DNA from: Verrucomicrobiia bacterium
GTDB taxonomy: Bacteria > Zixibacteria > MSB-5A5 > DSPP01
Length of the DNA: 64,000 nt
Assembly (NCBI GenBank): GCA_035574275.1
Contig: DATLYY010000003.1
Span: 20,482 to 84,481, forward strand
Reading direction: 5' to 3'
In this document: positions 1 to 64,000 of the stretch, one piece after another
How the letters are laid out: each line of letters begins with the position of its first letter
How positions within the stretch are numbered: the stretch's first letter is position 1
Program-made: the position numbers and the translations under genes
The notes under the pieces: generated by a model
Told to the model about the DNA's origin: nothing
Databases searched by the model: none
Seen by the model: only the letters and a program-made list of their open reading frames with translations

Positions 1-541
1 TTCCATTCCAAAAGGTCATCTGCGCCCCGTTGTGGAGCGGATAGCGGAGCGCCTTGCGCCCCAGAACGGTGACCGGCGTGGGGCGGACTTCGGCGTCGAT
101 GGCTCGCGAAACAAGGTAGGCGCGAATTTTTTCCTTGAAACTTTCGAAATATTTTTTGTCGGCGGCGGAAAGGGCCGCAAGTTTTTGCTTCAACATCCAG
201 CGGCGGTTGTCGATGCTTTTCCCCGTACCGGCGGCAAGGTCGAAGGAATAAACGCCGTCCGGCAGGTGAATTTCCACCCAGTGGACGCGCCCGGACGCCG
301 AATCCCTTTTCCCCGCGGCGTACTGGTCCAGAATCGCCACGGCCGTGTCGCCGGAGATGTAAACCCGTACGGTCCCTTCCAGCATCCCCTTGCTTTCGTA
401 GTCGATGGCCAAACTTTTGTGCGGGCGGATGTCGTAAAAACCGGCCAGCGGGGAAACCTGGCCGAAAGCCGCCGTAGCGGTTGCCAAAACAAGCAATCCG
501 AGTGCAACCAAAAACGAGCGGACTTTTCGCTCTTTTTTCAA
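1..541 (-). CDS. partial secreted hypothetical protein; signal peptide LKKERKVRSFLVALGLLVLATATAAFGQ; C-terminus lies beyond the window edge
   Basis: Hand translation of the minus strand gives an uninterrupted, GC3-biased frame from TTG at 541-539 to position 1 (about 180 codons) with a classic signal peptide. It is absent from the ORF track because it has no in-window stop. An alternative in-frame TTG lies at 559. The overlapping plus ORF 32-625 looks spurious. Confidence 0.45.
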   Translation of the reverse strand, partial: MKKERKVRSFLVALGLLVLATATAAFGQVSPLAGFYDIRPHKSLAIDYESKGMLEGTVRVYISGDTAVAILDQYAAGKRDSASGRVHWVEIHLPDGVYSFDLAAGTGKSIDNRRWMLKQKLAALSAADKKYFESFKEKIRAYLVSRAIDAEVRPTPVTVLGRKALRYPLHNGAQMTFWNG

Positions 542-563
542 AGGACCGGGCCGGCTCAAGCGT

Positions 564-1082
564 TCAGTCCAGAAAGAGGTATTGGCGCCAGCGGGTATCG
601 GAAATGCCGACGAACTGTTGGATGAAGGTGATCTGGTTGGGGCGGCGGGGGCGGCGCATAAGCGTAAAGCCGGCCTGCTCCGGGGTTTTGTCCCCCTTCA
701 AGTTGTTGCAGCGGGTGCAGGCGCAGACCAGATTTTCCCAGCTGTCGGCGCCGCCGTAAATTTTCGGGACGACGTGGTCCACGGTCATCTCCCCGTGGTT
801 TTGTCCGCAGTACTGGCAGGTGTGGCCGTCCCGCTTGATGACGTTTTTGCGGGTGAGTAGTATCCTTTTCTGCGGGACTTTGATGTAAAGCCCCAGCCGG
901 ACGATGGAGGGAATCGGAAAGGCGCGGGAGACCGAGCGGACGGTGAGCCCGTCGGCGGTCTCCACGATTTCGGCTTTGCCCATAAAGACCAGCACCACCG
1001 CCCGCCTTACCGAGCAGACCGAAAGCGGCTCGTAGTTCTGGTTGAGCACCAATACATTCCCCGTCAGCATAGATTCGCGCAC
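564..1082 (-). CDS. HNH endonuclease family protein
   Basis: The 172-aa product carries the HNH core DHVVPKIYGG...WENL...C..CN..K plus CxxC pairs, as in small HNH nucleases. Confidence 0.8.
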   Translation of the reverse strand: MRESMLTGNVLVLNQNYEPLSVCSVRRAVVLVFMGKAEIVETADGLTVRSVSRAFPIPSIVRLGLYIKVPQKRILLTRKNVIKRDGHTCQYCGQNHGEMTVDHVVPKIYGGADSWENLVCACTRCNNLKGDKTPEQAGFTLMRRPRRPNQITFIQQFVGISDTRWRQYLFLD

Positions 1083-1099
1083 CGTTCAGTGTATTAAAT

Positions 1100-1123
1100 T
1101 TATCGGCAGAGGGGCGTTTGTCA
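1100..1123 (-). promoter_or_regulatory. putative sigma70-type promoter for the HNH gene (-35 TTGACA)
   Basis: The minus strand reads TTGACA-N16/17-TAAATT about 25 nt upstream of the ATG at 1082. Confidence 0.3.
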
Positions 1124-1262
1124 AATATCGGAGGGAGGAAATACCCCCCGATTTGACATTTCAGACATCATTGAGACGATGGGATACTTCACTTCACTTC
1201 GCTTCCCTTCCCTTTGCTCGGGGTAACCGCTCAAAATGCCAAGGCGAAGAAATGAGGTTAGG

Positions 1263-2101
1263 CTACCCCGTCGGAGCGTAGGAGATTTCCGTTTCCACTT
1301 TCGGCTTGAAGGCGGGAAGAAGATAGGCGATCGCGAAAACGGAGAAGTAGGACTGCATCAGAACAAGGATTACGAAATAGGTGCCGGAAAAAAGGCGCGG
1401 CATGCCGGGTCGGTTGAAAACCAGGGCTCCCAAAAGGTTCAAGAAGAAGAAGAGCATAAAAGCCACCCAATACAATTTGAAAACCGGACGGGAAAAAAAG
1501 ATCTTGAAGCCGGCCCCCAAAGAGCTCCAAAGCCCTTTGTCCGTCAAAACAAGGGCAAGCATTGCGGCGACGATAATCAAGATGAAAGCTTCGGCCAACA
1601 GGGTGCTGAAAAACTCGCCAAAGAACAGTCCAAGGCCGGTATCCGACGGCGGCTGGGAAAGCTGTTCCTCCAAGGCGGAAATATCCCCGCTGCCAATGCT
1701 GGTAGCCAAAAAGCCAAAAACCATCACCACCACAACCAAAAACAAAAGAACGGCCAAAAGAAACAGAAGCAAAAGATTGAAAAGCAGAAGCCGCCCGTAG
1801 CTTTTAACCGCCCAGGTTTTAAACAGGCCCCAGTCGGTCGCCCCGCCAGAAAAATGGGCCAGTTCGCCGATTACTCCGCCGTAAGCAAAAGGCCAGACGA
1901 AAAGAGCCAAAAGCGCATACAGAAGAAAATAGCCGAAGAATTTCAGCACCAGACCGGGCGTTGCCGTAGCGGGGTCCTGAAACTGCCCGGCGGAAAGCAT
2001 GATGCCGACCACCGGCAGACCCAAAAAGAAAAACAAAAGCGGATAGACCAACCGGCGGTTGGTCAAATCGAAGGCCTCGGCGGCCCGCTGGGCAAACATC
2101 G
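1263..2101 (-). CDS. polytopic inner-membrane protein of unknown function
   Basis: Six or more hydrophobic helices. The long ORF reaches 2228, but the first 43 codons overlap the lapA promoter/start, so the start is more likely the internal Met at 2101 (MFAQRAAEAF...). Confidence 0.5.
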
Positions 2102-2151
2102 GCAAGCGGAAGTTACGCGCTTCCCTTGGGCTGTCAAGAACGGAAATAAGG

Positions 2152-2190
2152 GTTTGACAAAAACTTCCTTCAGCCGTAAAATTGACCCAT
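2152..2190 (+). promoter_or_regulatory. sigma70-like promoter, TTGACA at 2152-2157 and TAAAAT at 2177-2182, placed for a leaderless lapA transcript
   Basis: The -10 hexamer ends 8 nt before ATG 2191, matching the TTGACA-spacer-TAnAAA-N7-ATG architecture seen at 32332, 35505 and 46858. Confidence 0.4.
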
Positions 2191-2493
2191 ATGTGGGCGA
2201 TGCGCGTTTTGCTTTTGCTGGTGGTCATCGTTGTAATCGTCGGGTTTTCGATTTACAATTCAGCCCAGCGGGTCGCCGTGCATCTGATTATCGCCTCGTA
2301 CGAAAACGTCCCGATGATTGTGGTCACCTATTGGGCTTTCGTTCTGGGCATGCTGGTTTCCTTTTTGTTGGGCATCGCCTATTACCTGCGCATCACCAAC
2401 CAGATGCGGGAGCATGAAAAGGACAACAAGCGGATGGCCGCGGAGCTGACCGCTTTGCGCAACCGGCCGATTGACACGCCGGAGGAAGTGTGA
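2191..2493 (+). CDS. lapA: LapA/YciS-like small inner-membrane protein (DUF1049): two TM helices plus a C-terminal coiled coil
   Basis: Two N-terminal TM helices with a charged/coiled C-terminus. It lies immediately upstream of lapB and overlaps it by 4 nt, as in the enterobacterial lapAB operon. Alternative starts are 2182 (TTG) and 2200. Confidence 0.6.
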   Translation: MWAMRVLLLLVVIVVIVGFSIYNSAQRVAVHLIIASYENVPMIVVTYWAFVLGMLVSFLLGIAYYLRITNQMREHEKDNKRMAAELTALRNRPIDTPEEV

Positions 2494-3686
2494 TGGAAAT
2501 CGATCTTTCCATTTGGCACTTGATCGTTCTCGGCCTTCTGGCCTTGGGCACGGCCTACCTTTTGATCTGGTACTGGAAAAAACTGGGGAAGCGCCGGGAG
2601 ATGCTCACCCCCACGCTCTACCTGGATGCGTTGAAAAATCTCCTTTCCGGCGAGGAAAGCCTGGCCTATCAGAAGCTGAAAATGGTGGTGGCCTCCGATT
2701 CCGGCAACGTGGACGCTTACCTGCGGCTGGGGGACATTCTGCGGCATAGGCGCCAGCTGGAGCGGGCGATCCAAATCCACCGCGATTTGCTCTTGCGCCC
2801 CAATTTGACGGAAAACGAGAGGGGGCTCGTTTTGAAAAGTTTGGCCGCCGATTATCTCGACGCCCGGGATTGGGATTCCGCCGTAAAGACGCTCGAGGAA
2901 TTGTCCGGGCTTTCGGGGTACGACGCCTGGTCGGCGGAAAAGCTGGCCTCCGCCTACGAACGAAAGAAAAACTGGGAAGAGGCCAAGAAGGCCTACGCCA
3001 AGTACCTGAAGCTGAAAAACGAAAAGAATATCTCGTATCTCGCCAAATTTCACCTCCTGGCCGGGCGGGACTTTGCGGAGAAAAAAGAATATCACAAGGC
3101 CCGGCTGGAGTACAAGGAGGCCTTGAACTTCGACGAAAAACTGGACATTCCCTACCTCTACATCGCCGACAGCTACCAGATTGAACGGCGAATCGAGGAC
3201 GCCATCGAGTTCTGGAAAAAGTTTCTGGCCGTCTCGCCGCAATTGGGTTTTTTGGTTTACCCCAAACTGGAACGGGCCTACTTTGAACTGGGAAAGTTCG
3301 GCGACATCACCGAGGTGTACAGCGAGGTCTTGCAGAAAGACGCCAAAAACAGCTATGCGCTCTTGGGGCTGGCACGGATTCTGGAAAAACGGGGGCGCGC
3401 CAACCAGGCCATGGAGCAGTATTCCTCCATTTTGGAGAACGACCCGGGATTTGCCCCCGCCCGGCAGGCCCTCGCCCGGCTGCTTTTGGAGCAGAAACGT
3501 CCCTCGGAGGCCCTGCGGGAGACCGAGTTTCTACTGGAGCATCTCGCCGTGATGCGGGAGGAATTTTACTGCGCCCGCTGCGGCCAGACCAGTTCGGACT
3601 ATTTCTTTTTGTGCGGCAACTGCGACGCCTACCGTTCCGCCCGGCTGGAAACGGCCGTCAAACAAAACCCGGCGCCACCCGATTAG
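2490..3686 (+). CDS. lapB: LapB/YciM-like LPS assembly regulator: N-terminal TM, TPR repeats, C-terminal rubredoxin-type zinc ribbon
   Basis: N-terminal TM (LIVLGLLALGTAYLLIWYW), multiple TPR units, and C-terminal CARCGQ...CGNCDAY (CxxC-x17-CxxC), matching the LapB architecture. Confidence 0.75.
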   Translation: MMEIDLSIWHLIVLGLLALGTAYLLIWYWKKLGKRREMLTPTLYLDALKNLLSGEESLAYQKLKMVVASDSGNVDAYLRLGDILRHRRQLERAIQIHRDLLLRPNLTENERGLVLKSLAADYLDARDWDSAVKTLEELSGLSGYDAWSAEKLASAYERKKNWEEAKKAYAKYLKLKNEKNISYLAKFHLLAGRDFAEKKEYHKARLEYKEALNFDEKLDIPYLYIADSYQIERRIEDAIEFWKKFLAVSPQLGFLVYPKLERAYFELGKFGDITEVYSEVLQKDAKNSYALLGLARILEKRGRANQAMEQYSSILENDPGFAPARQALARLLLEQKRPSEALRETEFLLEHLAVMREEFYCARCGQTSSDYFFLCGNCDAYRSARLETAVKQNPAPPD

Positions 3687-3689
3687 GTT

Positions 3690-4673
3690 ATGAAAACAGC
3701 AACATTAAAAGGACTGCTCATCCTGTCGGCGGCCCTCCCGCTCTTCTTTTCCCCGTCAGAGGCCAAACCGAACCTTACCTCCGCCTGGCAGGAGTATTAC
3801 AGGGGAGCCTTTCACAAGGCCTCGGAGAAGTTGCGCGATTTCATGCGTGACACCGCAACGGCCGAGGCGCACTTTTTGGCCGCCAAGCTGGAGCCGGACG
3901 GGGAGCGGGCCAGGGAGTTTTTGGAAAAGGCGCTGGAGGATCCCGCCCGCGGGGAGTTTTTCCGCCGGGCTCTGGCAGAACTTTCGCAATATTACCTGAC
4001 GACAAAAAACTACGGCGCCGTGATTCAGTTGAAGGAGCGCTTCCCCTCCTTTTTCGAGGGGAAATCGTTCAACCCGGAACTGGCCTGCTACCTCTCCAAG
4101 GCCTACCGCCTTTTGGGGCGGCGGGAGCTTGGGCTTAAGTGCTCGGAACAAATACTGTCCACCTACCCTTCCCACCCGATTGCCGGCTGGGCCGGGCTCG
4201 AAAAGGGGCTTGGTCTGTTGGGCACCAAAAAATCGGAGGAGGGGATTGCCGAATTCCGCAAGCTGGTGGGGCGCGGCGGCAACGAGGAGGTTGCCGTGGC
4301 ACTCCTATTGCTTTCCAAAAATCTGCCCGGGGACAAGGGGAAAATTTATTCCCGCCTTTACGAGGAAAAATTTCCCCGGGGACTGGCAAACGCCGGCCGG
4401 CCGAATGTTTCCCCCCAAACGGCTTCCGTTTCCTCCAAGCGGTACCAGATCGAAATCGGGCCGTTCGGCAGCAAAAGCGAGGCGCAGCGAGCTTATTTGA
4501 AGCTGAAGGCCGATTCCAAAAACGCCGAAATCACCGCCCGGCAGTTGAACGACCGCACCTACTATTTCATCCGCTGGGGGGATTTTTCCACCAGCGCCGC
4601 CGCCGGGCAAACCCAAAAGGAATTGGAAAAGATTTTGAAGGCCTCCTACAGCGTGGTTGAACTGGAAGGATGA
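3690..4673 (+). CDS. periplasmic TPR-like protein with a C-terminal SPOR (peptidoglycan-binding) domain
   Basis: Signal peptide, helical repeat region, and a C-terminal ~75 aa (YQIEIGPFGSKSEAQRAYLKLK...YYFIRWGDFST) typical of SPOR domains. Confidence 0.65.
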   Translation: MKTATLKGLLILSAALPLFFSPSEAKPNLTSAWQEYYRGAFHKASEKLRDFMRDTATAEAHFLAAKLEPDGERAREFLEKALEDPARGEFFRRALAELSQYYLTTKNYGAVIQLKERFPSFFEGKSFNPELACYLSKAYRLLGRRELGLKCSEQILSTYPSHPIAGWAGLEKGLGLLGTKKSEEGIAEFRKLVGRGGNEEVAVALLLLSKNLPGDKGKIYSRLYEEKFPRGLANAGRPNVSPQTASVSSKRYQIEIGPFGSKSEAQRAYLKLKADSKNAEITARQLNDRTYYFIRWGDFSTSAAAGQTQKELEKILKASYSVVELEG

Positions 4674-7255
4674 GCGAAAACCTAACCCCGCTTCTAAAGC
4701 AGTACTATCAAATAAAGCACCGCTTTCCCGACAAAATCCTTTTTTTCCGGATGGGGGATTTTTACGAAATGTTCGGCGAGGATGCCGAGCGGGCCGCCCC
4801 CGTTCTGGGAATTGCCTTGACTTCCCGCGCCCACGGCAAAAGCGAAAAAGTTCCCCTCGCCGGGGTCCCCTATCATCAGGCCGAAAAATATCTGGCCAAG
4901 CTTTTAAACGCCGGTTTCAAGGTGGTGATTTGCGAACAAACCGAGGATCCCAAGAAAGCCAAGGGGCTCGTCCGCAGGGAGGCGGTCGAAATCGTCACCC
5001 CCGGCACGTCGCTCTATGACCGGGACGAAAAGGGAACGGGAAACTTTCTGGCCGGGGTGGTTTTCAATAAAGAGAAAGTCGGCTTCGCCCGGTTGGATTT
5101 GTCCACCGGCGAGTTTTTAGTCGGCGAAGCGGAGGAATCCGGCTGGTCGGAAACCTTTTTGTTCTTGGAGCCAACCGAAGTGATTTTCCCGCAAAGCCAG
5201 AAGGAGACCATCAGCCATTTTCCGGAACTCTCCGCGGGGCGGACGCTCTCCCCCGTCGAGGATTGGAAGTTTGATTTCGGCTGGGCGGAAAAAAATCTTT
5301 CCGAAAAGCTGGGAACTTTGAACCTTTCCGGCTTCGGCGTGGAGGAGAAAAAACTGGCCGTCTCCGCCGCCGGCGGGGTGCTTTCCTACCTTTCCGAAAA
5401 TCAAATCCAGCGGCTGGAGCATCTGCGCGTAATCCGGCCGCTTTCCGATTCGGACGAAACCACGCTCGATTTTTCCACCCTGCTGCATTTGGAAATTTTC
5501 CGCACCCCCTCGGGGGACAGAACCAACACGCTGTTTGCTCATCTCGATAGAACAGCCACGCCGCAGGGCTCACGCCGTCTGGGGCGCTGGCTGCGGACGC
5601 CTCTGATCAATCCGCAAAAAATCAACGCCCGGCTTGACCGGGTGGAATCCCTCGTCAACGATCATTTTTTACGGAAGAAGCTGCACCGCTTGCTTTCGGA
5701 AGTATCCGATTTGGAAAAGCTGTCAGCCAAGCTGGGGATGGGAAAAACCGGCCCGCGGGATTTGGTCGCCATCAAAAATTCCCTGGCGATTCTGCCGGAA
5801 ATTGCCGCTCTGCTCAAGGAATCCGGCCCGCCTCTCTCCGAACTTTTGAACCATTTTCCCGATTTAAGCGCGCTTTTCAAGCTGTTCGAAAATTCCTTGA
5901 AGGACGACCCGCCGCTGGCCACCAATCAAGGCGGCATCATCAAGTCGGGCTACAGCGCGGAGCTGGACAAATTGCACGCTGGAATTTCTGACGCCAAAAA
6001 ATGGATTGCAACCCTGCAGGCACAAGAGCGCCAGCGCACCGGCATCCCCTCCCTGAAAGTGGGCTACAACAAGGTCTTCGGCTACTACATCGAAGTGACC
6101 ACCCCGCACAAGGACAAAGTGCCTTCCGATTACATCCGCAAGCAAACCTTGGTGAACGCCGAGCGGTTTATCACGGAGGAATTGAAAGAAAAAGAGGAAC
6201 TGATTCTGACCGCTGAGGAGAAAATCTTCGCCCTCGAGGAACAGCTCTTCCGCGAAGTGGAGGAAAAAAGCCGGGCTTTCATATCTCCCCTTCTCGAAAA
6301 TGCCGAGGGGACGGCGCTTTTGGATGCCGCCGTTGCGCTGGCGACCCTGGCGACCGATGAGCGCTACATCCGCCCGGAAGTTACGTCGGAGGACGAAACC
6401 ACTATTGAGGAAAGCCGCCATCCGGTTCTGGAAAAAGTCCTGCCCAAAGGAAACCTGGTGCCGAACGACATTTCCTTTGCGCCGGGGCGCCCCATTGAGA
6501 TTTTAACCGGCCCGAATATGGCCGGCAAATCCACCTATCTGCGCCAGACCGGTGTTCTGTTCCTGCTGGCGCAAATCGGCTCCTTCGTCCCGGCGAAAAA
6601 AGCCAAAATCAGGGTTGCGGACAATATTTATACCCGCGTCGGCGCCTCGGACGACATCCTGCGACACCGCTCCACTTTTTTGGTGGAAATGAGCGAAGTC
6701 GCCAACATTTTAAACAACGCCACCTCCAACAGCCTGATTTTACTGGATGAAATCGGCCGCGGCACCTCCACCTATGACGGGCTTTCCATCGCCTACGGCT
6801 TGGTGGAGTATCTCGCCGCCTTCCCAAACGGCGCACCGCGCACACTTTTTGCCACCCATTACCACGAACTGGTGGAGTTGGAGCGAAAACTCCCTTCGGT
6901 AACAAATTTGCAGGTGGAAGTGAAAGAATTCGAGCATCAGTTGATTTTTCTGCACAAAATCATTCCGGGCGGCTGTGACCGCAGTTTCGGTATCGAGGTC
7001 GCGAAGCTGGCCGGCGTGCCGCAGAAACTGGTCGAACGGGCCCGGCAGTTGTTGAAGGAGCTGGAAAGCGAGCGCATCACGTTGAACGTCCCGGCGGAGC
7101 AAACATCCGCGCCCGACCTCTCCGGCGTTAAGCTCTTTTTCGAAAAAGTCCTGAAACTGGAACCGGATCGCTTAACACCCCTCGAAGCCCTTTTCCTCAT
7201 CAACGAACTGAAAAAAGAAAGCCAAAAGCTCATCCGGGAGTTCGGTTGGAAGTAA
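4670..7255 (+). CDS. mutS: DNA mismatch repair protein MutS
   Basis: Canonical N-terminus TPLLKQYYQIKHRFPDKILFFRMGDFYEMFGEDA, Walker A GPNMAGKSTYLRQ, and the STF..E ABC signature. Overlaps the upstream gene by 4 nt. Confidence 0.95.
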   Translation: MSENLTPLLKQYYQIKHRFPDKILFFRMGDFYEMFGEDAERAAPVLGIALTSRAHGKSEKVPLAGVPYHQAEKYLAKLLNAGFKVVICEQTEDPKKAKGLVRREAVEIVTPGTSLYDRDEKGTGNFLAGVVFNKEKVGFARLDLSTGEFLVGEAEESGWSETFLFLEPTEVIFPQSQKETISHFPELSAGRTLSPVEDWKFDFGWAEKNLSEKLGTLNLSGFGVEEKKLAVSAAGGVLSYLSENQIQRLEHLRVIRPLSDSDETTLDFSTLLHLEIFRTPSGDRTNTLFAHLDRTATPQGSRRLGRWLRTPLINPQKINARLDRVESLVNDHFLRKKLHRLLSEVSDLEKLSAKLGMGKTGPRDLVAIKNSLAILPEIAALLKESGPPLSELLNHFPDLSALFKLFENSLKDDPPLATNQGGIIKSGYSAELDKLHAGISDAKKWIATLQAQERQRTGIPSLKVGYNKVFGYYIEVTTPHKDKVPSDYIRKQTLVNAERFITEELKEKEELILTAEEKIFALEEQLFREVEEKSRAFISPLLENAEGTALLDAAVALATLATDERYIRPEVTSEDETTIEESRHPVLEKVLPKGNLVPNDISFAPGRPIEILTGPNMAGKSTYLRQTGVLFLLAQIGSFVPAKKAKIRVADNIYTRVGASDDILRHRSTFLVEMSEVANILNNATSNSLILLDEIGRGTSTYDGLSIAYGLVEYLAAFPNGAPRTLFATHYHELVELERKLPSVTNLQVEVKEFEHQLIFLHKIIPGGCDRSFGIEVAKLAGVPQKLVERARQLLKELESERITLNVPAEQTSAPDLSGVKLFFEKVLKLEPDRLTPLEALFLINELKKESQKLIREFGWK

Positions 7256-9042
7256 AAACCCTTCCCGTCTTTGCGACTTCGACTGGGAAAGTCGCCAAAC
7301 TTCCGGAGAATCTGGTCAACCAGATTGCCGCCGGCGAGGTGGTGGAACGCCCCGCCTCGGTGGTCAAGGAGCTGGTGGAAAACGCATTGGATGCCGGGGC
7401 GACCGAAATCACGGTAGAAATCGAGGGGGCCGGGCACCACAAAATAAAAGTGATTGATAATGGTTCTGGGATTCCGGCGGAGGATGTTTCCACCGTTCTG
7501 GAGCGGCACGCCACCAGCAAATTGAAAAGCGCCGAGGAGTTGGAGCATATCACCACGCTCGGCTTCCGCGGCGAGGCCCTCCCCTCTATCGCCTCCGTCT
7601 CCCTTTTCGAACTCGAAACCAAAGCGAAATCCGAGCGCATAGGCACACATCTGGTGGCCGAAGCGGGAAAAATCCTGAAGGTCGAGCCGGCCGGAACCGC
7701 GGACGGCACCAAAGTGACGGTCGAACGGCTTTTCTTCAACACCCCCGCGCGGAAAAAATTTCAAAAATCGGCCGCATCCGAAAACCGCCAGATAACCGCT
7801 CTTTTGGAGCAGTATGCTTTCGCTTTTCCCGAAATCGGCTTTGAACTCGATCTCGATGGCAAAAAAATTTTGAAATCTCCCGGTCAGAATCTTTTTGAGC
7901 GGGTCTCCGATTTGGTGGGGGAGGAGCGCTACTGGGACTTGGAGCTTTTGGAAAGCAAAAAGGAAAACTCCCAGCTTATCGCCTTTTTGAAGAAGCCGGA
8001 GAAAACCACTGCCGCCCGGCCGCAGCTTTATTTTTTCATCAACCGCCGCCCCGTGCAAAGCAAACTGCTTCATCACGCCGTTGTTTCCGCCTATCGGGAC
8101 TTTCTGGAGCCCGGCAAGTCCCCGTATGCCCTCATTTATCTTTTTTTACCCTATTCGGAAGTGGACGTGAACGTCCATCCCGCCAAGGCGGAAGTCCGCT
8201 TTGCCGACGAGCGGGCCGTCTATGATTGGGTCTATCACGCCATTCGCAAAGCCCTTTCCAATCGTGGCAAGGTGCCAGTTTGGACAGGTCCCGTTCCAAG
8301 CACTGAACATTCCTTGTTGGGTAGCCCACCAGCCCCTGCTGGTGGGTTAACCGGCAATTTCTCACCGCCCGACCTTTCCTATCAGCAAAAGGTTTTTCCC
8401 TTTCCACCTTCCTCTCTAATGGGTAGTCCCCCGGCCCCTGCTGGGGGGTTGGAAAATGCTCATCCGCAACCCAACTTTTCCCCCCTCTTCTGGCAGTTTG
8501 CGGATATTTACATTCTGGCGCAGGTGAAGGGAAAACTTTTGTTAATTGACCAGCACACCGCCCATGAACGGGTTTTGTACGAAAAGATTTTGACAAATTT
8601 GGGGGAGCACAAAGCCGAATCGCAGGAACTGCTTTTTCCCGAGACGGTGGAGTTGACGCCGACCGAGCTCCAAACCTTCGTGCAGAACCAAAATTTTTTT
8701 GAATCGTTTGGTTTCGACCTTTCCCCTTTTGGCGACCGCACCCTGCTTCTTCGCGGCACTCCCCCGCTGGCTCAAAAGAAAAACCCCTCAAAATTGTTGC
8801 GCGAAATTCTGGATGATTTGGAGAGCGACAAAAAGGACTTGGAGCCCTCCAGGCGGGTGGCCCGCTCCCTGGCCTGCCATTCTGCTGTCCGCGCGGGGGA
8901 AAAGCTGACCATCGCGGAGATGGAGAATCTTTTCGATTTGCTTTTCGCCGCCGAAAACCCCTACAACTGCCCCCACGGTCGCCCCACGATTATCGAACTG
9001 CCGTTGGCGGAGATTCACCGGCGGTTTGGGCGGCCGGTGTAG
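7246..9042 (+). CDS. mutL: DNA mismatch repair protein MutL
   Basis: GHKL ATPase N-terminus (LPENLVNQIAAGEVVERPASVVKELVENALDAGAT, DNGSGI) and a C-terminal dimerisation/endonuclease region. TTG start overlaps mutS by 10 nt. Confidence 0.95.
   Translation: MEVKTLPVFATSTGKVAKLPENLVNQIAAGEVVERPASVVKELVENALDAGATEITVEIEGAGHHKIKVIDNGSGIPAEDVSTVLERHATSKLKSAEELEHITTLGFRGEALPSIASVSLFELETKAKSERIGTHLVAEAGKILKVEPAGTADGTKVTVERLFFNTPARKKFQKSAASENRQITALLEQYAFAFPEIGFELDLDGKKILKSPGQNLFERVSDLVGEERYWDLELLESKKENSQLIAFLKKPEKTTAARPQLYFFINRRPVQSKLLHHAVVSAYRDFLEPGKSPYALIYLFLPYSEVDVNVHPAKAEVRFADERAVYDWVYHAIRKALSNRGKVPVWTGPVPSTEHSLLGSPPAPAGGLTGNFSPPDLSYQQKVFPFPPSSLMGSPPAPAGGLENAHPQPNFSPLFWQFADIYILAQVKGKLLLIDQHTAHERVLYEKILTNLGEHKAESQELLFPETVELTPTELQTFVQNQNFFESFGFDLSPFGDRTLLLRGTPPLAQKKNPSKLLREILDDLESDKKDLEPSRRVARSLACHSAVRAGEKLTIAEMENLFDLLFAAENPYNCPHGRPTIIELPLAEIHRRFGRPV
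8317..8450 (+). repeat. two copies of a ~32-nt GC-rich palindromic element (core CCCACCAGCCCCTGCTGGTGGG) inserted in-frame in the mutL linker
   Basis: 8317-8348 and 8419-8450 share GGGTAG(c/t)CC(a/c)CC(a/g)GCCCCTGCTGG(t/g)GGGTT. Copy 1 is a perfect 9-bp inverted repeat with a 4-nt loop. Each copy encodes GSPPAPAGGL. Confidence 0.6.
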
Positions 9043-9290
9043 GACGGTTCGCGAACCCTCCTCCCCACTTTCTTAAAAATAGCTTTATTCGCCTTAGCCC
9101 CTCCCCAATTTTCTCTGGCTTTCCCCCTATAATTTTTAAAACCGTAAAGTAGGGATAAAACCACAGCCGTTTGCATTGTGCAAAATGGCCCAAAAGTGGC
9201 AAGTCCGGCTTGGACTTACGACTGCACTCTCAAGCACCCCTTTCCGGCATACCCCTTGCCCAACTATTGGCGGGATAAAAGAGGGGGAAA

Positions 9291-9482
9291 ATGCAAGAAG
9301 AAAAAGGGGTCTTAAGCTGGACGGGATTTTTGGGAAAACTGGTGACCATTCTGGGAGCCATCTTTCTCATTCTGGTCGTTTTATCCTGGCTGCGCTGCGG
9401 CGCCCGCCCGTCCGGGAGCCAACCCGTATCGGAAACCCGCCTTCAACATTCCGGTGTAACCGGGTTCTTGCATATCCGCTGA
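9291..9482 (+). CDS. small hydrophobic protein (63 aa) upstream of the M6 protease gene; existence uncertain
   Basis: SD-like AGAGGGGG lies 5 nt before the ATG, followed by one predicted TM helix. There are no recognisable motifs and it may be spurious. Confidence 0.25.
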   Translation: MQEEKGVLSWTGFLGKLVTILGAIFLILVVLSWLRCGARPSGSQPVSETRLQHSGVTGFLHIR

Positions 9483-9500
9483 TTCTCGAAAGGGGAACTT

Positions 9501-11192
9501 ATGCGCCGATTCGTCTTGGGACTGACCATACAGCTTTTCTTAAGCCCGGCACTTTTGGCCATGCCGCCCCATCCGGAGGTTTTGGACAAGATTCAAAGGG
9601 GGGAGTTGAAAGCCCCCCGGCATAATCTGATGGTCAGCGAAGAAGAGCTGGCCAAAGCCGGTTTCAACCCGGCGCAGTTGAAGGCGCTGGCGCCGGCCAA
9701 AACCAAGGCCGCCGGGCCGTTCAATATGCTGGTGGTCATGGTCGATTTTTCGGATAAAAATTCGCAGGTGGCGCCGGTTTTTTTCGATTCGTTGGTATTC
9801 GCCAAAACCCAAAACTCGGTCTGGCGCTATTACGACGAAAACTCCTATGGCAATTTTGATTTGGTTACCTTGAATTATCCCTCTTCCACCGGCTGGCTGC
9901 GGGCGCCGCAGACTTTGGCCTATTATGCGAACGGGACAAACGGCTTCGGGGCCTATCCCCAGAACGCCCAAAAGCTGGTGGAGGATGCCGTGGATTTGAT
10001 AAACCCGCTGGTCAACTTTGCCGATTACGACAACGACAACGACGGCTTTGTAGACGGCATCACCTTTGTTCACGCCGGACGGGGGGCGGAAGTCTCGGGC
10101 AATCCCAACGACATCTGGTCCCACAAATGGGGAATCACCCCGCGGCTGCGGGACGGGGTTTATATCTTCAATTACAGCATGGAACCGGAATATTTTACGA
10201 ACCCCGGCGACGTGACCATCGGCGTTTTCTGCCACGAGTTCGGCCACGCCATCGGCGGGCTTCCGGATCTGTACGACACGGACGGCGGCTCGCAGGGTGT
10301 CGGGCGCTGGAGCGTGATGGCGGGCGGCAGCTGGAACGGCAGCCCGATGGGCGCCTCCCCCGCCCACTTCGACGCCTGGTGCAAAATCGAGCTGGGATTT
10401 GCCGTGGCGGGCGTGATTGCAAATAACCAGACCGGCGTCCGGATTCCGTATGCCGAGCGATCCAATGCCGGAATTTTCCGGCTCTGGACGAACGGCACCA
10501 TCGGCCCGGAATATTTTCTGGTGGAAAACCGCCAGCGCCGGGGATACGACACGGCCTTGACTTCCTCCGGTCTTTTAATCTGGCACATCGACGACACGGT
10601 TTCTTCCGGCAACAACCGCCCCTGGTACCCGCCGAACAGCCCGTCCACCGGCCATTACAAAGTCGCCTTGGTGCAGGCCGACAATCTCTTTCAACTGGAA
10701 AAAAATCTGAACAGCGGCAATTCCGGTGACCCCTATCCCGGCTCGACGGTGAACCGGAATTTCCACGCTTCCTCCGCTCCCAATTCCAACGGCTATGCGG
10801 GAGCCGGCTCGTTGGTGCAGGTGACCAACATCTCCAACTCCGGCGACACGATGACCGCCGATTTCTTCGTGCAGGCGCCGACCGACGTGGATGACGGGAT
10901 CTTCAACCGGCCGAAAAACTTTCAACTGGCGCAGAATTATCCGAACCCCTTCAACCCGGCCACCGTGATTGCCTACACGCTGGAAAAAAGCGGCCCGGTG
11001 GAGTTGCAGATTTTCAATCTGCTGGGGGAAAAGGTGAAGACGCTGGTTTCCGGCCATCAGGGGGCGGGACTGCATCAAAAAAGCTGGGATGGCAGGGACG
11101 AATCCGGCCGGGTAGTTTCCTCCGGGCTGTATCTGTACCGGCTGCGGCTGGAAAAGTTTGCCGAAACCAAAAAAATGATGCTCGTGCGATAA
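9501..11192 (+). CDS. secreted M6-family (immune-inhibitor-A-like) zinc metalloprotease with a C-terminal Por/T9SS-type sorting domain
   Basis: Signal peptide, HEFGHAIG zinc motif in M6-like context, and a C-terminal ~80 aa (NYPNPFNP...SGLYLYRL...KMMLVR) matching the T9SS type-A CTD pattern. Confidence 0.8.
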   Translation: MRRFVLGLTIQLFLSPALLAMPPHPEVLDKIQRGELKAPRHNLMVSEEELAKAGFNPAQLKALAPAKTKAAGPFNMLVVMVDFSDKNSQVAPVFFDSLVFAKTQNSVWRYYDENSYGNFDLVTLNYPSSTGWLRAPQTLAYYANGTNGFGAYPQNAQKLVEDAVDLINPLVNFADYDNDNDGFVDGITFVHAGRGAEVSGNPNDIWSHKWGITPRLRDGVYIFNYSMEPEYFTNPGDVTIGVFCHEFGHAIGGLPDLYDTDGGSQGVGRWSVMAGGSWNGSPMGASPAHFDAWCKIELGFAVAGVIANNQTGVRIPYAERSNAGIFRLWTNGTIGPEYFLVENRQRRGYDTALTSSGLLIWHIDDTVSSGNNRPWYPPNSPSTGHYKVALVQADNLFQLEKNLNSGNSGDPYPGSTVNRNFHASSAPNSNGYAGAGSLVQVTNISNSGDTMTADFFVQAPTDVDDGIFNRPKNFQLAQNYPNPFNPATVIAYTLEKSGPVELQIFNLLGEKVKTLVSGHQGAGLHQKSWDGRDESGRVVSSGLYLYRLRLEKFAETKKMMLVR

Positions 11193-11245
11193 ACGCGATG
11201 TAGCAAACGACCAGAAAAAATTCCCCGCCGCCAGGAGCTTCCGCA

Positions 11246-11306
11246 CCCCCCGGAAGAGGGCCCAGACCCGCTGGGGCCTCCCTGGCGGCCTTTTTTTGCC
11301 GATAAT
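11246..11306 (+). terminator. long hairpin (GCCGCCAGG ... CCTGGCGGC) followed by T7, terminator of the M6 gene
   Basis: 9-bp inverted repeat separated by about 36 nt, then CTTTTTTT, immediately before the next gene's ATG. Confidence 0.45.
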
Positions 11307-13094
11307 TTGAATATGCCGGAGAAGCTCGGACGGTGGAGTTTTACGTTGAAACTTTCCACCCTGCTTTTGATTTTGTTTTTTTTGATCAGCAATTTTTCCT
11401 TTCTCTGGCTTTCCTACCGGGCCAAAAACGCGCTGAAAACCGAGATTAAAGTAAAACTTGAAGCCGCCGCCGCCCAGCTCTCCCGCCTGGCCGGGAATTC
11501 CTCCCGCCCGGAAGAGGCCCGGGCTCTGGTGCAGAAGTTTCTTTTCGAGCGGGAGCTTTTGGCCGTCGGTTTTTTCAACGGCCCCCTCCCCACCGTCTGG
11601 ACCGCCCTGGACAACAAAACCGGCTTTGCAACCGACTACCGGCCGGTGAATGAGCCGTCACTTTCCGGCCCGATTGAATTCGGGGGGCATTTCACGATAA
11701 CCTACTCCTTTCCGGCGGGAACCAACCGGCCGGCCGGTTTCGTCATCGCCCAAGCCGATCCGCTGGGAAGGTTGGAGGAGCTTTTCCGGCTGCAGACCTT
11801 CTTCTGGATTCTGGGGTTCCTTTTAATGGCCGCCACGGTGAGCCTGCTCTGGCGCTTTGTCTTGGCCCCCTTCGAGGCGGTGGAGAAAAAGGCGGCCGAG
11901 GCCCATCTTGCTCCGGCCAAAACACCGGGGGAGGACCCGGCCGAACTGGTCATCGCCCGGTTTGAAAAAGCGCTGGCCGAGCTGAAAGCCAAGGAACAGG
12001 AGCTTTCCCGGCTGTACGAGGAATCGGAGAAAAAGGCCCTGCATTACTCCGCTTTGAGCAAACATTTAATCGACAGTTTGGGCTCCGGCATTGTCATCTT
12101 CGACCCGAACGGGGACATTGTTGATTTCAACCCCGCCGCGGGACTGCTTTTGGGATTGAATGAAAACCGGCGGCTTCCCGGATCGCTGAAAAAAGTTCTG
12201 CCGGAGGTGAAGCCGGGACACCCGGCCGAAAGCGTTGAACTGGAAGTGCAGATGGGAGGGCAGACCAAAATATTGGCCGTTTCCGCCTCCGCCATCACGA
12301 ACCCTAACGGGGAAAATTTGGGAAAGGCCCTTCTGGTCTCCGATTTGACCGATTTCAAGGAAATGGAAACAAAATTGAAGGAAAAGGAGCACTGGGCCTT
12401 TTTGGGGGAAACCGCCGCCGGGCTGGCCCACGAACTGCGCAACGCCCTTGCCGTGATGGTCGGTTACGGAAAACTTTTGGCCAAGGCGGTGGGGGAGGAC
12501 CACCCTTCGCACAAAACCGCCGGCGAACTTCTGCGGGAATCCCAGGCCGCCGAGGAGACCCTGAAACGGTTTTTGGAATACGCCCGGCCGGGAGAGGTGT
12601 TTCTTGAAACTCTGGACTTGCGGGGGCTCTTGGAAGAAACCATCGCCTCGCTCAAACCCCGCTTCCCTTCCGCGGGCTTCCGGCTAAACGCCCCCCTGGA
12701 GGCCTCCGTCCGTTCGGATGCCGCCCTGCTCAAGCAGATTTTTTCCAACCTGATTTTAAACGGCGCCGAGGCGGCCGGGGATGGGGGAATGGTTAAAGTA
12801 ACGCTTGAAGCTTCTCAAACTCCGATGGGATGGAAAATCGAAGTCGCCGATTCCGGCCCGGGCGTTGCCGAAACAGAAAAAGAGAAGCTTTTCACCCCCT
12901 TTTTTACAACCAAGCGGGACGGCACCGGGCTGGGGCTGGCTTTGGCCAAAAAGGCCGTTCACCTGCTGGAAGGGGAGATTCGGCTAAAGGACGGAACCAA
13001 GGGAGCTGTATTTACCGTAACCCTGCCTGCTGAACGGTTACGGAATCTGCCCGGCAAAGATGAAGTTCAAAAAAAGCACCACGTCCGCGGATGA
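11307..13094 (+). CDS. membrane sensor histidine kinase (two TM helices, PAS-like region, HisKA plus HATPase_c)
   Basis: H-box LAHELRNALAV and G-boxes (GTGLGLALAKK) are present. No cognate response regulator is adjacent. Confidence 0.85.
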   Translation: MNMPEKLGRWSFTLKLSTLLLILFFLISNFSFLWLSYRAKNALKTEIKVKLEAAAAQLSRLAGNSSRPEEARALVQKFLFERELLAVGFFNGPLPTVWTALDNKTGFATDYRPVNEPSLSGPIEFGGHFTITYSFPAGTNRPAGFVIAQADPLGRLEELFRLQTFFWILGFLLMAATVSLLWRFVLAPFEAVEKKAAEAHLAPAKTPGEDPAELVIARFEKALAELKAKEQELSRLYEESEKKALHYSALSKHLIDSLGSGIVIFDPNGDIVDFNPAAGLLLGLNENRRLPGSLKKVLPEVKPGHPAESVELEVQMGGQTKILAVSASAITNPNGENLGKALLVSDLTDFKEMETKLKEKEHWAFLGETAAGLAHELRNALAVMVGYGKLLAKAVGEDHPSHKTAGELLRESQAAEETLKRFLEYARPGEVFLETLDLRGLLEETIASLKPRFPSAGFRLNAPLEASVRSDAALLKQIFSNLILNGAEAAGDGGMVKVTLEASQTPMGWKIEVADSGPGVAETEKEKLFTPFFTTKRDGTGLGLALAKKAVHLLEGEIRLKDGTKGAVFTVTLPAERLRNLPGKDEVQKKHHVRG

Positions 13095-15176
13095 AAGCTG
13101 TCCGTCACCATTGGCGTCCCCCCGTTGCGGACGGTGGGGGGGCGTAAGCCCCATAAAAACGTAGTTCAACTCCAGAACCAAATCGGCCGGCGTTGCTTTT
13201 CCGTCCCCGTTCAAATCCATGAAATGCGGGCTGAAGGTCACGGTCTTTTTGACCCAGTCGCCGAACCGACCCGTTTGTCCTTGCGAGTCGACTGCGGCAA
13301 CCGAGAAGTAATATTCACCGGGAGCATCCAATTCAAAAGCAAATGTGCTTTCCGCCGGCAGGGAGAGGACCGTGTCTTTGGCAAAGCGTAAAACCGGATA
13401 AATGTTTCGCAGGTAAATCCCGCCCGGCGTATACCCGAGGTCGGTGAAGTAACTGAATCGGAAACGCACCTTCCGGCCGGCGTAGGCATTCAGCGGAAAC
13501 TCCATTCCCGTCCATAAACCCGGGGAGGCGGTGATTCCCTTTTGCTCCCGGTTGAAAGGGGAGCCGTCGGGGGTGGCATGGTTTCCCGTCAAGGGATGAA
13601 AACTCCTACCCCCGTCGGTGGAAATCTCTCCGTAGGCGTAATCAAAGTACGGCTCGATGTTATAATAGGTCTCGGCCCGCAGCGTGTCGTTCGGACCGAC
13701 CAAATAGGCGTTTTTGGAATCCAGGACGGCTATCAAGGCCGGATCGGCCCCGGAGAAAAATGATTTTTTGGCGGTATCGTCGGGGGAGGGCACGATACTG
13801 AAACCCACCAGCTTCCAATGGTCTGTGTTCCGAACGGAATCGATAATTGTCTGCGGTTCCCTTGAGATTTTCAGGAGGTAACCGCCCGCTGGGTTGCCGG
13901 GATCGGACTGCCGCCATTCCAATTCCGCCGCGCCGTTCGCCACTTGCGTGTCCAGGGACAAAAACTCCGGCGGCTCGGGGGGAAGAATTTTTTTGGGGTT
14001 ATCGGCAATCGAGGCATAGAACAGATTGGGCATTAAGTTTTCTGCCGCCAGAACTGGAATCCGGGGAAGGGAGGGCCAAAAGCCATCGTTCGGCCCGCCC
14101 ACTTCCGGTGTAAAGCTGTAAATCGGACTGGCGGTGTTGGAGCTGTAGGCCCAGTCGATGGAAGTGCCATTGGTCAAGTAAAGCTGCCATCCGGGGCCGG
14201 GAATGTAACCGTTGTGCTGCACGGCGGAATCGGCCAGGGCGCGGTACAGCCAGTAGTCCGCCGCCGGCTCCGTGCCGTATCCCCAGGGAAAAAGCCAGAG
14301 GTTGGAATAGGTGTGGTAATCGATTTCAATCTTGAAATTGCGGGAGAGAACGAAATCCCGCAGCCGCTGGGTCTCCGGCTCGGAAAACGGAGCCGCACCG
14401 CGGTACGTTTCATTGGCCGGATTCGAGCTGGATCCGAACTCATCCAAACCCCAGAGGTATCCGAAGTTTCGGTTCAAATCCACACCAAAACTGCCCCCTG
14501 CGTTGGGCCGGCGGTTTTTTCGCCAAAAACCGCCTCCGGAAGGGTTGGTGGTTTGGTTATAGACGTAGCCGTCAGGGTTCACGACCGGGATAAAGTACAG
14601 GTCTCGGCCGTTCAAAAGCCCGGTTACAAACGGGTCGGAATCGTAGTTTTGCAACAGATGCCGGATGGTGTAAAGCAGAACCTCCATGCTCATCGGTTCC
14701 CGGGCGTGGGTCAGGGCCGTGTACAGCACTTCCGGCCGCCCGTCGCTGCCGTTCGGCAGGTTGGAGATCTTGACGCCCCAGATTTCCCGCCCCTCCAGCG
14801 ACTGCCCGATGGTAAAAACCGGCGAGACCAGATCGGGGCGCGCGGCTCGAATCGAATCCAAAAAGCTCTTCACCTCGGAATAGGTGTGGTATCCCCCCAT
14901 CGATGCCCCCAGAAGCCCGGCACCCTGCGCGCGCAAATCCGGCACGGCTACAAAAGGGGAAAAACCCATGAACCGAAGCTGGTTGATTTCGAAACTGTCG
15001 GCCACGATGTCAACGAACGCCCCCTCCGGCTCCATGTAGGCCACATCCAGTCCGGAAGCGAGCAGGTGCAAAAGCTGCATTTTGGAAGTTATGGGCACCC
15101 GCACCAGACTTTCTGTTCCGAAGGCGAAAGGACAAAATCCCAGGAAGATTGCCAGCCAGACCCCGATTTTTCGCAT
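13038..15176 (-). CDS. secreted M14-family zinc carboxypeptidase with a C-terminal dockerin-like repeat pair
   Basis: Signal peptide, carboxypeptidase-A-like HAREPMS and NPDGY motifs, and a C-terminal DLNGDGKATPADLVLELNYV / DANGDGQLSSADVVLFLNFIF (dockerin type I calcium-binding repeats). Overlaps the convergent HK gene by 57 nt. Confidence 0.8.
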   Translation of the reverse strand: MRKIGVWLAIFLGFCPFAFGTESLVRVPITSKMQLLHLLASGLDVAYMEPEGAFVDIVADSFEINQLRFMGFSPFVAVPDLRAQGAGLLGASMGGYHTYSEVKSFLDSIRAARPDLVSPVFTIGQSLEGREIWGVKISNLPNGSDGRPEVLYTALTHAREPMSMEVLLYTIRHLLQNYDSDPFVTGLLNGRDLYFIPVVNPDGYVYNQTTNPSGGGFWRKNRRPNAGGSFGVDLNRNFGYLWGLDEFGSSSNPANETYRGAAPFSEPETQRLRDFVLSRNFKIEIDYHTYSNLWLFPWGYGTEPAADYWLYRALADSAVQHNGYIPGPGWQLYLTNGTSIDWAYSSNTASPIYSFTPEVGGPNDGFWPSLPRIPVLAAENLMPNLFYASIADNPKKILPPEPPEFLSLDTQVANGAAELEWRQSDPGNPAGGYLLKISREPQTIIDSVRNTDHWKLVGFSIVPSPDDTAKKSFFSGADPALIAVLDSKNAYLVGPNDTLRAETYYNIEPYFDYAYGEISTDGGRSFHPLTGNHATPDGSPFNREQKGITASPGLWTGMEFPLNAYAGRKVRFRFSYFTDLGYTPGGIYLRNIYPVLRFAKDTVLSLPAESTFAFELDAPGEYYFSVAAVDSQGQTGRFGDWVKKTVTFSPHFMDLNGDGKATPADLVLELNYVFMGLTPPHRPQRGDANGDGQLSSADVVLFLNFIFAGQIP

Positions 15177-15258
15177 AACCCTTTATTAAGTATAACCTCC
15201 CCTTCAAAAAAAACAACAACGCTCCCCCGGATTTTCCGTATAATTTATGACCAACGGT

Positions 15259-15813
15259 ATGAAGACCAGCCCGACGGTCGCCCGAAAAAACCTTTCCCCG
15301 CGTTTTTGGAAATCCCCCGCCTTCCGGTTTGTGGGAAAATTTCTTTTGTTTTTGATTCTCTTGGGGGCCCTTTACTCCCAAATTTCCAGCCGCTGGGATG
15401 CTTTTCGCAACGGCTTCACGGCAGCTACGGCCAGGATGGTGAGCGGCTGCTATTCGCTGGCGGGGGGCAAAACGTCGGCGGCCGGAAGTTTGATTTCCGG
15501 TGAAAAAATCGCCCTGCAGGTTATCGAGGAATGCACGGGGGCCTATGAGATGATAATTTTCGCCGCCGCTGTTATTGCCTTTCCGACCGGCTGGCGGAAA
15601 AAGGGATGGGGGATACTTTTCGGCCTCCCCCTTTTGTACGGCATAAATATTCTCCGGATGATGCTGTTGGCCTACGTTCAAGCCCACGGCAGTCCCAACC
15701 TGTTTGATTTCATGCATGTCTATTTCTGGCAGGCCACTTTGATTCTGATGATTTTAGGCGTTTTCATCCTCTGGATAAAGCTGGCGGTCTTTCGGAATGT
15801 CCAAACTGCTTAG
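15259..15813 (+). CDS. small exosortase/archaeosortase-family-like membrane protein (possible mini-exosortase)
   Basis: 4-5 TM helices with an EECTG motif at the start of a helix (compare the catalytic CSG Cys of exosortases) and an Arg in the next helix. TATAAT at 15239-15244 precedes the first ATG (15247) by 2 nt. The second ATG (15259) fits a leaderless start better. Confidence 0.4.
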   Translation: MKTSPTVARKNLSPRFWKSPAFRFVGKFLLFLILLGALYSQISSRWDAFRNGFTAATARMVSGCYSLAGGKTSAAGSLISGEKIALQVIEECTGAYEMIIFAAAVIAFPTGWRKKGWGILFGLPLLYGINILRMMLLAYVQAHGSPNLFDFMHVYFWQATLILMILGVFILWIKLAVFRNVQTA

Positions 15814-16282
15814 ATTTTTTCTTCTTCTGATAGCCGTCTCGCTTCCCCTCTTCTGGCTTTGGATGGAATGGGGGCAGGTCAATTACCAAAAGCTGATGGG
15901 GGCCGTCATTGTCCCCGCGGCCAAGGCGCTGGGGGAAAAACAGTTGAACCTGTTCGTGCTAAAGGCGCATTATATGAACGCCGTGCCGCTGGTTGCTTTG
16001 ATTCTGGTCACTCCCGCCTTGGGGTGGAAGAAACGGTTGACGGCCCTACTTCTCGGCCTGGCGATACTTTTCACCTGGCATCTTTTTTTCAGCTTGGTTT
16101 TGAACCACTATCAAACTCTTTGGGGGCGCGACCGGCGGTTCTACCGCCTTTTCATACCCGCCATCTCCATCAACTCCGCCATGCCGGTCGTTCTTTGGAT
16201 TGTTCTGGCCTGGCGGGGGGCCAAAGAACTCCTGGGGGAGATTTTCGCCCGCCCGAAAGAGTCGCAAGCGGTCAAAAACTGA
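15797..16282 (+). CDS. membrane protein (4 TM), likely partner of the exosortase-like protein
   Basis: Overlaps the upstream gene by 17 nt and is hydrophobic throughout. No known motifs. Confidence 0.45.
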   Translation: MSKLLRFFLLLIAVSLPLFWLWMEWGQVNYQKLMGAVIVPAAKALGEKQLNLFVLKAHYMNAVPLVALILVTPALGWKKRLTALLLGLAILFTWHLFFSLVLNHYQTLWGRDRRFYRLFIPAISINSAMPVVLWIVLAWRGAKELLGEIFARPKESQAVKN

Positions 16283-16305
16283 CAGCGATTTTCTGTTTTG
16301 GCCGG

Positions 16306-17100
16306 CTATCGGATAGCCAGGAACCGCTCCGTGTAAAGGGAAATCAGCTCCCCGCCCCAGTAGTAGGCCACGAGCGCGGCGATTACCAAAAACGGGCCGA
16401 ACGGAATCAGCCGGTCCGCCAGCGATTTCGGTTTCAACAACCGGATGACGAAGAAGGTTAAAACGGCGACCAAGGAGGCCAGAAAGAAAACCAAAAGAAG
16501 CTTTTGCCACCCCAAAAAGGCCCCCAGCATCGCCGCCATTTTGACGTCCCCCCCGCCCATGCTTTCCTTTTTGAAGATTAACTCGCCGGCATGGGCCAAA
16601 AGAAGAAATCCGCCGCCGCCGACTATAAGGCCGATAAGCCCGTTCTGCCAGCCGACTGCCGGATTCAAGAATGCATACCCCATTCCCAAGAGAATGCCGG
16701 GGAGGGTGAACCAGTCCGGGATTATTCGGAATTCAAGATCGATGAAGAAAATGACCACCAAGGCAAAATTCAGGTAAAACAGAAAGAAAAGCTTCCATCC
16801 CCAGCCAATCGAAAGGAAGGCGGTCAGAAACAACGCGGCGGTGAAAAGCTCCACGAAAAAATAGCGGGGGGAAATCGGCGTTCTGCAGAACGCGCATTTG
16901 GCGCCCAAAAAAAGATAGCTGAAAAGCGGGACATTCCCCCACCAGGGAATCGTTTTTTGGCAGGCAGGGCAGAAGCTTCGCGGCCGGACGACCGAAAGCC
17001 CGCGCGGCAGCCGGTAAATGACGACATTGGCAAAACTGCCAAAAATCAACCCGAGGGCAAAGGCAACCGCCGCGGGAATAAACTCAAGAATTATCATCAT
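16306..17100 (-). CDS. pilD: type IV prepilin peptidase (A24 family)
   Basis: N-terminal CPAC...CAFC zinc tetrad, GGGDVK motif, and polytopic membrane topology. Confidence 0.85.
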   Translation of the reverse strand: MMIILEFIPAAVAFALGLIFGSFANVVIYRLPRGLSVVRPRSFCPACQKTIPWWGNVPLFSYLFLGAKCAFCRTPISPRYFFVELFTAALFLTAFLSIGWGWKLFFLFYLNFALVVIFFIDLEFRIIPDWFTLPGILLGMGYAFLNPAVGWQNGLIGLIVGGGGFLLLAHAGELIFKKESMGGGDVKMAAMLGAFLGWQKLLLVFFLASLVAVLTFFVIRLLKPKSLADRLIPFGPFLVIAALVAYYWGGELISLYTERFLAIR

Positions 17101-18113
17101 CCAAGTTGCTCCCCTTTACTTTTCCAAGGCATTCTCCACGCTGCCAAAAACCAAACCCCTTCATAGGTCAAAGTCAGAAGCCGGGCTGCAATCGGAACCG
17201 TCGCGGCGGCATACGGCGGCAGATAGGCCGAAAGCAAGGCCAGCATCACCCCTTCCCGTACCCCCAATCCCCCGGCGGCAAAGAAGGCCAGATACCCCGC
17301 CAGATAGGCCAAAGGAAAGGCGGAAAGGGAGTACAATACTTCTCGGAACGTCAAGGAGTGGAAAGAAAGGGCCAGAAAGACCACTCCGGCGGAATTCAAA
17401 AACCAGCTGAACCCGTAGTAAACCGAGGATAAAAAAACGGGCCGCCAGCCGAACGGTTCGGGCAGCTCCGCCATCGGCGTCCGCACCAGCCGCCCGAAGG
17501 TTTTGATGATGCCGTGAAAAACTTTGGGGATAAACAGAATCAGAAGCAAGACGACAAAAGCGGCCAGAGCCCAAGTGGGAAGACCCAGTTGCTTGAAAAG
17601 CGGCAAGGCGAAAATTGTGAAGGCTGCCCCGGAAAGAAGCGAGGCAACGAATCCCAGATACAAGGCGGCCAGCAGCCGGCTTGGCGAAATCCCCAAAAAT
17701 TTCCCTAAATAGGCGAAGCTCAAGTACGACCAAATGCGCCCCGGCAGGTAGTGGGCGATGTGCGCCATGCAGTAAATTTTGTAGCTGTCGCGCACCGGGA
17801 TGGAGACCCCCGTGAATTTGAAATTGAACCAGAATGCGGCCGGCTGCCAGGAATGCCCCAAAAGAAGTAGGAGCGCCCCCAGCCCGAACCAAAGCGCGTT
17901 CGGATGAAAACCGTATCGCACGATTTCTCCCCAGTCGGCGCGGATGGTCTGATAGTAAAACCACAAAAACCAGCCGGCCGCGGCGTACTGGAGAACCGGG
18001 AAAAAAACCGACCAGAGCCGCGCTAAGCCGGTTTTTTGGTCAGCACCAAGACCCAGGCCGGCAGGGCCGTTTTGAACGGTTTCAGCAGGGAGGGTTTTAT
18101 CCATTTCATCCAC
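17097..18113 (-). CDS. flippase-like/UPF0104 (LPG-synthase TM domain) membrane protein
   Basis: Eight TM helices and a GGLGVREGV motif typical of the YbhN/MprF-N flippase-like family. The N-terminus overlaps the upstream methyltransferase by 91 nt, so the start is uncertain. Confidence 0.65.
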   Translation of the reverse strand: MDEMDKTLPAETVQNGPAGLGLGADQKTGLARLWSVFFPVLQYAAAGWFLWFYYQTIRADWGEIVRYGFHPNALWFGLGALLLLLGHSWQPAAFWFNFKFTGVSIPVRDSYKIYCMAHIAHYLPGRIWSYLSFAYLGKFLGISPSRLLAALYLGFVASLLSGAAFTIFALPLFKQLGLPTWALAAFVVLLLILFIPKVFHGIIKTFGRLVRTPMAELPEPFGWRPVFLSSVYYGFSWFLNSAGVVFLALSFHSLTFREVLYSLSAFPLAYLAGYLAFFAAGGLGVREGVMLALLSAYLPPYAAATVPIAARLLTLTYEGVWFLAAWRMPWKSKGEQLG

Positions 18114-18802
18114 TTCGGCACCACGTCGGTGGCCGAGAATTTTTCCGGGTTTTCCAGAACCCTGAACGTGTAGTCCGTGATTTCAAAACGGAAAAGAAGC
18201 TTCCGCAAAGCCCGCCAGGAAAGCAGAAACACGTCGTAATCCATCTTCCGGCCGGTTAAATGCATGTACCAGTTGGCCGGTTTGCGCGGCAGCCAGGATA
18301 AAAATGGCAACTTGTAGTGGGCTTCGACCAAAACGTAGCGGTTCCCCGCCCCAAAATAGACGCAGCCGGCCGGTTTCAGGACGCGATACATCTCCGCCAC
18401 CAGCCCGGTCTGGTTTTCAATATGCTCGTACACCTGGTTGCAGATGATGGCGTCCACCGATTCATCCGGCAAGGGCAGTCGCGCCCCGTCCCCGCAGATG
18501 GGGATCAAATTGGGAGAGGCGTTCTCTTTTCCGTATTGCAGGCCTACTTTGTCGTTGTCCAAGGCCAAAACGGTTTTGAAATGCTCGGCAAAATAGCGGG
18601 ACATAATGCAGGTGGAAGCCCCTAAATCAAGACAGGTCATGACGGACAAATCCCCGGCGAAGTCAGCCAAAACCCGAATAACCTTCTCGGCCTTTAAATT
18701 CCGTTCCCCCTTCCGGAAAAGAATGGGAAAACGCTCCGAAAAAGTCCCCTCCGGCCCCCAGCGCCGTTCTATGGACAGATCAACTTGCGGCAGCTTCCCC
18801 AT
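18023..18802 (-). CDS. class I SAM-dependent methyltransferase
   Basis: Motif I LDLGASTC and a Methyltransf_11-like core. Confidence 0.75.
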   Translation of the reverse strand: MGKLPQVDLSIERRWGPEGTFSERFPILFRKGERNLKAEKVIRVLADFAGDLSVMTCLDLGASTCIMSRYFAEHFKTVLALDNDKVGLQYGKENASPNLIPICGDGARLPLPDESVDAIICNQVYEHIENQTGLVAEMYRVLKPAGCVYFGAGNRYVLVEAHYKLPFLSWLPRKPANWYMHLTGRKMDYDVFLLSWRALRKLLFRFEITDYTFRVLENPEKFSATDVVPKWMKWIKPSLLKPFKTALPAWVLVLTKKPA

Positions 18803-19487
18803 CCTCGCTCCTTAGGTAAAAGATTATCGAGAGGGAAAACCAGTCCGGCAGCCAGCGGGCCAGAAGCTGCGCCAACCTCTCCCCCCAAAGTCCCGGCGGG
18901 CAGAGGGTGACCGGAATCATCCGCCTCGTTTTGAGCCCGCATTGTGCGAATAGTTGAAGCGCCGTTTTCCGGTCAAATAGCCGTAGATGCGGAGTTTGGA
19001 TACCGGCCCAGCTTGTACGCCCAAGGAGAATTCCGAGCCGGCGCAGGAGGTGAAACTCGTTCGGCACGGAGATGACCAAAATGCCGTCCGGGTTCAAGGC
19101 CGCTTTCAGTTTTGCGACCGTCTTTTCCGGATAACGCAGGTACTGCAAAACTTCCATGCAGAAAATCGCGTCGTATTTCTGCTCCAGCTCATCCTCCTCC
19201 AAATCGAAGACAAAGCCGACCAGTCCCTGCTGCCGCAGCAGTTGGACCGAGTCGGAGGAGACGTCACAGGCCGAAACCTCATATCCTTTTTCCATCAGCA
19301 TCCGGGCGATAAGCCCCCGCCCGGCGCCGACATCCAGAATTTTCTTCCCCGGGAGGGAGGAAAGATTGCTTTCAACAAACTGCCAGCGCTGCAACGTCCG
19401 CTTATCCACCCGTTCCGGTTCCTGTTTTTTCCAGAACCGGTCGAAGAAAACGCCGGTTTGCTTTTCGGGAACATCTACCGCCATCAT
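18780..19487 (-). CDS. class I SAM-dependent methyltransferase
   Basis: Motif I ILDVGAGRG. The start is set to MMAVDV (ATG 19487), 1 nt after the upstream GT4 stop. The longer ORF runs to 19547. Confidence 0.75.
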   Translation of the reverse strand: MMAVDVPEKQTGVFFDRFWKKQEPERVDKRTLQRWQFVESNLSSLPGKKILDVGAGRGLIARMLMEKGYEVSACDVSSDSVQLLRQQGLVGFVFDLEEDELEQKYDAIFCMEVLQYLRYPEKTVAKLKAALNPDGILVISVPNEFHLLRRLGILLGRTSWAGIQTPHLRLFDRKTALQLFAQCGLKTRRMIPVTLCPPGLWGERLAQLLARWLPDWFSLSIIFYLRSEDGEAAAS

Positions 19488-19488
19488 C

Positions 19489-20643
19489 TTAATCAAACAG
19501 ATTCGCCATCTGGCTCCGCAGCGGCTGTCCGCTCCGCTTGCGGGCAATTACCTTCAAAAAGTCGTTGGCCGCCCGGTTAACATCCAAAAGGTCAAGAAGC
19601 CCGGAGGAAGCCGGGTCGTAATTCCTTTTTTCATGCATGAAGGCAAACATCGCCTGCGCCAGGCTTTCCGGGTCGTGCGGCGGAACCACTTTTCCCAAAC
19701 TGAACTTTCGAACCAGATACCCCATATCCCCCACGTCCGTGGCGATCACCGGCGTTCCGGAGGCCACCGCTTCGGTCAAAACGAGCGGAATGGAGTCGGA
19801 ATGGCTGGGGATCAAAACGCAGGCGGCCCGGCGCAGATAGGTCGCCGCCTCCTTTTCAGAAATTTTACCGTGAAAAATTGCCTTGTCCCCCAGTTTCAGC
19901 TCGGCCAACCGTCTGGGGATTTCGCCGGCCAAACTTCCCCAGCCGGCGATTTCCAGGACCGCCGGCTTCTTTTTCGCCACGTAGGAAAAGGCCAGAAGCA
20001 TATCCTCGATTCCCTTTTCCCGCTCCAGCCGGCCCAGATAGAAAAAGCGGTTGTAGTTTGTTTTGGGAAGAACCGTCCGTTTTTCGCGGCGGCGGGCGGA
20101 GGGGAGAAAACGGCACTCCCGGCCGGAAAGCTCCTCCACCTTCTGGCACAAATCAAACCCGTCGCCGAACAGATGGTCGGCCCCCTGCAGAACCTGGCGG
20201 GTCAAAAGCCCGAAAAAGGGGCGCTCCGACCATTTGTACACGTCCGAGCCGAGACACCAGACGGAGTACGGAATGCCGGTGCGCTGGCTCAAGTAGCGGG
20301 CGAAGTAGCCGGAAGGGAGCGCCCACAAAGCCAAAAGATAATCGACATCGTGGGTGAGCACGAACGGCATCGCCGCCTTCCGCCCGCTGTAAAGAAAGTT
20401 GGCCAGCTTGAGCCAGTTGAGCGGATTTTTGTAATTCAGCGAGCCGATGGGGGCAATCGAGCCGGACCAGGGGAAGCGGAAAACCTCCGGGTCGCTGGCG
20501 GGATGATCCACGACGTATTCCGGCGTGAAAACAGAAACTTTATGCCCCCTTTCGCGCAGGGCATGGACGAAGTCCTTCACGAACGGGCTGGCGGTATCCC
20601 CCTTCCCGGCCGGATAGCGGTTGGTGACAAGCCCCAGCTTCAT
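19489..20643 (-). CDS. GT4-family glycosyltransferase
   Basis: Glyco_trans_4 N-domain and GT1/GT4 C-domain with an E...E motif region (LIPSHSDSIPLVLTEAVASGTPVIATDVGD). Confidence 0.85.
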   Translation of the reverse strand: MKLGLVTNRYPAGKGDTASPFVKDFVHALRERGHKVSVFTPEYVVDHPASDPEVFRFPWSGSIAPIGSLNYKNPLNWLKLANFLYSGRKAAMPFVLTHDVDYLLALWALPSGYFARYLSQRTGIPYSVWCLGSDVYKWSERPFFGLLTRQVLQGADHLFGDGFDLCQKVEELSGRECRFLPSARRREKRTVLPKTNYNRFFYLGRLEREKGIEDMLLAFSYVAKKKPAVLEIAGWGSLAGEIPRRLAELKLGDKAIFHGKISEKEAATYLRRAACVLIPSHSDSIPLVLTEAVASGTPVIATDVGDMGYLVRKFSLGKVVPPHDPESLAQAMFAFMHEKRNYDPASSGLLDLLDVNRAANDFLKVIARKRSGQPLRSQMANLFD

Positions 20644-21704
20644 ACCTTCACCTTCTCTCTATTTCTCTTTTCGACCCGCACTTGAAAATCCAACTGTTCT
20701 TTTCCGCCGGAAAGCTCTTCCAGTTTCAGCATTGTTTCCTTGGCCGTTTTTTGGATACGGTAGATTTCCCGCTTTAAGTGCACGAGCTGGGTGCCGAGGA
20801 AGCCGAAAAACAAAGTCGCCAGACCGGCCAGGAAAGCCAGTACCGTAAGAGTGACCAAAGGCCGGGTCGGGTTCAAATTCCCTTCTTGCCAGAGATACCA
20901 GATATACACCGCCCCGCCAAACGAAAGCAAAACCAGAAACAAACCGACCCCGCCGAAAAGCAGAACCGGCTTTTCATGGAAGGAGAACAGGATGTGGGAA
21001 ACCGCCGTGGCGGTGAATTTGAACTTTGATTTCCCCAGCTTGCGGGCTTTCAAAACCGCAGGCATTTCGACCACGCGATAGCCCATACCAAGGGCACGGG
21101 CCAGAATTTCGAGATGAATTTCCTTCCCTTCCGCTTCCAGCTCCAGCGCTTCCAGAACCTTCTTGCGGTAGCCCCGCACCATTCCAGTGACGGTGGCCAG
21201 CCCCCTCTTCATGGCGAAGCCCAAAATTTTGTTCCCCAGCTTGGAAATCCAAAGCCGCCACAAAGGGACGTTTTCCACCCCGCCTCCCTTGGTATAAGGC
21301 GAGGCGACCACGATATCCACTTCTGGGTGGGCCTGCAGAATTTGGGCCATCGCCAAAAGATATTCCTCGCTGTAGGACAAATCGGCGTCGGCGGTGATGA
21401 TGATTTCCTTGGCGGAGGCGGCGAACCCCTGCCGCAGCGCCCAGCCCCGCCCGCGGTTGGGGAAATAGGAGACGAGCCGGACGCGCGGCTCCTGCTCGGC
21501 AAAGCTCAAAACCGAAAGCGCCGTCCGGTCGGTGGAGCCGTCATCCACGGCAATGATTTCCCAATCCCCGCCAATGGCCCGGAAGGCGGCGGCGATGCGG
21601 GACAAAGTCGAGGAGACGTTTTGCTCCTCGTTGTACATCGGCACCACCACGGAGACGCCGTATAATTGTCTTTGCAGTGACCTGTTATCTTGTCGTTTTT
21701 TCAT
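20640..21704 (-). CDS. GT2 polyprenyl-phosphate glycosyltransferase (Dpm1/GtrB/ArnC-like) with C-terminal TM anchors
   Basis: VVVPMYNEE...DDGSTD...DAD (DxD) GT2 core followed by two C-terminal TM helices, the architecture of polyisoprenyl-phosphate hexose synthases. Confidence 0.85.
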   Translation of the reverse strand: MKKRQDNRSLQRQLYGVSVVVPMYNEEQNVSSTLSRIAAAFRAIGGDWEIIAVDDGSTDRTALSVLSFAEQEPRVRLVSYFPNRGRGWALRQGFAASAKEIIITADADLSYSEEYLLAMAQILQAHPEVDIVVASPYTKGGGVENVPLWRLWISKLGNKILGFAMKRGLATVTGMVRGYRKKVLEALELEAEGKEIHLEILARALGMGYRVVEMPAVLKARKLGKSKFKFTATAVSHILFSFHEKPVLLFGGVGLFLVLLSFGGAVYIWYLWQEGNLNPTRPLVTLTVLAFLAGLATLFFGFLGTQLVHLKREIYRIQKTAKETMLKLEELSGGKEQLDFQVRVEKRNREKVKV

Positions 21705-23784
21705 CTTCTCGCCCCATCGGTTTTAATTTGTCCGGTAAAAGCCAGTTCCCCTCCGCCCGGGCCTCCTTGGCCTCGTCAAATTTTCCCTGCTCCTGAAGTG
21801 CCGTGGCCAGAAAAAAGTACGCCTCTCCCCAGTATGGATCATAAGAAAGCGCCAGCTTAAAGCAGGTCTCGGCCAAAGGATACTGCCGGGCATAGAGGTA
21901 CGCCTTACCCACCGTGACCCAGGTGCGCGGGTTCTCGCCGTCGTATTCCGTCGCCAGTTTGAGCAAATCATCGGTCTCCGGAGCACCAATCTTGGACAAG
22001 TAGGCCCCCCAATTGTATATTTCTAATTCTAAGCTTTCCCGCGTGAGTTTATCCGACCCCCCGATGTAGGTCTTGCGCACAAAGTTCACCACCTGCTTCG
22101 GCACCTCCAGCCCCACCTTCTCTCGCCGGAATTCAAGGAGATAGTCGAAGGGCCAAAAGTAGCGACAATCGCTGATGTGATACCCCAGCTGGGTGAAAAT
22201 CGGCCGTTCGTTTTTTTGACAGAACGCCGCAAAGCCGCGCCGGAGTTGAGTCAACGGTTTGGCACTATTCGGGATTGAATCGATAATCAAATCCGGATAA
22301 CGGTGCCGTGTCCATTCGGCCAAGTGCGGTTGAAAAAAAACATTTGACAAGACAATGGCCACATCCGGCCTTTGCCCCAAAGCCCCCTGCTGGTACAAAG
22401 CGGCGGTCAGCAGGCGGTCGGAAGAGTAAACAACGACGGCGTTGGGCGGCAGGGAACGCAAGCTCTCTTCCGCAATTTTTTGCGGCCAGCTGCTCTGATG
22501 TAAATCGCATTCGCCCCAATTTTTTGCCGCCAAAAAAAGACCAAATGACATCGTAAGAACGGGAACTGCCCAGCTAATTTTTAGCGCAAATCGGGACACG
22601 CCCTTTGACAGCCAAGTAAGGACTTGCATCAAACCCGCCGTCGCCGTCAAAACAGCCAGTCCGGTCCCAAAAGAGAGATATCCCAAGATATCCATATTAT
22701 AGGGGTTGAATTCCGCCGCCCACAAGGTCACCAGAAAATTGGACAACAAAAGCACAAAAACACCCAGGCCGATCCGGGGTAAATGATGCGCGAGTACAAG
22801 AGCTCCCGGGATGACTAAAAGCCAGAAAACCGCCGAAAATTCCGATTGAAAAAAGACCGCGAGCCGCATCATATTGGGATAGGAAACGTTGGTCGGCGTG
22901 TCGTCGATGGACTCCTGCCAACTGCCGGAACGGGTGAGGGCGGCCCAGAAACGCTCCCAATTGTCCGGCTGGTTCCAGTTGAAATACGGGTCCTGGGCGG
23001 AGCGGATGGGCAAAAACAAATACATCGTGGCCGCAAGCAGGATTAGACCGGCCACCCAACCCCATTTAGACAGTTCTTCTTTCCAGTTGTCGGATTTATA
23101 ACAGCCCATAATTAAAAGCCCCGGCAAAATCGAAACCGACTGCAGCGGATGATTGGTGGCCGAAAGTCCCCACAGAAACGCACCCAAAAGGAAAAAATGG
23201 GTTGGCTTATCGATCTTTTCCAACGACAGCGCAATCAGCAGAACCGAAAAGATCAATATCAACTGTAGAGAGTACACTTCCGCCCGCACGGCCTGCAGCC
23301 AGACCGTCTGGCTGAAGGCAAAAACCAAAGCCGCTCCCAGCGCCGTTAAAGTCACAACCGCAGGATTTGTCGCCAAAACACCGGTCGTTTCCTCTTCCCT
23401 TATCGTGGAGGATTGGGGCTTGTCCCGAGAGAAGTCGAGGGAAGGGGTTACAAAAATATCCGCCAAAACCTTTTTAACGCACAGGAAGAATAGAGCCGCT
23501 CCCGCCGCCCCAAAAAGCCCGCACATCATATTGGTGGCCCGTGCGGGGTTATGCGGAATAAGCCAACTGAAAAGCTTGCCAATCAAAACCCACAACGGAA
23601 AGCTGGGCGAATGAGGTAAGCTAAGGGTGGCCGCCGCCATCGAAAAGGTGGCGGAATCCTCCCAGAAGGGTCCCGGCGCGGCCGTGTAGAAATAGACCCC
23701 CAAAGGCAAAATGAACGAGGCCAAAAGACAAAAACGCTCCAAGCGGTTATCCATATCCCCTTTCTTGTTTTCGGTAAAAAACAC
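21685..23784 (-). CDS. DUF2723 (TMEM260/PMT-like, predicted GT-C fold) polytopic membrane protein with C-terminal TPR repeats
   Basis: About 11 TM helices, a conserved N-terminal DxD-like loop (PGPFWEDSATF), and a C-terminal TPR pair. The family is related to protein O-mannosyltransferases. Confidence 0.8.
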   Translation of the reverse strand: MFFTENKKGDMDNRLERFCLLASFILPLGVYFYTAAPGPFWEDSATFSMAAATLSLPHSPSFPLWVLIGKLFSWLIPHNPARATNMMCGLFGAAGAALFFLCVKKVLADIFVTPSLDFSRDKPQSSTIREEETTGVLATNPAVVTLTALGAALVFAFSQTVWLQAVRAEVYSLQLILIFSVLLIALSLEKIDKPTHFFLLGAFLWGLSATNHPLQSVSILPGLLIMGCYKSDNWKEELSKWGWVAGLILLAATMYLFLPIRSAQDPYFNWNQPDNWERFWAALTRSGSWQESIDDTPTNVSYPNMMRLAVFFQSEFSAVFWLLVIPGALVLAHHLPRIGLGVFVLLLSNFLVTLWAAEFNPYNMDILGYLSFGTGLAVLTATAGLMQVLTWLSKGVSRFALKISWAVPVLTMSFGLFLAAKNWGECDLHQSSWPQKIAEESLRSLPPNAVVVYSSDRLLTAALYQQGALGQRPDVAIVLSNVFFQPHLAEWTRHRYPDLIIDSIPNSAKPLTQLRRGFAAFCQKNERPIFTQLGYHISDCRYFWPFDYLLEFRREKVGLEVPKQVVNFVRKTYIGGSDKLTRESLELEIYNWGAYLSKIGAPETDDLLKLATEYDGENPRTWVTVGKAYLYARQYPLAETCFKLALSYDPYWGEAYFFLATALQEQGKFDEAKEARAEGNWLLPDKLKPMGREDEKTTR

Positions 23785-23810
23785 CTTTTCCGTAACCCTT
23801 TCCCCCTCTC

Positions 23811-23852
23811 CGCGTCGGAGAGGGGGTTAGGGGGTGAGGTTAACAGAGCAAA
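23811..23852 (-). repeat. copy 1 (diverged) of the 42-nt hairpin element CCCCTCTCCG(c/t)GTCGGAGAGGG-TTAGGG-GAGGTTAA
   Basis: Shares the 9-bp stem / 3-nt loop and the TTAGGGnGAGGTTAAC tail with copies at 33856-33898 and 37924-37965. Confidence 0.6.
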
Positions 23853-23857
23853 AAAAA

Positions 23858-23889
23858 GCCCCCCGTACGGGGGGCTTTTTCGTGACGCA
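23858..23889 (-). terminator. bidirectional rho-independent terminator (A8-GCCCCCCGTACGGGGGGC-T5)
   Basis: Perfect 8-bp GC stem flanked by A and T runs, just downstream of the pilin gene stop. Confidence 0.8.
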
Positions 23890-23892
23890 AGG

Positions 23893-24327
23893 TTACTGTA
23901 TCGCGTCGTCGGTCGTGACGATGAGGTTTCCGGTTTGATCAATCTGCCAAGTATCAACCGTCGCGTCGTCGTCCAGGTCTTTGGCGAGAGCCCGCGCCCG
24001 ACAGGTGAAAGCCGTAGCATTCGCCACGGTGAAGTCATAGGAGTAACGGGCGGTTAACCCGATTTCCACGCCAATACTGTCAAAGGCGTTCGGCGTCGCC
24101 GGACCGGCTATCAAAGCAGTTGACCAATATCGGTCTTTTTCCTGCCGAAAGGCCTGCTGCATCGTGTAAACCTGCTTCAGAATCTGCTTGGCTTCCGACT
24201 GTTTGGACTTGGTCGTCGCGCGCATAAAACGCGGAATCGCCAGAGCCGCCAGAATACCGATGATGACCACCACGATCATCAGCTCGATAAGGGTGAAACC
24301 CTTCTGGCTGTTTTTCTTGTTGAACAT
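23893..24327 (-). CDS. type IV pilin (class III signal peptide MFNKKNSQKG|FTLIELMIVVVIIGILAA)
   Basis: Canonical prepilin leader with Gly-1, Phe+1 and Glu+5. GGGAGG lies 6 nt before this ATG, and an upstream ATG at 24357 is less likely. Confidence 0.85.
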   Translation of the reverse strand: MFNKKNSQKGFTLIELMIVVVIIGILAALAIPRFMRATTKSKQSEAKQILKQVYTMQQAFRQEKDRYWSTALIAGPATPNAFDSIGVEIGLTARYSYDFTVANATAFTCRARALAKDLDDDATVDTWQIDQTGNLIVTTDDAIQ

Positions 24328-24377
24328 CTGTTCCTCCCTTTGGTTATTGGTTTTCATAATCGTCGGCTAACAGTTAC

Positions 24378-24393
24378 GCAACCCCAATGCCAA
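24378..24393 (-). promoter_or_regulatory. sigma-54 -24/-12 promoter (TTGGCAT-N5-TTGCG) upstream of pilin 1
   Basis: The minus strand reads TGGCATTGGGGTTGCG: GG-N10-GC spacing with a TGGCA -24 and TTGC -12, about 50 nt upstream of the pilin ATG. Confidence 0.55.
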
Positions 24394-24554
24394 AAGATGC
24401 CCAAGCCGGGCATTTTTTCGGCCTCGCAAGTGATTTGTTTACAAACGGTTACAGAAGGCCGCAAACTCCAGGCGGGTTTCAAACCCGCCCCTACACGGAT
24501 TCCAAGGGTAACCCGCCAATTATTTTGCAAAATGCGAATGATCAGAATGGTCTT

Positions 24555-24618
24555 TGTAGGGGCGGGTTTTAAACCCGTCCCTTGCCACCATCCGGGCAGG
24601 TTTAAAACCTGCCCCTAC
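24555..24618 (+). repeat. REP doublet (BIME-like): GTAGGGGCGGGTTTTAAACCCGTCCCT ... GGGCAGGTTTAAAACCTGCCCCTAC
   Basis: Two palindromes of 25-27 nt separated by an 11-nt spacer, 38 nt upstream of the RAYT start. Confidence 0.8.
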
Positions 24619-24655
24619 CATTGACAAACCGAAATGTCCATGCATTTTTTGCCGA

Positions 24656-25264
24656 ATGTCAATAGAGAACCGGCCTAAACCCCAGCGCCGTTCCATTCGG
24701 CTGCGGGGCTACGATTATTCCAGGGAGGGTGGATATTTCATAACCATCTGCACTGGGAATAGAGAATCTCTCTTTGGCGAAATCATAGATGGCCAGATGC
24801 GATTGAATGACCTCGGGCTGATAGTCCAGAAGGTTTGGGATGAATTGCCCGAACATTACCCGTCGATTGAATTGGATAAATTTGTCATTATGCCCAATCA
24901 TATTCACGGGATTATCATCCTTGTAGGGGCGGGTTTGAAACCCGCCCTTTCCACCCCCCGGGCAGGTTTAAAACCTGCCCCTACAGGTGAAAATTCGAAG
25001 AAACGTTCACTGGCGGAAATTGTCCGGGCGTTCAAGACATTCTCTGCTCGACGAATAAACGAATTTCGACGAATGCCGGGCCTTCCCATCTGGCAACGGA
25101 ATTATTACGAACATATTATCCGCAATGAATCCTCCCTAAACAAAATCCGGGAATACATTAAGGGCAATCCATTGAATTGGGCCTTGGACATCGAAAACCC
25201 GGCCATTTTATCCAATCCGAATAGCCGCCGAAGCGAAGAAAAATTCTGGAACGTATCGGCGTAA
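24656..25264 (+). CDS. REP-associated tyrosine transposase (RAYT, IS200/Y1-like) carrying an in-frame REP-doublet insertion
   Basis: HUH motif (HIHGII) and a C-terminal WQRNYYEHIIRNE tyrosine helix. Between them, 22 residues (VGAGLKPALSTPRAGLKPAPTG) are encoded by a REP doublet at 24922-24985. Confidence 0.8.
   Translation: MSIENRPKPQRRSIRLRGYDYSREGGYFITICTGNRESLFGEIIDGQMRLNDLGLIVQKVWDELPEHYPSIELDKFVIMPNHIHGIIILVGAGLKPALSTPRAGLKPAPTGENSKKRSLAEIVRAFKTFSARRINEFRRMPGLPIWQRNYYEHIIRNESSLNKIREYIKGNPLNWALDIENPAILSNPNSRRSEEKFWNVSA
24922..24985 (+). repeat. REP doublet located inside the RAYT coding sequence
   Basis: Near-identical to the 24555-24618 doublet. The reading frame is maintained. Confidence 0.8.
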
Positions 25265-25282
25265 ATGGCCGGTGAGGCACAA

Positions 25283-25315
25283 CAAAAAAGCCCCGCTCTT
25301 GCGGGGCTTGATTTA
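25283..25315 (-). terminator. bidirectional rho-independent terminator (A6-GCCCCGC-TCTT-GCGGGGC-TTGATTT)
   Basis: Hairpin between the convergent RAYT and pilin-2 3' ends. Confidence 0.7.
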
Positions 25316-25333
25316 ATCGTGCCGATTCTTGAC

Positions 25334-25771
25334 TTACAATATCGCGTCGTCGGAAGTGACAACCAGATTGCCGGTATTGTCAATTTGCCAGACATCAGCG
25401 GCCGGATCCGTGTCTAAAGCCGGAGAACTGGCAGTTGCGACGCAGATAAAAGCGGTGGCATTTGCAACTGTCATTGTATAGGTATATCTTGAGTTTGAAG
25501 CAATATCGACACCAATCCGTGCAAAAGCCGTGTCTGCTCCGTTTGCATAAGCAGAAACGCCGGCTCCCCAATATCCATCGTACTGCTGTCTGTAAGATAG
25601 CTGCATTGTATAAACTTCCTTTAAAATCGTTCTTGCCTCCGACTGCTTGGCTTTGACGGTTGCCAACATGAAACGCGGCAGAGCCATCGCCGCCAAAATG
25701 CCGATGATAACCACCACAATCATCAACTCTATCAAGGTGAACCCTTTGTCCCGTCTCATAAGTTTAGGCAT
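25334..25771 (-). CDS. type IV pilin paralog (leader MPKLMRRDKG|FTLIELMIVVVIIGILAA)
   Basis: Canonical class III signal. The mature N-terminal 45 aa are about 85% identical to pilin 1 and the C-terminal beta domain is diverged. The ORF track start (25828) is probably too long. Confidence 0.85.
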   Translation of the reverse strand: MPKLMRRDKGFTLIELMIVVVIIGILAAMALPRFMLATVKAKQSEARTILKEVYTMQLSYRQQYDGYWGAGVSAYANGADTAFARIGVDIASNSRYTYTMTVANATAFICVATASSPALDTDPAADVWQIDNTGNLVVTSDDAIL

Positions 25772-25794
25772 ACGTCCCTCGCACCCCTTTTTAT

Positions 25795-25810
25795 GGCAAA
25801 CCCCGTTCCA
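25795..25810 (-). promoter_or_regulatory. sigma-54-like -24/-12 promoter (TTGGAAC-N5-TTTGCC) upstream of pilin 2
   Basis: GG-N10-GC spacing, 24 nt upstream of the ATG at 25771. Confidence 0.5.
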
Positions 25811-25979
25811 AAACCGCTTTATTTTCATCTTCCTTGTCCATCAACGACTTACCTTGCCGCGGGGCTTTTTGGGTTCCGAAGAGGCCATTGGCGGCGAGCC
25901 GGCCGCCTTGCGTTCTGCAAGGGTTATCTCCTTTTCCAGCTTGAAAAGTCGCCAATTCACTACGCTTCTTTCAACCTGA

Positions 25980-26408
25980 TTAGGATCTCGTATCGTCAGA
26001 AACAACCACCAATGAGCCTTTCTCGTCAATCGTCCACACGTCTGTCGTAGCGTCGCCATCCAAAATACCAGAAGTTGCTCTACAGACAAAAACACTGTCA
26101 TAAACTACCGTGAAAACATAGGAATAGCGATTGGTGCAATTAAAATCCACACCAATCGGGAGAAATGCATACGGATTTGCTGCGGAGCCTTCGATACCTC
26201 CGGCTGGCCAAAAAACTCCGGTATTCTGCCGATAAGCCAATTGCTGTTGATAAATTTCCTGCAACTTTGATTTGGCTTCATCCTGCTTGCTTGGTGTTGG
26301 CGGGGCGATCGTTATATATTTTGTTTCAGTACAGCCCCAAGCCAGCAACATTAAGACCGTCAAACCCAAAACCACAATCTCCTCAATTCCAAACTTTCTT
26401 GTTTTCAT
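25980..26408 (-). CDS. pilin-like paralog with a degenerate prepilin leader replaced by a lipoprotein-like signal (…LLAWGC)
   Basis: The C-terminal 90 aa align with pilins 1/2 (NRYSY.FTV...DVW.ID..G.LVV.SDD). The N-terminus lacks G|F..E and instead has a hydrophobic core followed by Cys. Confidence 0.6.
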   Translation of the reverse strand: MKTRKFGIEEIVVLGLTVLMLLAWGCTETKYITIAPPTPSKQDEAKSKLQEIYQQQLAYRQNTGVFWPAGGIEGSAANPYAFLPIGVDFNCTNRYSYVFTVVYDSVFVCRATSGILDGDATTDVWTIDEKGSLVVVSDDTRS

Positions 26409-26422
26409 ATCTTCCTCCTACT

Positions 26423-26438
26423 GCAAAGCTTGTTCCCA
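26423..26438 (-). promoter_or_regulatory. sigma-54-like -24/-12 promoter (TTGGGAAC-N4-TTTGCA) upstream of pilin-like 3
   Basis: GG-N10-GC spacing with the TTGCA -12 element. The -12 lies only 15 nt from the ATG. Confidence 0.45.
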
Positions 26439-26468
26439 AACCCCAGCGTCGCCGTTCTCTATTCTACG

Positions 26469-28486
26469 CTAACGACTTGACTGCCTTTTCGATTTCTTTG
26501 GCTCCATCGCAGCAATTGGAGCCGACCCTGCTTTCTTGCTTTCTGCAAGGGTTATTTCTTTTTCCAGCCTCATTATTCTCTTTTGCACTTCCTCCCCCTT
26601 CTCCCCCCAAGCGACGGTTTTGTGATAGCGGTTCAAGGCCTTCTTTTTCGCCCCGCGCCATTCGTAGTACAAGCCGGAGCGGTAGAGGTACAGAACGAGC
26701 ATTTTGACCGCCTGCGGGTCGTTCTGCATCACCCGGTCATCCGCCGTCCAGAGATTGGAAACCTCCCACATCAACTGCCGCTCGAGGGAAACGGTGTCCA
26801 GAACGAAGGGGGTGTCTATCAATTGGAAGAGAAAGCCGGTCGGCTGCAAGCGCTCGACCAAGTCCTTGTCCCGCTCGGTGAATTCCAGAAAAACCGGGAC
26901 TTTTTTCTGCGTCAGCCGCGTGGTCCAATGACGGAAAAGCGCATCCCCCTCTCTTTTCTTCGGCTTGGAGGAAAAGACCGTGGTGAGACGGGGAAAATTC
27001 TCAACCAAGCTTTTGCGGTACCAATCCGCCTCCATAAACGCCCGGTTCACCACCACCACGTCCTTGCGCCACCCCTCGCCGTATTGCACTCCGCGCAGAA
27101 CAAAATCGAGCGCGGGGGAATCGAGAAAAACCACCCCCCCCGGAGGAACGGGGGAAAGCGCCTCCTGCGCCATCTTCAAGGCAATTCGGTTTTCAGATAG
27201 GTCGCATAGGGGACGGGAAAAGGTCCAGGGGATCAAACTGAATAGCAAAAACAGACCCGCCAGCCCTACGCGGGCAAAGCCGACCAGAAAATTGGAAACC
27301 GCGCCGACGGCATGCTCCACCACGCCAAAGAAGGCCGCAATGGTCGTGGCGATGCCGAGCCCCAAGGCAAAAAGGGAAAAGACCAGATAGCCGTGCAAAT
27401 CCGGATTGTCCGGGATAACCTCGGCCGCCAGGAGGGCGGTGACCAAAAGGTTGCCGGCGAGCAGGAAAGCCGCCTTCCAAAACCAGCTTTTGTTTGTGAA
27501 AAGCAGAATCAAAAACCCGCCGAAGGCAAAGAAGAAAAGTCCCATTCCAAGCTGGTCAAACAAAACGGACAAAAGTTGGTGCATCTTTACCAGATTGTCG
27601 ATGAACGAGGTGGAAATGGTTTTGTAGGAATCGGTGGCCAAGACCAGATTGGCGGTGGAGGCAAAATCGGCCGGTCCCCCCCAGTTGAAAAGCGGCTGGC
27701 TCCAGGCCCGCACGGGCAGGTAGAGATAGGTTGAAATTCCAAGCAGAAACAAGAAGAACAAACCCATCCATTTTTTAAAATTCAAGCTGGTAAAGGTGGA
27801 CGGCCCCGCCACGGCGAAAAGAAACGGGAAGGTGGCCAAAAGAGTGATGTGGTGATTCCCCAATCCGAGAAACGCGACGAAAATTCCGAGCCAGAACCAG
27901 CGGGCTGTGGCATGATTCCCAACTTTGACTACGGCCGGCGTATAGTCGCCGCTTTCCTCGCCGAAGGACTCGAAGCCGGGCCGCGGAAAGGAAGCGGAGG
28001 GCTGCCTTGCCGCTTCGGGGCGGGGCGGCGGCGTTGCCCGCAGAAAACAATAAAGGGCAAAAGTGAACAAAAACGCCCCCAAGGTATAAACCTCCGCCCG
28101 CACCGCCTGAATCCAGAAAGTGAAAGTGAAACCGATGGTCAAAGTGGTGAAGAAAGCCACCAGATTCCGCCGGGCCGCCGAGCCCCCCAAAAGTTCGTTC
28201 TGTCTTTTCAAAAACATTACCAGCGAAAGATGGAAGAAAACAAGCGCCAAGGCGCCGCAAAAACCGGAGAAAAGATTCTGCTGATAAACAAACCCGCCGA
28301 TGGGCAGGTAGCTGAAAAGCTTGGCCATAAGAACGTAGAGCGGAAACCCCGGCCGGTGCGGTACGCCGAGCGTCTTGACATTGGCCACCAACTCGCCGGA
28401 ATCCCACCAGAAAACGGAGGGGGCAGTGGAAACGAGATACACCAGAAAGAAGAAGAAGAAAAGAAAACTTGGCCCCAGCGCCTTTT

Positions 28487-28490
<4 letters not shown>
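26469..28490 (-). CDS. second DUF2723 (TMEM260/PMT-like GT-C) membrane protein paralog
   Basis: Same polytopic architecture and conserved N-terminal loop (PSVFWWDSGEL) as 21685-23784. The start is set to MKKALGPSF (28490), directly after the stop of the response-regulator gene. The ORF track N-terminal extension (to 28781) overlaps that gene. Confidence 0.8.
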
Positions 28491-29848
<1,358 letters not shown>

Positions 29849-29966
29849 ACTCCCCCATTTTGGGCCAAAAGTAAACGGCCCCCTTTCCTTATTTTATCGG
29901 CAAATTTTGTGGAATTTTCAGAGGGAAATGCAAATAGAAACGCTGTGCGGGTGAAGCAGCCCCGCC

Positions 29967-31214
29967 CTATTCTTTCGGCTCTTTTTGGCCGGAGCCGAAG
30001 ATATCCAGCATTTTTACGCCGGGAGTGTATTCGAGGGTGGCCGGCTCCGTGATGCGCATCAAGGCGGCGGTCACTTCTTGAATGCGCCCGGCCGCTTCCT
30101 CGATGATTTTCAGCTTTTCCTCCACGTCCGGGGGCAGGTCTTTTGTACGCAGGCGGACCAACTGGGCGTTCCCGATGACCGCCGTGAGCGGGTTGTTCAC
30201 CTCGTGGCTGACGGCAATGGCGGTCTCGATGATCGCCGCCAGCCGCTCTTTTTTTATTTCCTCCGACTGGGAGAGGGACAAGGCCATTACCGCCCGGCGG
30301 ATTTCAAGATAGGACAAAACATTTTCCGCCCCGAGCAGAACCGCGGCAAGCTTTTCTAAAACGGCGGTCTTCTGCCCCTCTTCTATTGCGACCGAACTAC
30401 CGAGGTAAAAAAGCCCCCCGAATTTCCCGCCGGTTTTTACCGGGATAATCAAAGCCGACTTCGAGCCGGCCGCCCTGAAGCGTGCCTCCGCCGTCCCCAA
30501 TCGGGACAAAAGTTGAACCTCCCCCTTCCCCCAGAGTTTGCCGAAGGCGGAATGCGGGTCCAGTTCCGAATGGCTTTGTTCCTCGGCGGTGGAAGCTCCG
30601 GCGGAGAGGAAAAATTCGCGGAAGGTTTTTTCCTCATCGAACAAAAACCCGACGAGGTTGAAGCTCTCTTTTTTTAAAAAATTCCGCGCCCAGAAAAGAA
30701 ACGCTCCCGGTTCCAGGGGGGCGACCGGCCTCGCACCCGAATGTGCGATTGCCGCTTCTTTCTGTTTTTGCGAAAGCGTCCGCTCGAAGGTCAGGGCGAA
30801 TTGGATGCCGAGGGCGGAGAGAAACTCCTCATCCCCGGCAAAATTCCGCTCCTTTTTATCCAGCCCTTCGAGCAACCCGAGCGGGCCGAAACTGCCGGAA
30901 ACCGGCACCCCGAAAACCGCGCGGGCTCCTTCCCGCTTGAGCGAAAGATGAAACCCCTCCACTCCGTAGTTTTTTCGCAGCCCGGCCAGCACTTCCTTTT
31001 CCAGTTCGGCCAAGGCCGAAAGCGCCTGTCTTTGCCCGGATTCGATAACGATTTCCTTTTCCCCCAGGAAATTGATGTGCAACGAGAGCGCTTCCAGCTC
31101 TAAAAGTTCGGCAACCTCCCCCAAAATCCGCTTGGCGAGCGGCTCGAACTCCCCCTTGGCCAAGGTAAGCGTTTTTAGGATTTCAAACTTTTTTCTAAAC
31201 CCGGTCTCCGACAT
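29967..31214 (-). CDS. GAF-domain sensor protein with a HisKA phospho-acceptor domain but no HATPase_c domain
   Basis: H-box SHEVNNPLTAVIGNAQL lies near the C-terminus and the protein ends about 75 aa later without N/G1/G2 boxes. A 118-nt non-coding gap follows. Confidence 0.7.
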   Translation of the reverse strand: MSETGFRKKFEILKTLTLAKGEFEPLAKRILGEVAELLELEALSLHINFLGEKEIVIESGQRQALSALAELEKEVLAGLRKNYGVEGFHLSLKREGARAVFGVPVSGSFGPLGLLEGLDKKERNFAGDEEFLSALGIQFALTFERTLSQKQKEAAIAHSGARPVAPLEPGAFLFWARNFLKKESFNLVGFLFDEEKTFREFFLSAGASTAEEQSHSELDPHSAFGKLWGKGEVQLLSRLGTAEARFRAAGSKSALIIPVKTGGKFGGLFYLGSSVAIEEGQKTAVLEKLAAVLLGAENVLSYLEIRRAVMALSLSQSEEIKKERLAAIIETAIAVSHEVNNPLTAVIGNAQLVRLRTKDLPPDVEEKLKIIEEAAGRIQEVTAALMRITEPATLEYTPGVKMLDIFGSGQKEPKE

Positions 31215-31466
31215 AATTCCCCATCCCCCTACCTCGCAAGGCCCATACCGCTCAAACCAAACTCATACCAAATAAACGATTTTTTTGTTGAATAGTAACT
31301 AATTGAAAACAAACTACTTGTGCCGATAAATTAAAGCTTTCTATAATAGCTGACGCCTCAGTTCCCCAATTCCCCCTGCAAGCCGTTTCACATAAGCGGC
31401 CAAAGAGCAAGGAGTTGCCCAAACACAAGCCCCAGCGAATCCCCTCTGTTTTTGGAAATCTTGTTC

Positions 31467-31527
31467 TTGGTAGCCGACACTTCAGTGTCGGTGCATCCAA
31501 TTCCTCGACTACGGTCGAGGCTACCAA
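31467..31527 (-). repeat. 61-nt structured element: outer 7-bp stem TTGGTAG/CTACCAA enclosing two 7-bp hairpins (CCGACAC-TTCA-GTGTCGG and CCTCGAC-TACG-GTCGAGG)
   Basis: Seen directly in sequence, just 3' of the SDR gene. The second hairpin plus GCTACCA recurs at 33818-33842. Confidence 0.5.
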
Positions 31528-31537
31528 CTACCGGAAT

Positions 31538-32332
31538 TTAATATAACGAAACGCCGCCGTCGGCGATGATGGTCTGGCCGACGATCCAGTCCGCTTCTTC
31601 GGAGGCGAGAAAGGCCACCACGTTGGCCAAATCCTCCGGCTGGCCGATCCGCCCCGCAGGGGTGCGTTTGACCGATTCGGCGACTATCTGTTCGTTGCCG
31701 GGAATGATGCGCAAAGAATCAGTATCCACCGGCCCGCCGTTTACGGCGTTCACCAGAATTCCCTTGGGGGCCAAATCGACCGCAAGATAGCGCACCATCG
31801 CCTCGATGGCCGCTTTGTTCACTCCCATTGCCGCATATCCGGGAATGTAGCGCCGCGAGCCGTAGGAAGTGAGCGCGATGATTCTCCCCTTCGGCCCGGT
31901 CATCATCTTGGCCGCCTCCCTGGAGCAGAGATAAAACGAGGTGATGTTGGCGTCTAAAGTCAGCTTCCAGTCCTCGAGCGACATTTCGAGCGTGGGGCCG
32001 AACATCGCCATCGCGGCGTTGGCGACAAACACATCCAGCCGTCCGTACGCTTCCTGCACCTCGCCGAACATCTTTTGAATCGATTCCGGATTGGCCAGAT
32101 TGCCCCGCACCATCACACACTCCGCGCCGAGCGCCTTCACTTCCAATTCGGTTTCCTTGGCCTTCTGGCGGCTTTTGAAAAAGCCGAGCGCCAGCTTGGC
32201 CCCTTCCGCCGCCATTTTCAAAGCCACCGCCCGGCCGATGCCCCGCGTCCCGCCGGTGATTAAAACAACTTTGTCGGTAAAGCGCGCCCCAATGCCGGAG
32301 GCCCTTGCCTGTGTTTCGGTTTGCATTGCCAT
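31538..32332 (-). CDS. SDR-family oxidoreductase (3-oxoacyl-ACP-reductase-like)
   Basis: TGGTRGIGRAV Rossmann motif and a YxxxK-like active-site region. The start is set at MAMQTETQ (ATG 32332) because of the upstream promoter. The ORF track extends to 32446. Confidence 0.8.
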   Translation of the reverse strand: MAMQTETQARASGIGARFTDKVVLITGGTRGIGRAVALKMAAEGAKLALGFFKSRQKAKETELEVKALGAECVMVRGNLANPESIQKMFGEVQEAYGRLDVFVANAAMAMFGPTLEMSLEDWKLTLDANITSFYLCSREAAKMMTGPKGRIIALTSYGSRRYIPGYAAMGVNKAAIEAMVRYLAVDLAPKGILVNAVNGGPVDTDSLRIIPGNEQIVAESVKRTPAGRIGQPEDLANVVAFLASEEADWIVGQTIIADGGVSLY

Positions 32333-32339
32333 TGGTGTT

Positions 32340-32368
32340 TTTATACCAAATCCCCCAAAACTTGTCAA
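32340..32368 (-). promoter_or_regulatory. sigma70-type promoter TTGACA-N17-TATAAA ending 7 nt before the ATG (leaderless SDR mRNA)
   Basis: Minus strand: TTGACAAGTTTTGGGGGATTTGGTATAAAAACACCAATGG. Confidence 0.6.
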
Positions 32369-32375
32369 GCTGCCT

Positions 32376-32711
32376 CTACGTTTTTCTCCGCAGAGCATCG
32401 ACCACCGCCTCTTCCATTTCGACAACCACGGTGGTATGGTTTTCAATCAGCCCCACAATCGCATTCCGCGGGCCTTTGCGCCACTCCTCGCTGCCGTAAA
32501 AGGCATCCTGGCTTTTCTGCCGGTCTTCCAAACCTTGATAAGCGCGAATCAGATAGTAGGAATCGCCATCGTGAAGCGAAGGACCGAAGTCGACTACATC
32601 CACCTTCCAGCGTTTGAGCATCGGCATCGATTTTTCCAGAACGAGCCGGTGAAACTCCTCCCGCCTGCCGGGTTTGAGATTATAGGCGCGGATTTCGACC
32701 GTTTTCTTCAT
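32376..32711 (-). CDS. NIPSNAP-family protein
   Basis: About 110 aa with the N-terminal EIRAYNLKPGRREEF pattern typical of NIPSNAP/Dabb-like ferredoxin-fold proteins. Confidence 0.6.
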   Translation of the reverse strand: MKKTVEIRAYNLKPGRREEFHRLVLEKSMPMLKRWKVDVVDFGPSLHDGDSYYLIRAYQGLEDRQKSQDAFYGSEEWRKGPRNAIVGLIENHTTVVVEMEEAVVDALRRKT

Positions 32712-33160
32712 TTATCTCTTCCGGCGCGGCCGCTGTTGGCGGTCTGTGATGGGGGCGTTTCCCGGGTGGCGGGCTCAATCAAACTGGATGCGGCCAGAAG
32801 CCCGGCCTTGAGAATAAGATTCTCCGGAATGGCCTCGAACACGGTCTCCTCCACTTCGACCGTCCGGCACTCGGACTCTCCGCAAACCGAGCAGCAGGGG
32901 CTGGCGCCGGCCTTTCCCTCCAGCCACTCCTCCATCGGCCGTCCCCCCATCCAAATGCGGTTGGACTCCGCGGGATTGGCCTTGAACGTTTTTTCATCGA
33001 TTGCCCGCGTTTCCAGAACCGGGCGAATTCCCAGCGGGGCAAGCGCAAGCGAAAGTTTCTCTACGGCCCGTTCCATCTCCTTTTGCGTCGTGCCGCAGCG
33101 TTCACAGGTCCTTCCATCCGGCGTCACCAATCGTTGCCAGACAATCGGCAGTTTTTTCAT
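32708..33160 (-). CDS. cysteine-rich (CxxC...CCxxC...C) thioredoxin-like/DUF2703-like protein
   Basis: Conserved Cys spacing. The start is set to MKKLPIVW. The family assignment is tentative. Confidence 0.45.
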   Translation of the reverse strand: MKKLPIVWQRLVTPDGRTCERCGTTQKEMERAVEKLSLALAPLGIRPVLETRAIDEKTFKANPAESNRIWMGGRPMEEWLEGKAGASPCCSVCGESECRTVEVEETVFEAIPENLILKAGLLAASSLIEPATRETPPSQTANSGRAGRDK

Positions 33161-33528
33161 CCCCTCTTCCCTTCCTGCACGAACCGCAAACAATTCCCGT
33201 CCGCGTCCTTGACGTACATTTCCCGCGTCCCCCAGGTTTGATCCACCGGCCCGGAGTCAATCGGGACAGTTTTGGCCTTGAATTCCCTATGGAGCGCATC
33301 CACGTCGTCGACGTAGATATTCGCTACGCCGCCGGCAACCCCGTCGCCGGAGAAGGAGGAAAGATGCAGCCAGACGCCGTCCCGCGAAATTCCCATATAG
33401 CAGGGGTCCGTTCTTTTCTCATCCGGCCGGACGGCAAATTCCTGCTTGAAACCGAGCCGCCCGCAATAAAATTCCTCCGCCTTAATGGAATTGGAGATAT
33501 GCAAAACCGGGATGGCGAATTTGAGCAT
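33157..33528 (-). CDS. VOC/glyoxalase/bleomycin-resistance family protein
   Basis: About 120 aa with a beta-alpha-beta-beta-beta glyoxalase-like pattern (HLSF...GNCLRFVQ). Confidence 0.7.
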   Translation of the reverse strand: MLKFAIPVLHISNSIKAEEFYCGRLGFKQEFAVRPDEKRTDPCYMGISRDGVWLHLSSFSGDGVAGGVANIYVDDVDALHREFKAKTVPIDSGPVDQTWGTREMYVKDADGNCLRFVQEGKRG

Positions 33529-33537
33529 CCAAGCCCC

Positions 33538-33798
33538 TTATTTCCCTTCCGCTTCCCGCTCCATTTTATAAAGGCGGGTGTAGTAATCGGCAAACTCGTT
33601 CAGATGGGCGAGCGCAATTTTGCCGGTCAAAATGGGGTCGTCGCCGGTTACGTTTGTGGAGGGGTCGACAAGGCCGTGTTCCAGTTCCACGTCCAGCCCC
33701 ATCCGGAACTGCTCCACGTCAAAGCGCTTCCAATCAATGCCCAGCATTTCGCCGATTTGGCGGGCCTGCTCGGCGGTGAACTGTTTTTTGGCTGACAC
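33538..33798 (-). CDS. small hypothetical protein (86 aa)
   Basis: GTG start preceded by AAAGGAGAAAAG. No known motifs recognised. Confidence 0.5.
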   Translation of the reverse strand: MSAKKQFTAEQARQIGEMLGIDWKRFDVEQFRMGLDVELEHGLVDPSTNVTGDDPILTGKIALAHLNEFADYYTRLYKMEREAEGK

Positions 33799-33817
33799 CT
33801 TTTCTCCTTTGCCCCCT

Positions 33818-33842
33818 CTCGACTGAAGTCGAGGCTACCACC
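33818..33842 (-). repeat. second copy of the CCTCGAC-N4-GTCGAGG-CTACCA hairpin
   Basis: Matches hairpin 2 plus the right flank of the 31467-31527 element. Confidence 0.45.
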
Positions 33843-33855
33843 TTAAAACCTTTGT

Positions 33856-33898
33856 CTTGTCCCCTCTCCGTGTCGGAGAGGGTTAGGGTGAGGTTAAC
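33856..33898 (-). repeat. copy 2 of the 42-nt hairpin element; its GGTTAA supplies the TAA stop of the DinB-like gene
   Basis: CTTGTCCCCTCTCCGTGTCGGAGAGGGTTAGGGTGAGGTTAAC, 41/42 identical to copy 3. Confidence 0.7.
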
Positions 33899-34409
33899 CC
33901 ATCCTTTCCAAGAATCTTTCTATCTGCCTTCGATGCCGCAAAATATGGACGATGGCGTGTTCCAAAAGCTGTTCCAAATCGTAGGTCGGGCCCCAGCGTA
34001 CGGTCATTTTTGTGTTCTGTATCTCCTCATCCGTCATCTCCCACTTCCCTTCGAGCGTTCCCGCCGTGTAGCGCAGAAAGCCGTCGATTTTCCCCGCCGC
34101 TTCCTGCCGGGCAACCATTACACCCGACCCGCCAGGTCCATTTGGCGACCCGCGCAAGTGTTCTTTGGGGGTTTGGGAGGGAATGCCGAACGCCCCCCGG
34201 ATGTAGTCCGCATAGCCGTATCCGGCCCGCACCACGTGGGTGATGATGGTTTGGATGGAGCGGCAGTCGGGGTCTTTGGTGTCGGGGTCGACGATGCGCT
34301 CATATTGCTCCACCGTGGCTCTTCCCACCACGTTTTTTAATTCCCCCCCCGCCCGTTCGTACTCATCCATCATCGCCCCCACCCCGCCTTTACGGTAAGC
34401 TTTTGTCAT
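33894..34409 (-). CDS. DinB/YfiT-like (DinB_2) metal-dependent protein
   Basis: His-rich helical bundle with a C-terminal H..H.RQ motif. Confidence 0.65.
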   Translation of the reverse strand: MTKAYRKGGVGAMMDEYERAGGELKNVVGRATVEQYERIVDPDTKDPDCRSIQTIITHVVRAGYGYADYIRGAFGIPSQTPKEHLRGSPNGPGGSGVMVARQEAAGKIDGFLRYTAGTLEGKWEMTDEEIQNTKMTVRWGPTYDLEQLLEHAIVHILRHRRQIERFLERMG

Positions 34410-34473
34410 TTTCCTCCAAACGATAATTCACAAATTAATATTTCCAATTTGACTGCAACTTTCATTTGTATGT

Positions 34474-35505
34474 TCATCTTCCATGATGTCGAGCAACTTC
34501 TTCTTTGCTCAAGCGCAGAAACCGAGCGGCGTTGATGTATAGAATGTCCCGTTTCTGCTCCTCAGACAGAAACGGTGCCGATTCAATTGCGTCTATGGAG
34601 GGTTCGATGACGCCGGGCCACACCATCTGGTCGGAGCCAAACATAATCCGTTTTCCAAAACCGGCTTCCACAATCGTGCGCAGAAAACGGTAAAGCTCGG
34701 CGCGGGGGAGTCCGAAGATGATTCCGCCCAATTCCGCGTACACCTGGGGATGCGCCCAAAATAGGGCCAGTAAATCATCCAGCATTGGCCAGCCAGCATG
34801 CATAATGTAAACTCGTAGTTTCGGACGCCGGATGAGCGCTTCTTCCAAGGTGAGCGGACTGTGTAAAGCGGCCCGATAGCGGCCGGCTCCCAAATAAGGA
34901 GCCCCGGGCGGGCCGGTCCCGATGTGGATGCCGACCGGAATGTCCAGTTCTTCCGCCACCGCGAGGTATGGTTCAAAAAGAGAGTCATCGGGTCGAATGC
35001 CGACATATTGGTTGGTTACCTCGGCCAGAACTGCAAAGTGCCCGGACTGATATAATCGGCGGAGCGAATCAGGGGAGATTTTTTCGCGGCCAAACTGGAA
35101 CTGAAAACCGGCGATGAATCGGCCCGGCGCGGCCTTGCTCCATTCTCGCACCCGTTCCAAAGTCCCGCTCAAGACACCAAAAACGTTGCGCCTTTTCATC
35201 GCCGCAATGGTCTGCCACATAAGTTCCTCGTCTGTTTTGGGCGACCAAACAGGATCGGGACAGGGGGGGTTTTTCTGCCAAGCGATAAAGATATCCCCCC
35301 ACGATTCGGCCGGATCGTTGGTTGGAAATCCTTGGGTGGGCACACACAGCCCCAAAGGGGGCGGCCCGTTGGCGTCCGCTGACAATGCGTGGAGGTGCAT
35401 ATCGATGACTGGAAGGCGTCCTTGGGCGGAAAGCGGATTTGCAAAAAGAAGAATCAATAGCCCCAGGAGTAGTCCCAACCTTCTTGTTTCCGCATGATTT
35501 GTCAT
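34474..35505 (-). CDS. secreted amidohydrolase-family (amidohydrolase_2) metal-dependent hydrolase
   Basis: Signal peptide, an IDMHLHA metal-binding start, and TIM-barrel hydrolase motifs. The start is set to MTNHAET (35505) by promoter position. Confidence 0.75.
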   Translation of the reverse strand: MTNHAETRRLGLLLGLLILLFANPLSAQGRLPVIDMHLHALSADANGPPPLGLCVPTQGFPTNDPAESWGDIFIAWQKNPPCPDPVWSPKTDEELMWQTIAAMKRRNVFGVLSGTLERVREWSKAAPGRFIAGFQFQFGREKISPDSLRRLYQSGHFAVLAEVTNQYVGIRPDDSLFEPYLAVAEELDIPVGIHIGTGPPGAPYLGAGRYRAALHSPLTLEEALIRRPKLRVYIMHAGWPMLDDLLALFWAHPQVYAELGGIIFGLPRAELYRFLRTIVEAGFGKRIMFGSDQMVWPGVIEPSIDAIESAPFLSEEQKRDILYINAARFLRLSKEEVARHHGR

Positions 35506-35512
35506 TGGCGGC

Positions 35513-35541
35513 TTTATACCATACTCCGAAAAACTTGTCAA
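35513..35541 (-). promoter_or_regulatory. TTGACA-N17-TATAAA promoter ending 7 nt before the ATG (leaderless)
   Basis: Minus strand: TTGACAAGTTTTTCGGAGTATGGTATAAAGCCGCCAATGA. Confidence 0.6.
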
Positions 35542-35686
35542 CTACTCCACAACCGTCAAAAGCCTTTCCGTGGAGGCTTGGGGGCGGTAATCATGGAGAA
35601 ACGAGAAAAGCGGCCTAACTCCGGCCGCTTTCTCGAAATTGCAAAAACCGAAAAGGTCGGGAACTATCCCTAAAAAAGCTTGGCTC

Positions 35687-36124
35687 CTACTTGGCCGGAA
35701 TCAGGTCGAACTTGCCGGCGCCTTCGTTGTAAAAGAGCGCGCCCTCCGTGGAGTCACCGCCGCTCCAGTGCTTGTGCCCGCCCGGAATCCGCAGGAATTC
35801 TCCGGGGCCGACCCGCTTTTCACCGTCGTCGTCCTTATACAGATAAGCCCCCTTGATAACCACGAGCCAGTTATCGTTGGTGTGTGTATGCCATCCGGCG
35901 TCGAATCCGGGCACGAATTTGACAAAGGAACCAAAGCGCCCTTTGTCCGGATCCCCCCATAGGGTTGCCCGGGAAGCGCCGGGAACTATGTCCTTGTAGG
36001 TTGCCTGGTCGGCCGAGGCAAAGGTCGCTTTTTTCGCCTTGGGCTGTTTCGCCTGCCCAAAACCGATTACGTAGACAACGGCTAAAAGAATCGCCGCCGC
36101 CAGAAACGCCACTATTTTTTTCAC
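35687..36124 (-). CDS. secreted cupin-domain protein
   Basis: Signal peptide plus cupin-like G.H.H....E...G / G..H motifs. GTG start preceded by AAGGAGG. Confidence 0.65.
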   Translation of the reverse strand: MKKIVAFLAAAILLAVVYVIGFGQAKQPKAKKATFASADQATYKDIVPGASRATLWGDPDKGRFGSFVKFVPGFDAGWHTHTNDNWLVVIKGAYLYKDDDGEKRVGPGEFLRIPGGHKHWSGGDSTEGALFYNEGAGKFDLIPAK

Positions 36125-36153
36125 GTCTTCCTCCTTTGTTTGTTTGCGTAGTT

Positions 36154-36182
36154 GGTATAGCCAATCTTTGAAAACTTGTCAA
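36154..36182 (-). promoter_or_regulatory. TTGACAAGTTTT-N-TATACC promoter with a 30-nt SD-containing leader
   Basis: Same extended -35 as the other copies. Here a leader with AGGAGG follows. Confidence 0.5.
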
Positions 36183-36905
36183 CTACGTGAGGACTTCCAA
36201 AAGCTTTTCTGAAAGCGCCTCCGGCACGGTAATCATTGAGCAATGGGAGGTGGCCAGTTCCATGTATTTCCAGTCGGGCCGCCCTTTGAGTTCCCGCGCC
36301 AAGCGGGGAAATGAGCCGTCGGGGGGATTGCCCGTGCAAAAAATGAAAGTTCGCGGAATTTTTTCCGCTTTGGGATTTCCGAGAATGGCCGGCTCAATGA
36401 CCGTGCGATAAGGATGCGCCGTCAGCTTGGAACGGAGCCACTCCACGTCCTTCTCAATGCTGATTCCAAGCGTTTCGCTCTTTGGGTCCAAGGCCGGAAT
36501 CTTCCACCCCTCCCCTTCCGTTTTGGCCAGTTCTTCCAGCATTATTCGGAAGCGCTCCACCTGCAAATCGGAAAGGGATTTTCCATTTTCCGGCACAAAG
36601 GCGTCCAAGTAAACCAAGTGGGCAATGCGCTCCGGCACTCGATGAGAAACAGAGCCGATTACCATCCCGGAGTAGCTGTGCCCCACCAAAACGACATCGT
36701 GCAAATCCTGAAATTGGAGGAAGTTCACCACGTCATCCACGTGTGTCTGCAACCCGACTTCGGGAGTCAAAAGATGGGAACGCTCTCCCAAACCGGTCAA
36801 AGTGACGGCGGAGGCCTCGTGCCCGTGGGCGCACAGCCTGGGTATCACCCGGTTCCAGCACCACGCGCCAAAAAAGGCGCCGTGGACTAAGACGAAATGA
36901 GCCAT
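36183..36905 (-). CDS. alpha/beta-hydrolase fold esterase (methylesterase/SABP2-like)
   Basis: HGAFFGAWCW N-terminus, GHSYSG nucleophile elbow, and a C-terminal His. Confidence 0.75.
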   Translation of the reverse strand: MAHFVLVHGAFFGAWCWNRVIPRLCAHGHEASAVTLTGLGERSHLLTPEVGLQTHVDDVVNFLQFQDLHDVVLVGHSYSGMVIGSVSHRVPERIAHLVYLDAFVPENGKSLSDLQVERFRIMLEELAKTEGEGWKIPALDPKSETLGISIEKDVEWLRSKLTAHPYRTVIEPAILGNPKAEKIPRTFIFCTGNPPDGSFPRLARELKGRPDWKYMELATSHCSMITVPEALSEKLLEVLT

Positions 36906-36912
36906 TAGCTTT

Positions 36913-37305
36913 TTATTTCTTTATGTACGGCTTCAACTGCAAATCAATGCGGCCGATGTGGCTCTTGAGCCAGTCCTCCGCGATGCCCATAAGCTCGTGC
37001 GCGTCCTCGGATAAATAGCCGCGCGATTCATACCGCTTGCGAAAGTCGTCATAGACCGAAAGAAAGCGGGCGTGATCCTCCCGGTTTTTGTCCGCTATCG
37101 GACAGCGGTATTCCTCCATGCACCGTTCCTCGTATTTGAAATGCCCGCGGAAGTAGCGCTCCAGAAAATCAAGCAAAAGTCCGAATGTTTTCTCCCCCCG
37201 GCCTTCGCCGAGAGCGGTCTGAAAATCCCCCACCGTCTTGAAAAGCATTTTGTGCTGTTCGTCGATGCGCGGCTCGCCGACGGCATAGCCGTCACTCCAT
37301 TTCAT
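36913..37305 (-). CDS. hemerythrin-like metal-binding protein
   Basis: H...H..E...H....H.....D ligand pattern (DEQHK, HFKYEE, DHARF). The start is set to MKWSDGY, adjacent to the upstream stop. Confidence 0.7.
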   Translation of the reverse strand: MKWSDGYAVGEPRIDEQHKMLFKTVGDFQTALGEGRGEKTFGLLLDFLERYFRGHFKYEERCMEEYRCPIADKNREDHARFLSVYDDFRKRYESRGYLSEDAHELMGIAEDWLKSHIGRIDLQLKPYIKK

Positions 37306-37859
37306 TTTTTTACCTCTCTGTTTCCATATTTTTCCGCCAGCTTTTTGACTGTGGTCACATTGCGCAAAGTGGTGGGCTGGCCGAGCGTTTTTTCCAAAAG
37401 CGGCCCGGAAAATTTGGTCTCCTTGATTGAGCTCGCGCTCAAAAGCCAATAAAGTTCCCGGCCGTGGAAATCAAAGCGGTCGATTTCGGATTCGGCGGCC
37501 AAAAACTTCTTTTTCGCCTCCGCGGAAACCGGCGCCTGCAAAAAGCCGACGTAAAGCGCGTGGCTTTTGGCGACCTCCGATTCGGAAAAAGGCCGGTAGC
37601 CGGCGATTTCGGCCAGTTCCGAACTGGAACGAATGAAGGTGGAAACCTCGTAGCCCAGCGATTTTTTCAAATGCGCTTCGATTTTCTTTTCGAGTTGCAC
37701 CGGATTTTTGGAAGAGGAATCGAAGATAACGTTGCCGCTGGCGATGAAGGTTTCGACGCTGGAGAAACCGAGGGCTTCAAAAAGCTTTTTCAACTTCTCC
37801 ATCTTCACGGTATGCCCGCCGACGTTAATGGCGCGCAGAAAAGCAATATAGGTGGGCAT
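37302..37859 (-). CDS. DUF1697-domain protein
   Basis: N-terminal YIAFLRAINVGG signature of DUF1697. Confidence 0.65.
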   Translation of the reverse strand: MPTYIAFLRAINVGGHTVKMEKLKKLFEALGFSSVETFIASGNVIFDSSSKNPVQLEKKIEAHLKKSLGYEVSTFIRSSSELAEIAGYRPFSESEVAKSHALYVGFLQAPVSAEAKKKFLAAESEIDRFDFHGRELYWLLSASSIKETKFSGPLLEKTLGQPTTLRNVTTVKKLAEKYGNREVKK

Positions 37860-37923
37860 CGGGACAAATCTATGGAAGAATGCGGATGGTAGTCAAGCAA
37901 TCGTTCACCCCATCCTTTGGCCT

Positions 37924-37965
37924 TCTTGTCCCCTCTCCGTGTCGGAGAGGGTTAGGGAGAGGTTA
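37924..37965 (-). repeat. copy 3 of the 42-nt hairpin element; its GGTTAA supplies the TAA stop of the small ORF
   Basis: CTTGTCCCCTCTCCGTGTCGGAGAGGGTTAGGGAGAGGTTAA. Confidence 0.7.
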
Positions 37966-38093
37966 AAAAATCAGCGCAAAAGCAAGCCGATTCCCAGAAT
38001 GAGCGCTGTCAGCGACAGATAAACCAGCGCGCTGATGGCCTTTCCGGAACGGTTCGGGAATCTCTGCTGAATCAGTTTGACGATGTGAATCAT
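37962..38093 (-). CDS. small ORF (43 aa) with its own promoter and SD; a -1 shift at an A4 run would yield a 40-aa TM peptide (MIHIVKLIQQRFPNRSGKAISALVYLSLTALILGIGLLLR)
   Basis: ATG 38093 follows AAGGAGAGAGG. The in-window frame ends MIHIVKLIQQRFPNRSGKGHQRAGLSVADSAHSGNRLAFALIF. The adjacent frame encodes a perfect hydrophobic helix but has no start codon, suggesting a homopolymer frameshift (AAAA at 38040-38043). Confidence 0.35.
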
Positions 38094-38135
38094 CCTCTCT
38101 CCTTTCCGCGTTGCTTACAATCCAATTGCCTCAAA

Positions 38136-38164
38136 TGAATAGCCAATTGGCGAAAAGTTGTCAA
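38136..38164 (-). promoter_or_regulatory. TTGACAACTTTT-N-TATTCA promoter for the small ORF
   Basis: Extended -35 as in the other copies, with a 17-nt spacer. Confidence 0.45.
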
Positions 38165-38174
38165 CCAAAATCGC

Positions 38175-38636
38175 TTATTGCGCCTCCACCGTCACTTCCG
38201 ATTTTATCGAGTTGGCGATGTAGCATTCCTCGTGGGCGGCGTGGTGCAGGGCGGAAAGCTCCGAAGCGGAGGGCTGCTTTTCCCTCGAAAACCGAATTTT
38301 CGGCCGGAGCGTGATGCGGGTAATGGCGTATTTTCCCTTTTCGTTTTTTTCCATCAGGCCAAACGCGTCGTCCTCGTAGGCATCGACGACAAAGCCCTGC
38401 TTGGAGGCCAGCGACAAGAAGGTGAGCATATGGCAGCTCGAAGCCGACGCCACCAAGGCCTCTTCCGGGTCAATCGCTTCCGCAACGGAGAGCGGCGCGC
38501 GGACAACTTGGGGAGAGGCGGAGGCGGGGATTTTTATCCCGCCGTCAAAGCTCCATTCATGCCCCCGGCTGTACTGCTGGCCGGTGAACTTCGCCCCGTT
38601 CCGGCTCCACGTAACTTTGGCTTCGTATTTATGCAT
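38175..38636 (-). CDS. OsmC/Ohr-family peroxiredoxin-like protein
   Basis: About 150 aa with the two conserved Cys (SSCHM...EECY) of OsmC. Confidence 0.75.
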   Translation of the reverse strand: MHKYEAKVTWSRNGAKFTGQQYSRGHEWSFDGGIKIPASASPQVVRAPLSVAEAIDPEEALVASASSCHMLTFLSLASKQGFVVDAYEDDAFGLMEKNEKGKYAITRITLRPKIRFSREKQPSASELSALHHAAHEECYIANSIKSEVTVEAQ

Positions 38637-38651
38637 TCAAAAAACTCCTTC

Positions 38652-39023
38652 CTAACCGGCATGCGTTATCATCAAACAGTACCCGTCCGGGTCGGTGACC
38701 CGGAACTCCCCGCGCGGGGCGTAAAAAGGATACTCGATTTCCCCGGCCATAACTCCTTTTTTCTGCAATTCTCCCCGAAAAGCGGCAACATCTTCACAGT
38801 AGATATAGAAGAGAACCGCCTGCGCCCGGGCATCCACCGGCTCGTCCGCGCGAGTGACCATCAAGTGCGACCCGCCCGAACGGAGCCAGGCCCAAGCCGG
38901 TTCCTTCTGGTCAGACGGCGTAAAAGTGTTGCCAACTTCGAAGCCCAGTTTTTTGTAAAACTCTATTGAACGCGGCACGCTTGCGACGTGCGCCATCGGC
39001 ACCAAGGAATGAAGCGGCTTCAC
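38652..39023 (-). CDS. VOC/glyoxalase family protein
   Basis: Glyoxalase-like fold pattern (SIEFYKKLGFE...GYCLMI). Confidence 0.65.
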   Translation of the reverse strand: MKPLHSLVPMAHVASVPRSIEFYKKLGFEVGNTFTPSDQKEPAWAWLRSGGSHLMVTRADEPVDARAQAVLFYIYCEDVAAFRGELQKKGVMAGEIEYPFYAPRGEFRVTDPDGYCLMITHAG

Positions 39024-39024
39024 C

Positions 39025-40176
39025 CTACCGTTTTCCCTCCGGCGAAACGCGCAAAATTCGCCCCTCCGGATTATCCGTCAACAAATAAAGCAACCCATCC
39101 GGCCCCTGGCGGACGTCCCGAATCCGCTCGTGCAGATAGCCCAGATAGCGTTCTTCTTTTGTAACTTTGCCATCCTTCAATTCCAGCCGCACCAAAAGCC
39201 CGGGGGTAAGTGAGCCGATAAAAACGCTCCCCCTCCACTGGGGGAAAGCGTCGCCGGTGTAAAAGCACATTCCGGAGGGGGCAATCACCGGGTCCCAATA
39301 ATAAACTGGTTGCTCCATCCCCGCTTTGGCCGTTCCTTCGCCGATTTTGGTAAGGTCGTAATCCGTGCCGTAGGTGATGACCGGCCAGCCGTAATTTTTT
39401 CCCGCTTCGGGCTGGTTCAGCTCATCCCCGCCCCGCGCCCCGTGCTCCACCGTCCAGAGTTCCCCCGTTTCGGGATCGAGCGCGGCGCACTGCACGTTGC
39501 GGTGGCCGTACGACCAGATTTCCGGCCGTGCACCCTTACGGTTGACGAACGGATTATCTTTCGGAATGGTGCCGTCCGGGTTGATGCGGACGATTTTGCC
39601 GAAGCCGTTGGACAAATCTTGCACCCGGTCCCGGTTGTAGCGATCCCCCTGTGTGACGAAAAGCGTCCCGTCCCGCCGGAAAACCAGCCGCGAACCGAAG
39701 TGAATCTGTTCCTCCACCTTCGGCACTTGGCGATAGATTATGCGTACGCTGTCCAGCCGGTTTTCAGAAAGCTTCCCCCGCGCCACGGAGGTTCCCGCCG
39801 TCCCGTCCTCCCCCGGCTCGGAAAAAGAGAGATAAACGAACCGGTTTTTTTCAAAGTCCGGGTCGAGACAAACATCCAAAAGCCCTCCCTGTCCCCGCGC
39901 CCGGACGGGAGGAACCCCTTCCAGCGGCGGCGAAAGTTTGCCACTTTGGCTAACGATTCGCAGCCGCCCCGGCCGTTCGGTAACCAGCGCCCGCCCATCG
40001 GGGAGAAATGCCAGTCCCCAGGGACGTTCCAAGCCGGAGGCAAACGTCTCCACTTTTACGGGCACTTCAATCGGCGGGGGAGTCGGCGATTTCGGCGCCT
40101 GCGTCTGGGCGGATGGATCGCGAGACGGGCTGCAAGCCCAGAGAAACGTGATGGCGAGCGGAAGCAGCCGTTTCAT
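39025..40176 (-). CDS. PQQ-dependent sugar (sorbosone/aldose) dehydrogenase lipoprotein, YliI-like
   Basis: Lipobox LWAC, followed by [26 protein letters not shown] and six-bladed beta-propeller motifs. Confidence 0.8.
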
Positions 40177-40299
40177 CTTTTCTTTTCCGGTTCGGGATGC
40201 CGTCATGAAAATGAATAATTAACCCCGCTTTTGCCCGCCGGTCAAGCGGCCAGGATTAAACAAACCAAATGATTGCCAGAATGGACTTCGAACTACTCT

Positions 40300-41301
40300 C
40301 TATGGCTCTCCGTTCTCTCCGGCAACAAGAAGACCTTCTGCCAGTGGGCTTTTCTTTTTGGGCGTGGCCACAAAACCCCGGCTGAACTCGTTGTACGTAC
40401 CGACGATTTCCCCTTTGTCATTCATTCCGAAAGGCGCCGTGTCGGACGCACCTGGGAAATCGATGGTCGTATACTCCCCGTCTTCATAGACGAAGCCATG
40501 CTGGATTCCGTCGGCACCGCGGTAGTATCCGCTGATTGTCCCAGGATTGTTTACGCTTCTCGGCAGTGTGTTCACGGCGCCGGGGAAATCGATGGGCTCG
40601 GTTTGACCACGGCGCAGGAGGAAGCCATGGAAATGAGCTTCGGCATCCCTCCAATACCCCACAACCTCTTCTTTATCGTTGATTCCAGTAAGGACCGTTC
40701 GCGTCGTTCCTGGATAATTGTAGATTTCGTAACTGCCGGCACGCCGGATAAACCCGTGTCTTCCACCTACAGCATCGATGTAAAAGCCGACGACTGTGCC
40801 AAGGTTGTTAATCCCCTGCCCTTCGGCGAATATCGCATCAGGCGCAGGGCTGGGCAGGACGGTTATCTCTCCTCTCGGCCCCCGCAGGTACATATGCGCG
40901 TTGTCGTCCGCGTCGGTGAATATGCCGAGGGCTACTCCCCAGTCATTGATGTCCAGAAGCGTGCCACGGTCGCCGGGGCCGGCGCCCGGCACCACGACAT
41001 CCGTAAAACTGCCCTGATGATAAAGAAACCCGTGCGCACTTCCGTCCGGAGCGGCAAAGTTCCCCACAATCACGCCGGTGTTGTTGTTGCCGTAAGCGCT
41101 GGTGTAGCTGCCCATTTCGGCCGGGACATCGAATGGCAAAAGTTCGTAGGTCGTGGTAGTAGCAGCCGTGGCAGTAAATCTTAACCCAGGCACTGCGTTG
41201 TTAGATGGTAGTGGTGCGACCGGAGCGCGTTTGGTACTGCATCCAACTGCCACTAGAAAAGAGAAGAGAATTAATTTCCCTGCACTAAAACACCTGAACA
41301 T
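40300..41301 (-). CDS. lipoprotein with HAF-like (HGF) extracellular repeats
   Basis: Lipobox VGCS, plus six or more repeats of GINN.G.VVG......HGFL, resembling the HAF repeat family. Confidence 0.6.
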   Translation of the reverse strand: MFRCFSAGKLILFSFLVAVGCSTKRAPVAPLPSNNAVPGLRFTATAATTTTYELLPFDVPAEMGSYTSAYGNNNTGVIVGNFAAPDGSAHGFLYHQGSFTDVVVPGAGPGDRGTLLDINDWGVALGIFTDADDNAHMYLRGPRGEITVLPSPAPDAIFAEGQGINNLGTVVGFYIDAVGGRHGFIRRAGSYEIYNYPGTTRTVLTGINDKEEVVGYWRDAEAHFHGFLLRRGQTEPIDFPGAVNTLPRSVNNPGTISGYYRGADGIQHGFVYEDGEYTTIDFPGASDTAPFGMNDKGEIVGTYNEFSRGFVATPKKKSPLAEGLLVAGENGEP

Positions 41302-41433
41302 GGAGCCTCCCTTGAGATTATGTTAATTCAAACTAACACCGTCAATTCCCCTCGGCTCGTTTGTTGCAGCAAACTTCAACCTGTCATAAAACCCTCCCTT
41401 TCCCCAGAGTCAAACTTCTTTTCCCGATGGTGA

Positions 41434-41462
41434 TAGTATGATAAATGCCTAAAAATTGTCAA
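41434..41462 (-). promoter_or_regulatory. TTGACAATTTTT-N17-TACTAT promoter with a ~130-nt leader
   Basis: Extended -35 motif. The leader contains a 3-codon uORF. Confidence 0.4.
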
Positions 41463-41524
41463 GCCAAGGCCTATGCGTCTTGAGATCTCGTCCCGCGGTT
41501 GCACCACGACAACCGCGGTTTGGC

Positions 41525-42343
41525 TCAGCGCTTGTCGTACTCGTCGCGGCGGCGCCACCAGGGGCCATCCGGTTCGTTGCGTCCCTTGGGGGCGCGGTCG
41601 AGCCACTGGTACATCCCCCAGAGGCCGTCCAATCCGCGCGCATAGGTGGAATAGGTGTGGTAAACGACGCCGTCTTCCAGAACGAACGAGCTCATGCCCG
41701 GCCGCTCGCGCGTGTACGTGGCCACGTCGGTTCCCGTCATCGCCGCGTGGGCGACGATCACCTCGTCGCCGGTCTGACGGACCATGCGCGAGACCACCGG
41801 TACGGCGGGCTCTCTCCGATAGTTGTAATCGATGCCTCCCTGGCGCTGCTGCTCTTCGGTGAATCCGACGCTGAAGTCGAAGTTGAAATCGCTGCCGAAC
41901 GAGGACGCCCAGGGAAAGTTCCACCCCATCCGCCGTTTGTAGGCCTGCAGTTTGGCGAGCGGCGCCCGCGACACCCCCCAGAGCATCACGTCATGGTTGG
42001 CCAGATGAATGGTGAACCCGTTGAAGCCGTCCGCGATCATCGAGCAGGACGGGCAGCCCGCCGTGTAGTCAGGCCCGAACATAAAGTGATAGACGAGGAG
42101 TTGCGAGCGCCCCCGGAAAAGACCTGACAGTGAAGCGCTCCCCTCTTCGGTCTCGAATTTATACTCCTTATCGACGCGAACCCACGGCAGCTCCTGCCGC
42201 CGCCGTGCCAGTTCGTCGCTCTTCCGCGTGAGTTCCTTCTCAGCTTTGAGCAGTTCGAGCCGCGCGGCGAGCCATTCCTCACGTGTCCCGGTTTTATGCT
42301 TCGTCATTGCTCTAATCTCCTTCCGTTTTCGTTTCAAATTCAA
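41525..42343 (-). CDS. DUF899 (thioredoxin-like) family protein
   Basis: Family-typical length (about 260 aa) and a CPSC motif in a thioredoxin-like context. Confidence 0.65.
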   Translation of the reverse strand: MNLKRKRKEIRAMTKHKTGTREEWLAARLELLKAEKELTRKSDELARRRQELPWVRVDKEYKFETEEGSASLSGLFRGRSQLLVYHFMFGPDYTAGCPSCSMIADGFNGFTIHLANHDVMLWGVSRAPLAKLQAYKRRMGWNFPWASSFGSDFNFDFSVGFTEEQQRQGGIDYNYRREPAVPVVSRMVRQTGDEVIVAHAAMTGTDVATYTRERPGMSSFVLEDGVVYHTYSTYARGLDGLWGMYQWLDRAPKGRNEPDGPWWRRRDEYDKR

Positions 42344-42346
42344 ACA

Positions 42347-42937
42347 TCACGTTTTCGCGGCGGTCTTCACATCGGCCGGAATGCGTTTCTCATACTCCGC
42401 CTCCAACTTGGCGTGGTTGGACCAAAAAGGACGCGGCGGCACACCGTGCAGAATATCAGACAGGATGGCCAGGTGGATGTGCCAGCCGCCCGAAACCCCG
42501 ACCATGTTCCCCCGGGTCGCCAGCCGACGGTGCGTCAAAACAAGCAGAACCTCCTTGCCGCGTGCGGAAAGCTCAAAGGTGACTTCCGACGGGGGCCCCT
42601 TTTCTTCATGCCAGAGAAAGGTCAAAACCCGCGGCGGCTCACAGCGCACAACCTCCCCCGTGCAGCTGTACCCTTCATACTTTTGGTACTTCTCCGGCAC
42701 GGGCTCTTTGTGAGGCGACAGTTGGGAGTTGTACCAGACAAGCTCCATTTTTCCCCCGGGTTTCAGTTCCATCGGCCCGGCGGCGAACCATTGCCGCCGT
42801 TTTTCCGATTCGGTCAAGTAGGCCCAGACTCGTTCGATGGGCCCGGGCAAAACCCGCTCGATGCGAACCTCTCCGGGCCCGGTGACCGTGCCGTAGGCTT
42901 CCTGTTTGTCTTGCAGTTCCTTCGGTTTTGCATTCAT
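42347..42937 (-). CDS. SRPBCC/AHSA1-domain protein
   Basis: Activator-of-Hsp90-ATPase-like/polyketide-cyclase fold. Typical partner of ArsR regulators. Confidence 0.7.
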   Translation of the reverse strand: MNAKPKELQDKQEAYGTVTGPGEVRIERVLPGPIERVWAYLTESEKRRQWFAAGPMELKPGGKMELVWYNSQLSPHKEPVPEKYQKYEGYSCTGEVVRCEPPRVLTFLWHEEKGPPSEVTFELSARGKEVLLVLTHRRLATRGNMVGVSGGWHIHLAILSDILHGVPPRPFWSNHAKLEAEYEKRIPADVKTAAKT

Positions 42938-43314
42938 TAGGATTTTCCTTTCCTTTTAAGGGTTTTTTTCGCGGCTTCCCCCCTCATGCGATCTTCAGCT
43001 TTAAGCAATTCCTCAAGGGCATCAAGCCGGGCACTCCAAAAGGCGTGCTGGGTTTCCAGCCATTTGATGGCCTCTTCCAGCGGTTTGAAGTTGAAGGCGA
43101 GAAAATGCTCCCTTCCTTCCACCCGCCGCCGTACGAGATTTGCCCGTTCCAGAATCCGGATATGCTTGGAGACGGCATTCAGGGAAATGTCGAACGGCTT
43201 TGCCAGCTCGGTCACCCGCGCCTCCCCCTTGGACAGCCGCCGGAGAATGCCTCGCCTCGTCGGGTCGGCCAAGGCCAGAAGGGTTTCATCGATTTTATTG
43301 GCCGCCATTGCCAT
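42937..43314 (-). CDS. ArsR/SmtB-family transcriptional regulator
   Basis: LADPTRRGILRRL...ELAKPFDISLNAVSKHIRILERANLV winged-HTH region. Confidence 0.85.
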   Translation of the reverse strand: MAMAANKIDETLLALADPTRRGILRRLSKGEARVTELAKPFDISLNAVSKHIRILERANLVRRRVEGREHFLAFNFKPLEEAIKWLETQHAFWSARLDALEELLKAEDRMRGEAAKKTLKRKGKS

Positions 43315-43365
43315 TATTCAACCTCAAGGTTGAATATAATTCCAGCCCGGCTGGTTTGTCAAGGA
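43313..43365 (-). promoter_or_regulatory. divergent promoter with a 22-bp palindromic operator TATTCAACCTCAAGGTTGAATA overlapping -10 and the start
   Basis: TTGACA-N18-TATATT on the minus strand. A near-perfect inverted repeat sits at 43313-43335. Confidence 0.55.
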
Positions 43366-43443
43366 AAATTTTATATTTTGATTAGGTGTTCGGTTACTGC
43401 TTGCCCGACAAAAACTTACTTGCCGCCAAGCTCAATTTTCTTC

Positions 43444-43485
43444 TTGACAGCTTAACTCTTTATCGTATATTGACGATTAACGATA
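43444..43485 (+). promoter_or_regulatory. TTGACA-N16-TATATT promoter and ATCGT/ACGAT operator-like repeat for the arsR-arsM operon
   Basis: TTGACA at 43444-43449, and TATATT 14 nt before the ATG. Confidence 0.5.
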
Positions 43486-43863
43486 ATGAAAGAGCAAATG
43501 ACGCAAAAAAAGGCAAACCCCATACACCCCAAACGCCAAAGCGGACGGGCGGTTCGGACCGAAAACGAAGAGTTGGCCCAATTGGCCAAAGCCCTCGGCC
43601 ATCCGGCCCGGGCCGCCATTATGCGGCTTCTCTTGACCGGCGGGGAGTGCATCTGCGGCGGCATCGTCGACCGGCTGCCCTTGGCCCAGGCCACCGTATC
43701 GCAGCATCTGAAAGTGTTGAAGGAGGCGGGCTGGATTACCGGCGAGGTCGACGGCCCGCGCGTTTGCTACTGCGCCCGCCCCGGAACCCTCCAGCGTTTT
43801 CTGGCGCTGGTGCAGGCGCTCGAATTTGGAAGGGAAATGAAAGTCGAAAGGAGTAAATCATGA
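43486..43863 (+). CDS. arsR: ArsR-family metalloregulator (arsenite-type, ECICG metal site)
   Basis: [11 protein letters not shown]...CICGG...[14 protein letters not shown]. Overlaps arsM by 4 nt. Confidence 0.85.
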
Positions 43864-44648
43864 AAAAGGACATTCAGGACGCGGTGCGGGAGCATTACGG
43901 CCGCATTGCCCAAAGCCCGAAGGCGGAGGGTTGCTGCGGGGGTAACGGCTGCGGCTGTGCCACGACCGAGGCCGCGGAAAATCTTGGTTACACGGAGGTG
44001 CAACGCGCGGCCATCCCGGCAGGGGCCGATTTGGGCCTGGGCTGCGGCAATCCGCTCGCCCATGCGGCACTGAAGCTGGGCGAAACGGTGCTCGATCTCG
44101 GTTCGGGTGGAGGACTGGATGCCTTCCTCGCATCCAAGGAGGTGGGCCCCCCCGGACACGTTATTGGCGTTGATATGACCGCCGCAATGATTTCCCGCGC
44201 CCGCTCGATTGCCGCCGAGCACAACTGCGTCAATGTGGAGTTTCGACTCGGCGAAATCGAAAACCTGCCGGTGGCGGACGCTTCGGTGGATGCAGTTATC
44301 TCCAACTGCGTCATCAACCTTTCGTCCGATAAGCCGCGGGTGTTTCGGGAGGCGCTGCGCGTTCTCAAACCGGGCGGTCGAATGGTCGTGAGCGACCTGG
44401 TGCTTGTTGCCCCGCTGCCCGAGCAGGTGCGAAAATCGGTCGAGGCCTATGTCGGCTGTGTGGCCGGCGCCGCCATGAAGCAGGACTACTTGCAAATGAT
44501 TGGAGAAGCCGGTTTTGAACGGGTGGAAGTCGTGGAGGAGCGAACCTACGGCGTGGGAACCGACCTCGAAACCGAGATTGAAAAACAAACCGCCAAGGCC
44601 GTCCGCTCCATCAAAGTTCGGGCCTTCAAACCGGAATCGTCCAAATAG
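43860..44648 (+). CDS. arsM: arsenite S-adenosylmethionine methyltransferase
   Basis: Cys-rich N-terminus (CCGG.GCGC), SAM motif VLDLGSGGG, and a conserved Cys in NCVINL, as in ArsM. Confidence 0.8.
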
Positions 44649-44690
44649 GCCAGAACGACCGGAAGAATTTGCGGAACCGAATGGCGGCGA

Positions 44691-45236
44691 TTATTCGCCG
44701 CCCAGTTTGGCCTTTGTCTTGGAAACCCAGTTCGGCGCGGAGTCTATTTTCTGCCGCAAAAGGAGATTCAACTGCGCGGCGTGGTGCTGCACGTGGCGCA
44801 TATTGTACATCAATAACTCCGCCACGGTCATATCCCGGTAGGGTATGCCGGCAGACCGGTGCGCCTTATCCTCCGAAAAATCCACCATCAATTTCCCAAA
44901 TTTTTGCCAGCAATGCGCAAGATAAGACAGGAGCTCCTCTTTCGTATAGACCCGATCCGGCAAAGCTCCTTCCGGATCGAACTCCGAGAGCGTAAAGGGA
45001 GCGGGAGGCGAAAACTCGTTTTCTGACGTGGGTGCGGGATAGGTCAAGTAGTAATCGAGAAAGAAAAGAGTGTGGTAAACCAAATACCAGAACCCGACGA
45101 CGTCGCTTTTTTTCCACATCGGTTTTTCTGAGAAATTTCCCCATACATCATCGGGACAGGCATGGATGGCGTTTTCCATCATATCCATAGCCGCGCCAAA
45201 TTGATTCCAGATGATGGCCTTCCAGGTTTTATCCAT
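44691..45236 (-). CDS. DinB-family (DinB_2-like) protein
   Basis: C-terminal H..HH..Q motif. The start is set to MDKTWKA. Confidence 0.55.
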   Translation of the reverse strand: MDKTWKAIIWNQFGAAMDMMENAIHACPDDVWGNFSEKPMWKKSDVVGFWYLVYHTLFFLDYYLTYPAPTSENEFSPPAPFTLSEFDPEGALPDRVYTKEELLSYLAHCWQKFGKLMVDFSEDKAHRSAGIPYRDMTVAELLMYNMRHVQHHAAQLNLLLRQKIDSAPNWVSKTKAKLGGE

Positions 45237-45237
45237 T

Positions 45238-45558
45238 TTATGATGCCTCCCGCAAACCCGTCCCTTCCCTCGCATACAGGTAGGCAGGCAACGCGCAGGA
45301 AAGGCCGATAAAGCAGTTCAAAAGGATAAAGAGGAGCGGATGCGGCCCCTTCCTTCGGCTCCGCTCCAAAAACATAAATAACCAGAAGATTCCCGAGGAA
45401 AGCAGCAAATCCGTGGTGAACGCGCTTGCCGCCGGATTGGCGAATACGGCAGCCGTTAATTTGGAGGGGCTGAAACCCTCGCTCAAAAGATGCTGAATGA
45501 AAAAGAAATATGGCAAGACCGCCCCGACAACCGCCAGCGCAAGAAATAATTTTTTCAT
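45238..45558 (-). CDS. DUF2834-like small membrane protein
   Basis: Three TM helices. The family assignment is tentative. Confidence 0.45.
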   Translation of the reverse strand: MKKLFLALAVVGAVLPYFFFIQHLLSEGFSPSKLTAAVFANPAASAFTTDLLLSSGIFWLFMFLERSRRKGPHPLLFILLNCFIGLSCALPAYLYAREGTGLREAS

Positions 45559-45586
45559 CCCGTTCCTTTCTTTTCCAATAACTTTG

Positions 45587-46858
45587 CTATTTGATCAAAA
45601 TCATCTTCCTCGTGGATTCGTACTTCCCGGCACGCAATTGGTAGAAATAAACCCCGCTTGGAAGACCGTCTGCATCAAAACGAACCGAATGTGTTCCGGC
45701 TTTCTTGGACCCGGCCACAAGCGTTCGCACCTTTCGCCCCAGAACATCGTAAACTTTCAATTCCACCGGCCCCGATGCGGGCAAGGTGAAAGAAATTGTG
45801 GTGGCGGGGTTGAATGGATTGGGGTGGTTTTGACCGAGCTGGAAATCGGTAGGTAGCTGGGACTTCGGCTCCTTCACGTCCGTGCCGACGTCCAAATACC
45901 ACAGGCCGTCCAGCCGCGCCGCCCACAGCCGGCCTGCGGTCATAACGAGGTCAAAAAGCTCTACAAATTCGTGTGCCTGAATGTTCCAATTTTGGCCGAA
46001 GTCATCCGTGTACCAAATGAAATGTTCGAGGTTGAACCGCACCCCGGCATACAGACGGGCGCCGTCGGCCGCGAGGGCCTCGACATCCCGCCCCGGAAGC
46101 CCGGCAATGTCTATTTTTTCCCAGTTTTGGGCGTTCAGATCCCCGCGGTAAACGCCGTCATCCGTCCCGGCAAATAGATAGGAACCGAGCGGAAGGGTCT
46201 CAAATACGAGCCGCTGGGCCGGCGGGGAGTTCAGGTAAACTTCCGTCCATTGCGCGCCACCCTGCGGACGGACGTAAAAATACAACGCAATGCCAGCCGT
46301 GAGATGGTTTCCGCTCGTGCCGATTGAGTTGACCCCGAACACCGAAAGCCCCTCGTTGTAGGCAGACCAAGAAGTTGAACTGGAGAGCCGCCGCACGTAC
46401 ACGCCGCTGCCGCCCGTTCCGGCATAGATGCTGTCACCGAGCACCGCCAAGCCGGTGATGGCGCCGGCCGGCAGCCCGGTGGAATAGGCCTCCCAGCTTT
46501 GTCCGCCGTCGCTCGTGCGGAAAACACCATCTTTCCACGTTCCGATATAGAGAAACGCTCCGTGCGCAAAAAGCCGGAACAAATCGTCGGTCAATCCCGG
46601 AGGCACGGCGGCCGCCCCCCAGTTGTTTCCGCCGTCCGTGCTTTTGAAGACCGAATCGGCCGTGGCAGCAAAGAGCGTCCCGTTATGCAAAACGATGGAA
46701 TAAACCAGCGTTGAACCAATTTCGGCTACCTGCACCCAGTTCTGGGACCTTGCGTTGCCGCACCACAGCACCGCCGCCAATAAAACCGCGGCTACCGCCG
46801 TTCTCTGCCTCAATACTCCAAATTGCCGCGCCTTCTCTCCCATTCCAACCGCCATTGG
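45587..46858 (-). CDS. secreted BNR/Asp-box repeat (Ycf48/sortilin-like) protein with a C-terminal Por/T9SS-type sorting domain
   Basis: Signal peptide, multiple S.DGG..W Asp-boxes, and a C-terminal NHPNPFNPATTISF...SGVYFYQL...KMILIK. The start is set to MAVGMGEK (46858) by promoter position. Confidence 0.75.
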   Translation of the reverse strand, partial: PMAVGMGEKARQFGVLRQRTAVAAVLLAAVLWCGNARSQNWVQVAEIGSTLVYSIVLHNGTLFAATADSVFKSTDGGNNWGAAAVPPGLTDDLFRLFAHGAFLYIGTWKDGVFRTSDGGQSWEAYSTGLPAGAITGLAVLGDSIYAGTGGSGVYVRRLSSSTSWSAYNEGLSVFGVNSIGTSGNHLTAGIALYFYVRPQGGAQWTEVYLNSPPAQRLVFETLPLGSYLFAGTDDGVYRGDLNAQNWEKIDIAGLPGRDVEALAADGARLYAGVRFNLEHFIWYTDDFGQNWNIQAHEFVELFDLVMTAGRLWAARLDGLWYLDVGTDVKEPKSQLPTDFQLGQNHPNPFNPATTISFTLPASGPVELKVYDVLGRKVRTLVAGSKKAGTHSVRFDADGLPSGVYFYQLRAGKYESTRKMILIK

Positions 46859-46865
46859 TGTTTTA

Positions 46866-46894
46866 TACCCAATGCCCAAAAACTTGTCAACCCG
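46866..46894 (-). promoter_or_regulatory. TTGACA-N17-TATAAA promoter ending 7 nt before the ATG (leaderless)
   Basis: Minus strand: TTGACAAGTTTTTGGGCATTGGGTATAAAACACCAATGG. Confidence 0.6.
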
Positions 46895-46936
46895 AACCTT
46901 GCCAGCCGTCGTACGTAAAGTTATTTTGGGTGTCCG

Positions 46937-47467
46937 ATGGTTGCCCTGACCAAGTGGTTCGAACGAAAATTCAACTTCGATTTTCCCCTCGGGGTTTTCC
47001 CCACCATTCTCGAACGCCTGCGCGGCACGCCGGTGCGACTGGAGGAACTCACCCGCTCGATTCCGAAGGACTTCCTGACCGTGCAGGCCGACGGCCGCTG
47101 GTCGATTTTGGAAAACGCCGGGCATCTGGATGATTTGGAGGAGCTGCACGAGGGGCGGCTGGATGATTACAAGGCCGGACTGGCAACCCTCCGCCCGGCT
47201 GATTTGCAGAATCAGAAAACGCGGGAGGCCAACCACAATTCCACCCCGCTCGAAGCGATTCTTGCTCGTTTCCGAAAAAGCCGCAAACAATTTCTTGATA
47301 AGTTAACAACCTTTTCAGACGACGAACTCGCACGTGTCGCCCTGCACCCCCGCTTGAAGCAGCCGATGCGGGTGGTGGATATGTGCTACTTCATGGCCGA
47401 GCACGACGACAACCATCTGGCCCGCATTTCCGAAATCGCCCGCGCCTTGCAAGGAAGCAAAAAATGA
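46937..47467 (+). CDS. DinB-family (DinB_2) protein
   Basis: HLDDLEELHEGRL and a C-terminal H.DDNH motif. Confidence 0.7.
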   Translation: MVALTKWFERKFNFDFPLGVFPTILERLRGTPVRLEELTRSIPKDFLTVQADGRWSILENAGHLDDLEELHEGRLDDYKAGLATLRPADLQNQKTREANHNSTPLEAILARFRKSRKQFLDKLTTFSDDELARVALHPRLKQPMRVVDMCYFMAEHDDNHLARISEIARALQGSKK

Positions 47468-48024
47468 AAACCCGCTGCCAATGGGCCGACGGCGACCCGT
47501 TGTATATAACCTATCACGACACCGAATGGGGCGTGCCTCTGCACGAGGACCAAAAGCTTTTCGAGTTTCTCGTTCTGGAAGGGATGCAGGCCGGGCTTTC
47601 CTGGCTCACCATCCTGCGCAAGCGGGAAAACTATCTCGCGGCCTTCGATTACTTCGATCCCGAAAAAGTGGCCCGCTACGATAAGAAGAGAGTGCAAAAG
47701 CTGCTTTCCAATCCCGGCATCATCCGCAACCGGCTTAAAATCGAGTCGGCCATCACCAACGCCCAATCCTTTTTGAAGGTGCAGGAGGAATTCGGCAGTT
47801 TTGACAAATACATCTGGCGGTTTACGGGCGGGACGGTCAAAAAGAACAAATGGAAGACAATCAAGCAGGTCCCCCCCCAAAGCAAGGAATCGGATGCGAT
47901 GAGCAAGGATTTAAAACAACGGGGCTTCAAGTTCGTCGGCTCCACCATCTGCTACGCCCACATGCAGGCCACCGGAATGGTGAACGACCATATGGTGCAC
48001 TGCTTCCGGTATAACGAGCTTTGA
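47464..48024 (+). CDS. tag: DNA-3-methyladenine glycosylase I
   Basis: CQWA..DPLYITYHDTEWGVP, and a zinc-ligand pattern C...H...H..C. The start is set to MKTRCQWA, overlapping the upstream gene by 4 nt. Confidence 0.85.
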   Translation: MKTRCQWADGDPLYITYHDTEWGVPLHEDQKLFEFLVLEGMQAGLSWLTILRKRENYLAAFDYFDPEKVARYDKKRVQKLLSNPGIIRNRLKIESAITNAQSFLKVQEEFGSFDKYIWRFTGGTVKKNKWKTIKQVPPQSKESDAMSKDLKQRGFKFVGSTICYAHMQATGMVNDHMVHCFRYNEL

Positions 48025-48037
48025 TTTCCTTCGAAAA

Positions 48038-48523
48038 GTGACCCCGTTAAAGATTCGTTTTGCCACTCTGAAGGATATTGAGACGCTCGTGACCCATCGC
48101 CGCGGGATGTGGTTCGATATGGGCTATAAAAACAAAGCCGAATTGGATGCCGCCGACAAGGTCTATCGCCTTTGGGCCAAACCGCGGTTGAGAAGCGGCG
48201 AATTAATCGGCTTTATCGTTGAAGTGAGCGGGCAAACCGCCGGCAGCGGCTGCCTCTGGCTCCAGCCGGTCCAGCCCCGTCCCGGCCGTCCCGGATTCAA
48301 AGGGGGCGGCCAACCCTATCTGCTCTCGATGTACACGGAACACCCCTTTCGGGGAAAAGGGGTGGCCACCAAAATCGTGAAGGAGTCCATCCGCTGGGCC
48401 AAAGCCAAAGGATTTCCGCGAATGACCCTGCATGCCTCCGATATGGGGCGAAGCGTTTACGAAAAATTGGGGTTCAAGCAGACCTGGGAGATGAAACTCG
48501 ATCTGAAATCCAAAAACCGTTAA
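48038..48523 (+). CDS. GNAT-family N-acetyltransferase
   Basis: Acetyl-CoA-binding motif RGKGVATKIV. Confidence 0.75.
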   Translation: MTPLKIRFATLKDIETLVTHRRGMWFDMGYKNKAELDAADKVYRLWAKPRLRSGELIGFIVEVSGQTAGSGCLWLQPVQPRPGRPGFKGGGQPYLLSMYTEHPFRGKGVATKIVKESIRWAKAKGFPRMTLHASDMGRSVYEKLGFKQTWEMKLDLKSKNR

Positions 48524-48533
48524 CCCCCAAAAA

Positions 48534-48578
48534 TAAAAAACCCCCTCCGGTTTCCCGGAAGGGGTTTTGTTTTTGGGA
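48534..48578 (+). terminator. bidirectional rho-independent terminator between GNAT and csp1
   Basis: A6-CCCCCTCCGG-TTTC-CCGGAAGGGG-T4GT5. Confidence 0.7.
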
Positions 48579-48580
48579 AC

Positions 48581-48790
48581 CTACGCCTTGACGACGTTGG
48601 CGGCCTGCGGCCCCTTGGGGCCTTCGACCACGTCGAAGCGGACGGTCTCGCCTTCGGCCAACGACTTGAAGCCCTTATCGGCGATTGCCGAATAATGCAC
48701 AAAAACCTCTTTGCCATCATCCATACGGAGAAAACCAAAGCCTTTTGCGTCGTTAAACCACTTAACGGTACCCTGTGCCAGAAAAATCAC
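48581..48790 (-). CDS. cold-shock protein (CspA family), copy 1 of 4
   Basis: RNP1/RNP2 motifs KGFGFL and [11 protein letters not shown] start; the ORF track extension upstream is unlikely. Confidence 0.85.
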
Positions 48791-48910
48791 CACCTTGTTC
48801 TGTTTCGTGTTGCCGGGACTCCCGCCCCCCGTTTGTTTGCGGAGGGCGGAAACCCCTTTGGGCAAAATGCCTCTTTCAGTTTCCCCGATCCAATCGGGGA
48901 GCTCGGGAGA

Positions 48911-49120
48911 TCATCCCTTGACGACGTTGGCCGCCTGCGGCCCTTTCGGACCCTCGACGACGTCGAAGCGGACGGTCTCCCCTTCCTTTAACGACTTGAA
49001 GCCCTTGTCGGCGATTGCCGAGTAGTGCACAAAAACTTCGGTTCCATCCTCCGAACGGAGAAAACCGTACCCTTTTGCGTCGTTAAACCATTTAACGGTG
49101 CCTGTTGCCAGAAAAATCAC
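48911..49120 (-). CDS. cold-shock protein (CspA family), copy 2
   Basis: The same 69-aa architecture as copy 1. Confidence 0.85.
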
Positions 49121-49226
49121 CACCTTGTTCTGTTCCGTTGTTGCTGGGTGTTTCGCTTTTGTTTGTCGATACAAACACCCATTTTGGCGCAATTGCCAGA
49201 TTCAAACGGCCGTGGCCGTTTGAAAG

Positions 49227-49436
49227 TTAAGCTTTTACCACGTTGGCGGCCTGCGGCCCCTTGGGGCCTTCCACCACGTCAAAACGGACGGAGTCCCCCT
49301 CCTTGAGCGACTTGAAGCCGTCTCCGCTAAGTGCGGAATAGTGGACGAAAACCTCCTTGCCGTCCTCCATCCGGATGAATCCGTATCCCTTTGCGTCGTT
49401 GAACCATTTAACACTGCCCTGTGCCAAAGTAATCAC
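49227..49436 (-). CDS. cold-shock protein (CspA family), copy 3
   Basis: [20 protein letters not shown]. Confidence 0.85.
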
Positions 49437-49493
49437 CTCGCCTGCTGTTTCATTGTTTCCGTAACCCGCCCTTCTGAAGAAGGACAGGGCTGT

Positions 49494-49706
49494 TTACGCT
49501 TTCACCACGTTGGCGGCCTGCGGTCCCTTGGGGCCTTCCACCACGTCAAAGCGGACGGCATCCCCTTCCTTCAGGGATTTGAACCCCTTGTCCACAATGG
49601 CCGTGTAGTGCACGAAGACCTCCTTGCCGTCATCCATGCGGATGAAGCCGAACCCCTTCGCGTCGTTGAACCATTTAACCGTACCCTGTGCCAAAAAATT
49701 CACCAC
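49494..49706 (-). CDS. cold-shock protein (CspA family), copy 4
   Basis: [21 protein letters not shown]. Confidence 0.85.
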
Positions 49707-49903
49707 CTTTCTTCCGTTTTACGTAAAATGCCTGCGTCTCCCGGGCGTTTTGATTGGATTGTCAACGAGGATTTGCTGCGAGATGCCGGCCCTTTTGGTT
49801 TCCCTAAAAAGCAAAATCCCGCCTGCGGGAAGTGCCACTCCCCGTTGCGGGGTCTTCTTTCCTAATCTGTTTCCTCCAAAATCAACTTCCTTACGCCGTT
49901 GTA

Positions 49904-49932
49904 ACGATACCACGTGAATCGCTGTTTGTCAA
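49904..49932 (-). promoter_or_regulatory. TTGACA-N17-TATCGT promoter with a ~190-nt leader upstream of the csp array
   Basis: TTGACA at minus 49932-49927. A long leader is typical of cspA-type thermosensing 5' UTRs. Confidence 0.4.
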
Positions 49933-49984
49933 GGAATTTTTTGGGCCGGATCCGGAAATTGGAGTCGGCCCAAAGCCGAATCCC

Positions 49985-50566
49985 TTACATCTTGAAGGTC
50001 AATCCGGCCAGAAGGGTCGGAAACTTGGTCGTTTTGTCCGGCGTCGAAATCCAGGTCCAGCGGTATTCGCCGAAAACCTCAAACGGCATCATCGGCGGCG
50101 AGACGGCAAGCCCCAGCATGGCGTGATACGCCGGCTTGGTGGCGTCGTCCGGAATTGGCACCGTGCCGGAGGCGTTGGAAACCGAATAAACCAGCTTGTG
50201 CAGTCCCAGCCCGCCGCCAAAATACGGTTTCACCGTGGACATCGGCATACGCACCTTGGCAAAGGCGTTGGCGGAAAAATCGTTGATTCGCAGTTTGTAG
50301 CTGCCGTACGTCGGGTCGTTGTACGCCTCCTGCTTCCAGTTGTATTCCAGGGAACCCTCGAGAACGAACGCCGGAATCCGCGAAAAGGCGGTGTGCACGC
50401 CGATCATCGTCAGCTTCTTCGGCACGGGAACCCCCGCCGGCGTCCCGCCGATTTGGTAATTGGAAATAAGCCCCCCGCGCACTCCGAACCCGGCCCCCAA
50501 AAGAGCCCAGGCCGGAGCGGAAAGCAAAAAGAAAACGGCCAGCATCAGAACTGTTTTGCGAATCAT
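49985..50566 (-). CDS. outer-membrane beta-barrel protein (OmpW/porin-like), paralog A
   Basis: Signal peptide and alternating amphipathic beta-strands. 60% identical to paralog B. Confidence 0.65.
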   Translation of the reverse strand: MIRKTVLMLAVFFLLSAPAWALLGAGFGVRGGLISNYQIGGTPAGVPVPKKLTMIGVHTAFSRIPAFVLEGSLEYNWKQEAYNDPTYGSYKLRINDFSANAFAKVRMPMSTVKPYFGGGLGLHKLVYSVSNASGTVPIPDDATKPAYHAMLGLAVSPPMMPFEVFGEYRWTWISTPDKTTKFPTLLAGLTFKM

Positions 50567-50654
50567 ATCCTCTCCTTTGTTGGAAATGTGCTTTGCATCC
50601 TTACCAACAATAGTATCGGAAACATCCCATAGTTCCTTAACCGGAAGAACGGGA

Positions 50655-50690
50655 TAAAAAAAGAGGCCGGACGAGCGTCCGGCCCCTTTA
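50655..50690 (-). terminator. rho-independent terminator (GGCCGGACGAGCGTCCGGCC flanked by A/T runs)
   Basis: 8-bp GC stem between the two OMP genes. Confidence 0.65.
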
Positions 50691-50702
50691 GGAATGTATC
50701 GA

Positions 50703-51284
50703 TTAAAGCCTCAGCGTCACCCCCGCCAGAAATGTAGGAAATTCCGTTTTCTTGTCTTCCGTGATCACCCAGGTCCAGCGGTACTCGCCGAATATTTCCA
50801 AAGGAACCGCCAGCGGGGCAAAGGCCATTCCCGCCATCGCATGGTAGGCCGGCTTGGTCTCATCCTCCGGAATCAAAACCACGCCGGAGGCATTGGAGAC
50901 GGAGTACGCCAGCCGGTGCAGGCCGATGCCTCCCCCGCCGTACGGCTTTAAGCTCCCGGTCGGCAGCCGCAGCTTGGCAAAGGCGTTGGCCGAGTAATCG
51001 TTGATTTTCATTTTATAGGAGCCGAAAATCGGGTCGCTTTGGTTCTCCTCTTTCCAGTTGTACTCCAGCGAGGCCTCCAGCATCAAAAGCGAGGCGGAGG
51101 CAAAGTTGGAATGCACCCCCACCATGTTCATCTTCTTGGGGAACTGCGCCCCGGTCGGATTGCCGCCGGTCTGAAAATTCGAGACCAGCCCTCCCCGGAC
51201 GCCGAACCCTCCTCCCGTAAGCCCCCAGGCGGGAACGGATAACAATCCGGCCGCTCCGATGCCCAAAAGCAGGTTGCGAAACAT
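50703..51284 (-). CDS. outer-membrane beta-barrel protein, paralog B
   Basis: Same architecture as 49985-50566. Confidence 0.65.
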   Translation of the reverse strand: MFRNLLLGIGAAGLLSVPAWGLTGGGFGVRGGLVSNFQTGGNPTGAQFPKKMNMVGVHSNFASASLLMLEASLEYNWKEENQSDPIFGSYKMKINDYSANAFAKLRLPTGSLKPYGGGGIGLHRLAYSVSNASGVVLIPEDETKPAYHAMAGMAFAPLAVPLEIFGEYRWTWVITEDKKTEFPTFLAGVTLRL

Positions 51285-51376
51285 GAAACCTCCTCTTCCG
51301 AAGATGGCCTGCCCGTCAGGGAAAAGACCAACTCCTGTTTGCTTTCTTTATACCGGCAAAATGTCGGGGCGGTTCC

Positions 51377-52075
51377 TTATTTCAAAGCGAGGCAGGCAAA
51401 AATCCGCCCCGCCTTTTTGCCGTCCCGGCGATAGGAGGGAAATTTTTCCGCCGAACAGGCCGTGCAGCGCTCATCCTCAAAAATATTTTCCGCGCGGACG
51501 CCGGCTTCTCTTAGCAGTTGCCGGTTGAAGGCCAACAGGTCAATGTGGCGCGGGGAATCCGGACTGCGCGGAAACATAGCCGAGCGCTCCACGTCCACTT
51601 CATAACAGCAGGAATGAATCGAGGGCCCAAGCCAGATGCGAAGGTTTTCGACCCGTGAACCGAACAGCACCACTTGGCGTACAACTTCCGGCACGATTCC
51701 AAGCAAACTTCCCTTCCATCCGGCATGCGCCCCGGCAATCAATTTTCTGGCCGGGTCAAAGAACAAAACAGGTAAACAATCCGCCACTTGAATGACGAGA
51801 AATAAATCCTTTGAATCGGTGATGGCCGCATCCCCGGTTGGAACTTGCATCGGGCGTTCGCCGTTCAGGAATCGGACAACCGTCCCGGAATGCACCTGTT
51901 TCAGATAGACCGGCATTTTCGGCTCAAATCCCGCCTGCGCCCAAGCCGTTCTCAAAAACTCGCCCTTGCTTTCCACCGGCTTTTTGGAAACAAAAATTCC
52001 CGCCGGTACTTCTGAAGGTTTTCCCAAAACACTAACATGTTCAAAACCCGCCTGCACCGATGAAATCCTCTGCAT
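51377..52075 (-). CDS. pgeF: YfiH/PgeF family (DUF152) purine-nucleoside phosphorylase / peptidoglycan editing factor
   Basis: HSGTV, DCLPV and HAGWKG signature motifs. Confidence 0.8.
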   Translation of the reverse strand: MQRISSVQAGFEHVSVLGKPSEVPAGIFVSKKPVESKGEFLRTAWAQAGFEPKMPVYLKQVHSGTVVRFLNGERPMQVPTGDAAITDSKDLFLVIQVADCLPVLFFDPARKLIAGAHAGWKGSLLGIVPEVVRQVVLFGSRVENLRIWLGPSIHSCCYEVDVERSAMFPRSPDSPRHIDLLAFNRQLLREAGVRAENIFEDERCTACSAEKFPSYRRDGKKAGRIFACLALK

Positions 52076-52133
52076 AAATCGCTTCTTTAGGGGTAGCCCG
52101 GAGCCCCTGCTCCGGGGAATATGAAAGAACTAT

Positions 52134-54281
52134 CTACCCCTCCCCTTCCTGCTCGCTCACCCGCTCCACTTCCACCACCCCTTTCACTTTCTTCAGCTCT
52201 TTTATGACCCGCGCCAAATGGGCGACGTTTTTCACCTCGACGATCAAATGCCCCGGCGTCGCCCGTCCTATACTCTCCAGCCCTACCGAGCGGAGGTTGG
52301 AATCCGCCTTGGCCACGGCGTCCGCCACGTCGCGCAGAATGTTTTTCCGCTCCTCGACAATCAATTTGAGCCGCACCACGAACGCCTGTGTCCCTTCCAC
52401 GTTCCAGTCCACCTTCAGCGTCCGGTCCCCGTCGGAGAGAAGCCCCGCCGCATTCGGGCAGTCCCGCCGGTGGATGGAAATCCCCCGCCCGCGGGTGATG
52501 AAGCCGACAATCGGTTCCCCCGGAATCGGCTGGCAGCAGCGCGCGAGGCGATACATCAAATCCCCGCCGGAAAAACTCCCGCTGATGCTTACCCCCTTCG
52601 GTTCCCCTTTCGCCTTTTCGATGATTTTTCGGAAAAGGGACAAATCCGTTTCCGGTTTCCTCTCCGGGACCAGTTTGTGGATGACGGTGAGCAGGGATAA
52701 AGTCCCATCCCCCAAGGCGGCAAAAAGCCCCTCTGCCGAGGTGTAGGAAAAAGACATCGCCAAATCCAAAATCTCCGCATCGGTCGGTTTGAGCCGGAGT
52801 TTTTTTGCCTCCCGCTCCAGCATCTCCTTCCCCAGCGCAACCGCCTGCTCGTATCCCTTCATTTTGAGATAGTGGCGGATTTTCGAGCGGGCGCGGGAGG
52901 TATGCACGATTTTCAGCCAGTCCTGGGTGGGGGTCTGGTGCGGGGAGGTGATGACTTCCACCTCGTCGCCGGACTGCAGGGGCGTCGAAAGCGGCCGCAT
53001 CACCCCGTTGATGCGCGCCCCCGTGCAGCGGTTTCCCACGTCCGTGTGGATGGCATAGGCAAAATCGAGCGGCGTGGCCCCCCTGGGAAGTTCCCGCAGT
53101 TCCCCTTTGGGGGTGAAAACGAATACCTCGTCGGCATACAAATCCAGCTTCAGATATTCCAGAAATTCCGTGGGTGAGGCCATGTCCTTCTGCCATTCGA
53201 TGATTTCCCTAAGCCACGCCACGTGCTTGTCCCCCTCGTCCGCCGTCTTTTTCCCCTCCTTGTAGAGCCAGTGGGCGGCGATGCCGAACTCCGCCAGCCG
53301 GTGCATCTCAAAGGTGCGGATTTGAATCTCCACCGGCCGGTTCAAGGGGCCGATCACGGTGGTGTGCAGGGACTGGTAGCCGTTCGATTTCGGCAGCGCA
53401 ATGTAGTCGTCAAAGCTTTCCCGTATCGGCGTCCAGAGCTGGTGCACGAGCCCCAGCGCATGGTAGCAGTCCCGGACGGTTTCCACGATGACCCGGATGG
53501 CGAACAAATCGTAAATCTCCTCGAACGGTTTTTTGCGCAGCTGCATCTTCCGGAAAATCGAGTCGAAATGCTTCGCCCGCCCCTTGATTTCCGCCTTGAT
53601 TCCCGCCTTTTCCAGTTGCGCGGAAATCGGGTCGATGACGGATTGGAGGTACGCCTCCCGTTCCTCCCGCCGGGCCTGAACCTTTTCGGAAAGCTCCCGG
53701 TACGCCTCCGGATTTAGGTATTTGAACGCCCAGTCCTCCAGTTCCCATTTGAGTTTCCCGATGCCGAACCGGTGCGCCAAAGGGGCGTACACGTCCCGCG
53801 TTTCGGTGGCGATGCGTGCGATTCTATCCTTGGGGAGATGCTCCAAAGTCCGCATATTGTGCAAGCGGTCGGCCAGCTTGATGACAATCACCCGGATGTC
53901 CTTGGCCATCGATAGAAGCAGCTTGCGGAAATACTCCACCTGCTCCTCTTCCACGCTCTGGAATTTGAATTCTCCCAGCTTGGTGACGCCATCCACCAGC
54001 TCGGCGATATCCTCGCCGAAGTCCTGCTTGATTTGCTCCTTGGTCACAGGCGTGTCTTCCAGAACGTCGTGCAGAAGCCCTGCGGCGATGGTGGCGGAGT
54101 CCATGTGCAGTTCCGCCAGAACGAACGCCACTTCCAGGCAGTGTTCGATGAACGGGTCGCCTGACTCCCGCTTCTGCCCGGCGTGCGCCCGGTCGCAGAA
54201 TTCGTACGCCCGCCGCACCAGCGGGATGTCGATGTTGGCGTTGAAGGACTCGACTTTGATGATGAATTCGGCCAGATTCAT
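52134..54281 (-). CDS. rel: bifunctional (p)ppGpp synthetase/hydrolase (RelA/SpoT)
   Basis: HD hydrolase domain (HDVLEDT), RelA/SpoT synthetase domain, and TGS and ACT C-terminal domains. Confidence 0.95.
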   Translation of the reverse strand: MNLAEFIIKVESFNANIDIPLVRRAYEFCDRAHAGQKRESGDPFIEHCLEVAFVLAELHMDSATIAAGLLHDVLEDTPVTKEQIKQDFGEDIAELVDGVTKLGEFKFQSVEEEQVEYFRKLLLSMAKDIRVIVIKLADRLHNMRTLEHLPKDRIARIATETRDVYAPLAHRFGIGKLKWELEDWAFKYLNPEAYRELSEKVQARREEREAYLQSVIDPISAQLEKAGIKAEIKGRAKHFDSIFRKMQLRKKPFEEIYDLFAIRVIVETVRDCYHALGLVHQLWTPIRESFDDYIALPKSNGYQSLHTTVIGPLNRPVEIQIRTFEMHRLAEFGIAAHWLYKEGKKTADEGDKHVAWLREIIEWQKDMASPTEFLEYLKLDLYADEVFVFTPKGELRELPRGATPLDFAYAIHTDVGNRCTGARINGVMRPLSTPLQSGDEVEVITSPHQTPTQDWLKIVHTSRARSKIRHYLKMKGYEQAVALGKEMLEREAKKLRLKPTDAEILDLAMSFSYTSAEGLFAALGDGTLSLLTVIHKLVPERKPETDLSLFRKIIEKAKGEPKGVSISGSFSGGDLMYRLARCCQPIPGEPIVGFITRGRGISIHRRDCPNAAGLLSDGDRTLKVDWNVEGTQAFVVRLKLIVEERKNILRDVADAVAKADSNLRSVGLESIGRATPGHLIVEVKNVAHLARVIKELKKVKGVVEVERVSEQEGEG

Positions 54282-54359
54282 AGAATTAGCTTCGGCAGTT
54301 TGCGCGGCGGTAATACCGGCGGCCGCTCAAATTCAATCTATTACCCGCCCCGAAGGGTG

Positions 54360-55373
54360 TCAACCTTGGGGGGTGGTTTGTGGATGGGAAACAGGGGTTG
54401 CAGTTTTAGAAAGCTCGGCCAAAGCTGCCTGAAAAACATCACCTAATTGGAGAAGCTCCATACAATTTCCCCGGCGGCATGCTCTGGCTTTGCAGTTGCA
54501 TTCCTCCAGCGGAGGAACAAGCGTTTTGGCCTTTGGCCCGAGCGGCCCCCAGCGCCGCGGTGAATTGACCCGCACGGGGCTGTAGATTCCGACAACCGGC
54601 GTGCCAACGAGTGACGCCAGATGCAAGGGGCCTGTGGAGGGAGCGATAACCAATTTGCAGCGGGAATACAAACAGGCCAAATCCCAAATTTCCGTTTTTC
54701 CAGCCAGCGATATACCAAGCTCGTCTACACCTTGTAATTCTGGAACCGAACCCGTCCACAAAACCGAAAACCCGTCCTCGGATAATTTCCTGGCCAGCTC
54801 AACATAATTTTTCTTCGGCCAGTTTGGCGACGACCCCCCCGAACCGGGATGAACGGCAACCCAGTTTTTAGTTAAATCCAGCCCGAATTTTCTCCAGACC
54901 GCCTCCGCCTCTTTTGCATCAATGCCGACGGTCTCGAAATGCAGATTTTTCTCGATGCCCAGCGGCTTCAAAAGCCCAAGTGAATACTCCGCTTCCTGCT
55001 TTTCCGCCTTATGCCGGTGCTCGTAGTGTTTGAGGTTGTAAAGAAAACCGTACCCCCGGTACCCCGTCCCCAGGCGCTTCGGCACCCCGGCCAAAAAGGC
55101 GGCGACTGCCGTCCCCGGCCGCGGGCGAAAAAAAACGGCCAAATCAAATCCCTCGTTCTTCAGGAAGGAATAGAATTGGGAAAACGCTCCAGTATGGCTG
55201 AAAACGTTTTTCCCCGGCAAAAGCCGCACTGCAAGAGGATAAACGCTGGGAGAGACGGCCACCGTGAGCCGCGCGGAGGAAAACGCCTCCTGCAACGCGG
55301 AGATGGCCGGAAGCGTAAGGATAAAATCCCCCATCCGGTCATCCCGCACCGCCAGAATCTTTTTTATTTCCAT
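54360..55373 (-). CDS. GT9-family glycosyltransferase (LPS heptosyltransferase-like)
   Basis: ILAVRDDRMGDFILTLPAI N-terminus typical of ADP-heptose:LPS heptosyltransferases. Confidence 0.8.
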   Translation of the reverse strand: MEIKKILAVRDDRMGDFILTLPAISALQEAFSSARLTVAVSPSVYPLAVRLLPGKNVFSHTGAFSQFYSFLKNEGFDLAVFFRPRPGTAVAAFLAGVPKRLGTGYRGYGFLYNLKHYEHRHKAEKQEAEYSLGLLKPLGIEKNLHFETVGIDAKEAEAVWRKFGLDLTKNWVAVHPGSGGSSPNWPKKNYVELARKLSEDGFSVLWTGSVPELQGVDELGISLAGKTEIWDLACLYSRCKLVIAPSTGPLHLASLVGTPVVGIYSPVRVNSPRRWGPLGPKAKTLVPPLEECNCKARACRRGNCMELLQLGDVFQAALAELSKTATPVSHPQTTPQG

Positions 55374-55374
55374 A

Positions 55375-56151
55375 TTACTTTGTAGGGGCGGTTCGTGAAC
55401 CGCTCCTACCCCGCGACAATTCCCACAGCTTCACATATTTGGAAAAAACGTGAAAGGCCGAGGCCCCGGCCAGAATGAACCCCGCCCGCCCGTCCAGAAA
55501 TCCCGCCTTCAAAAGATACTGCGAAAAAAACTTCGCCGCCGGGTTGGCCAGAATTTTGAAGAGCGACCCCCGCTCCCCCCGCTCAAAAAGCTCCCGCGCC
55601 GAAAGATCCGTGTAGCGGTTCAGCTTCGCCAGATAATGCGAAAAATCCGGGTCGGTGTAATGCAGCAAATCCGCTTCGAGCCGGGCGGAAGGCCCGTCCA
55701 GGATGACCGACTCGTGCACCGGCGCCGGGGTGAACTTTCCTTTATCCTTTTTGAACAGCCGCAAAACCCAGTCCGGATACCACCCCCCGTGCGTAACGAA
55801 CCGGTCCAGAAAAAACGCCTTCCGCTTGAAAAAGTACCCCGCCGTGCCGTTGTCGGTGGTCAATCGTAACGCGATTTCCTCTTTAAGCTCCGGGGTGACA
55901 ACTTCATCCGCATCGATGGACAAAACCCACTCCCCGGTTGCCAGCTCCACCCCCTTCTGCTTCTGTTTTCCAAACCCCTCCCACGGCAGTTGAAAAACCT
56001 TCGCTCCGAATTTTTTGGCAATTTCCACCGTCCCGTCCGTGCTCCCCGAATCCAAAATCAGAATCTCATTCGCCCAGCGGACAGCCCCCAAACACCGCGG
56101 CAGATTCCGTTCCTCGTTTTTGGTCAGGATGACCGCTGAAATCTTAGGCAT
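55375..56151 (-). CDS. GT2-family LPS-core glycosyltransferase (WaaE/KdtX-like)
   Basis: AVILTKNEERNLPRCL...LDSGSTD...DADE. Confidence 0.8.
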   Translation of the reverse strand: MPKISAVILTKNEERNLPRCLGAVRWANEILILDSGSTDGTVEIAKKFGAKVFQLPWEGFGKQKQKGVELATGEWVLSIDADEVVTPELKEEIALRLTTDNGTAGYFFKRKAFFLDRFVTHGGWYPDWVLRLFKKDKGKFTPAPVHESVILDGPSARLEADLLHYTDPDFSHYLAKLNRYTDLSARELFERGERGSLFKILANPAAKFFSQYLLKAGFLDGRAGFILAGASAFHVFSKYVKLWELSRGRSGSRTAPTK

Positions 56152-57235
56152 TCTTCACCAGCTTTTGCAAAACCGACTCCATTTTGCCGGTCAGCTTTTC
56201 CAAATCAAAATCCGCCTCCACCTTGCCCCGCGCCCCCTTCCCCATCTCTGGGTAACGGTTTGCCTGCGCGAGCGCCCGCTTGAAGGCGGAGGCAAAACTT
56301 TCAAAATCACCCGGCTCAAAAAGCCAGCCGCATTGCTCGTCCACAAGTTCCGGCAGAATCCCCACGCGCGAAGCCAGAACCGGTTTTCCGGTCGCCATAA
56401 ATTCGAGCGCCACCCGCGCCGCGGCCTCCGAACCGGTGGAAGCCACCACCCCGAAATCGCAAGCCGCGATCAAACCTCGAATATCCGGCGCATCGGAAAG
56501 AATCTCAATCTCCTCCCCCAGCCCCGATTCCTCCTTCCACTTCTGCAAGTCGGATGCTTTCAGCTCCGCTTCGAACCCCGCCACGGTCAGCCGGAACGGG
56601 GTTTTGATTTCCGGTTTCAGCTTTCCCAATGCTTGAAACAAAAACCGATGCCCCTTCACCGGCGAAAACCGCCCCAACTGCAAAATCCGCAGGGCCCGTC
56701 CGGCTGTCGAAGCGGCCGGCGAAACAGGATAATCCGCCGTTTTTATCCCGAATGGGATCTGCACCACCCTTGCTTCCGGCACGCTCAGCTCCTCGACGTA
56801 CTGTTTCCGCTGCACGCCGTTCCCCACGATGAAGAGCGCCGTCCGTTTGACCAGCCAGCGCGCCGCAAAATGCCGGTTGGGAATCAAAGGTGAATGCGAG
56901 CGCACCCGCACCAATGGAATGTTTGCCTTGCGCAACGCCCATCCCCACGCCGTGTGGTCCGGCCCCCAATGTGCCAGCACAACTTCCGGTTGGAATTTTT
57001 CAAGCACTCCCTTTAACCTGGACAAGTTCCGCAGAAACGCAAGTTTTCTTTCCGATAAGTCAATCCCCTCCACCGCTTGCAATCCCAACTCCTGCGCTCG
57101 CCGATGCGTCCGGCTTTCCGGGACGGTCAAAAAGGAAACCGCGTGTCCCCGGTCCTGCAAAGCCCGGCTGTATCCCAGCGCGTATTCGCTGCCGGCGCTC
57201 CGCCCCTCAAGCGCGACCGACTGTAGAATCCGCAT
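56144..57235 (-). CDS. GT4-family glycosyltransferase
   Basis: GT1/GT4 C-terminal domain motifs. Confidence 0.8.
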   Translation of the reverse strand: MRILQSVALEGRSAGSEYALGYSRALQDRGHAVSFLTVPESRTHRRAQELGLQAVEGIDLSERKLAFLRNLSRLKGVLEKFQPEVVLAHWGPDHTAWGWALRKANIPLVRVRSHSPLIPNRHFAARWLVKRTALFIVGNGVQRKQYVEELSVPEARVVQIPFGIKTADYPVSPAASTAGRALRILQLGRFSPVKGHRFLFQALGKLKPEIKTPFRLTVAGFEAELKASDLQKWKEESGLGEEIEILSDAPDIRGLIAACDFGVVASTGSEAAARVALEFMATGKPVLASRVGILPELVDEQCGWLFEPGDFESFASAFKRALAQANRYPEMGKGARGKVEADFDLEKLTGKMESVLQKLVKNA

Positions 57236-58355
57236 TCACGATTTCCAAAAACCCTGTAATCATGCGCTCTTGCGAAAATCGCTCTTTCACCGTCCGCCTC
57301 GCCGCGCCCCCCAGCCGTTCCCTTCTATTAACGTCTTGAGCCAGCGCGACGATGGCCGATTCCCAAGCTTCTGGATTATCGGACGGAAGCAGAATCCCGT
57401 CCTCCCCGTCCGTCAAAATCTCCAAGGGCCCGCCGGAGGCGGAGGCCAGTACCGGCTTGCCCAGGGCCATCCCCTCCAGAACCACGTAGCCGAACGGCTC
57501 CTTTTCCGAGGGGAGACAAACAACATCCACCCCGGCCATAAAAGAAGTCACGTCCGTTTGGAAACCGGTGAAGGTGACGTGGTCCGCCAAGCCCCGCTCG
57601 CGGGCCTCCTTTTCGAAAAGTTCGCTTTTATCCCCCTTGCCGACCACCCAAAGATGGAAACCCGAGCCGGACTTCCGGGCTTGCTCAAGCGCGCAGAAAA
57701 GCAGCAAATGCCCTTTCCCTTCCACCAATCGGGAAAAAATCCCCAAAAAAAGCTTGTCGGGAGGAATTTTGTACCGTTCCGCCAGCGTTCGGCGCGCCGA
57801 AGCAGTATCGGCTTCAGGAATTTCAACCCCCGCGGGCAGGACCGAAATCCGGTCCGCAACCTGCGGCACGCGCGAAAGAACCTCCGTTTTGATGAATTCC
57901 GAAACCGCCACGAGCCGGATTTTCCCGTTTTTCAAAAGCCAGCGGTACTCCCGGTTGTTCTCCGGATAGCAAACGCCGAGATACCAGAAAAGTTTCGAGT
58001 CCGTCCGTAAAAGGGTCATGAGCCGGAGCAGCTTCAAATCCCGCGGTGCCATTGCCAAAAAAACGTCCCGTCCGGTGCGGGGAAACAATTTCAAAAGCGG
58101 CAGGGGGTCGTAGTCAAAGTTTGCATGGAACGGAACGCTGGCCATCCCCGCCGCTTCCGCCCGCCGTAAAAGCTCCTTCCCCGGCCGCCCGTACACCCGC
58201 ACGTCATAACCTCTTTCCCGCAGGCCAGAGGCCAAATCAAAGGTGAAACGCTCCCCGCCCCCCCAAAATTTGATGGTGTTGATGAGGTGAAACCGCCGCG
58301 GCGCACTTTCGGCCGCCTCCCGCTTCTCCTCCGGTTCAACCATCACCGGCTCCAT
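57207..58355 (-). CDS. GT4-family glycosyltransferase
   Basis: GGGERFT-type N-domain and EPFGYVVLEGMALGKPVLAS. Confidence 0.8.
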   Translation of the reverse strand: MEPVMVEPEEKREAAESAPRRFHLINTIKFWGGGERFTFDLASGLRERGYDVRVYGRPGKELLRRAEAAGMASVPFHANFDYDPLPLLKLFPRTGRDVFLAMAPRDLKLLRLMTLLRTDSKLFWYLGVCYPENNREYRWLLKNGKIRLVAVSEFIKTEVLSRVPQVADRISVLPAGVEIPEADTASARRTLAERYKIPPDKLFLGIFSRLVEGKGHLLLFCALEQARKSGSGFHLWVVGKGDKSELFEKEARERGLADHVTFTGFQTDVTSFMAGVDVVCLPSEKEPFGYVVLEGMALGKPVLASASGGPLEILTDGEDGILLPSDNPEAWESAIVALAQDVNRRERLGGAARRTVKERFSQERMITGFLEIVNADSTVGRA

Positions 58356-60217
58356 TACACCCCCACTTCTTTGAGCGCACTGAAGTACTGGGCCTCAAAA
58401 AGCCGCCGGTATACCCCGTTTTGCGCCAATAATTCTTCATGCCGTCCCATCTCCACTACCCGCCCCCCCTCCATCACCAAAATCAAATCCGCCTGCTGCA
58501 CGGTGGAAAGCCGGTGGGCGATGACGAAAGTCGTCCGTCCCGGCAGGATTTGAGCGAGCGCCTCCTGCACGAGCCGTTCCGATTCGGAATCCAGCGAGCT
58601 GGTCGCCTCGTCCAAGATCAAAACCGGTGGATTGCGCAAAATAACCCGCGCCAAAGCCATCCGCTGCCGCTCCCCGCCGGAAAGCCGCATTCCCCGGTCG
58701 CCGACCAACGTGTCGTACCCCTCCGGCATTTTCTCAATGAAGTCCGCCGCGTTCGCCAGCCGGGCCGCTTCCTGGATGGCGCCAAGCGGAACGTTTTCCA
58801 GCCCGTAGGCGATGTTGTAGCGCGCACTTTCGTTGAACAAAATCACCTCCTGCGGGACGATGCCGAAAAGGGCGCGCAAGTCGGCCAGCCGGATTTTTTT
58901 CAAATCAACGCCGTCGAGCATTATTCGTCCGCCTTCCGGGTCGTGAAAACGGGCCAGCAAATCAAGAAAGGTGGATTTTCCTGCGCCGGAGGGACCGACC
59001 AGCGCAACCAGCTTCTTGGCCGGGATTTTAAGCGAGATATCGTGCAGCACTTCCTTTTCCGGTACGTAGGAAAAGCGCACCCGCTCGAACTCAATTCCTT
59101 GCTCGACGGTCTTTTTGCCGACCGGATGAGGATCCTCCTTTATCAAGGGAGTGGTGTCCAGAATTTCAAAAACCCGCCCCAGGGCCGCCTCCCCCTCTTT
59201 CAGCTTCCCCTGCACGATTCCCAGACTTTTCACCGGCGCAATCAGGGAAAAAAGGGAAAATAAATAGAGGGCAAAATCCTCCGGCGCCAGTCCCCGGCCG
59301 GACAAAACGTCGCTCCCCCCAACCCAGAGGACCAAAACGATGACACCGATCCCCAGCATTTCGCTGGCCGGATGGGCCAAAAAGCGCACCCGCGCCAGCT
59401 TGAGCATCGCCCGGAAATACCGCTCGGAAATGCTCAAAAACCGGTTGGTCTCGAAACGCTCCGTGCCGAATGCTTTCACCACCCGCGCCCCGCCCACGGT
59501 TTCCTGCAAGGCCGAGCTCATCTCCCCCATCCGCTCCTGCGTCCGCTCTGCGTAGCGCTTGAGGTATTCCCCCAGCTTTTTTACCAGAAGTGCCGAAAGC
59601 GGAATCAAAACCATCCCCAAGAGCGTAAGCTTGACGGAAATGGTGAAAAGAAAAACGAGAAAGAAAACGACCAAAAGCGGTTCCTTGACGAGCCGCGAAA
59701 AGCAGACGTCCAACGTGTCGGACAAAAGCGCCACGTCGTTGGTCACCCGCGAAATCAAATGCCCCGTTTTGGAGCGGAAGAAAAAGGATAGTGATAACGC
59801 CTGGTAATGGGCGAAAAGCTCGTTGCGCAGATTCCGTACCACCCCCTGCTGTACGCGGGCGAGCAGATACCCCTGCAGGTAATAAAAAAGATTTTTAAAA
59901 AAGGCGAAAACAACGACCAATAGGCAGATGATTCCCAAAGCGCGCGTCTTGCTCCCGGCCAGGAGTTGGTGTTCCAACGTGTATTTCAACTGCTCGTTCC
60001 AGTTTTTAAGCTGCCCCATGGTCCCGGCTACTTCGGGAACGGATGGTTCCAGCGAGGGGAGAGTACCGCCGGAAACGAAAAGCGTCTTTACCAAGGGCCC
60101 CAAAAGCCAGACCAGCCCGGCCGAAAAGAAGGCGAAGAGAACGGTGAAAAACATTGAAAGGAAAAGCGGCTTGAAAAACGGCCGCAGGTGAGGCCAAAGC
60201 CGCAAGTAGAGTTTCAT
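58355..60217 (-). CDS. msbA: lipid A/LPS-core exporter ABC transporter (MsbA-like; six TM plus NBD)
   Basis: Six-helix TMD, Walker A GPSGAGKST, LSGGERQR signature, and Walker B ILDEATS. Embedded in an LPS-core GT cluster. Confidence 0.8.
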   Translation of the reverse strand: MKLYLRLWPHLRPFFKPLFLSMFFTVLFAFFSAGLVWLLGPLVKTLFVSGGTLPSLEPSVPEVAGTMGQLKNWNEQLKYTLEHQLLAGSKTRALGIICLLVVVFAFFKNLFYYLQGYLLARVQQGVVRNLRNELFAHYQALSLSFFFRSKTGHLISRVTNDVALLSDTLDVCFSRLVKEPLLVVFFLVFLFTISVKLTLLGMVLIPLSALLVKKLGEYLKRYAERTQERMGEMSSALQETVGGARVVKAFGTERFETNRFLSISERYFRAMLKLARVRFLAHPASEMLGIGVIVLVLWVGGSDVLSGRGLAPEDFALYLFSLFSLIAPVKSLGIVQGKLKEGEAALGRVFEILDTTPLIKEDPHPVGKKTVEQGIEFERVRFSYVPEKEVLHDISLKIPAKKLVALVGPSGAGKSTFLDLLARFHDPEGGRIMLDGVDLKKIRLADLRALFGIVPQEVILFNESARYNIAYGLENVPLGAIQEAARLANAADFIEKMPEGYDTLVGDRGMRLSGGERQRMALARVILRNPPVLILDEATSSLDSESERLVQEALAQILPGRTTFVIAHRLSTVQQADLILVMEGGRVVEMGRHEELLAQNGVYRRLFEAQYFSALKEVGV

Positions 60218-61287
60218 TTCCCCCGCGCGCCAACGGCCGCCCGCCGGGCCGGCTTTTCTTCCAGCATCTCCATCGCCGCTTCCGCCACCCGCTCCGGGCT
60301 TAAGGCCGCTTTGGTCTCAACAAGAATGCTTTTTCGCTCCCCCATCGGGAGAAACCGCACCGGGTCGGAGCTAAAGTAAACCCCCAGAACCGCTACGTTT
60401 AATGCCGAAGCGAGATGCAAAGGCCCGGAGTCAACGGATGCGAACAAATTCAATCCGGAAAGCAAGGCGGAAAACTCCCGTATCGGCCTGGGAGTCACCG
60501 GTGTAATCCCCGGAACGCCGGTACTGCTCATCTCCTTTCCATCCGGCCCGTAAAACAAATAAATCGAACAGCCCCAACCGGTCAATTTTTCCGCGACATC
60601 CAACCACTTTTCGGCTTCCCACTTTTTCCCCCCCCGTCCGCCAAGAAAAACACCGACTTTAGGAGAAGTGCTCTGGCCGTAAAACTCCTCGGCCTTTTTT
60701 CTTTCTTCGGCGGTCAGATTCAACACCCTCCCGAATTCCGCCTTACCCGGAGAAACCTTTTCCAAAAGTTTTAAGAATTGCTCCCACAAGGCGGAATCCC
60801 TCTCCGGCTCGAAAAGCAGATTATCAAACGACTCTGCATATCTGCTCCGGTAGGCAATGCGCACCGGTGTGCGCGCAAGCCCGCATAGAAAACTGTTGGT
60901 GAATGAGGGGGACTGCGGGCTGGATAGGTCAAAACACCAATCGAACTTTTTGGCCGAAAGCCGGCTCATCAAATCCAAAACATAGAGCGGATTTCGTGCT
61001 TTCCTCTTGTTGAAAGACAACACTTCATATCCGCTTTCGTTTTTCAAAAGCTCCGCAAACTGCGCCGAAACCAAAAAGCTAATCTCCGCTTGCGGAAATT
61101 TCCGCCCTAAAGCCGAAACGAACGGCAGTGAGAAAACCAGATTTCCCAGTCGCGCATCCGCCCGCACAACCAAAATCCGTTTCGGGTTTTTCAGCCGTTC
61201 CGGAATGGAAGCGAGTTTTTCGCTTCCGAAAAACAACCGGAAAAACCCCAGCCCCAAATTCTTCAGTGCCCGTTCAACGCTCTTCAT
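60214..61287 (-). CDS. GT9-family glycosyltransferase (heptosyltransferase-like)
   Basis: ILVVRADARLGNLVFSLPF N-terminus. Confidence 0.8.
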   Translation of the reverse strand: MKSVERALKNLGLGFFRLFFGSEKLASIPERLKNPKRILVVRADARLGNLVFSLPFVSALGRKFPQAEISFLVSAQFAELLKNESGYEVLSFNKRKARNPLYVLDLMSRLSAKKFDWCFDLSSPQSPSFTNSFLCGLARTPVRIAYRSRYAESFDNLLFEPERDSALWEQFLKLLEKVSPGKAEFGRVLNLTAEERKKAEEFYGQSTSPKVGVFLGGRGGKKWEAEKWLDVAEKLTGWGCSIYLFYGPDGKEMSSTGVPGITPVTPRPIREFSALLSGLNLFASVDSGPLHLASALNVAVLGVYFSSDPVRFLPMGERKSILVETKAALSPERVAEAAMEMLEEKPARRAAVGARGK

Positions 61288-62053
61288 TTATCTCTATTTT
61301 CTCCAGTTGGATGGCGTCGCCGGGGATTTTGAAATTTTTCTTGGAAGCCGGGATTTCGGCGTTGACGACCATGCGCTCCACCTCAAACTTGGCTTTGGCC
61401 TCCTGCATAAAGTACTCCCACTCCAGCCGCCGCACCAAGGGTATCTCCGGGGGTTTGTGGCTCATCTCCGCTTCCGCCCGGACCGAAAGCAGCCCGTGTT
61501 TCCAGTTCATGCCCGAAAGCCACCCGCGCCGGTTGAATATAAACTCCCTTTCCCAGCTTCCCAAGCGGTCGCCACAAACCCAATTCCCTTCCTTCCACTC
61601 CGGAACAAGCGAATCGGTTCTGGCCAAGAAAGCCCGCCGCGACAGGATTCCGAAAATCAGACTGTCCACGTCCAAAGTTTGGCTTTTTATACCCAGAAGA
61701 AAATCTTCCCAGCTCCCTTTGTAGTAGCTCTTCTCGCGGGGAAAATAAACCAAAAAACTCTCCCCCAAAACCCATCGCCCGCGAAGCGAGCCCTTGCCAA
61801 AAAGCCCCGGACTGAAGAGAATCACGGTATCCCCGGCCAGCCAGTACACTTCCAAACTGCCGGAGCCCTTCCCCTTCGGCCCACGGGCGGCAAAGCGCAC
61901 CAAATAGGCGGCGTTTTTGGCCGACTGAATCTCCTTTTTCCATTTTTTGTTGGAAGAAAAAACTTTTTTCTCGAGCGAAGCGCGGTCCAGCCCCGCCGCG
62001 CAGGAGCAAACAAGAAGCCCCGCCGCCGGCAAAAGCTTAAAAAAAGATGGCAC
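61274..62053 (-). CDS. DUF4292-like lipoprotein
   Basis: Lipobox LVCSC. The family assignment is tentative. Confidence 0.5.
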   Translation of the reverse strand: MPSFFKLLPAAGLLVCSCAAGLDRASLEKKVFSSNKKWKKEIQSAKNAAYLVRFAARGPKGKGSGSLEVYWLAGDTVILFSPGLFGKGSLRGRWVLGESFLVYFPREKSYYKGSWEDFLLGIKSQTLDVDSLIFGILSRRAFLARTDSLVPEWKEGNWVCGDRLGSWEREFIFNRRGWLSGMNWKHGLLSVRAEAEMSHKPPEIPLVRRLEWEYFMQEAKAKFEVERMVVNAEIPASKKNFKIPGDAIQLEKIEINEER

Positions 62054-62678
62054 CTAAAAACCGGACGGTGAATTCCACCAGCGGGCCGACCAGAAAACTG
62101 ATGATTTTAAACGGCGTGAAGGCGTTCAGAAGTATCAGCCCCAAAAGCAGAATCGGCCCCATCCGCTCCAGATTGTGGTAGATGTAATCCTTGGACGGGG
62201 GGAGAAAACCGTACAGGATTTTGGAGCCGTCCAAAGGGGGCACCGGAATCAAATTGAAAAACGCCAGCGACAGATTGATGTAAATGAAATAGGTCAAAAG
62301 CTGAAAAATTCCCTCCTGAAAATTTCCTGGCGCCGCGGCCCCCGCCACGCGCAAGGCGGCGAACGAGCAGATGGCGATGATGACGTTAATCGTCGGTCCG
62401 GCGACGGCGATGAGAGGAATATCCCGCTTTAAATGCCGCAAATTGCGCGGGTCGAACGGCACCGGCTTGGCCCAGCCGAAGCGGAAGCCGGACATCACCA
62501 GAACCAAAAGCCCGTAGATGTCCAAGTGGACGAGCGGGTTGAAGGAGAGCCGCCCCAGATATTTCGCGGTGGGATCCCCCAGCCGGTTGGCCATCCAGGC
62601 GTGGGCGTATTCGTGAAAGGTTAAAGCGAAGATTAGGGCTGGAGCAAGAAGAATGTAATCACGGACTCCCAGCTCCAT
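62037..62678 (-). CDS. site-2 protease family (M50) membrane metalloprotease
   Basis: HEYAHAW (HExxH) and NLIPVPPLDG motifs in a 4-6 TM protein. Confidence 0.8.
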   Translation of the reverse strand: MELGVRDYILLAPALIFALTFHEYAHAWMANRLGDPTAKYLGRLSFNPLVHLDIYGLLVLVMSGFRFGWAKPVPFDPRNLRHLKRDIPLIAVAGPTINVIIAICSFAALRVAGAAAPGNFQEGIFQLLTYFIYINLSLAFFNLIPVPPLDGSKILYGFLPPSKDYIYHNLERMGPILLLGLILLNAFTPFKIISFLVGPLVEFTVRFLGAIFF

Positions 62679-62686
62679 GGGAGGCC

Positions 62687-63913
62687 TTAGGCGTAGATGC
62701 CGCGCATCACCATCGCATCCCAGACCCGTTTGATGGAAAGCATGAAGGCGGCGATGCGCATGTTCACTTTATGCTCCAGCGACAATTTCAAAACCTCGGC
62801 GAACGAGCGCCGCATGATCAAATCCAGCCGGGCGTTCACCTCGTTCTCCTCCCAAAAATACCCCATCCGGTCCTGCACCCATTCAAAGTAGGAGACGGTG
62901 ACCCCCCCCGCGTTGCAGAGGATGTCCGGGATGATGAAAACCCCCCGCTTGTCCAGAATGATGTCCGCCGCCGGCGTGGTCGGCCCGTTGGCCCCCTCCG
63001 CCAGTATCTTGCAGCGGATTTCGTGGGCGTTCTCCTCGGTGATTTGATTCTCCAAGGCCGCCGGAATCAAAACGTCACACTCCAGTTTGAGCAGTTCCTC
63101 GTTGGTGATGGGGCGGCTCCCGGGAAAGCGCGCCACCGTCTTGTTGGGGGATTTTCTTACGTAGTCCAAAAGCTTCGGCATGTCCAGTCCCGCCGGATTA
63201 TACACCCCGCCGTGCACGTCGGTCACGGCGATGATTTTCGAGCCCTCCTTCGCCAGCAAATCGGCGGCCACCGAGCCGACGTTGCCGAACCCCTGCACCA
63301 CCACCTTGGCCCCGCGCGAAGAAAGCTTCAAATGCTTGGCCGCTTCCTGAACGCAGAACAGAACCCCGCGACCCGTGGCTTCCCGCCGTCCCCGCGAACC
63401 CCCCAGCTCAATCGGCTTGCCGGTGACCACGGAGGTGACGGTGTGGCGCATATGCATGCTGTAGGTGTCCATAATCCAGGCCATCGTCTGCGAGTCGGTG
63501 TTCACGTCCGGCGCCGGAACGTCCTTCTCCGGTCCGATTTCATCCATCAAATCCGCCGTGTAGCGCCGCGTCAGCCGCTCCAGCTCCCCGCGCGACATCT
63601 TTTCCGGGTCGCACGCCACCCCCCCCTTGGCCCCGCCGAAGGGAATGCCGACCACCGCGCATTTCCAGGTCATCCAGGCCGCCAGGGCCTGCACTTCGTC
63701 CAGGGTGACGTCCGGGTGGAACCGGATCCCCCCCTTGGCCGGGCCCCGCATAATCGAATGCTGAACCCGGTAGCCGGTGAACATCTTGAACGTCCCGTTG
63801 TCCATCTGCACGGGGAGTTGCACGATGACGGAACGCCGCGGCAGTTTGATTAAATCGACGTAGCGCGGGTCGATGGAAAGCCTTCGTGCCGCCTCGTCGA
63901 ACTGCGTCATCAT
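62687..63913 (-). CDS. gdh: NAD(P)-specific glutamate dehydrogenase
   Basis: [11 protein letters not shown] and GGAKGG motifs and an ELFV dehydrogenase C-domain. Confidence 0.9.
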
Positions 63914-64000
63914 GTTCTTGAAGGAACTGATGTGCAGATCGTCGCTTTTCAGCCGCTTGTGGTTGTTCGCCGGCTTTGCGTTGCCGGAGGAAGCCGCCGT

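Follow-up and report, generated by a model that had tools for sequence, protein, structure and literature searches.

The locus occupies positions 16306-31214 of the window, the 64 000-nucleotide stretch of DNA that was analysed, and belongs to an uncultured Zixibacteria-like genome. Searches against Pfam, NCBIfam and PDB sequences retrieved on the minus strand all the gene families named in a first-pass annotation made from the sequence alone, and bore out their coordinates; only the gene count differed, the annotation announcing 14 genes and listing 13. In the order of transcription, the features are as follows:

29967..31214, minus strand: soluble protein of 415 aa with a HisKA domain only (Pfam HisKA, 38 bits), upstream of the activator
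28487..29848, minus strand: NtrC/PilR-type sigma-54 activator with REC, AAA+ and HTH_8 domains (Sigma54_activat 237, Response_reg 102, HTH_8 52 bits)
26469..28490, minus strand: DUF2723/GT117 paralogue 2, 673 aa, 'upstream type' (PF11028, 88.8 bits)
25980..26408, minus strand: pilin-domain paralogue whose class III leader is degenerate; its globular domain aligns with that of the pilins, and its C-terminus reads VVSDDTRS
25796..25810, minus strand: sigma-54 promoter-like site TGGAACGGGGTTTGC, upstream of the pilin at 25334..25771
25334..25771, minus strand: type IV pilin (N_methyl, 42.7 bits), starting MPKLMRRDK-GFTLIE and ending VTSDDAIL
24469..25264, plus strand: insertion with a RAYT-like Y1 transposase (Y1_Tnp, 29 bits) and REP-like palindromes
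24378..24392, minus strand: sigma-54 promoter-like site TGGCATTGGGGTTGC, upstream of the pilin at 23893..24327
23893..24327, minus strand: type IV pilin (N_methyl, 41.4 bits), starting MFNKKNSQK-GFTLIE and ending VTTDDAIQ
21685..23754, minus strand: DUF2723/GT117 paralogue 1, 689 aa, 'downstream type' (PF11028 101 bits, TPR_2 32 bits)
20640..21704, minus strand: GT2, 354 aa, DPMS/ArnC/GtrB-like, candidate polyprenyl-phosphate sugar synthase
19489..20643, minus strand: GT4 glycosyltransferase, 384 aa, without membrane segment (Glycos_transf_1, 102 bits)
18780..19487 (probable start 19487), minus strand: class I SAM methyltransferase a (Methyltransf_23, 74 bits)
18023..18802, minus strand: class I SAM methyltransferase b (Methyltransf_11, 72 bits)
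17097..18113, minus strand: polytopic LPG_synthase_TM/UPF0104 protein, flippase candidate (PF03706, 33.6 bits for a cut-off of 33.4)
16306..17100, minus strand: prepilin peptidase PilD (A24_N_bact 111 bits, Peptidase_A24 79 bits)

The seven genes from paralogue 1 onwards form an overlapping operon (DUF2723-GT2-GT4-MT-MT-UPF0104-PilD) that ends with PilD, the successive spacings being -20, -4, +1, -23, about -7 and -4 nt. The GT4 comes after the GT2 in almost every related Zixibacteria-type locus, and the positions of methyltransferase a after the GT4 and of methyltransferase b beside it are conserved. The UPF0104 gene, which probably starts within the ORF, near 18030, is missing from most of the distant loci; its PF03706 match is borderline, and its orthologues (292-311 aa) have this family on record. 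Overall, the gene arrangement is well above chance expectation and is kept in relatives down to approximately 25% identity.

The locus departs from the first description of a co-directional run with short gaps: a gap of 1006 nt separates two pilin genes. Within this gap lie a Y1/IS200-like (RAYT-type) transposase ORF (24656-25264, plus strand) and five REP-like palindromes (24469-24981; chance expectation 0), an insertion that is outside the glycosylation system. Likewise, an N_methyl/GFTLIE class III signal is present in only two of the three pilin paralogues first proposed; the remaining one (25980-26408) has the degenerate leader KFGIEEIVV...LLAWGC and no N_methyl or other Pfam match. Behind this third paralogue, approximately 100 nt from the 3' end of the upstream DUF2723 gene are repeated, a sign of tandem duplication. 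Terminator-like hairpins are associated with each of the two canonical pilins (25288-25309 for the pilin at 25334..25771, 23859-23874 for that at 23893..24327), and since these intrinsic terminator-like structures stand between pilin and enzyme genes, the locus is not one simple operon.

A 'PilSR-like' sigma-54 system had also been reported here, and its two halves fared differently. The NtrC-type activator is well supported, and most related loci also have an NtrC homologue ahead of their pilins. By contrast, the presumed GAF/HisKA sensor retains its HisKA domain only: GAF falls under threshold, neither an HATPase_c domain nor a hydrophobic segment was found in the protein, and its orthologues are likewise proteins of 415 aa with HisKA alone. 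Without a kinase domain, the label 'PilS-like' is therefore loose. Both promoter-like sites recur in three related loci (L001, L002 and L025), where the first element also precedes the first pilin and a near-identical copy of the second lies at an equal distance upstream of the second pilin. More generally, the 150 nt ahead of the pilin contain a TGG-N8-TTGC site in 29 cases out of 57, versus 1.4% of control windows. The locus thus resembles the PilS-PilR control of pilA in that an NtrC-type activator adjoins pilins with upstream sigma-54 promoter-like sites, but differs from it in the partner protein, a HisKA domain alone without ATPase domain or membrane segment, and in the translational coupling of a GT-C gene to the activator gene. 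Indeed, the start of paralogue 2 was set at 28490 (673 aa) on the basis of orthologue lengths and of a 4-nt overlap with the stop codon of the NtrC gene, and the 770-aa ORF was rejected as over-extended on the same two grounds.

The DUF2723 proteins had been presented as bacterial counterparts of TMEM260, with a fold to be checked against GT-C structures, and both points are upheld. PF11028 is well above threshold in both paralogues, and a DUF2723 subfamily profile hits the human TMEM260 structure (PDB 9rql) over approximately 500 residues (E=2.9e-51). Both proteins are confidently predicted to adopt a GT-C fold: the AlphaFold2 models reach pLDDT 88 and pTM 0.89 for paralogue 1 (which is 100% identical to an NCBI MAG protein) and pLDDT 86 and pTM 0.88 for paralogue 2, and their best structural matches are GT-C enzymes, namely PglB, ArnT, ALG12, STT3, AftA/B and Pmt4, with PglB and ArnT at the top of the Foldseek results for paralogue 2. 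Human TMEM260 (CAZy GT117) is the protein O-mannosyltransferase of plexin, cMET and RON IPT domains; its residues D52, H67, R264 and D441 are each essential, and its TPR domain holds the extended protein acceptor (preprint 10.64898/2026.03.17.711096). Paralogue 1 shares the build of this enzyme (GT-C membrane core, Rossmann-like domain, C-terminal TPR domain) and possesses all four residues, as D33, H48, R275 and D446, whereas the equivalents of Y267 and R355 are without clear conservation. The setting also differs, the protein here being located in the bacterial inner membrane, with presumably undecaprenyl phosphate rather than dolichol as carrier and pilins as proposed acceptors. Homology shows the enzyme class of paralogue 1, which is a candidate pilin O-glycosyltransferase.

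Paralogue 2 retains the equivalents of D52 and H67, but exhibits an Ala at the R264 position and a Pro in the D441 column. This raises the question of whether one or both DUF2723 proteins are inactive as transferases and act as pilin-binding accessory proteins or chaperones like TfpY/TfpX, the sugar genes then serving another pathway; several relatives have indeed lost key residues and are still found beside pilins. We consider this very improbable. All four residues are intact in paralogue 1 and in 25 of the 26 downstream-type relatives with an adjacent GT2. Paralogue 2 itself has an Asp two residues upstream of the D441 column, and its clade keeps D52, H67 and an Asp within two residues of that column. 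Moreover, residue loss follows GT2 loss: where a downstream-type gene has no GT2 next to it, its protein shows a substitution at one or more of the four positions, in six out of six cases (Fisher p=7.7e-6, uncorrected for phylogeny, the six loci falling in at least three places of the tree), as would be expected if the intact DUF2723 proteins were enzymes. In the pilins, a C-terminal [ST]-D-D motif is conserved (S/T in 54 of 59); it persists in loci devoid of GT2 and of intact DUF2723 key residues, and its role may thus lie in pilin structure and not in sugar attachment. No TMEM260 acceptor sequon was seen by eye in the pilins of the window.

The enzyme that would supply the donor is the GT2, for which the proposed Dpm1/GtrB-like character agrees with its closest solved relatives, the Pyrococcus furiosus Dol-P-Man synthase (9.6e-25), ArnC (3e-19) and GtrB (7e-15). 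Its top NCBIfam matches are ArnC, PgfS, AglJ and PpgS, each under its own cut-off, and two membrane helices are located at its C-terminus (247-265 and 283-301). Gtr, Arn, Ppm-Pmt and Pgf systems follow a three-component logic of cytoplasmic loading, flipping and periplasmic transfer, and the locus is similar to them in that a GtrB/ArnC/DPMS-like GT2 adjoins a GT-C enzyme and a small polytopic membrane protein. However, the flippase candidate is here an UPF0104/LPG_synthase_TM protein instead of GtrA or ArnE/F (Burkholderiales-type loci have GtrA-domain proteins in its place), and the proposed acceptor is a pilin instead of O-antigen, lipid A or actinobacterial lipoproteins.

The association with pilins extends beyond this genome. 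Of 67 DUF2723 loci from a genome scan, 34 have a same-strand pilin gene upstream, at 400-900 nt from the DUF2723 start in 31 of these 34, whereas 552 kb of background contain no pilin motif. The pairing, whose co-occurrence in related genomes had been proposed as a check, was found again in other phyla: in Burkholderiales-type contigs (pilin - GT2 - GT2+GtrA - DUF2723 - GT87/DUF2079 - MT), in a Thermodesulfobacteriota MAG, in contig L079, and in a Parcubacteria MAG (PilC - pilin - ... - DUF2723 - pilin - PilD), with accessory genes that differ between these groups. Every one of the relatives is an uncultured organism.

This adjacency could nonetheless stem from co-regulation or joint inheritance, the GT2/GT-C module modifying targets other than pilins, such as periplasmic or surface proteins, LPS or lipid A, or exopolysaccharide. 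In a broader sample, only 11 of 80 DUF2723 genes (about 14%) have a pilin within 6 kb, and Myxococcota and Chloroflexota loci have none nearby; the family as a whole must therefore have other acceptors. The terminators between pilins and enzyme genes, the modification of lipids by ArnT and similar GT-C relatives, and an LPS core cluster present elsewhere in the window are consistent with such targets too. However, pilin adjacency occurs in at least five labelled lineages with otherwise different accessory genes, which one inherited gene block does not explain. In addition, the enzyme retains the protein-acceptor architecture of TMEM260 (Rossmann-like domain, TPR and D441-equivalent base), and PilD shares its overlapping operon. 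A non-pilin target thus seems unlikely, and from synteny we infer that a pilin is the acceptor of paralogue 1.

Among the known systems, PglL/TfpO (PilO) of Neisseria, Pseudomonas group I and Acinetobacter also O-glycosylates type IV pilins in the periplasm with sugars taken from a lipid carrier, the tfpO gene adjoining pilA; these are, however, Wzy_C-family enzymes that move undecaprenyl-pyrophosphate-linked oligosaccharides, and no Wzy_C domain was found in the cluster by Pfam scan. A further parallel is TfpW, which carries out pilin D-arabinofuranosylation in Pseudomonas aeruginosa group IV strains. This pilin-dedicated GT-C enzyme has a periplasmic C-terminal TPR domain; its gene comes immediately after that of the major pilin, and its donor, a polyprenyl-monophosphate sugar, is the product of other genes (preprint 10.1101/2020.04.19.049825). 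The DUF2723 proteins might even be members of the TfpW family in another host, given the gene placed immediately after a pilin, the lengths (646 versus 689 aa), approximately 11 membrane helices, the C-terminal TPR domain in the periplasm and a first periplasmic loop that bears an acidic motif. We regard this identity as the most improbable of the explanations. The enzyme here is a PF11028/GT117 protein, set apart from TfpW by a motif: YX6PFX7P, conserved in TfpW homologues, is absent from every DUF2723 ORF examined. Furthermore, the TfpW donor derives from the DprE1/E2 arabinose pathway, whereas D-arabinofuranose synthesis genes (DprE1/DprE2, phosphoribosyltransferase) are not in the cluster, in which a DPMS/GtrB-type GT2 is the donor gene. 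Further differences are the GT4, the methyltransferases and the presence of two or three paralogues in each locus.

Fold and homology on the one hand and co-occurrence on the other thus both favour the pilin-glycosylation interpretation, and we consider it probable that a PilR/sigma-54-controlled type IV pilin locus is here fused to a polyprenyl-phosphate-dependent periplasmic O-glycosylation pathway. Judging from its DPMS/ArnC/GtrB homology, the membrane-anchored GT2 would act on the cytoplasmic side and transfer a sugar from a nucleotide-sugar to polyprenyl (undecaprenyl) phosphate. Elaboration of this lipid-linked sugar, for instance by a second sugar or by O-methylation, might speculatively fall to the GT4 and the two SAM methyltransferases, by analogy with the archaeal AglJ/AglP pathway, in which a Dol-P-linked glycan is extended and methylated. 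By analogy with the MprF flippase domain, the UPF0104 protein could then flip the carrier, also speculatively. In the periplasm, the GT-C core of paralogue 1 would bind the lipid-linked sugar while its Rossmann-like and TPR domains grip the extended, membrane-anchored pilin, and the Asp that corresponds to D441, the base in TMEM260, would serve to move the sugar to a Ser/Thr hydroxyl. Paralogue 2, co-transcribed with the activator and differing at two key positions, may serve a second site or pilin, or glycan extension, and PilD from the same overlapping operon as paralogue 1 would mature the pilins.

As TfpW exists, a pilin-dedicated GT-C enzyme is not a new concept. The apparent novelty is that the TMEM260-like enzyme family is used for a job otherwise known for Pseudomonas TfpW alone; in line with the first-pass view that such a system was undescribed, no function of a bacterial DUF2723/GT117 protein was found in the literature searched. 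The likely benefit would be a masked or diversified pilus surface, for instance against pilus-specific phages, as in Pseudomonas, and the recurrence of the pilin-DUF2723 pairing in several distant bacterial groups may, on sequence grounds, point to an undescribed route of pilus glycosylation.

The genes lying between 16306 and 31214 on the minus strand belong to the families named in the first-pass annotation, as verified by Pfam scans, but they number 13 rather than 14. In transcription order, the cluster comprises:

29967-31214, minus strand: HisKA protein, first in transcription order (Pfam)
28487-29848, minus strand: NtrC-type sigma-54 activator (Pfam)
26469-28490 (start corrected), minus strand: PF11028 (DUF2723/TMEM260-like) protein, paralogue 2 (Pfam)
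25980-26408, minus strand: pilin-like gene (pilin globular domain)
25334-25771, minus strand: type IV pilin (Pfam N_methyl)
23893-24327, minus strand: type IV pilin (Pfam N_methyl)
21685-23754, minus strand: second PF11028 protein, with TPR repeats, paralogue 1 (Pfam)
20640-21704, minus strand: GT2 glycosyltransferase (Pfam)
19489-20643, minus strand: GT4 glycosyltransferase (Pfam)
18780-19487, minus strand: class I SAM methyltransferase (Pfam)
18023-18802, minus strand: class I SAM methyltransferase (Pfam)
17097-18113, minus strand: LPG_synthase_TM/UPF0104 protein (Pfam)
16306-17100, minus strand: prepilin peptidase PilD, last in transcription order (Pfam)

The seven genes running from DUF2723 paralogue 1 to PilD are spaced by -20, -4, +1, -23, about -7 and -4 nt, and the activator overlaps DUF2723 paralogue 2 by 4 nt. 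The pilin genes are set apart from these overlapping genes: each canonical pilin is followed by a terminator-like hairpin, and a 138-nt gap separates the pilin at 23893-24327 from paralogue 1. The cluster had been described as a co-directional run with only short gaps or overlaps, a description that has to be abandoned, as two pilins lie 1006 nt apart with a plus-strand transposase ORF between them. This ORF (24656-25264, plus strand; insertion region 24469-25264) encodes a RAYT-like Y1/IS200 transposase. REP-like palindromes GGGGCGGGTTTNAAACCCGCCCC, present in five copies versus none expected by chance, flank it and also occur inside it, the two internal ones being translated as ‘VGAGLKPA...’. 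No pilus assembly gene (PilB, PilC, PilT, PilM-Q) was found within the window. Long antisense ORFs, e.g. 19156-20685 (plus strand), which overlaps the GT4 gene, were taken as spurious. The GT4 protein and the methyltransferases retrieved only generic matches in the PDB sequence search and NCBIfam.

Among the three pilin paralogues initially proposed, two are canonical (23893-24327 and 25334-25771), with a class III signal G|FTLIE and a hydrophobic helix (N_methyl 41-43 bits). The third, at 25980-26408, has a decayed leader (KFGIEEIVV...LLAWGC) and no N_methyl match. A stretch of about 100 nt from the 3′ end of DUF2723 paralogue 2 recurs 3′ of this pilin-like gene (25843-25945 versus 26470-26570, minus strand), which indicates a tandem duplication of a unit made of the gene tail and a pilin; judging from the sequence, the copy at 25980-26408 would have lost its canonical prepilin leader after this duplication. 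The pilins share a conserved C-terminal end, [CV]-[TV]-[ST]-D-D-[AS]-x-x, with S/T in 54/59 and the second D in 59/59. The [ST]-D-D end was considered as a sequon, a role that is unproven; since it persists in loci where the enzymes have decayed, this label is not justified.

Both DUF2723 proteins score well above the PF11028 gathering cut-off of 24.2 bits (101 bits for paralogue 1 and 88.8 bits for paralogue 2). The profile built from the DUF2723 subfamily alignment matched human TMEM260 (9rql_A) with E=2.9e-51, profile positions 11-516 being aligned to residues 30-529 (about 500 residues), and a single-sequence search against the same structure (9rql) gave 2.7e-11; this homology spans the GT-C core and the luminal Rossmann-like domain. 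The GT-C fold expected for both proteins was recovered, as their AF2 models (pLDDT 88 and pTM 0.89 for paralogue 1; pLDDT 86 and pTM 0.88 for paralogue 2) had GT-C enzymes as best PDB matches in Foldseek, namely PglB, ArnT, AglB, ALG12/ALG9, STT3, AftA/AftB and Pmt4. TMEM260 was absent among these Foldseek matches, and the structure library may not include it.

In TMEM260, the Dol-P-Man donor is bound by D52, H67, R264 and Y267, the catalytic base is D441, located in the luminal Rossmann-like domain, and the acceptor peptide is held in an extended form by the TPR domain (preprint 10.64898/2026.03.17.711096). From the HMMER alignment, D33, H48, R275 and D446 of paralogue 1 are equivalent to D52, H67, R264 and D441. 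Within the subfamily, D33 is invariant, R275 and D446 are found in at least 90% of the sequences, and H48 in most. In paralogue 2 and its orthologues, the equivalents of D52 and H67 are retained, the R264 column holds Ala, Gly or Asn, and the acidic residue near the D441 column is displaced by up to two positions; paralogue 2 itself has Ala at the R264 column and Pro at the D441 column, with an Asp two residues upstream. The set of key residues is complete in paralogue 1 and partial in paralogue 2. Paralogue 1 ends in a TPR region (TPR_2, 32 bits; residues 569-672 modelled as helical repeats), and the C-terminus of paralogue 2 is helical in the AF2 model, with no Pfam TPR match. This large family counts 8,095 representatives at 50% identity (E<=1e-30), and some of its members bear the NCBI name ‘glycosyltransferase family 117’ (GT117). 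A full-text literature search found no study of bacterial DUF2723/GT117 function, these terms occurring only in TMEM260 papers.

The best solved relatives of the GT2 protein are the Pyrococcus Dol-P-Man synthase (5mlz; 9.6e-25), ArnC (3e-19) and GtrB (7e-15), and its best NCBIfam matches, all under the equivalog cut-offs, are ArnC, PgfS, AglJ and PpgS. It displays two C-terminal hydrophobic helices (247-265 and 283-301) and a DXD motif readable as ‘TADADLS’. The presence of this GT2 was compared with the state of the four key residues in downstream-type DUF2723 genes (the type of paralogue 1) with enough flanking DNA. Where a GT2 gene adjoins, all four residues are intact in 25 of these enzymes and one residue is changed in a further enzyme, whereas at least one residue is replaced in all six loci without GT2 (Fisher's exact p=7.7e-6, uncorrected for relatedness). 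These six cases fall at no fewer than three positions in the tree. Such a loss of residues tracking the absence of GT2 is expected if GT2 makes the donor for the GT-C enzyme, and the sequences of the GT2-less loci suggest that glycosylation may have been lost in some lineages.

In these six loci (L029, L030, L034, L035, L040 and L046), from which the GT2 gene has been lost, the equivalents of H67 and/or R264 are replaced, together with those of D52 and D441 in L035. All keep pilin genes and the [ST]-D-D ends.

The association between DUF2723 and pilins, also put forward by the first-pass annotation, was upheld in a scan of one genome per species. Indeed, among the 67 loci returned, 34 display a pilin with a class III signal upstream on the same strand, at a distance of 400-900 nt from DUF2723 in 31/34 linked loci; the same motif search yielded no class III pilin motif in 552 kb of flanking background. 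In contigs at 59-69% identity the cluster is complete, down to the HisKA-only protein and PilD, and one of these contigs has a third DUF2723 paralogue. In relatives at 27-28% identity, the order activator - pilin - pilin - DUF2723 - GT2 - GT4 - methyltransferase - methyltransferase is kept, and the downstream genes differ. In some Zixibacteria loci, the pilins are accompanied by as many as three distinct GT117 paralogues: L009, L011, L033 and L044 carry a third, more divergent DUF2723 type upstream of the activator (about 4200-4430).

Outside this group, a Thermodesulfobacteriota MAG shows a pilin followed by DUF2723, and the Burkholderiales-type loci have the order pilin (PF00114) - GT2 - [membrane proteins] - GT2+GtrA - DUF2723 - (second DUF2723, GT87 or DUF2079) - methyltransferase in 5/5 cases with upstream DNA, their proteins forming a large clade. 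Another contig (L079) repeats the architecture of the window with additional amino-sugar synthesis genes. A Parcubacteria MAG (GCA_002687175.1) presents the order PilC - pilin - YfhO - unknown - methyltransferase - DUF2723 - pilin - PilD. No pilin was retrieved in the Myxococcota and Chloroflexota loci of the genome scan. In a rough neighbour-joining tree, pilin-linked genes are spread over several separate clades; the pilin link does not stem from one inherited block. A broader metagenome sample of 80 loci, gathered with a motif from a narrower alignment that is unspecific to the subfamily of the window, contained a pilin within 6 kb in 11/80 loci and PilD only in 2 more. Given this count of 11/80, the view that every DUF2723 enzyme serves pilins was rejected, and the pilin link thus belongs to particular clades rather than to the whole family.

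The five Burkholderiales-type contigs (L067, L074, L076, L077 and L078) carry another kind of putative ‘pilin glyco-island’, with a Pseudomonas-type PF00114 pilin, a GT2 with GT2_TM_C, a GT2 fused to GtrA, DUF2723, additional GT-C-like proteins (GT87, DUF2079, YfhO, second DUF2723) and then methyltransferases, and nucleotide-sugar aminotransferase genes are often close to such islands. The Parcubacteria genome belongs to the candidate phyla radiation, and its DUF2723 gene is embedded in a pilus gene set. No cultured organism carrying such a locus was seen among the homologue matches, every example being uncultured.

Regarding regulation, the window as a whole shows no enrichment of the sigma-54-type pattern TGG-N8-TTGC (13 sites versus 12.5 expected), and 2 of the 13 sites (24378-24392 and 25796-25810) lie just upstream of the two canonical pilins. 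Across loci, the pattern occurs within 150 nt upstream of 29/57 pilins versus 1.4% of control windows; it is informative only in that it precedes pilins and is conserved from one locus to the next. A further candidate, GGGAACAAGCTTTGC (about 26423-26437), upstream of the pilin-like gene, was not counted because it contains a mismatch and is only 15 nt from the ATG. The proposed GAF/HisKA sensor turned out to be a soluble protein of 415 aa with HisKA only, 30 residues following this domain, a make-up common to its orthologues in two related contigs (L001, 2551-3798; L002, 3757-5004). A PilS-type membrane sensor kinase with HisKA and HATPase_c was not encountered, the HisKA protein having no hydrophobic segment. 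Compared with PilS-PilR, the activator and sigma-54 sites match, but the partner has neither the ATPase domain nor the membrane segment; except for this truncated protein, the sites and the adjoining NtrC-type activator form the usual PilR arrangement. A complete PAS-HisKA-HATPase kinase, which could be the real kinase, is encoded nearby (11307-13094, plus strand), and one is also found near the L001 cluster.

As to the source organism, an NCBI MAG bearing the label ‘Verrucomicrobiae bacterium’ contains a protein 100% identical to DUF2723 paralogue 1. The named relatives of this paralogue are mostly labelled Zixibacteria, with one partial match at 72% identity labelled Limisphaerales; the Verrucomicrobiae label probably reflects a mislabelled bin. 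Proteins encoded at 9501-11192 (plus strand), 45587-47290 (minus strand) and 13038-15176 (minus strand) include secreted peptidases and others with type IX secretion sorting domains (Por_Secre_tail, FlgD_ig), as well as a dockerin-bearing M14 carboxypeptidase. The C-terminal sorting domains of type IX secretion in the window agree with the FCB group. A small exosortase/archaeosortase-family protein (15247-15813, plus strand; XrtH model 90.4 bits versus a cut-off of 86) and its 161-aa partner without family match (15797-16282, plus strand) are encoded by genes converging on pilD, in the same position as in L001 and L002. Further away, an LPS core-type cluster (54360-61287, minus strand), which encodes two heptosyltransferases of family GT9, a GT2 and an ABC exporter resembling MsbA, shows that the envelope is diderm and has a distinct set of glycosylation genes of its own.

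In functional terms, the nearest precedent is TfpW of P. aeruginosa group IV strains, a GT-C enzyme of 646 aa for which 11 membrane helices are predicted and which ends in a TPR domain. Its gene is located directly 3′ of pilA, and the enzyme adds D-arabinofuranose from a decaprenyl-phosphate donor (10.1101/2020.04.19.049825). Paralogue 1 likewise lies directly 3′ of a pilin and has a similar size, a membrane core of about 11 helices and a periplasmic C-terminal TPR domain. However, the conserved proline-rich motif YX6PFX7P in periplasmic loop 4 of TfpW (10.1101/2020.04.19.049825) is absent from the DUF2723 ORFs scanned, with no match in ORFs over 450 aa of L001-L078 (a set separate from the two window paralogues). 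Moreover, Pfam reveals no DprE1/DprE2-type D-Araf donor genes in the cluster, where the donor gene is GT2, and the proteins belong to PF11028, a distinction drawn from motif, gene context and description rather than from the TfpW sequence (AAM52060.1). No TfpW-named protein was found among the DUF2723 homologue matches, and a tblastn search of plasmids with proteobacterial DUF2723 gave no match. PglL/TfpO, for their part, have a different fold and use pyrophosphate-linked oligosaccharides as donor, and their Wzy_C domain is absent, according to Pfam, from every protein of the cluster.

By homology, the cluster encodes a DPMS/GtrB-type synthase, the pilins with their peptidase PilD, and two GT-C transferases of the TMEM260 type, whose periplasmic domains would bind the acceptor. 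The recurrent synteny and the co-loss pattern point to a route in which GT2 would supply a polyprenyl-phosphate sugar to the DUF2723 enzymes, with pilins as acceptors; the putative reaction of DUF2723 would be the transfer of sugar from this carrier to Ser/Thr of a protein. More speculatively, GT4 and the methyltransferases may elaborate the lipid-linked sugar, and UPF0104, which stands where other lineages have GtrA-domain proteins, may act as flippase. Paralogue 2 might serve a second site or glycan extension, as GT87/DUF2079 proteins may in proteobacterial loci, and the location of the acceptor site on the pilins is equally a matter of speculation.

The candidate pilin O-glycosylation locus thereby survived every computational test run, and generalizes to several phyla. 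We predict that it carries out pilin glycosylation by a pilin-linked GT-C enzyme, with a new enzyme family and pathway composition. For the wider proposal, that particular bacterial GT117 clades are dedicated type IV pilin O-glycosyltransferases which, with a DPMS/GtrB-type GT2, further GT-C enzymes and methyltransferases, form ‘pilin glyco-islands’ from Zixibacteria and Proteobacteria to Parcubacteria, we consider the chances to be evenly balanced.

These loci could provide compact and self-contained O-glycosylation cassettes (GT2, GT-C and acceptor) for glycoengineering. The mechanism of TMEM260, a human disease gene, has only lately been solved, and bacterial homologues could serve structural work on it. 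If true, the proposal would give a first function to the bacterial relatives of this gene, as well as a pilin glycosylation route relying on an enzyme family different from the two known ones, PglL/TfpO and TfpW, making GT117 the third in pilin glycosylation. The recurrent pilin link offers the DUF2723 family a concrete candidate acceptor in bacteria. In Pseudomonas and Neisseria, masking of the pilus surface is important to phage resistance and adhesion, and the loci described here suggest that it may be widespread in uncultured lineages.

Follow-up and report, generated by a model that had tools for sequence, protein, structure and literature searches.

Three probable BoxC/PIT/TMECO-type repeats lie behind genes in a 64-kb stretch of bacterial DNA

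Introduction

What kind of element is a 42-nt hairpin sequence that recurs three times, always on the same strand and always behind genes? The question is raised by 64,000 nt of DNA deposited as Verrucomicrobiia bacterium (GCA_035574275.1, DATLYY010000003.1:20482-84481; hereafter the window), whose host lineage is probably Zixibacteria-like and not among the taxa that the BoxC/PIT/TMECO papers cited below name. A first-pass annotation of the window had proposed a MITE- or REP-type repeat targeted to stop codons, or a 3'-UTR structure acting in stability or attenuation.

Sequence and location of the three copies

The 42-mer CTTGTCCCCTCTCCGTGTCGGAGAGGGTTAGGG(T/A)GAGGTTAA was found at 33856-33897 (copy 2) and 37925-37966 (copy 3) with 41/42 identity, and a copy with small insertions (copy 1) at 23802-23843. 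Three copies had been seen in the first pass, but copy 3 had been placed one base off (37924-37965) and copy 1 belongs about 9 nt further left. None of 100 dinucleotide-preserving shuffles gave a match to the 42-mer (0/100); no copy is expected by chance. An nhmmer profile search of the window gave no other good copy beyond the three. The layout of copies 2 and 3 is CCCTCTCCG-TGT-CGGAGAGGG-TTA-GGG(T/A)GAGGT. The copies and the features around them are as follows.

23802..23843, +, copy 1, architecture as in copies 2 and 3, all three G/C runs longer together
23802-23812, 23816-23826 and 23830-23840, +, copy 1 arms CCCCCTCTCCG, CGGAGAGGGGG and GGGGGTGAGGT, separated by CGT and TTA and followed by TAA
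23850..23875, -, intrinsic terminator of the pilin gene, GCCCCCC-GTAC-GGGGGGC and a U8 tract
23893..24357, -, pilin gene
33818..33838, -, GTAG-headed repeat GTAGCCTCGAC-TTCA-GTCGAG, distinct from the element, adjoining copy 2
33856..33897, +, copy 2, whole element, G-rich strand
33856-33861, +, copy 2 left flank CTTGTC, shared
33862-33870, +, copy 2 pyrimidine arm CCCTCTCCG
33871-33873, +, copy 2 loop 1, TGT
33874-33882, +, copy 2 purine arm CGGAGAGGG
33883-33885, +, copy 2 loop 2, TTA
33886-33894, +, copy 2 third arm GGGTGAGGT
33895-33897, +, copy 2 terminal TAA
33894..34409, -, DinB-family gene, 171 aa, ending ...RFLERMG-stop, its TAA abutting copy 2
37867..37896, -, promoter-like site TTGACT-18-TAGATT of the DUF1697 gene, downstream of copy 3
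37925..37966, +, copy 3, 41/42 identical to copy 2
37931-37939, 37943-37951 and 37955-37963, +, copy 3 arms
37971..38093, -, 40-codon ORF for a hydrophobic peptide, putative gene

All three copies in the 64 kb are intergenic, copy 2 overlapping its neighbour by the stop codon only. The G-rich strand is always the plus strand and the flanking genes are all on the minus strand; the G-rich strand is the template of transcription and, judging from GC skew, also the leading-strand template. CTTGTC or CCTTTC borders the copies at one end, TTAA at the other. The TAA stop of the DinB-family ORF is read from TTA at 33894-33896 in copy 2. The first pass had assigned the same role to copy 3, but the 40-codon ORF, preceded by a promoter-like site of its own (38136-38164) and a ribosome-binding site (AAGGAGAGAGG), ends with TGA at 37971-37973, 4 nt before the TTAA of copy 3, whose TAA is out of frame with it. 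Copy 1 begins 6 nt past the pilin terminator, behind which it had already been noted. Hence only 1/3 of the window copies supplies a stop. Because the promoter-like site of the DUF1697 gene lies downstream of copy 3, this copy is placed at the 3' end of the upstream unit and not in the DUF1697 5' UTR.

The predicted fold is a 9-bp hairpin with a 3-nt loop, as the first pass had it, except that on the mRNA strand the stem starts 11 nt past the stop (15 nt counted from the first T of TTAA), and not 17 nt downstream. Like a Rho-independent terminator, the element is a G+C-rich hairpin just after a gene. However, no U-tract follows the hairpin of copies 1-3 on either strand (the next bases are GACAAGA or GAAAGG on the gene-sense strand and TTAGGG on the other), and copy 1 stands behind a genuine terminator. 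An intrinsic terminator, already doubted in the first pass, was therefore ruled out.

Relationship to the BoxC/PIT/TMECO repeat

Judged by their sequence, the three copies are very probably local variants of the known BoxC/PIT/TMECO repeat and not a new element. BoxC, also named PIT (potential intrastrand triplex) or TMECO, is a short intergenic repeat of E. coli and other bacteria with a hairpin and a third, G-rich arm, which can form a DNA triple helix (Holder et al. 2015, PMC4666352, where earlier studies of Bachellier and colleagues and of Hoyne & Maher are cited). Its "type A" intrastrand-triplex motif has the TTA-loop layout (PMC4666352, PMC5100583). The window copies share its three-block architecture, arm sequences and type-A TTA loop, its length of about 35-40 nt, its intergenic, multi-copy occurrence free of terminator features, and its presence/absence and spacer variation among relatives (PMC4666352). 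The motif pattern, CCCTCNCCC-N3-6-GGGNGAGGG-N3-GGGNGAGGG, permits one mismatched triplet; the arms match the published pattern at 8/9 positions each, and the loop lengths are as published.

Searched against E. coli with blastn, the element matched unannotated intergenic sites in 5418/5426 genomes with 86-90% identity over 39-42 nt, and its G-rich block is identical to E. coli GGGAGAGGGTTAGGGTGAGGG (HPG1) at 19/21 bases. A degenerate-core scan found its core in at least 120 stretches, from MAGs and isolates of many phyla; those among the matches listed include Planctomycetota, Chloroflexota, Cyanobacteria, Bacteroidota, Proteobacteria, Acidobacteriota, Verrucomicrobiota and others, and across these listed matches the flanks show no conservation. 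The window copies differ from those of E. coli in having the ninth triad inverted (a G-C pair with T in place of C-G with G), in the T after GAGG, and in being all singletons, in one orientation, close behind genes.

The third arm and the triplex rules

Covariation of the third arm was followed in about 170 copies chosen by an exact-core pattern, in which related subfamilies are not independent events. The base after the third-arm GAGG followed the ninth hairpin pair, being G with C-G (105/107), T with G-C (17/17) and T with T-A (6/7). The C/G run lengths of the three arms co-varied as well. In copies 1-3, 8/8 core triads are legal in the purine motif (G·G-C, A·A-T, T·A-T). Copies 2 and 3 differ solely by a T-to-A change at 37958; it lies in the third arm, facing an A-T pair, and either base makes a legal triad (T·A-T or A·A-T). 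Unrelated pyrimidine/purine hairpins at the same loci also had third arms obeying the rules (CCCTCCCC/GGGGAGGG/GGGTGGGG, CCCCTTCC/GGAAGGGG/GGGGTTAG and CCTTCTCC/GGAGAAGG/GGATGAGG), and a third-arm score of at least 7/8 was reached by 36/108 strand entries, as against 0 and 6 in two controls. This dependence of the third arm on the hairpin, in line with purine-motif triplex rules, points to a structure at the DNA level. Purine-motif triplexes are described in the literature as forming in DNA, not RNA. The G-rich oligonucleotide of E. coli was shown in vitro by CD and NMR to form a stable triplex, which NMR distinguished from a quadruplex, and published in vivo DMS probing in E. coli left the triplex undetected.

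A G-quadruplex/hairpin switch has been proposed for the same E. coli elements. HPG1 and HPG2, located nearer ORF 3' ends, were described as a G-quadruplex-hairpin-duplex switch (Kaplan et al. 2016, PMC5100583), with four tracts of at least three G and loops of 1-7 nt as the definition, and a K+-dependent quadruplex signal was reported for HPG1, to which the G-rich half of the window element is nearly identical. However, the tracts of copies 2 and 3 are GG, GGG, GGG and GG (CGGAGAGGG TTA GGGWGAGGT), with only two GGG tracts where HPG1 has four G3 tracts, and the window variant was rejected as an example of the quadruplex motif. The third arm also ends in T, not G, in all 17 copies with a G-C ninth pair, following the hairpin and not a tetrad, and the NMR result was a triplex. 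Such a switch is highly unlikely in the window.

Gain, loss and decay in relatives

We compared the window with stretches from other genomes, designated by L-numbers; L125 and the window genome are 75-86% identical. The L125 orthologue of copy 1 has kept 33/33 arm bases, with 3/6 loop bases changed. In the close relative L127, copies 1 and 2 are absent and the spacer sequence there is replaced. L125 and L130 carry a copy behind a NIPSNAP gene, where the window has none. Synteny breaks beside copy 2, with variable gene content adjoining, and copies are decaying in L130, L136, L137 and L138. Such loss, extra copies and variable neighbours match the published link of the element with variable intergenic regions. 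Inverted doublets of the element were seen in the relatives L005, L122 and L126. At the Anaerolineae locus L005 they stand on either side of the gene for the substrate-binding protein of an ABC transporter operon, a classic REP position.

The REP/BIME hairpins of E. coli protect messages or attenuate read-through, and the window element might likewise act as an RNA hairpin in the 3' UTR, protecting the upstream message from 3' exonucleases or attenuating read-through. The hairpin is predicted to be stable (9-11 G-C-rich pairs; z = -2.2 to -5.5 for the fold containing it), it is found where genes end, ahead of the next promoter-like site, its arms are conserved at orthologous sites, and the L005 doublets take a REP position. 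However, copy 1 is probably off the pilin mRNA, behind a canonical terminator; no U-tract is present; PIT elements showed neither promoter nor terminator activity in E. coli; orientation relative to transcription is unbiased across phyla; and several copies decay while the gene is retained. A plain hairpin also leaves the conserved, co-varying third arm unexplained, and the dominant T of GGGTGAGG would be A in the C-rich RNA, breaking a pyrimidine-motif RNA triplex. The 3'-UTR structure of the first pass thus fits poorly with a copy past a terminator and a third arm under DNA-triplex rules, and we consider it improbable.

The element resembles REP/BIME and REPIN elements in being a short palindromic repeat between genes, frequently 3' of them, that at times occurs as inverted doublets and marks hot spots of intergenic polymorphism. 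Unlike them, the element has a third mirror arm and no GTAG/GTGG head: this tetranucleotide is absent at the palindrome foot in the element flanks, and GTAG heads occur on other window repeats only. REP/BIME and REPIN elements are mobilised by RAYT transposases; we know of no RAYT link for a BoxC/PIT/TMECO-type repeat. Separate GTAG-headed repeats lie at 24473-24984, 31470-31524 and 33818-33838, and the pair of copy 2 and its GTAG-headed hairpin recurs at a non-orthologous site in L125 (9892-9975, 83% over 84 nt). MITEs such as Correia/NEMIS, ERIC and RUP are also small and non-autonomous and can overlap gene 3' ends and donate stops, but the element is much shorter. It has no terminal inverted repeats, its sole inverted repeat being the internal hairpin, and neither the TTAA-like target duplication for which the first pass suggested a test nor any other duplicated flank was seen at copies 1-3 or in the L125 and L127 comparisons. 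The MITE class was rejected on both features.

Position relative to stop codons

In the window, copy 2 abuts the DinB stop, copy 3 lies 4 nt beyond a TGA and copy 1 lies behind a terminator. About 4/7 independent sites of the same lineage are at most 8 nt from a stop, all in one orientation: the element is at the DinB 3' end in the window, L123 and L125, at the NIPSNAP-gene 3' end in L125 and L130, 6 nt past a stop in L124, and 4-8 nt past the small-ORF stop at the copy 3 site. TAA, TAG and TGA all occur among these stops, the offsets being 0, 1, 4-8 and 6 nt. In E. coli K-12, copies nearest a stop are mostly of the same polarity, and the lldD and ilvC copies, inspected directly, have this polarity 9-13 nt past the stop. 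In a pan-bacterial sample of about 115 intergenic copies, distances to the nearest stop spread widely, with a median of 60-90 nt and about 8% of copies within 10 nt, and the two orientations relative to transcription were balanced (32:31). The location at gene ends holds for this lineage, where the element is often directly behind stops in one orientation.

On the gene-sense strand, 6/10 lineage copies have the junction TAA/CCTC (copies 1-3, L123, L124 and the L125 copy of copy 2), the remainder reading CAA (twice), TGA and AGA. The L125 orthologue of copy 1 reads GAGGT/CAAAA; GAGGTTG or GAGGTCTA stands in other copies of the lineage. By these sequences TTAA is not a fixed component of the element. 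Because element-free DinB homologues also end ...ERMG-stop, with ATGGGGTAA or ATGGGGTAG, the TAA at copy 2 is most likely the ancestral stop of the DinB gene itself.

Some genes do run into the element. In L123, L125, L136, L137 and L138, 5-nt junction deletions give ends of ...(M/I/L)TSP-stop at the loop-2 TAA, and 8-10 further long ORFs across phyla end likewise (...PSP-stop, ...LTP-stop). The first 11 nt are thus translated as TSP-stop in L123, L125, L136 and L137, as might be expected of longer conserved 3' coding extensions. However, copies 1 and 3 are non-coding and the overlap is at most four codons, secondary to the junction deletions. Together with the 0/100 shuffles, this refutes a coding extension or a chance low-complexity match for the window copies, with next to no probability left to either.

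A mobile element could instead insert site-specifically at stop codons or TTAA by an IS200/IS605- or RAYT-like mechanism, whose insertions fall 3' of a short target and cause no duplication. The TAA/CCTC junction, the four independent sites 0-8 nt past a stop in one orientation and the polarity of the lldD and ilvC copies fit this proposal. The GTAG-headed, REP-like repeats of this genome may point to HUH/RAYT-type activity, and the absent target duplication agrees with IS608 transposition chemistry. Against it are the four other junctions, the copy 1 orthologue lacking TTAA, the three stop types and varied offsets, and L127, which has replaced sequence and not a clean empty site. The flanks are also unconserved across phyla among the matches listed, the pan-bacterial sample shows little proximity to stops and no orientation bias, and a second triplex-type family of the same clade (L131, L132) is oppositely oriented, 13-32 nt past stops. 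Stop-targeted insertion is therefore doubtful; of the class first proposed, an interspersed REP-type intergenic hairpin repeat stands, and the MITE features and stop targeting do not.

Proposed model

We favour, with a probability of roughly 0.6, a structure-dependent, non-coding BoxC/PIT/TMECO repeat that is spread and kept at the DNA level and tolerated behind genes; the mechanistic part is much less certain than the family assignment. When single-stranded, the G-rich strand would fold into the hairpin and lay the third arm in its major groove as an antiparallel purine-motif triplex. The element would spread and be kept as a structure-dependent DNA repeat, and would survive mainly just behind genes because this position spares the coding region and the next promoter. 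In the gene sense it has TAA in two of the three reading frames, at its edge and within loop 2, so it could overlap last codons harmlessly and act as a back-up stop. Side effects may include a strong hairpin in crossing transcripts and local instability of the spacer.

Since the loci examined, with window ORFs annotated around the copies, yielded neither a mobilising enzyme nor a source copy nor a clean empty site, spreading at the DNA level is an assumption of this model. Arms intact at orthologous sites over about 20% divergence could alternatively reflect gene conversion between copies, or selection by the host for a real function. The G-rich strand of the window is not the strand most exposed as single-stranded DNA, which counts against the model, as does the in vivo DMS probing of E. 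coli; about 4/7 sites within 8 nt of a stop in one orientation is tighter than passive tolerance alone predicts.

It is conceivable, though we think it unlikely, that in this lineage, and perhaps in others, triplex-type repeats are placed in a polar manner, third arm first, a few bases past the stop of the upstream gene. Such placement may reflect insertion reading a TRA/TAA-like target, or a selected function at the end of translation or transcription, for which a two-frame back-up stop, a roadblock and a 3'-end protector are candidates. If true, polar placement would be the first defined biological logic for BoxC/TM elements.

Family and structure of the repeat

The window contains three copies of a repeat, all with the G-rich strand on the plus strand and with adjoining genes all on the minus strand. 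From 5' to 3', each consists of a pyrimidine arm, a first loop, a purine arm, a second loop and a third, G-rich arm.

23802-23843, plus (G-rich strand): copy 1, CCCCCTCTCCG-CGT-CGGAGAGGGGG-TTA-GGGGGTGAGGT-TAA, built from the parts of copies 2 and 3 with each G/C run longer
33856-33897, plus: copy 2
33894-34409, minus: DinB-family ORF, whose TAA stop is the complement of TTA 33894-33896 in copy 2
37925-37966, plus: copy 3
37971-38093, minus: 40-codon ORF, TGA at 37971-37973, 4 nt before the TTAA of copy 3

Copies 2 and 3 are the 42-mer CTTGTCCCCTCTCCGTGTCGGAGAGGGTTAGGG(T/A)GAGGTTAA and differ from each other only at the base in brackets, T in one and A in the other, which faces an A-T pair. The three-copy repeat reported in the first-pass annotation is real, given this single mismatch, the absence of any match to the 42-mer in 100 dinucleotide-preserving shuffles and a third copy with matching parts. 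The annotation had placed copy 3 one base and copy 1 about 9 bases off. A profile search of the whole 64 kb found no additional good copy. The predicted fold is a 9-11 bp hairpin with a 3-nt loop and, as described from the sequence, no U-tract follows it in any of the three. Rfam gave nothing at gathering thresholds over the whole window and only noise around copy 2 at E values up to 10.

A full-text search with the two G-rich words led us to Holder et al. 2015 (PMC4666352) and Kaplan et al. 2016 (PMC5100583), which deal with the E. coli BoxC repeat, a motif that was subsequently named PIT element and, after that, TMECO. It follows the pattern CCCTCNCCC-N3-6-GGGNGAGGG-N3-GGGNGAGGG, with a second loop of TTA in type A and CCG in type B, and in vitro its G-rich strand folds into an intrastrand triplex of the purine motif that is very stable (PMC4666352, PMC5100583). 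The window copies read CCCTCTCCG-TGT-CGGAGAGGG-TTA-GGGWGAGGT, which is type A, with 8 of 9 positions per arm fitting the pattern and 19 of 21 bases in common with the E. coli block GGGAGAGGGTTAGGGTGAGGG. Compared with the E. coli elements, they show the architecture of about 35 nt almost base for base. By blastn, copy 2 matched 5,418 of 5,426 complete E. coli genomes at 86-90% over 39-42 nt, under no annotated feature; two E. coli K-12 copies inspected directly lie behind lldD and ilvC. The window repeat is a further member of a known family and no new class of element. Knowledge of BoxC/PIT/TM motifs dates back to the 1990s. In the literature found, no function is established for them, and a search for a later functional study of BoxC/PIT/TMECO returned none. 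Published E. coli work found neither promoter nor terminator activity.

The third arm follows the hairpin

Among 177 distinct copies, the base after the third-arm GAGG tracks the ninth hairpin pair, in a set picked with exact cores and in which related subfamilies are not independent events.

Base after the third-arm GAGG, by ninth hairpin pair
C-G: G in 105 of 107
G-C: T in 17 of 17
T-A: T in 6 of 7
A-T: T in 4 of 6

A T opposite an inverted C-G pair would be the tolerated triad in the antiparallel motif. At the other end of the hairpin, the C-run and both G-runs grow longer in step. The same loci also hold differing pyrimidine/purine hairpins, in which the third arm is a mirror image of that hairpin's purine arm, with T or A facing A, for instance CCCTCCCC/GGGGAGGG/GGGTGGGG, CCCCTTCC/GGAAGGGG/GGGGTTAG and CCTTCTCC/GGAGAAGG/GGATGAGG. 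Third-arm scores of at least 7/8 were reached by 36 of 108 strand entries, versus 0 in an upstream control and 6 in a control 60 nt downstream.

The G-rich block has also been read as a quadruplex former. Copies 2 and 3 have two GGG tracts only and fall outside the quadruplex definition of Kaplan et al. (PMC5100583). Purine-motif triplexes, according to quoted literature, do not form in RNA, and published in vivo DMS probing did not detect the triplex. Variation that obeys triplex rules argues against both the quadruplex and the plain RNA hairpin as the preserved feature. Because of the third-arm covariation, the T/A difference, the lack of quadruplex tracts and the absence of purine-motif triplexes in RNA, we favour, from sequence comparison, a DNA-level three-stranded fold, or a factor recognising that fold, as the thing preserved.

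Two relatives carry a separate identical-arm hairpin with a partial third arm, CCCCTCTCC-ACTTGT-GGAGAGGGGTTGGGGG (L125 4488-4517, L131 12244-12273), which by position appears to lie inside a TMEM260-like coding region. The orthologous place in the window gave no match to it.

Gene ends and stop donation

The first-pass annotation had the element inserted exactly at stop codons. Copy 2 does share the DinB stop, but copy 3 lies a few bases past a TGA, and its own TAA is out of frame with the 40-codon ORF. Copy 1 stands behind a pilin terminator, as had been noted, starting 6 nt past the U-tract of this canonical terminator. Stop sharing thus applies to one of the three window copies, with one a few bases past a stop and one behind a terminator. 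The 40-codon ORF encodes a hydrophobic peptide without a Pfam match. It comes with a promoter-like site of its own and with a strong ribosome-binding site, and its product may be a small membrane protein that annotation has missed. The promoter-like site of the next gene (DUF1697) is downstream of copy 3.

Most DinB homologues finish in ...RFLERMG*. The DinB junction reads ATGGGGTAG or ATGGGGTAA in L127, L130 and L131, which are free of the element at this locus, and ATGGGTTAA with the element directly after it in the window. Given these element-free homologues, the TAA at copy 2 would most simply be the gene's own stop. Five other relatives (L123, L125, L136, L137, L138) lack five bases at this junction; translation there enters the third arm and stops at the loop-2 TAA, giving ...(M/I/L)TSP* or MSSP*, so that the element donates the stop. 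In L136-L138 the remainder of the element is decaying or replaced. Read in gene sense, the element gives TAA in two of three frames, and 8-10 long ORFs of other phyla and one on a viral contig (L001) stop at the same internal TAA.

Genes were called with a self-trained codon-usage caller, which reproduces the window's genes; a first map taking the longest ORF first had put 74 of 168 copies within ORFs and was judged unreliable. With the codon-usage caller 42 of 157 copies fell inside calls, probably through errors in high-GC loci, and were excluded. The remaining 115 intergenic copies, from many phyla, divide 32:31 between orientations in co-directional contexts and 20 versus 14 between convergent and divergent ones. 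Their median distance is 62-88 nt to a facing stop versus 129-173 nt to a facing start, and about 8% of facing stops are within 10 nt. A preference for gene 3' sides was noted before for E. coli copies (PMC5100583). Given the broad stop distances and the 32:31 orientation, the family prefers gene 3' sides but does not target stop codons. In the present lineage, four of about 7 independent sites lie 0-8 nt past a stop, all third arm first; one is behind a terminator, and at two the element forms an inverted doublet with a second triplex-type family, which in L131 and L132 lies in the opposite orientation, 13-32 nt past stops. Closeness to stops holds in part for this lineage but does not define the element, and about 7 sites are too small a sample to separate targeted insertion from selection.

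Presence and absence in relatives

L125 shows synteny with window 23015-34424, where nucleotide identity is 75-86%, and L123 has the DinB and NIPSNAP genes in common with the window. At the orthologous site of copy 1, L125 keeps 33 of 33 arm bases, with loop 1 changed at 2 of 3 bases and loop 2 TTA changed to TCA. The NIPSNAP gene is followed in L125 by an additional copy, one base past the TAG stop, in L130 by a decayed copy and in the window by none. The closer relative L127 (85.6% over 6.2 kb) is without copies 1 and 2; its spacers there are unrelated sequence, with neither a clean empty site nor a duplicated flank found. The element is thus polymorphic in presence, with spacer replacement. 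A TTAA-like target duplication, raised in the first-pass annotation, was not borne out, as L127 has no such flank, a TTAA occurs 13 nt beyond copy 2 with nothing comparable at copies 1 and 3, and the L125 orthologue of copy 1 continues from GAGGT into CAAAA, which places TTAA outside the element.

Every relative examined has a different gene content between DinB and NIPSNAP, and E. coli TM loci are reported to behave in this way. A series of small, single minus-strand genes at about 32376-38636 (NIPSNAP, DUF2703, glyoxalase, DUF5661, DinB, amidohydrolase, cupin, alpha/beta-hydrolase, hemerythrin, DUF1697, OsmC) likewise differs in content in every relative examined (L127, L130-L133), with DarT-Macro genes in some, and looks like a variable stress-gene island.

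Other repeats and promoter-like sites

Several further sequences in the window and its relatives are repeated.

24473-24618 and 24923-24984: GTAG-headed repeat with a perfect hairpin (GTAGGGGCGGGTTTnAAACCCGCCC), in REPIN-like inverted doublets between two pilin genes
55378-55406: single copy of the same hairpin family
31470-31524, 33818-33838 and L125 9862-9923: third family, GTAG-headed hairpins, GTAGCCGACAC-N4-GTGTCGG paired with GTAGCCTCGAC-N4-GTCGAG
48586-49721: four copies of a 223-nt unit, spaced about 270-330 nt, 74-87% identical; overlapped ORFs without a Pfam match
32340-32368, 35513-35541, 36151-36182, 38136-38164 and 46862-46890, minus: near-identical promoter-like sequence TTGACAAGTTTT-N-GGTATAAA, often followed by CCAATGGC

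The promoter-like sequence stands ahead of several small minus-strand genes, which may form a shared regulon. Copy 2 and the adjoining GTAG-headed hairpin recur as a unit, non-orthologously, in L125 (83% identity over 84 nt), so triplex-type and GTAG-headed repeats may travel or accumulate jointly.

Distribution and implications

Scanning one genome per species with a degenerate core gave at least 120 stretches, against about 1.5 expected by chance in the whole collection, a figure that we estimated ourselves from how much information the pattern contains. The matches listed include Gemmataceae, Anaerolineae, Dehalococcoidia, Cyanobacteria, Bacteroidota, Pseudomonas, Xanthomonas, Enterobacter, Acidobacteriota, Verrucomicrobiota, Bifidobacterium and others; their flanks differ between genomes and are not conserved. 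A viral-contig scan gave one match, that on L001, with identical architecture. A metagenome scan with the lineage-specific core gave 5 loci only, too few for statistics. The window's organism is probably Zixibacteria-like, judged by the name of the homologue cluster closest to its DinB protein among those with a name (about 80% identity).

In an Anaerolineae MAG (L005), inverted doublets of a triplex-type repeat (2210-2305 and 4257-4364) lie on either side of the gene for the substrate-binding protein in an ABC transporter operon. E. coli REP elements act on mRNA stability at this position.

An integron attC site was rejected, the copies being 4-10 kb apart with several genes between and the motif pan-bacterial. 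Mimicry of Shine-Dalgarno or anti-Shine-Dalgarno sequences leaves the third-arm covariation without explanation, and the motif is common in Bacteroidota too. The telomere-like TTAGGG is merely loop 2 plus the third arm.

We infer that both the upkeep and the spread of the element would take place at the DNA level and that it would be tolerated directly behind genes, with the transcript hairpin and local instability as probable side effects. The architecture of about 35 nt reaches, among the matches listed, from a probably Zixibacteria-like MAG to MAGs and isolates of many phyla. The element can supply the stop codon in place of the gene's own and leave recognisable …TSP*/…PSP* tails. For annotators, such stop takeover is a source of short C-terminal variants and of spurious PSP-rich ORFs.

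Follow-up and report, generated by a model that had tools for sequence, protein, structure and literature searches.

A predicted sigma-54-dependent, PilR-like pilin regulon in an uncultured lineage of Zixibacteria

Genes and transcription units of the locus

The stretch of DNA analysed here (64,000 nucleotides of a Candidatus Zixiibacteriota genome, referred to below as the window) carries a cluster of minus-strand genes that encode a sensor-kinase-like protein, an NtrC-family response regulator, a glycosyltransferase and members of a pilin family, and each of the pilin-family genes is preceded by a sigma-54 type -24/-12 element (Table 1). The products of the pilin 1 and pilin 2 genes are 62.5% identical to each other, and both carry the class III prepilin signal. 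Pilin 1 has 5917 homologs at E <= 1e-5, and an AGGGAGG ribosome-binding site stands ahead of its ATG at 24327.

Table 1. Features of the pilin locus, in order of position; UAS, candidate enhancer.
Feature	Positions	Strand	Description
Terminator after pilin 1	23860-23874	-	Intrinsic; GC stem then T8
Pilin 1	23893-24327	-	Canonical type IV prepilin, 144 aa; MFNKKNSQKG/FTLIELM; N_methyl 7.8e-11
P1	24377-24393	-	Sigma-54 type -24/-12 element upstream of pilin 1; TTGGCATTGGGGTTGCG
UAS of P1	24525-24537		Imperfect palindrome TTGCAAAATGCGA; centre ~141 nt upstream of -24 GG
Terminator after pilin 2	25288-25309	-	Intrinsic; 9-bp stem then T run
Pilin 2	25334-25771	-	Canonical type IV prepilin, 145 aa; MPKLMRRDKG/FTLIELM; N_methyl 2.8e-11
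P2	25795-25811	-	Sigma-54 type element upstream of pilin 2; TTGGAACGGGGTTTGCC
UAS of P2	25908-25920		Palindrome TTGCAGAACGCAA; centre ~106 nt upstream of -24 GG
'Pilin 3'	25980-26408	-	Pilin head-domain paralog without prepilin signal; N-terminus MKTRKFGIEEIVVLGLTVLMLLAWGC, lipobox-like
P3	26422-26438	-	Sigma-54 type element, 15 nt before pilin-3 ATG; TGGGAACAAGCTTTGCA
UAS of P3	26536-26548		Palindrome TTGCAGAAAGCAA; centre ~106 nt upstream of -24 GG
Glycosyltransferase	26469-28490	-	TMEM260-like, GT-C; PF11028 5e-25
Response regulator	28487-29848	-	NtrC-family, enhancer-binding; Response_reg + Sigma54_activat + HTH_8 (Pfam)
Kinase-like protein	29967-31214	-	Sensor-kinase-like; HisKA + weak GAF match
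Promoter of kinase-like/regulator operon	31235-31251	-	Probable sigma-54 promoter, 22 nt before ATG; GCGGTATGGGCCTTGCG

The third member of the family is a different kind of gene. An earlier reading of the sequence without database searches (the sequence-only reading) had counted three pilin genes, and this count has to be lowered, in that only two of the products carry N_methyl and the third lacks GFTLIE and has a lipobox-like signal instead. The relevant part of 'pilin 3' reads KFG/IEEIVV...LLAWGC, which departs from the class III signal (a short and basic leader, G at -1, F or M at +1, E at +5, and a helix that is hydrophobic), and the protein had no Pfam or NCBIfam match, with both N_methyl and TIGR02532 absent. 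Over residues 38-139 the protein shares 47% identity with pilin 1. Orthologs are present in two related loci (L090 and L091), with dN/dS values of 0.12-0.20 that indicate purifying selection, and the idea of a decaying duplicate was rejected on both of these grounds. The gene may have come from a tandem duplication of a promoter-pilin unit, and its product would now combine a lipoprotein-like signal with the pilin head that follows it.

The sequence-only reading was right about the presence of an NtrC-type activator with the GAFTGA motif. The regulator consists of a REC domain, an AAA+ domain with GAFTGA (at 29194) and a Fis-type helix-turn-helix domain, and it is the only GAFTGA activator encoded in the window. 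An ortholog lies directly upstream of pilins in at least 51 loci, and the recognition helix of the helix-turn-helix domain is nearly invariant among relatives. The best NCBIfam matches of the regulator are AtoC, ZraR and NtrC, with every equivalog score below its cut-off, and no PilR-specific model is among the 25 matches listed; it is the place of the gene in the cluster that appears PilR-like. Pfam detected no HATPase_c domain, the catalytic ATPase domain of PilS-type kinases, in the kinase-like protein encoded next to the regulator, and the same HisKA-only content recurs in proteins of 415-421 aa in L003, L086, L088 and L090. The start of the glycosyltransferase gene overlaps the stop codon of the regulator gene, and the glycosyltransferase gene is syntenic in related loci. 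Neither the window nor the related loci searched contained a match to a regular expression for the RpoN box; the presence of an rpoN gene is suggested by one thing, the conservation of the GAFTGA regulators.

The proposal that the paralogs do not form one operon survives in part. Between pilin 2 and pilin 1 lie a strong terminator and a transposase gene of opposite orientation, and a terminator of its own follows pilin 1; on sequence grounds this gene therefore forms a separate unit of transcription, predicted to be monocistronic. What did not hold up is that pilin 3 and pilin 2 are independent units, since no terminator was found along the stretch from the glycosyltransferase gene through pilin 3 to pilin 2. 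These two genes may therefore also be read through from upstream, and the promoter of pilin 2 would then lie inside the regulator-glycosyltransferase operon, at its end. The repeats near the promoters are REP elements of a REP-associated transposase, and a search of 23000-32000 against Rfam gave no known RNA.

Sigma-54 type elements ahead of the pilin-family genes

The three -24/-12 strings reported in the sequence-only reading, with their GG-N10-GC arrangement, were all recovered on the minus strand. The gap between GG and GC is exactly 10 nt in P1, P2 and P3, and in P3 this spacing applies to the second and third G. The elements match the sigma-54 consensus TGGCACG-N4-TTGCW (as quoted in PMC6424431) at 9/12 (P1), 10/12 (P2) and 9/12 (P3) positions. 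The same paper reports a TGGAAC variant of the -24 region for flhA/flhF of P. putida, where it belongs to a candidate sigma-N promoter motif (PMC6424431).

How far such matches exceed chance depends on how the motif is written. Matches to the loose form GG-N8-TTGC are common, with no excess of them in the window (48 against 67 expected), and this lends something to a reading in which the motifs are chance occurrences of GG-N10-GC and the pilins use unrecognised sigma-70 type promoters or a single operon, as does the indirect case for rpoN in this genome. The more specific form TGGMAY-N5-TTGC occurs 3 times where 0.69 are expected, and two of these matches are P1 and P2. An approximate sigma-54 matrix places the elements at ranks 1, 2 and 6 of the ~128,000 positions on both strands of the window, P2 being the best-scoring site. 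The comparison was extended to 135 related pilin genes drawn from ~80 Zixibacteria-type loci, where 66% of the pilins have a site of at least 10 bits within 250 nt, compared to 3.3% of 1030 control ORF upstream regions from related loci (an approximately 20-fold enrichment); at least 12 bits is reached by only 1.4% of the controls. A test of the spacer, which is independent of the matrix, gave GGHAY-N5-TTGC upstream of 89 of the 135 genes and 0-3 occurrences for each of the other spacers from N0 to N12. No sigma-70-like promoter match was found upstream of any pilin, the terminators and the opposite-strand gene split the units, and the motif positions are conserved, as described below. The P1-P3 motifs are, on this comparative evidence, not due to chance, and the contrary reading is hardly credible. 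Use of the three elements by sigma-54 is the natural expectation, and the start sites given below are predictions made on that basis.

P1 has 51 nt between the C of its -12 GC and the pilin 1 ATG, which places the predicted +1 at ~24366 and gives a leader of ~39 nt. Its core (TTGGCATT..GGTTGC) is unchanged across 8 aligned relatives in which the flanking DNA is variable, and the distance to the ATG is 49-51 nt in 7 loci. P2 lies closer to its gene, with 25 nt between the -12 C and the pilin 2 ATG and a predicted leader of ~13 nt that contains a GAGGG ribosome-binding site. The element is kept 24-26 nt before the ATG in the window, L002, L003, L086, L088, L090 and L091, and a copy in L006 also aligns with it. 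Both distances are fine for a working sigma-54 promoter.

P3 is the unusual case. With only 15 nt between element and ATG, the predicted +1 falls ~3 nt before the ATG, downstream of the AGGAGG ribosome-binding site (26414-26419) that lies between the -12 region and the start codon, and the predicted leader of ~3 nt would leave this conserved sequence out. The P3 core also differs from the conserved pattern at -26, where the window copy has G and other copies have T. Together with the lack of a terminator between the glycosyltransferase gene and pilin 3, these features would fit a situation in which P1 and P2 work and P3 is for the most part a leftover of the duplication, with pilin 3 expressed largely by read-through from the regulator-glycosyltransferase operon and translated via AGGAGG. 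Against this stand the orthologous sites, TTGGAACGGACTTTGCA in L090 and TTGGATCGGACTTTGCA in L091, where the gap to the ATG is likewise 15 nt: three genomes have kept both the element and this exact distance at a synonymous divergence of 0.6-1.1, while the remaining intergenic DNA around the element has diverged. The L090 ortholog is moreover very strong (18.8 bits), and the palindrome described below lies at the same distance from P3 as from P2. Bacteria are able to translate very short leaders. That P3 is chiefly a relic is possible, and we consider it rather unlikely.

A shared palindrome and the control of the paralogs

A 13-bp palindrome, TTGCA-N3-TGCAA, is found 106-141 nt upstream of P1, P2 and P3 alike. 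The copy at P1 is an unchanged block in 8 relatives, including those free of REP elements. The copy at P3 is located within the 3' end of the glycosyltransferase gene, and that at P2 sits in a non-coding remnant of the 3' end of such a gene. In all 11 aligned copies of the P2/P3 type, 8 of them coding and 3 in non-coding remnants, the palindrome is unchanged, and the four-fold degenerate codon positions within it are invariant (11/11). The explanation of this conservation as a coding artefact is weakened by the invariant four-fold sites and by the retention in non-coding remnants.

The association of the palindrome with such promoters extends across the phylum. With at most one mismatch it occurs in 67% of 87 sigma-54-associated upstream regions, compared to 4.1% of controls, and TTGC-N5-GCAA is present in 45 of 129 upstream regions, with 0-3 occurrences for other spacers. 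The window contains 5 palindromes with at most one mismatch, and three of these are the pilin sites. A further candidate for a pairing of palindrome and -24/-12 site is at 9171-9260. The palindrome is likely an enhancer for the adjoining NtrC-type activator, and the one tie between it and this particular regulator is adjacency. The site reported for PilR in P. aeruginosa is TGT-N11-ACA and thus differs from the candidate in Zixibacteria.

The sequence-only reading took the three promoters to suggest that the paralogs are individually regulated, or switched; on this view each would answer to a separate signal or activator. The promoter cores do differ (GGCAT...TTGCG versus GGAAC...TTGCC/A), the distance from enhancer to promoter is 141 nt in one case and 106 nt in the others, and pilin 1 is physically a separate unit. 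Such differential control is nonetheless improbable: one palindrome is common to all three promoters, the window encodes a single GAFTGA activator, and neither an invertible element nor recombination sites border the promoters. The common palindrome and the single activator argue for co-activation of the paralogs rather than switching, and we consider it well supported, from these comparisons, that the window holds a PilR-like, sigma-54-dependent pilin regulon in which the pilin-family genes are co-regulated. The likeness to PilR/sigma-54 control of pilA that had been proposed is upheld by the conserved motifs and the adjoining NtrC-type activator.

The co-activation model would work as follows. 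Each pilin-family gene would form a module with a palindrome ~106-141 nt upstream of a -24/-12 promoter. Once activated, the NtrC-type regulator encoded just upstream would bind the palindromes, contact sigma-54 RNA polymerase waiting at the -24/-12 sites and use ATP for promoter opening, so that the paralogs would come on in concert, with a separate start site for each. The promoter of the kinase-like/regulator operon follows a similar pattern, GCGGTAT-N5-CTTGCG, which is conserved in 6 relatives with a variable spacer, and the regulator therefore probably autoregulates.

Relation to known pilin regulons

PilR/sigma-54 control of pilA has been described in Geobacter sulfurreducens (PMC2725144) and Xanthomonas oryzae (PMC8657755), and for Pseudomonas aeruginosa and Myxococcus xanthus in references given in PMC3333781. 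The Zixibacteria locus resembles these PilS-PilR/pilA systems in having an NtrC-type regulator gene directly upstream of a pilin, and in the -24/-12 promoter and the upstream activator site (here a candidate) that belong to the pilin gene itself. It differs in that the kinase-like neighbour is without an ATPase domain, a GT-C glycosyltransferase gene lies between the regulator and the pilins, 2-3 paralogs are present with one module each, and the host phylum is uncultured. The exact GG/GC spacing, the TTGC of the -12 box and a palindrome ~100-160 nt upstream agree with canonical sigma-54 enhancer architecture, whereas the position of P3, 15 nt from the start codon, is unusually near for such promoters.

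Another relevant case is a sigma-54-dependent response regulator of Desulfovibrio vulgaris, DVU2114, which targets pilin genes and has a binding motif that related species conserve upstream of theirs (PMC3333781). That system involves Flp/Tad-type pilins and was mapped by DAP-chip, whereas the pilins in Zixibacteria are type IVa-like and the case for their control is comparative. Literature searches linking Zixibacteria to type IV pili or to sigma-54 returned nothing relevant, and those for tandem pilins with sigma-54 promoters returned no direct precedent.

The individual features can be joined in a broader proposal, which is offered tentatively. There might be a phylum-wide Zixibacteria pilin regulon in which a PilR-like activator, with a HisKA-only partner that could not autophosphorylate alone, reads a previously undescribed palindrome, TTGCA-N3-TGCAA. 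The regulon would take in several pilin paralogs and a pilin head domain that has been re-targeted to the lipoprotein pathway and is expressed from an almost leaderless sigma-54 mRNA, as well as the operon of the regulator itself and perhaps one for a secreted M6 protease.

Control of pilins by sigma-54 and PilR is a textbook arrangement, and the core finding is in this sense an expected one. The present analysis brings an uncultured phylum within the range of this arrangement, with strong backing from the comparative data, and it provides a concrete candidate enhancer sequence and a set of promoters for a regulator that has so far been beyond study in culture. Several pilin paralogs are apparently wired to one activator rather than switched, and the pilin-derived, lipoprotein-like gene and the glycosyltransferase genes that adjoin the pilins offer leads on how the pilus is built and decorated in these bacteria.

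Sigma-54-type elements before the pilin genes

The three -24/-12 strings quoted in the sequence-only reading were all found where it placed them, on the minus strand before pilin 1, pilin 2 and 'pilin 3' (P1, P2 and P3, respectively). The spacing from GG to GC is exactly 10 nt in each, counted in P3 from the second and third G. They match the sigma-54 consensus TGGCACG-N4-TTGCW quoted in PMC6424431 at 9 (P1), 10 (P2) and 9 (P3) of 12 positions, and the -24 box of P2 is TGGAAC, as in candidate sigma-N promoter motifs of Pseudomonas putida (PMC6424431). For the loose pattern GG-N8-TTGC the window count is 48, below the 67 expected, so this pattern carries no evidential weight. TGGMAY-N5-TTGC occurs three times against 0.69 expected, with P1 and P2 being two of the three, and an approximate weight matrix based on the published consensus placed P1, P2 and P3 at ranks 1, 2 and 6 of ~128,000 positions on both strands. 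This confirms the -24/-12 observation, and the elements are strongly non-random. No rpoN gene was found in the window or the related loci searched.

The pilin 1 family is very large (5917 homologs at E <= 1e-5), and a scan of species-representative genomes yielded 80 loci, most of them assigned by label to Candidatus Zixiibacteriota or to related uncultured bacteria. Contig comparison showed that close syntenic loci share the gene order of the window; in close relatives P1 lies 49-51 nt and P2 24-26 nt from the start codon, amid variable flanking DNA. Sites of at least 10 bits within 250 nt upstream precede 66% of 135 family pilins versus 3.3% of 1030 control ORF upstream regions (at least 12 bits, 48% versus 1.4%). 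A matrix-independent spacer test was judged clearer than this comparison of bit scores: GGHAY-N5-TTGC is present in 89 of the 135 upstream regions, and each other spacer from N0 to N12 in 0-3. More than one family pilin is present at 53 loci; such a site precedes every pilin in 24 of them and some in 26. These counts, together with the enrichment, argue that separate sigma-54-type promoters are a lineage-wide trait of the pilin paralogs.

The predicted pilin 1 leader GACGATTATGAAAACCAATAACCAAAGGGAGGAACAG (24328-24366, minus strand) is almost invariant in close relatives, and has an in-frame upstream ATG at 24357 without a ribosome-binding site. Related locus L005, a contig from another sample whose encoded pilin is identical to that of L003, carries TTGGGATTAGAGTTCCA at the P1 position (~95-111), in which neither the -24 box nor the -12 GC is intact, owing either to natural variation that weakens the promoter or to an error of assembly.

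Features of the pilin region, with the gene map from Pfam and NCBIfam scans (window positions unless a locus is named)
Feature	Position	Strand	Remarks
Kinase-like gene	29967-31214	minus	HisKA only (Pfam)
NtrC-type response regulator	28487-29848	minus	REC, sigma-54 AAA+, HTH_8 (Pfam); GAFTGA at 29194
TMEM260-like GT-C glycosyltransferase	26469-28490	minus	start overlaps regulator stop codon
P3 palindrome	26536-26548		centre ~106 nt upstream of -24 GG
P3, TGGGAACAAGCTTTGCA	26422-26438	minus
'Pilin 3'	25980-26408	minus	no family match
P2 palindrome	25908-25920		centre ~106 nt upstream of -24 GG
P2, TTGGAACGGGGTTTGCC	25795-25811	minus
Pilin 2	25334-25771	minus	prepilin N-methylation motif
Intrinsic terminator	25309-25288		strong; downstream of pilin 2
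REP-associated tyrosine transposase	24656-25264	plus	REP palindromes
P1 palindrome	24525-24537		centre ~141 nt upstream of -24 GG
P1, TTGGCATTGGGGTTGCG	24377-24393	minus
Pilin 1	23893-24327	minus	prepilin N-methylation motif
Intrinsic terminator	23874-23860		strong; downstream of pilin 1
Second TMEM260-like gene	21685-23784	minus	TPR repeats; PF11028
GT2 glycosyltransferase	20640-21704		after second TMEM260-like gene
GT1 glycosyltransferase	19489-20643		after second TMEM260-like gene
Prepilin peptidase	16306-17100		past glycosyltransferases
Pilin 3 ortholog, L090	5701-6126
Pilin 3 ortholog, L091	1503-1931

Transcription units, regulator and candidate enhancer

No intrinsic terminator was found in the stretch from the glycosyltransferase gene through pilin 3 to pilin 2, and no sigma-70-like site upstream of any pilin. 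The earlier proposal of separate transcription is thus supported for pilin 1, judged from its sequence signals to be an independent unit with its own terminator, but not for pilins 3 and 2, which no terminator separates from the glycosyltransferase gene. PF11028 is a GT-C type, O-mannosyltransferase-like family, and the two TMEM260-like genes bracket the pilin genes. Related loci have two methyltransferase genes between the glycosyltransferases and the prepilin peptidase, and this layout, kept in relatives, suggests pilin glycosylation.

The cluster does encode an NtrC-type activator with GAFTGA, as had been claimed; among the NCBIfam matches listed it was not assignable to PilR by sequence. 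In at least 51 loci an ortholog (52-96% identity) immediately precedes the pilins, and the HTH recognition helix is nearly invariant among the orthologs compared. In the adjacent kinase-like gene the Pfam scan found HisKA and no HATPase_c; a truncation artefact is ruled out by the like length (415-421 aa) and HisKA-only content in relatives. A complete PAS-HisKA-HATPase_c kinase is encoded elsewhere in the window (11307-13094, plus strand). The sequence GCGGTAT-N5-CTTGCG, 22 nt upstream of the kinase-like gene's ATG, recurs in six relatives, the spacer being variable, and suggests sigma-54 dependence of the regulator operon itself and hence probable autoregulation. A second sigma-54-like match, GGGCAACTCCTTGC (31407-31420, minus strand), ~190 nt upstream of this gene, falls within a block kept in four relatives and adjoins hairpins after the upstream SDR gene. 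The gap between the kinase-like and regulator genes (29849-29966, minus strand) contains a conserved TAAAAT/TATAAT-like box and, directly ahead of the regulator ribosome-binding site, a GGGGCC...GGCCC hairpin; these may give the regulator a constitutive promoter of its own or an attenuator.

When the pilin upstream regions were aligned, the palindrome TTGCA-N3-TGCAA emerged as a further conserved element, a candidate enhancer which, we infer from adjacency alone, the regulator binds. It is invariant in 11 of 11 aligned copies, three of them non-coding remnants left from the 3' end of the glycosyltransferase gene, and four-fold degenerate codon positions within it show no variation among these copies. 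Among 87 sigma-54-associated pilin upstream regions, 41% contain it without mismatch and 67% with at most one, versus 1.4% and 4.1% of random 180-nt controls. TTGC-N5-GCAA is found in 45 of 129 upstream regions, and other spacers in 0-3. The whole window has five sites with at most one mismatch, including the three pilin sites. Its sole perfect copy, TTGCATTGTGCAA (9171-9183), is centred ~69 nt ahead of the GG of the sigma-54-like CCGGCATACCCCTTGCC (9244-9260, plus strand). ORFs for a 63-aa membrane-like protein (9291-9482) and for a secreted peptidase of the M6, immune inhibitor A type (9501-11192) follow, and by its sequence elements this locus may belong to the pilin regulon as a fourth member.

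Five REP palindromes (GTAGGGGCGGGTTTGAAACCCGCC type; 24468-24985) surround the transposase gene. The doublet at 24922-24985, read within the ORF as VGAGLKPA...AGLKPAPT, has probably disrupted it, and the copy at 24468-24495 is placed between the P1 enhancer and P1. The P1 enhancer-promoter spacing is 141-143 nt in the window, L002, L003 and L006, with or without a REP-like insert.

The pilin 3 paralog

The sequence-only reading counted three pilin genes, which stands for pilins 1 and 2 but not for 'pilin 3'. Upstream of pilin 2, the window, L090 and L091 retain a remnant of the 3' end of the glycosyltransferase gene, which indicates that pilin 3 came from tandem duplication of a unit comprising that 3' end, promoter and pilin. 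Pilin 3 is known from this small sub-clade only; L002, L003, L006, L086 and L088 have just pilins 2 and 1. Over the head domain, pilin 3 shares 47% identity with pilin 1, and its dN/dS of 0.12-0.20 indicates purifying selection and thus a working gene. The N-terminus, MKTRKFGIEEIVVL...LLAWGC (LLALGC in L090), lacks the G/F/E5 prepilin signal and looks like a lipoprotein signal with a lipobox-like end, so the product may be a lipid-anchored, pilin-derived protein. P3 keeps a distance of exactly 15 nt to the ATG across three genomes, and its L090 copy scores 18.8 bits. Its predicted start is ~3 nt before the ATG and leaves a conserved AGGAGG site outside the transcript; either P3 would therefore give a nearly leaderless mRNA, or translation of pilin 3 would draw mainly on read-through transcripts, or both may apply.

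A proposed PilR-like regulon

The best explanation of these sequence features is a PilR-like, sigma-54-dependent pilin regulon, in which every pilin-family gene would have its own enhancer-promoter module and a single activator would switch all modules on jointly. P2 and P3 would lie within the regulator operon or at its end, with pilin 1 as an independent unit. The earlier interpretation is supported in part, for its PilR/sigma-54 layout, but individual regulation or switching of the paralogs is disfavoured, because all three share the palindrome, a GAFTGA search of the window found one activator only, the regulator, and no invertible element was found near the pilin promoters in the window. 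Like logic is known for pilR-pilA in Geobacter (PMC2725144) and Xanthomonas (PMC8657755) and, going by the references in PMC3333781, in Pseudomonas and Myxococcus. For PilR of P. aeruginosa the reported site is TGT-N11-ACA, from which the recognition sequence here would differ. PilR/sigma-54 control of pilins was already known, and the window would add one further case; its modest additions are the predicted enhancer, a lipoprotein-like paralog derived from a pilin, and a layout of several promoters that is conserved in an uncultured phylum.
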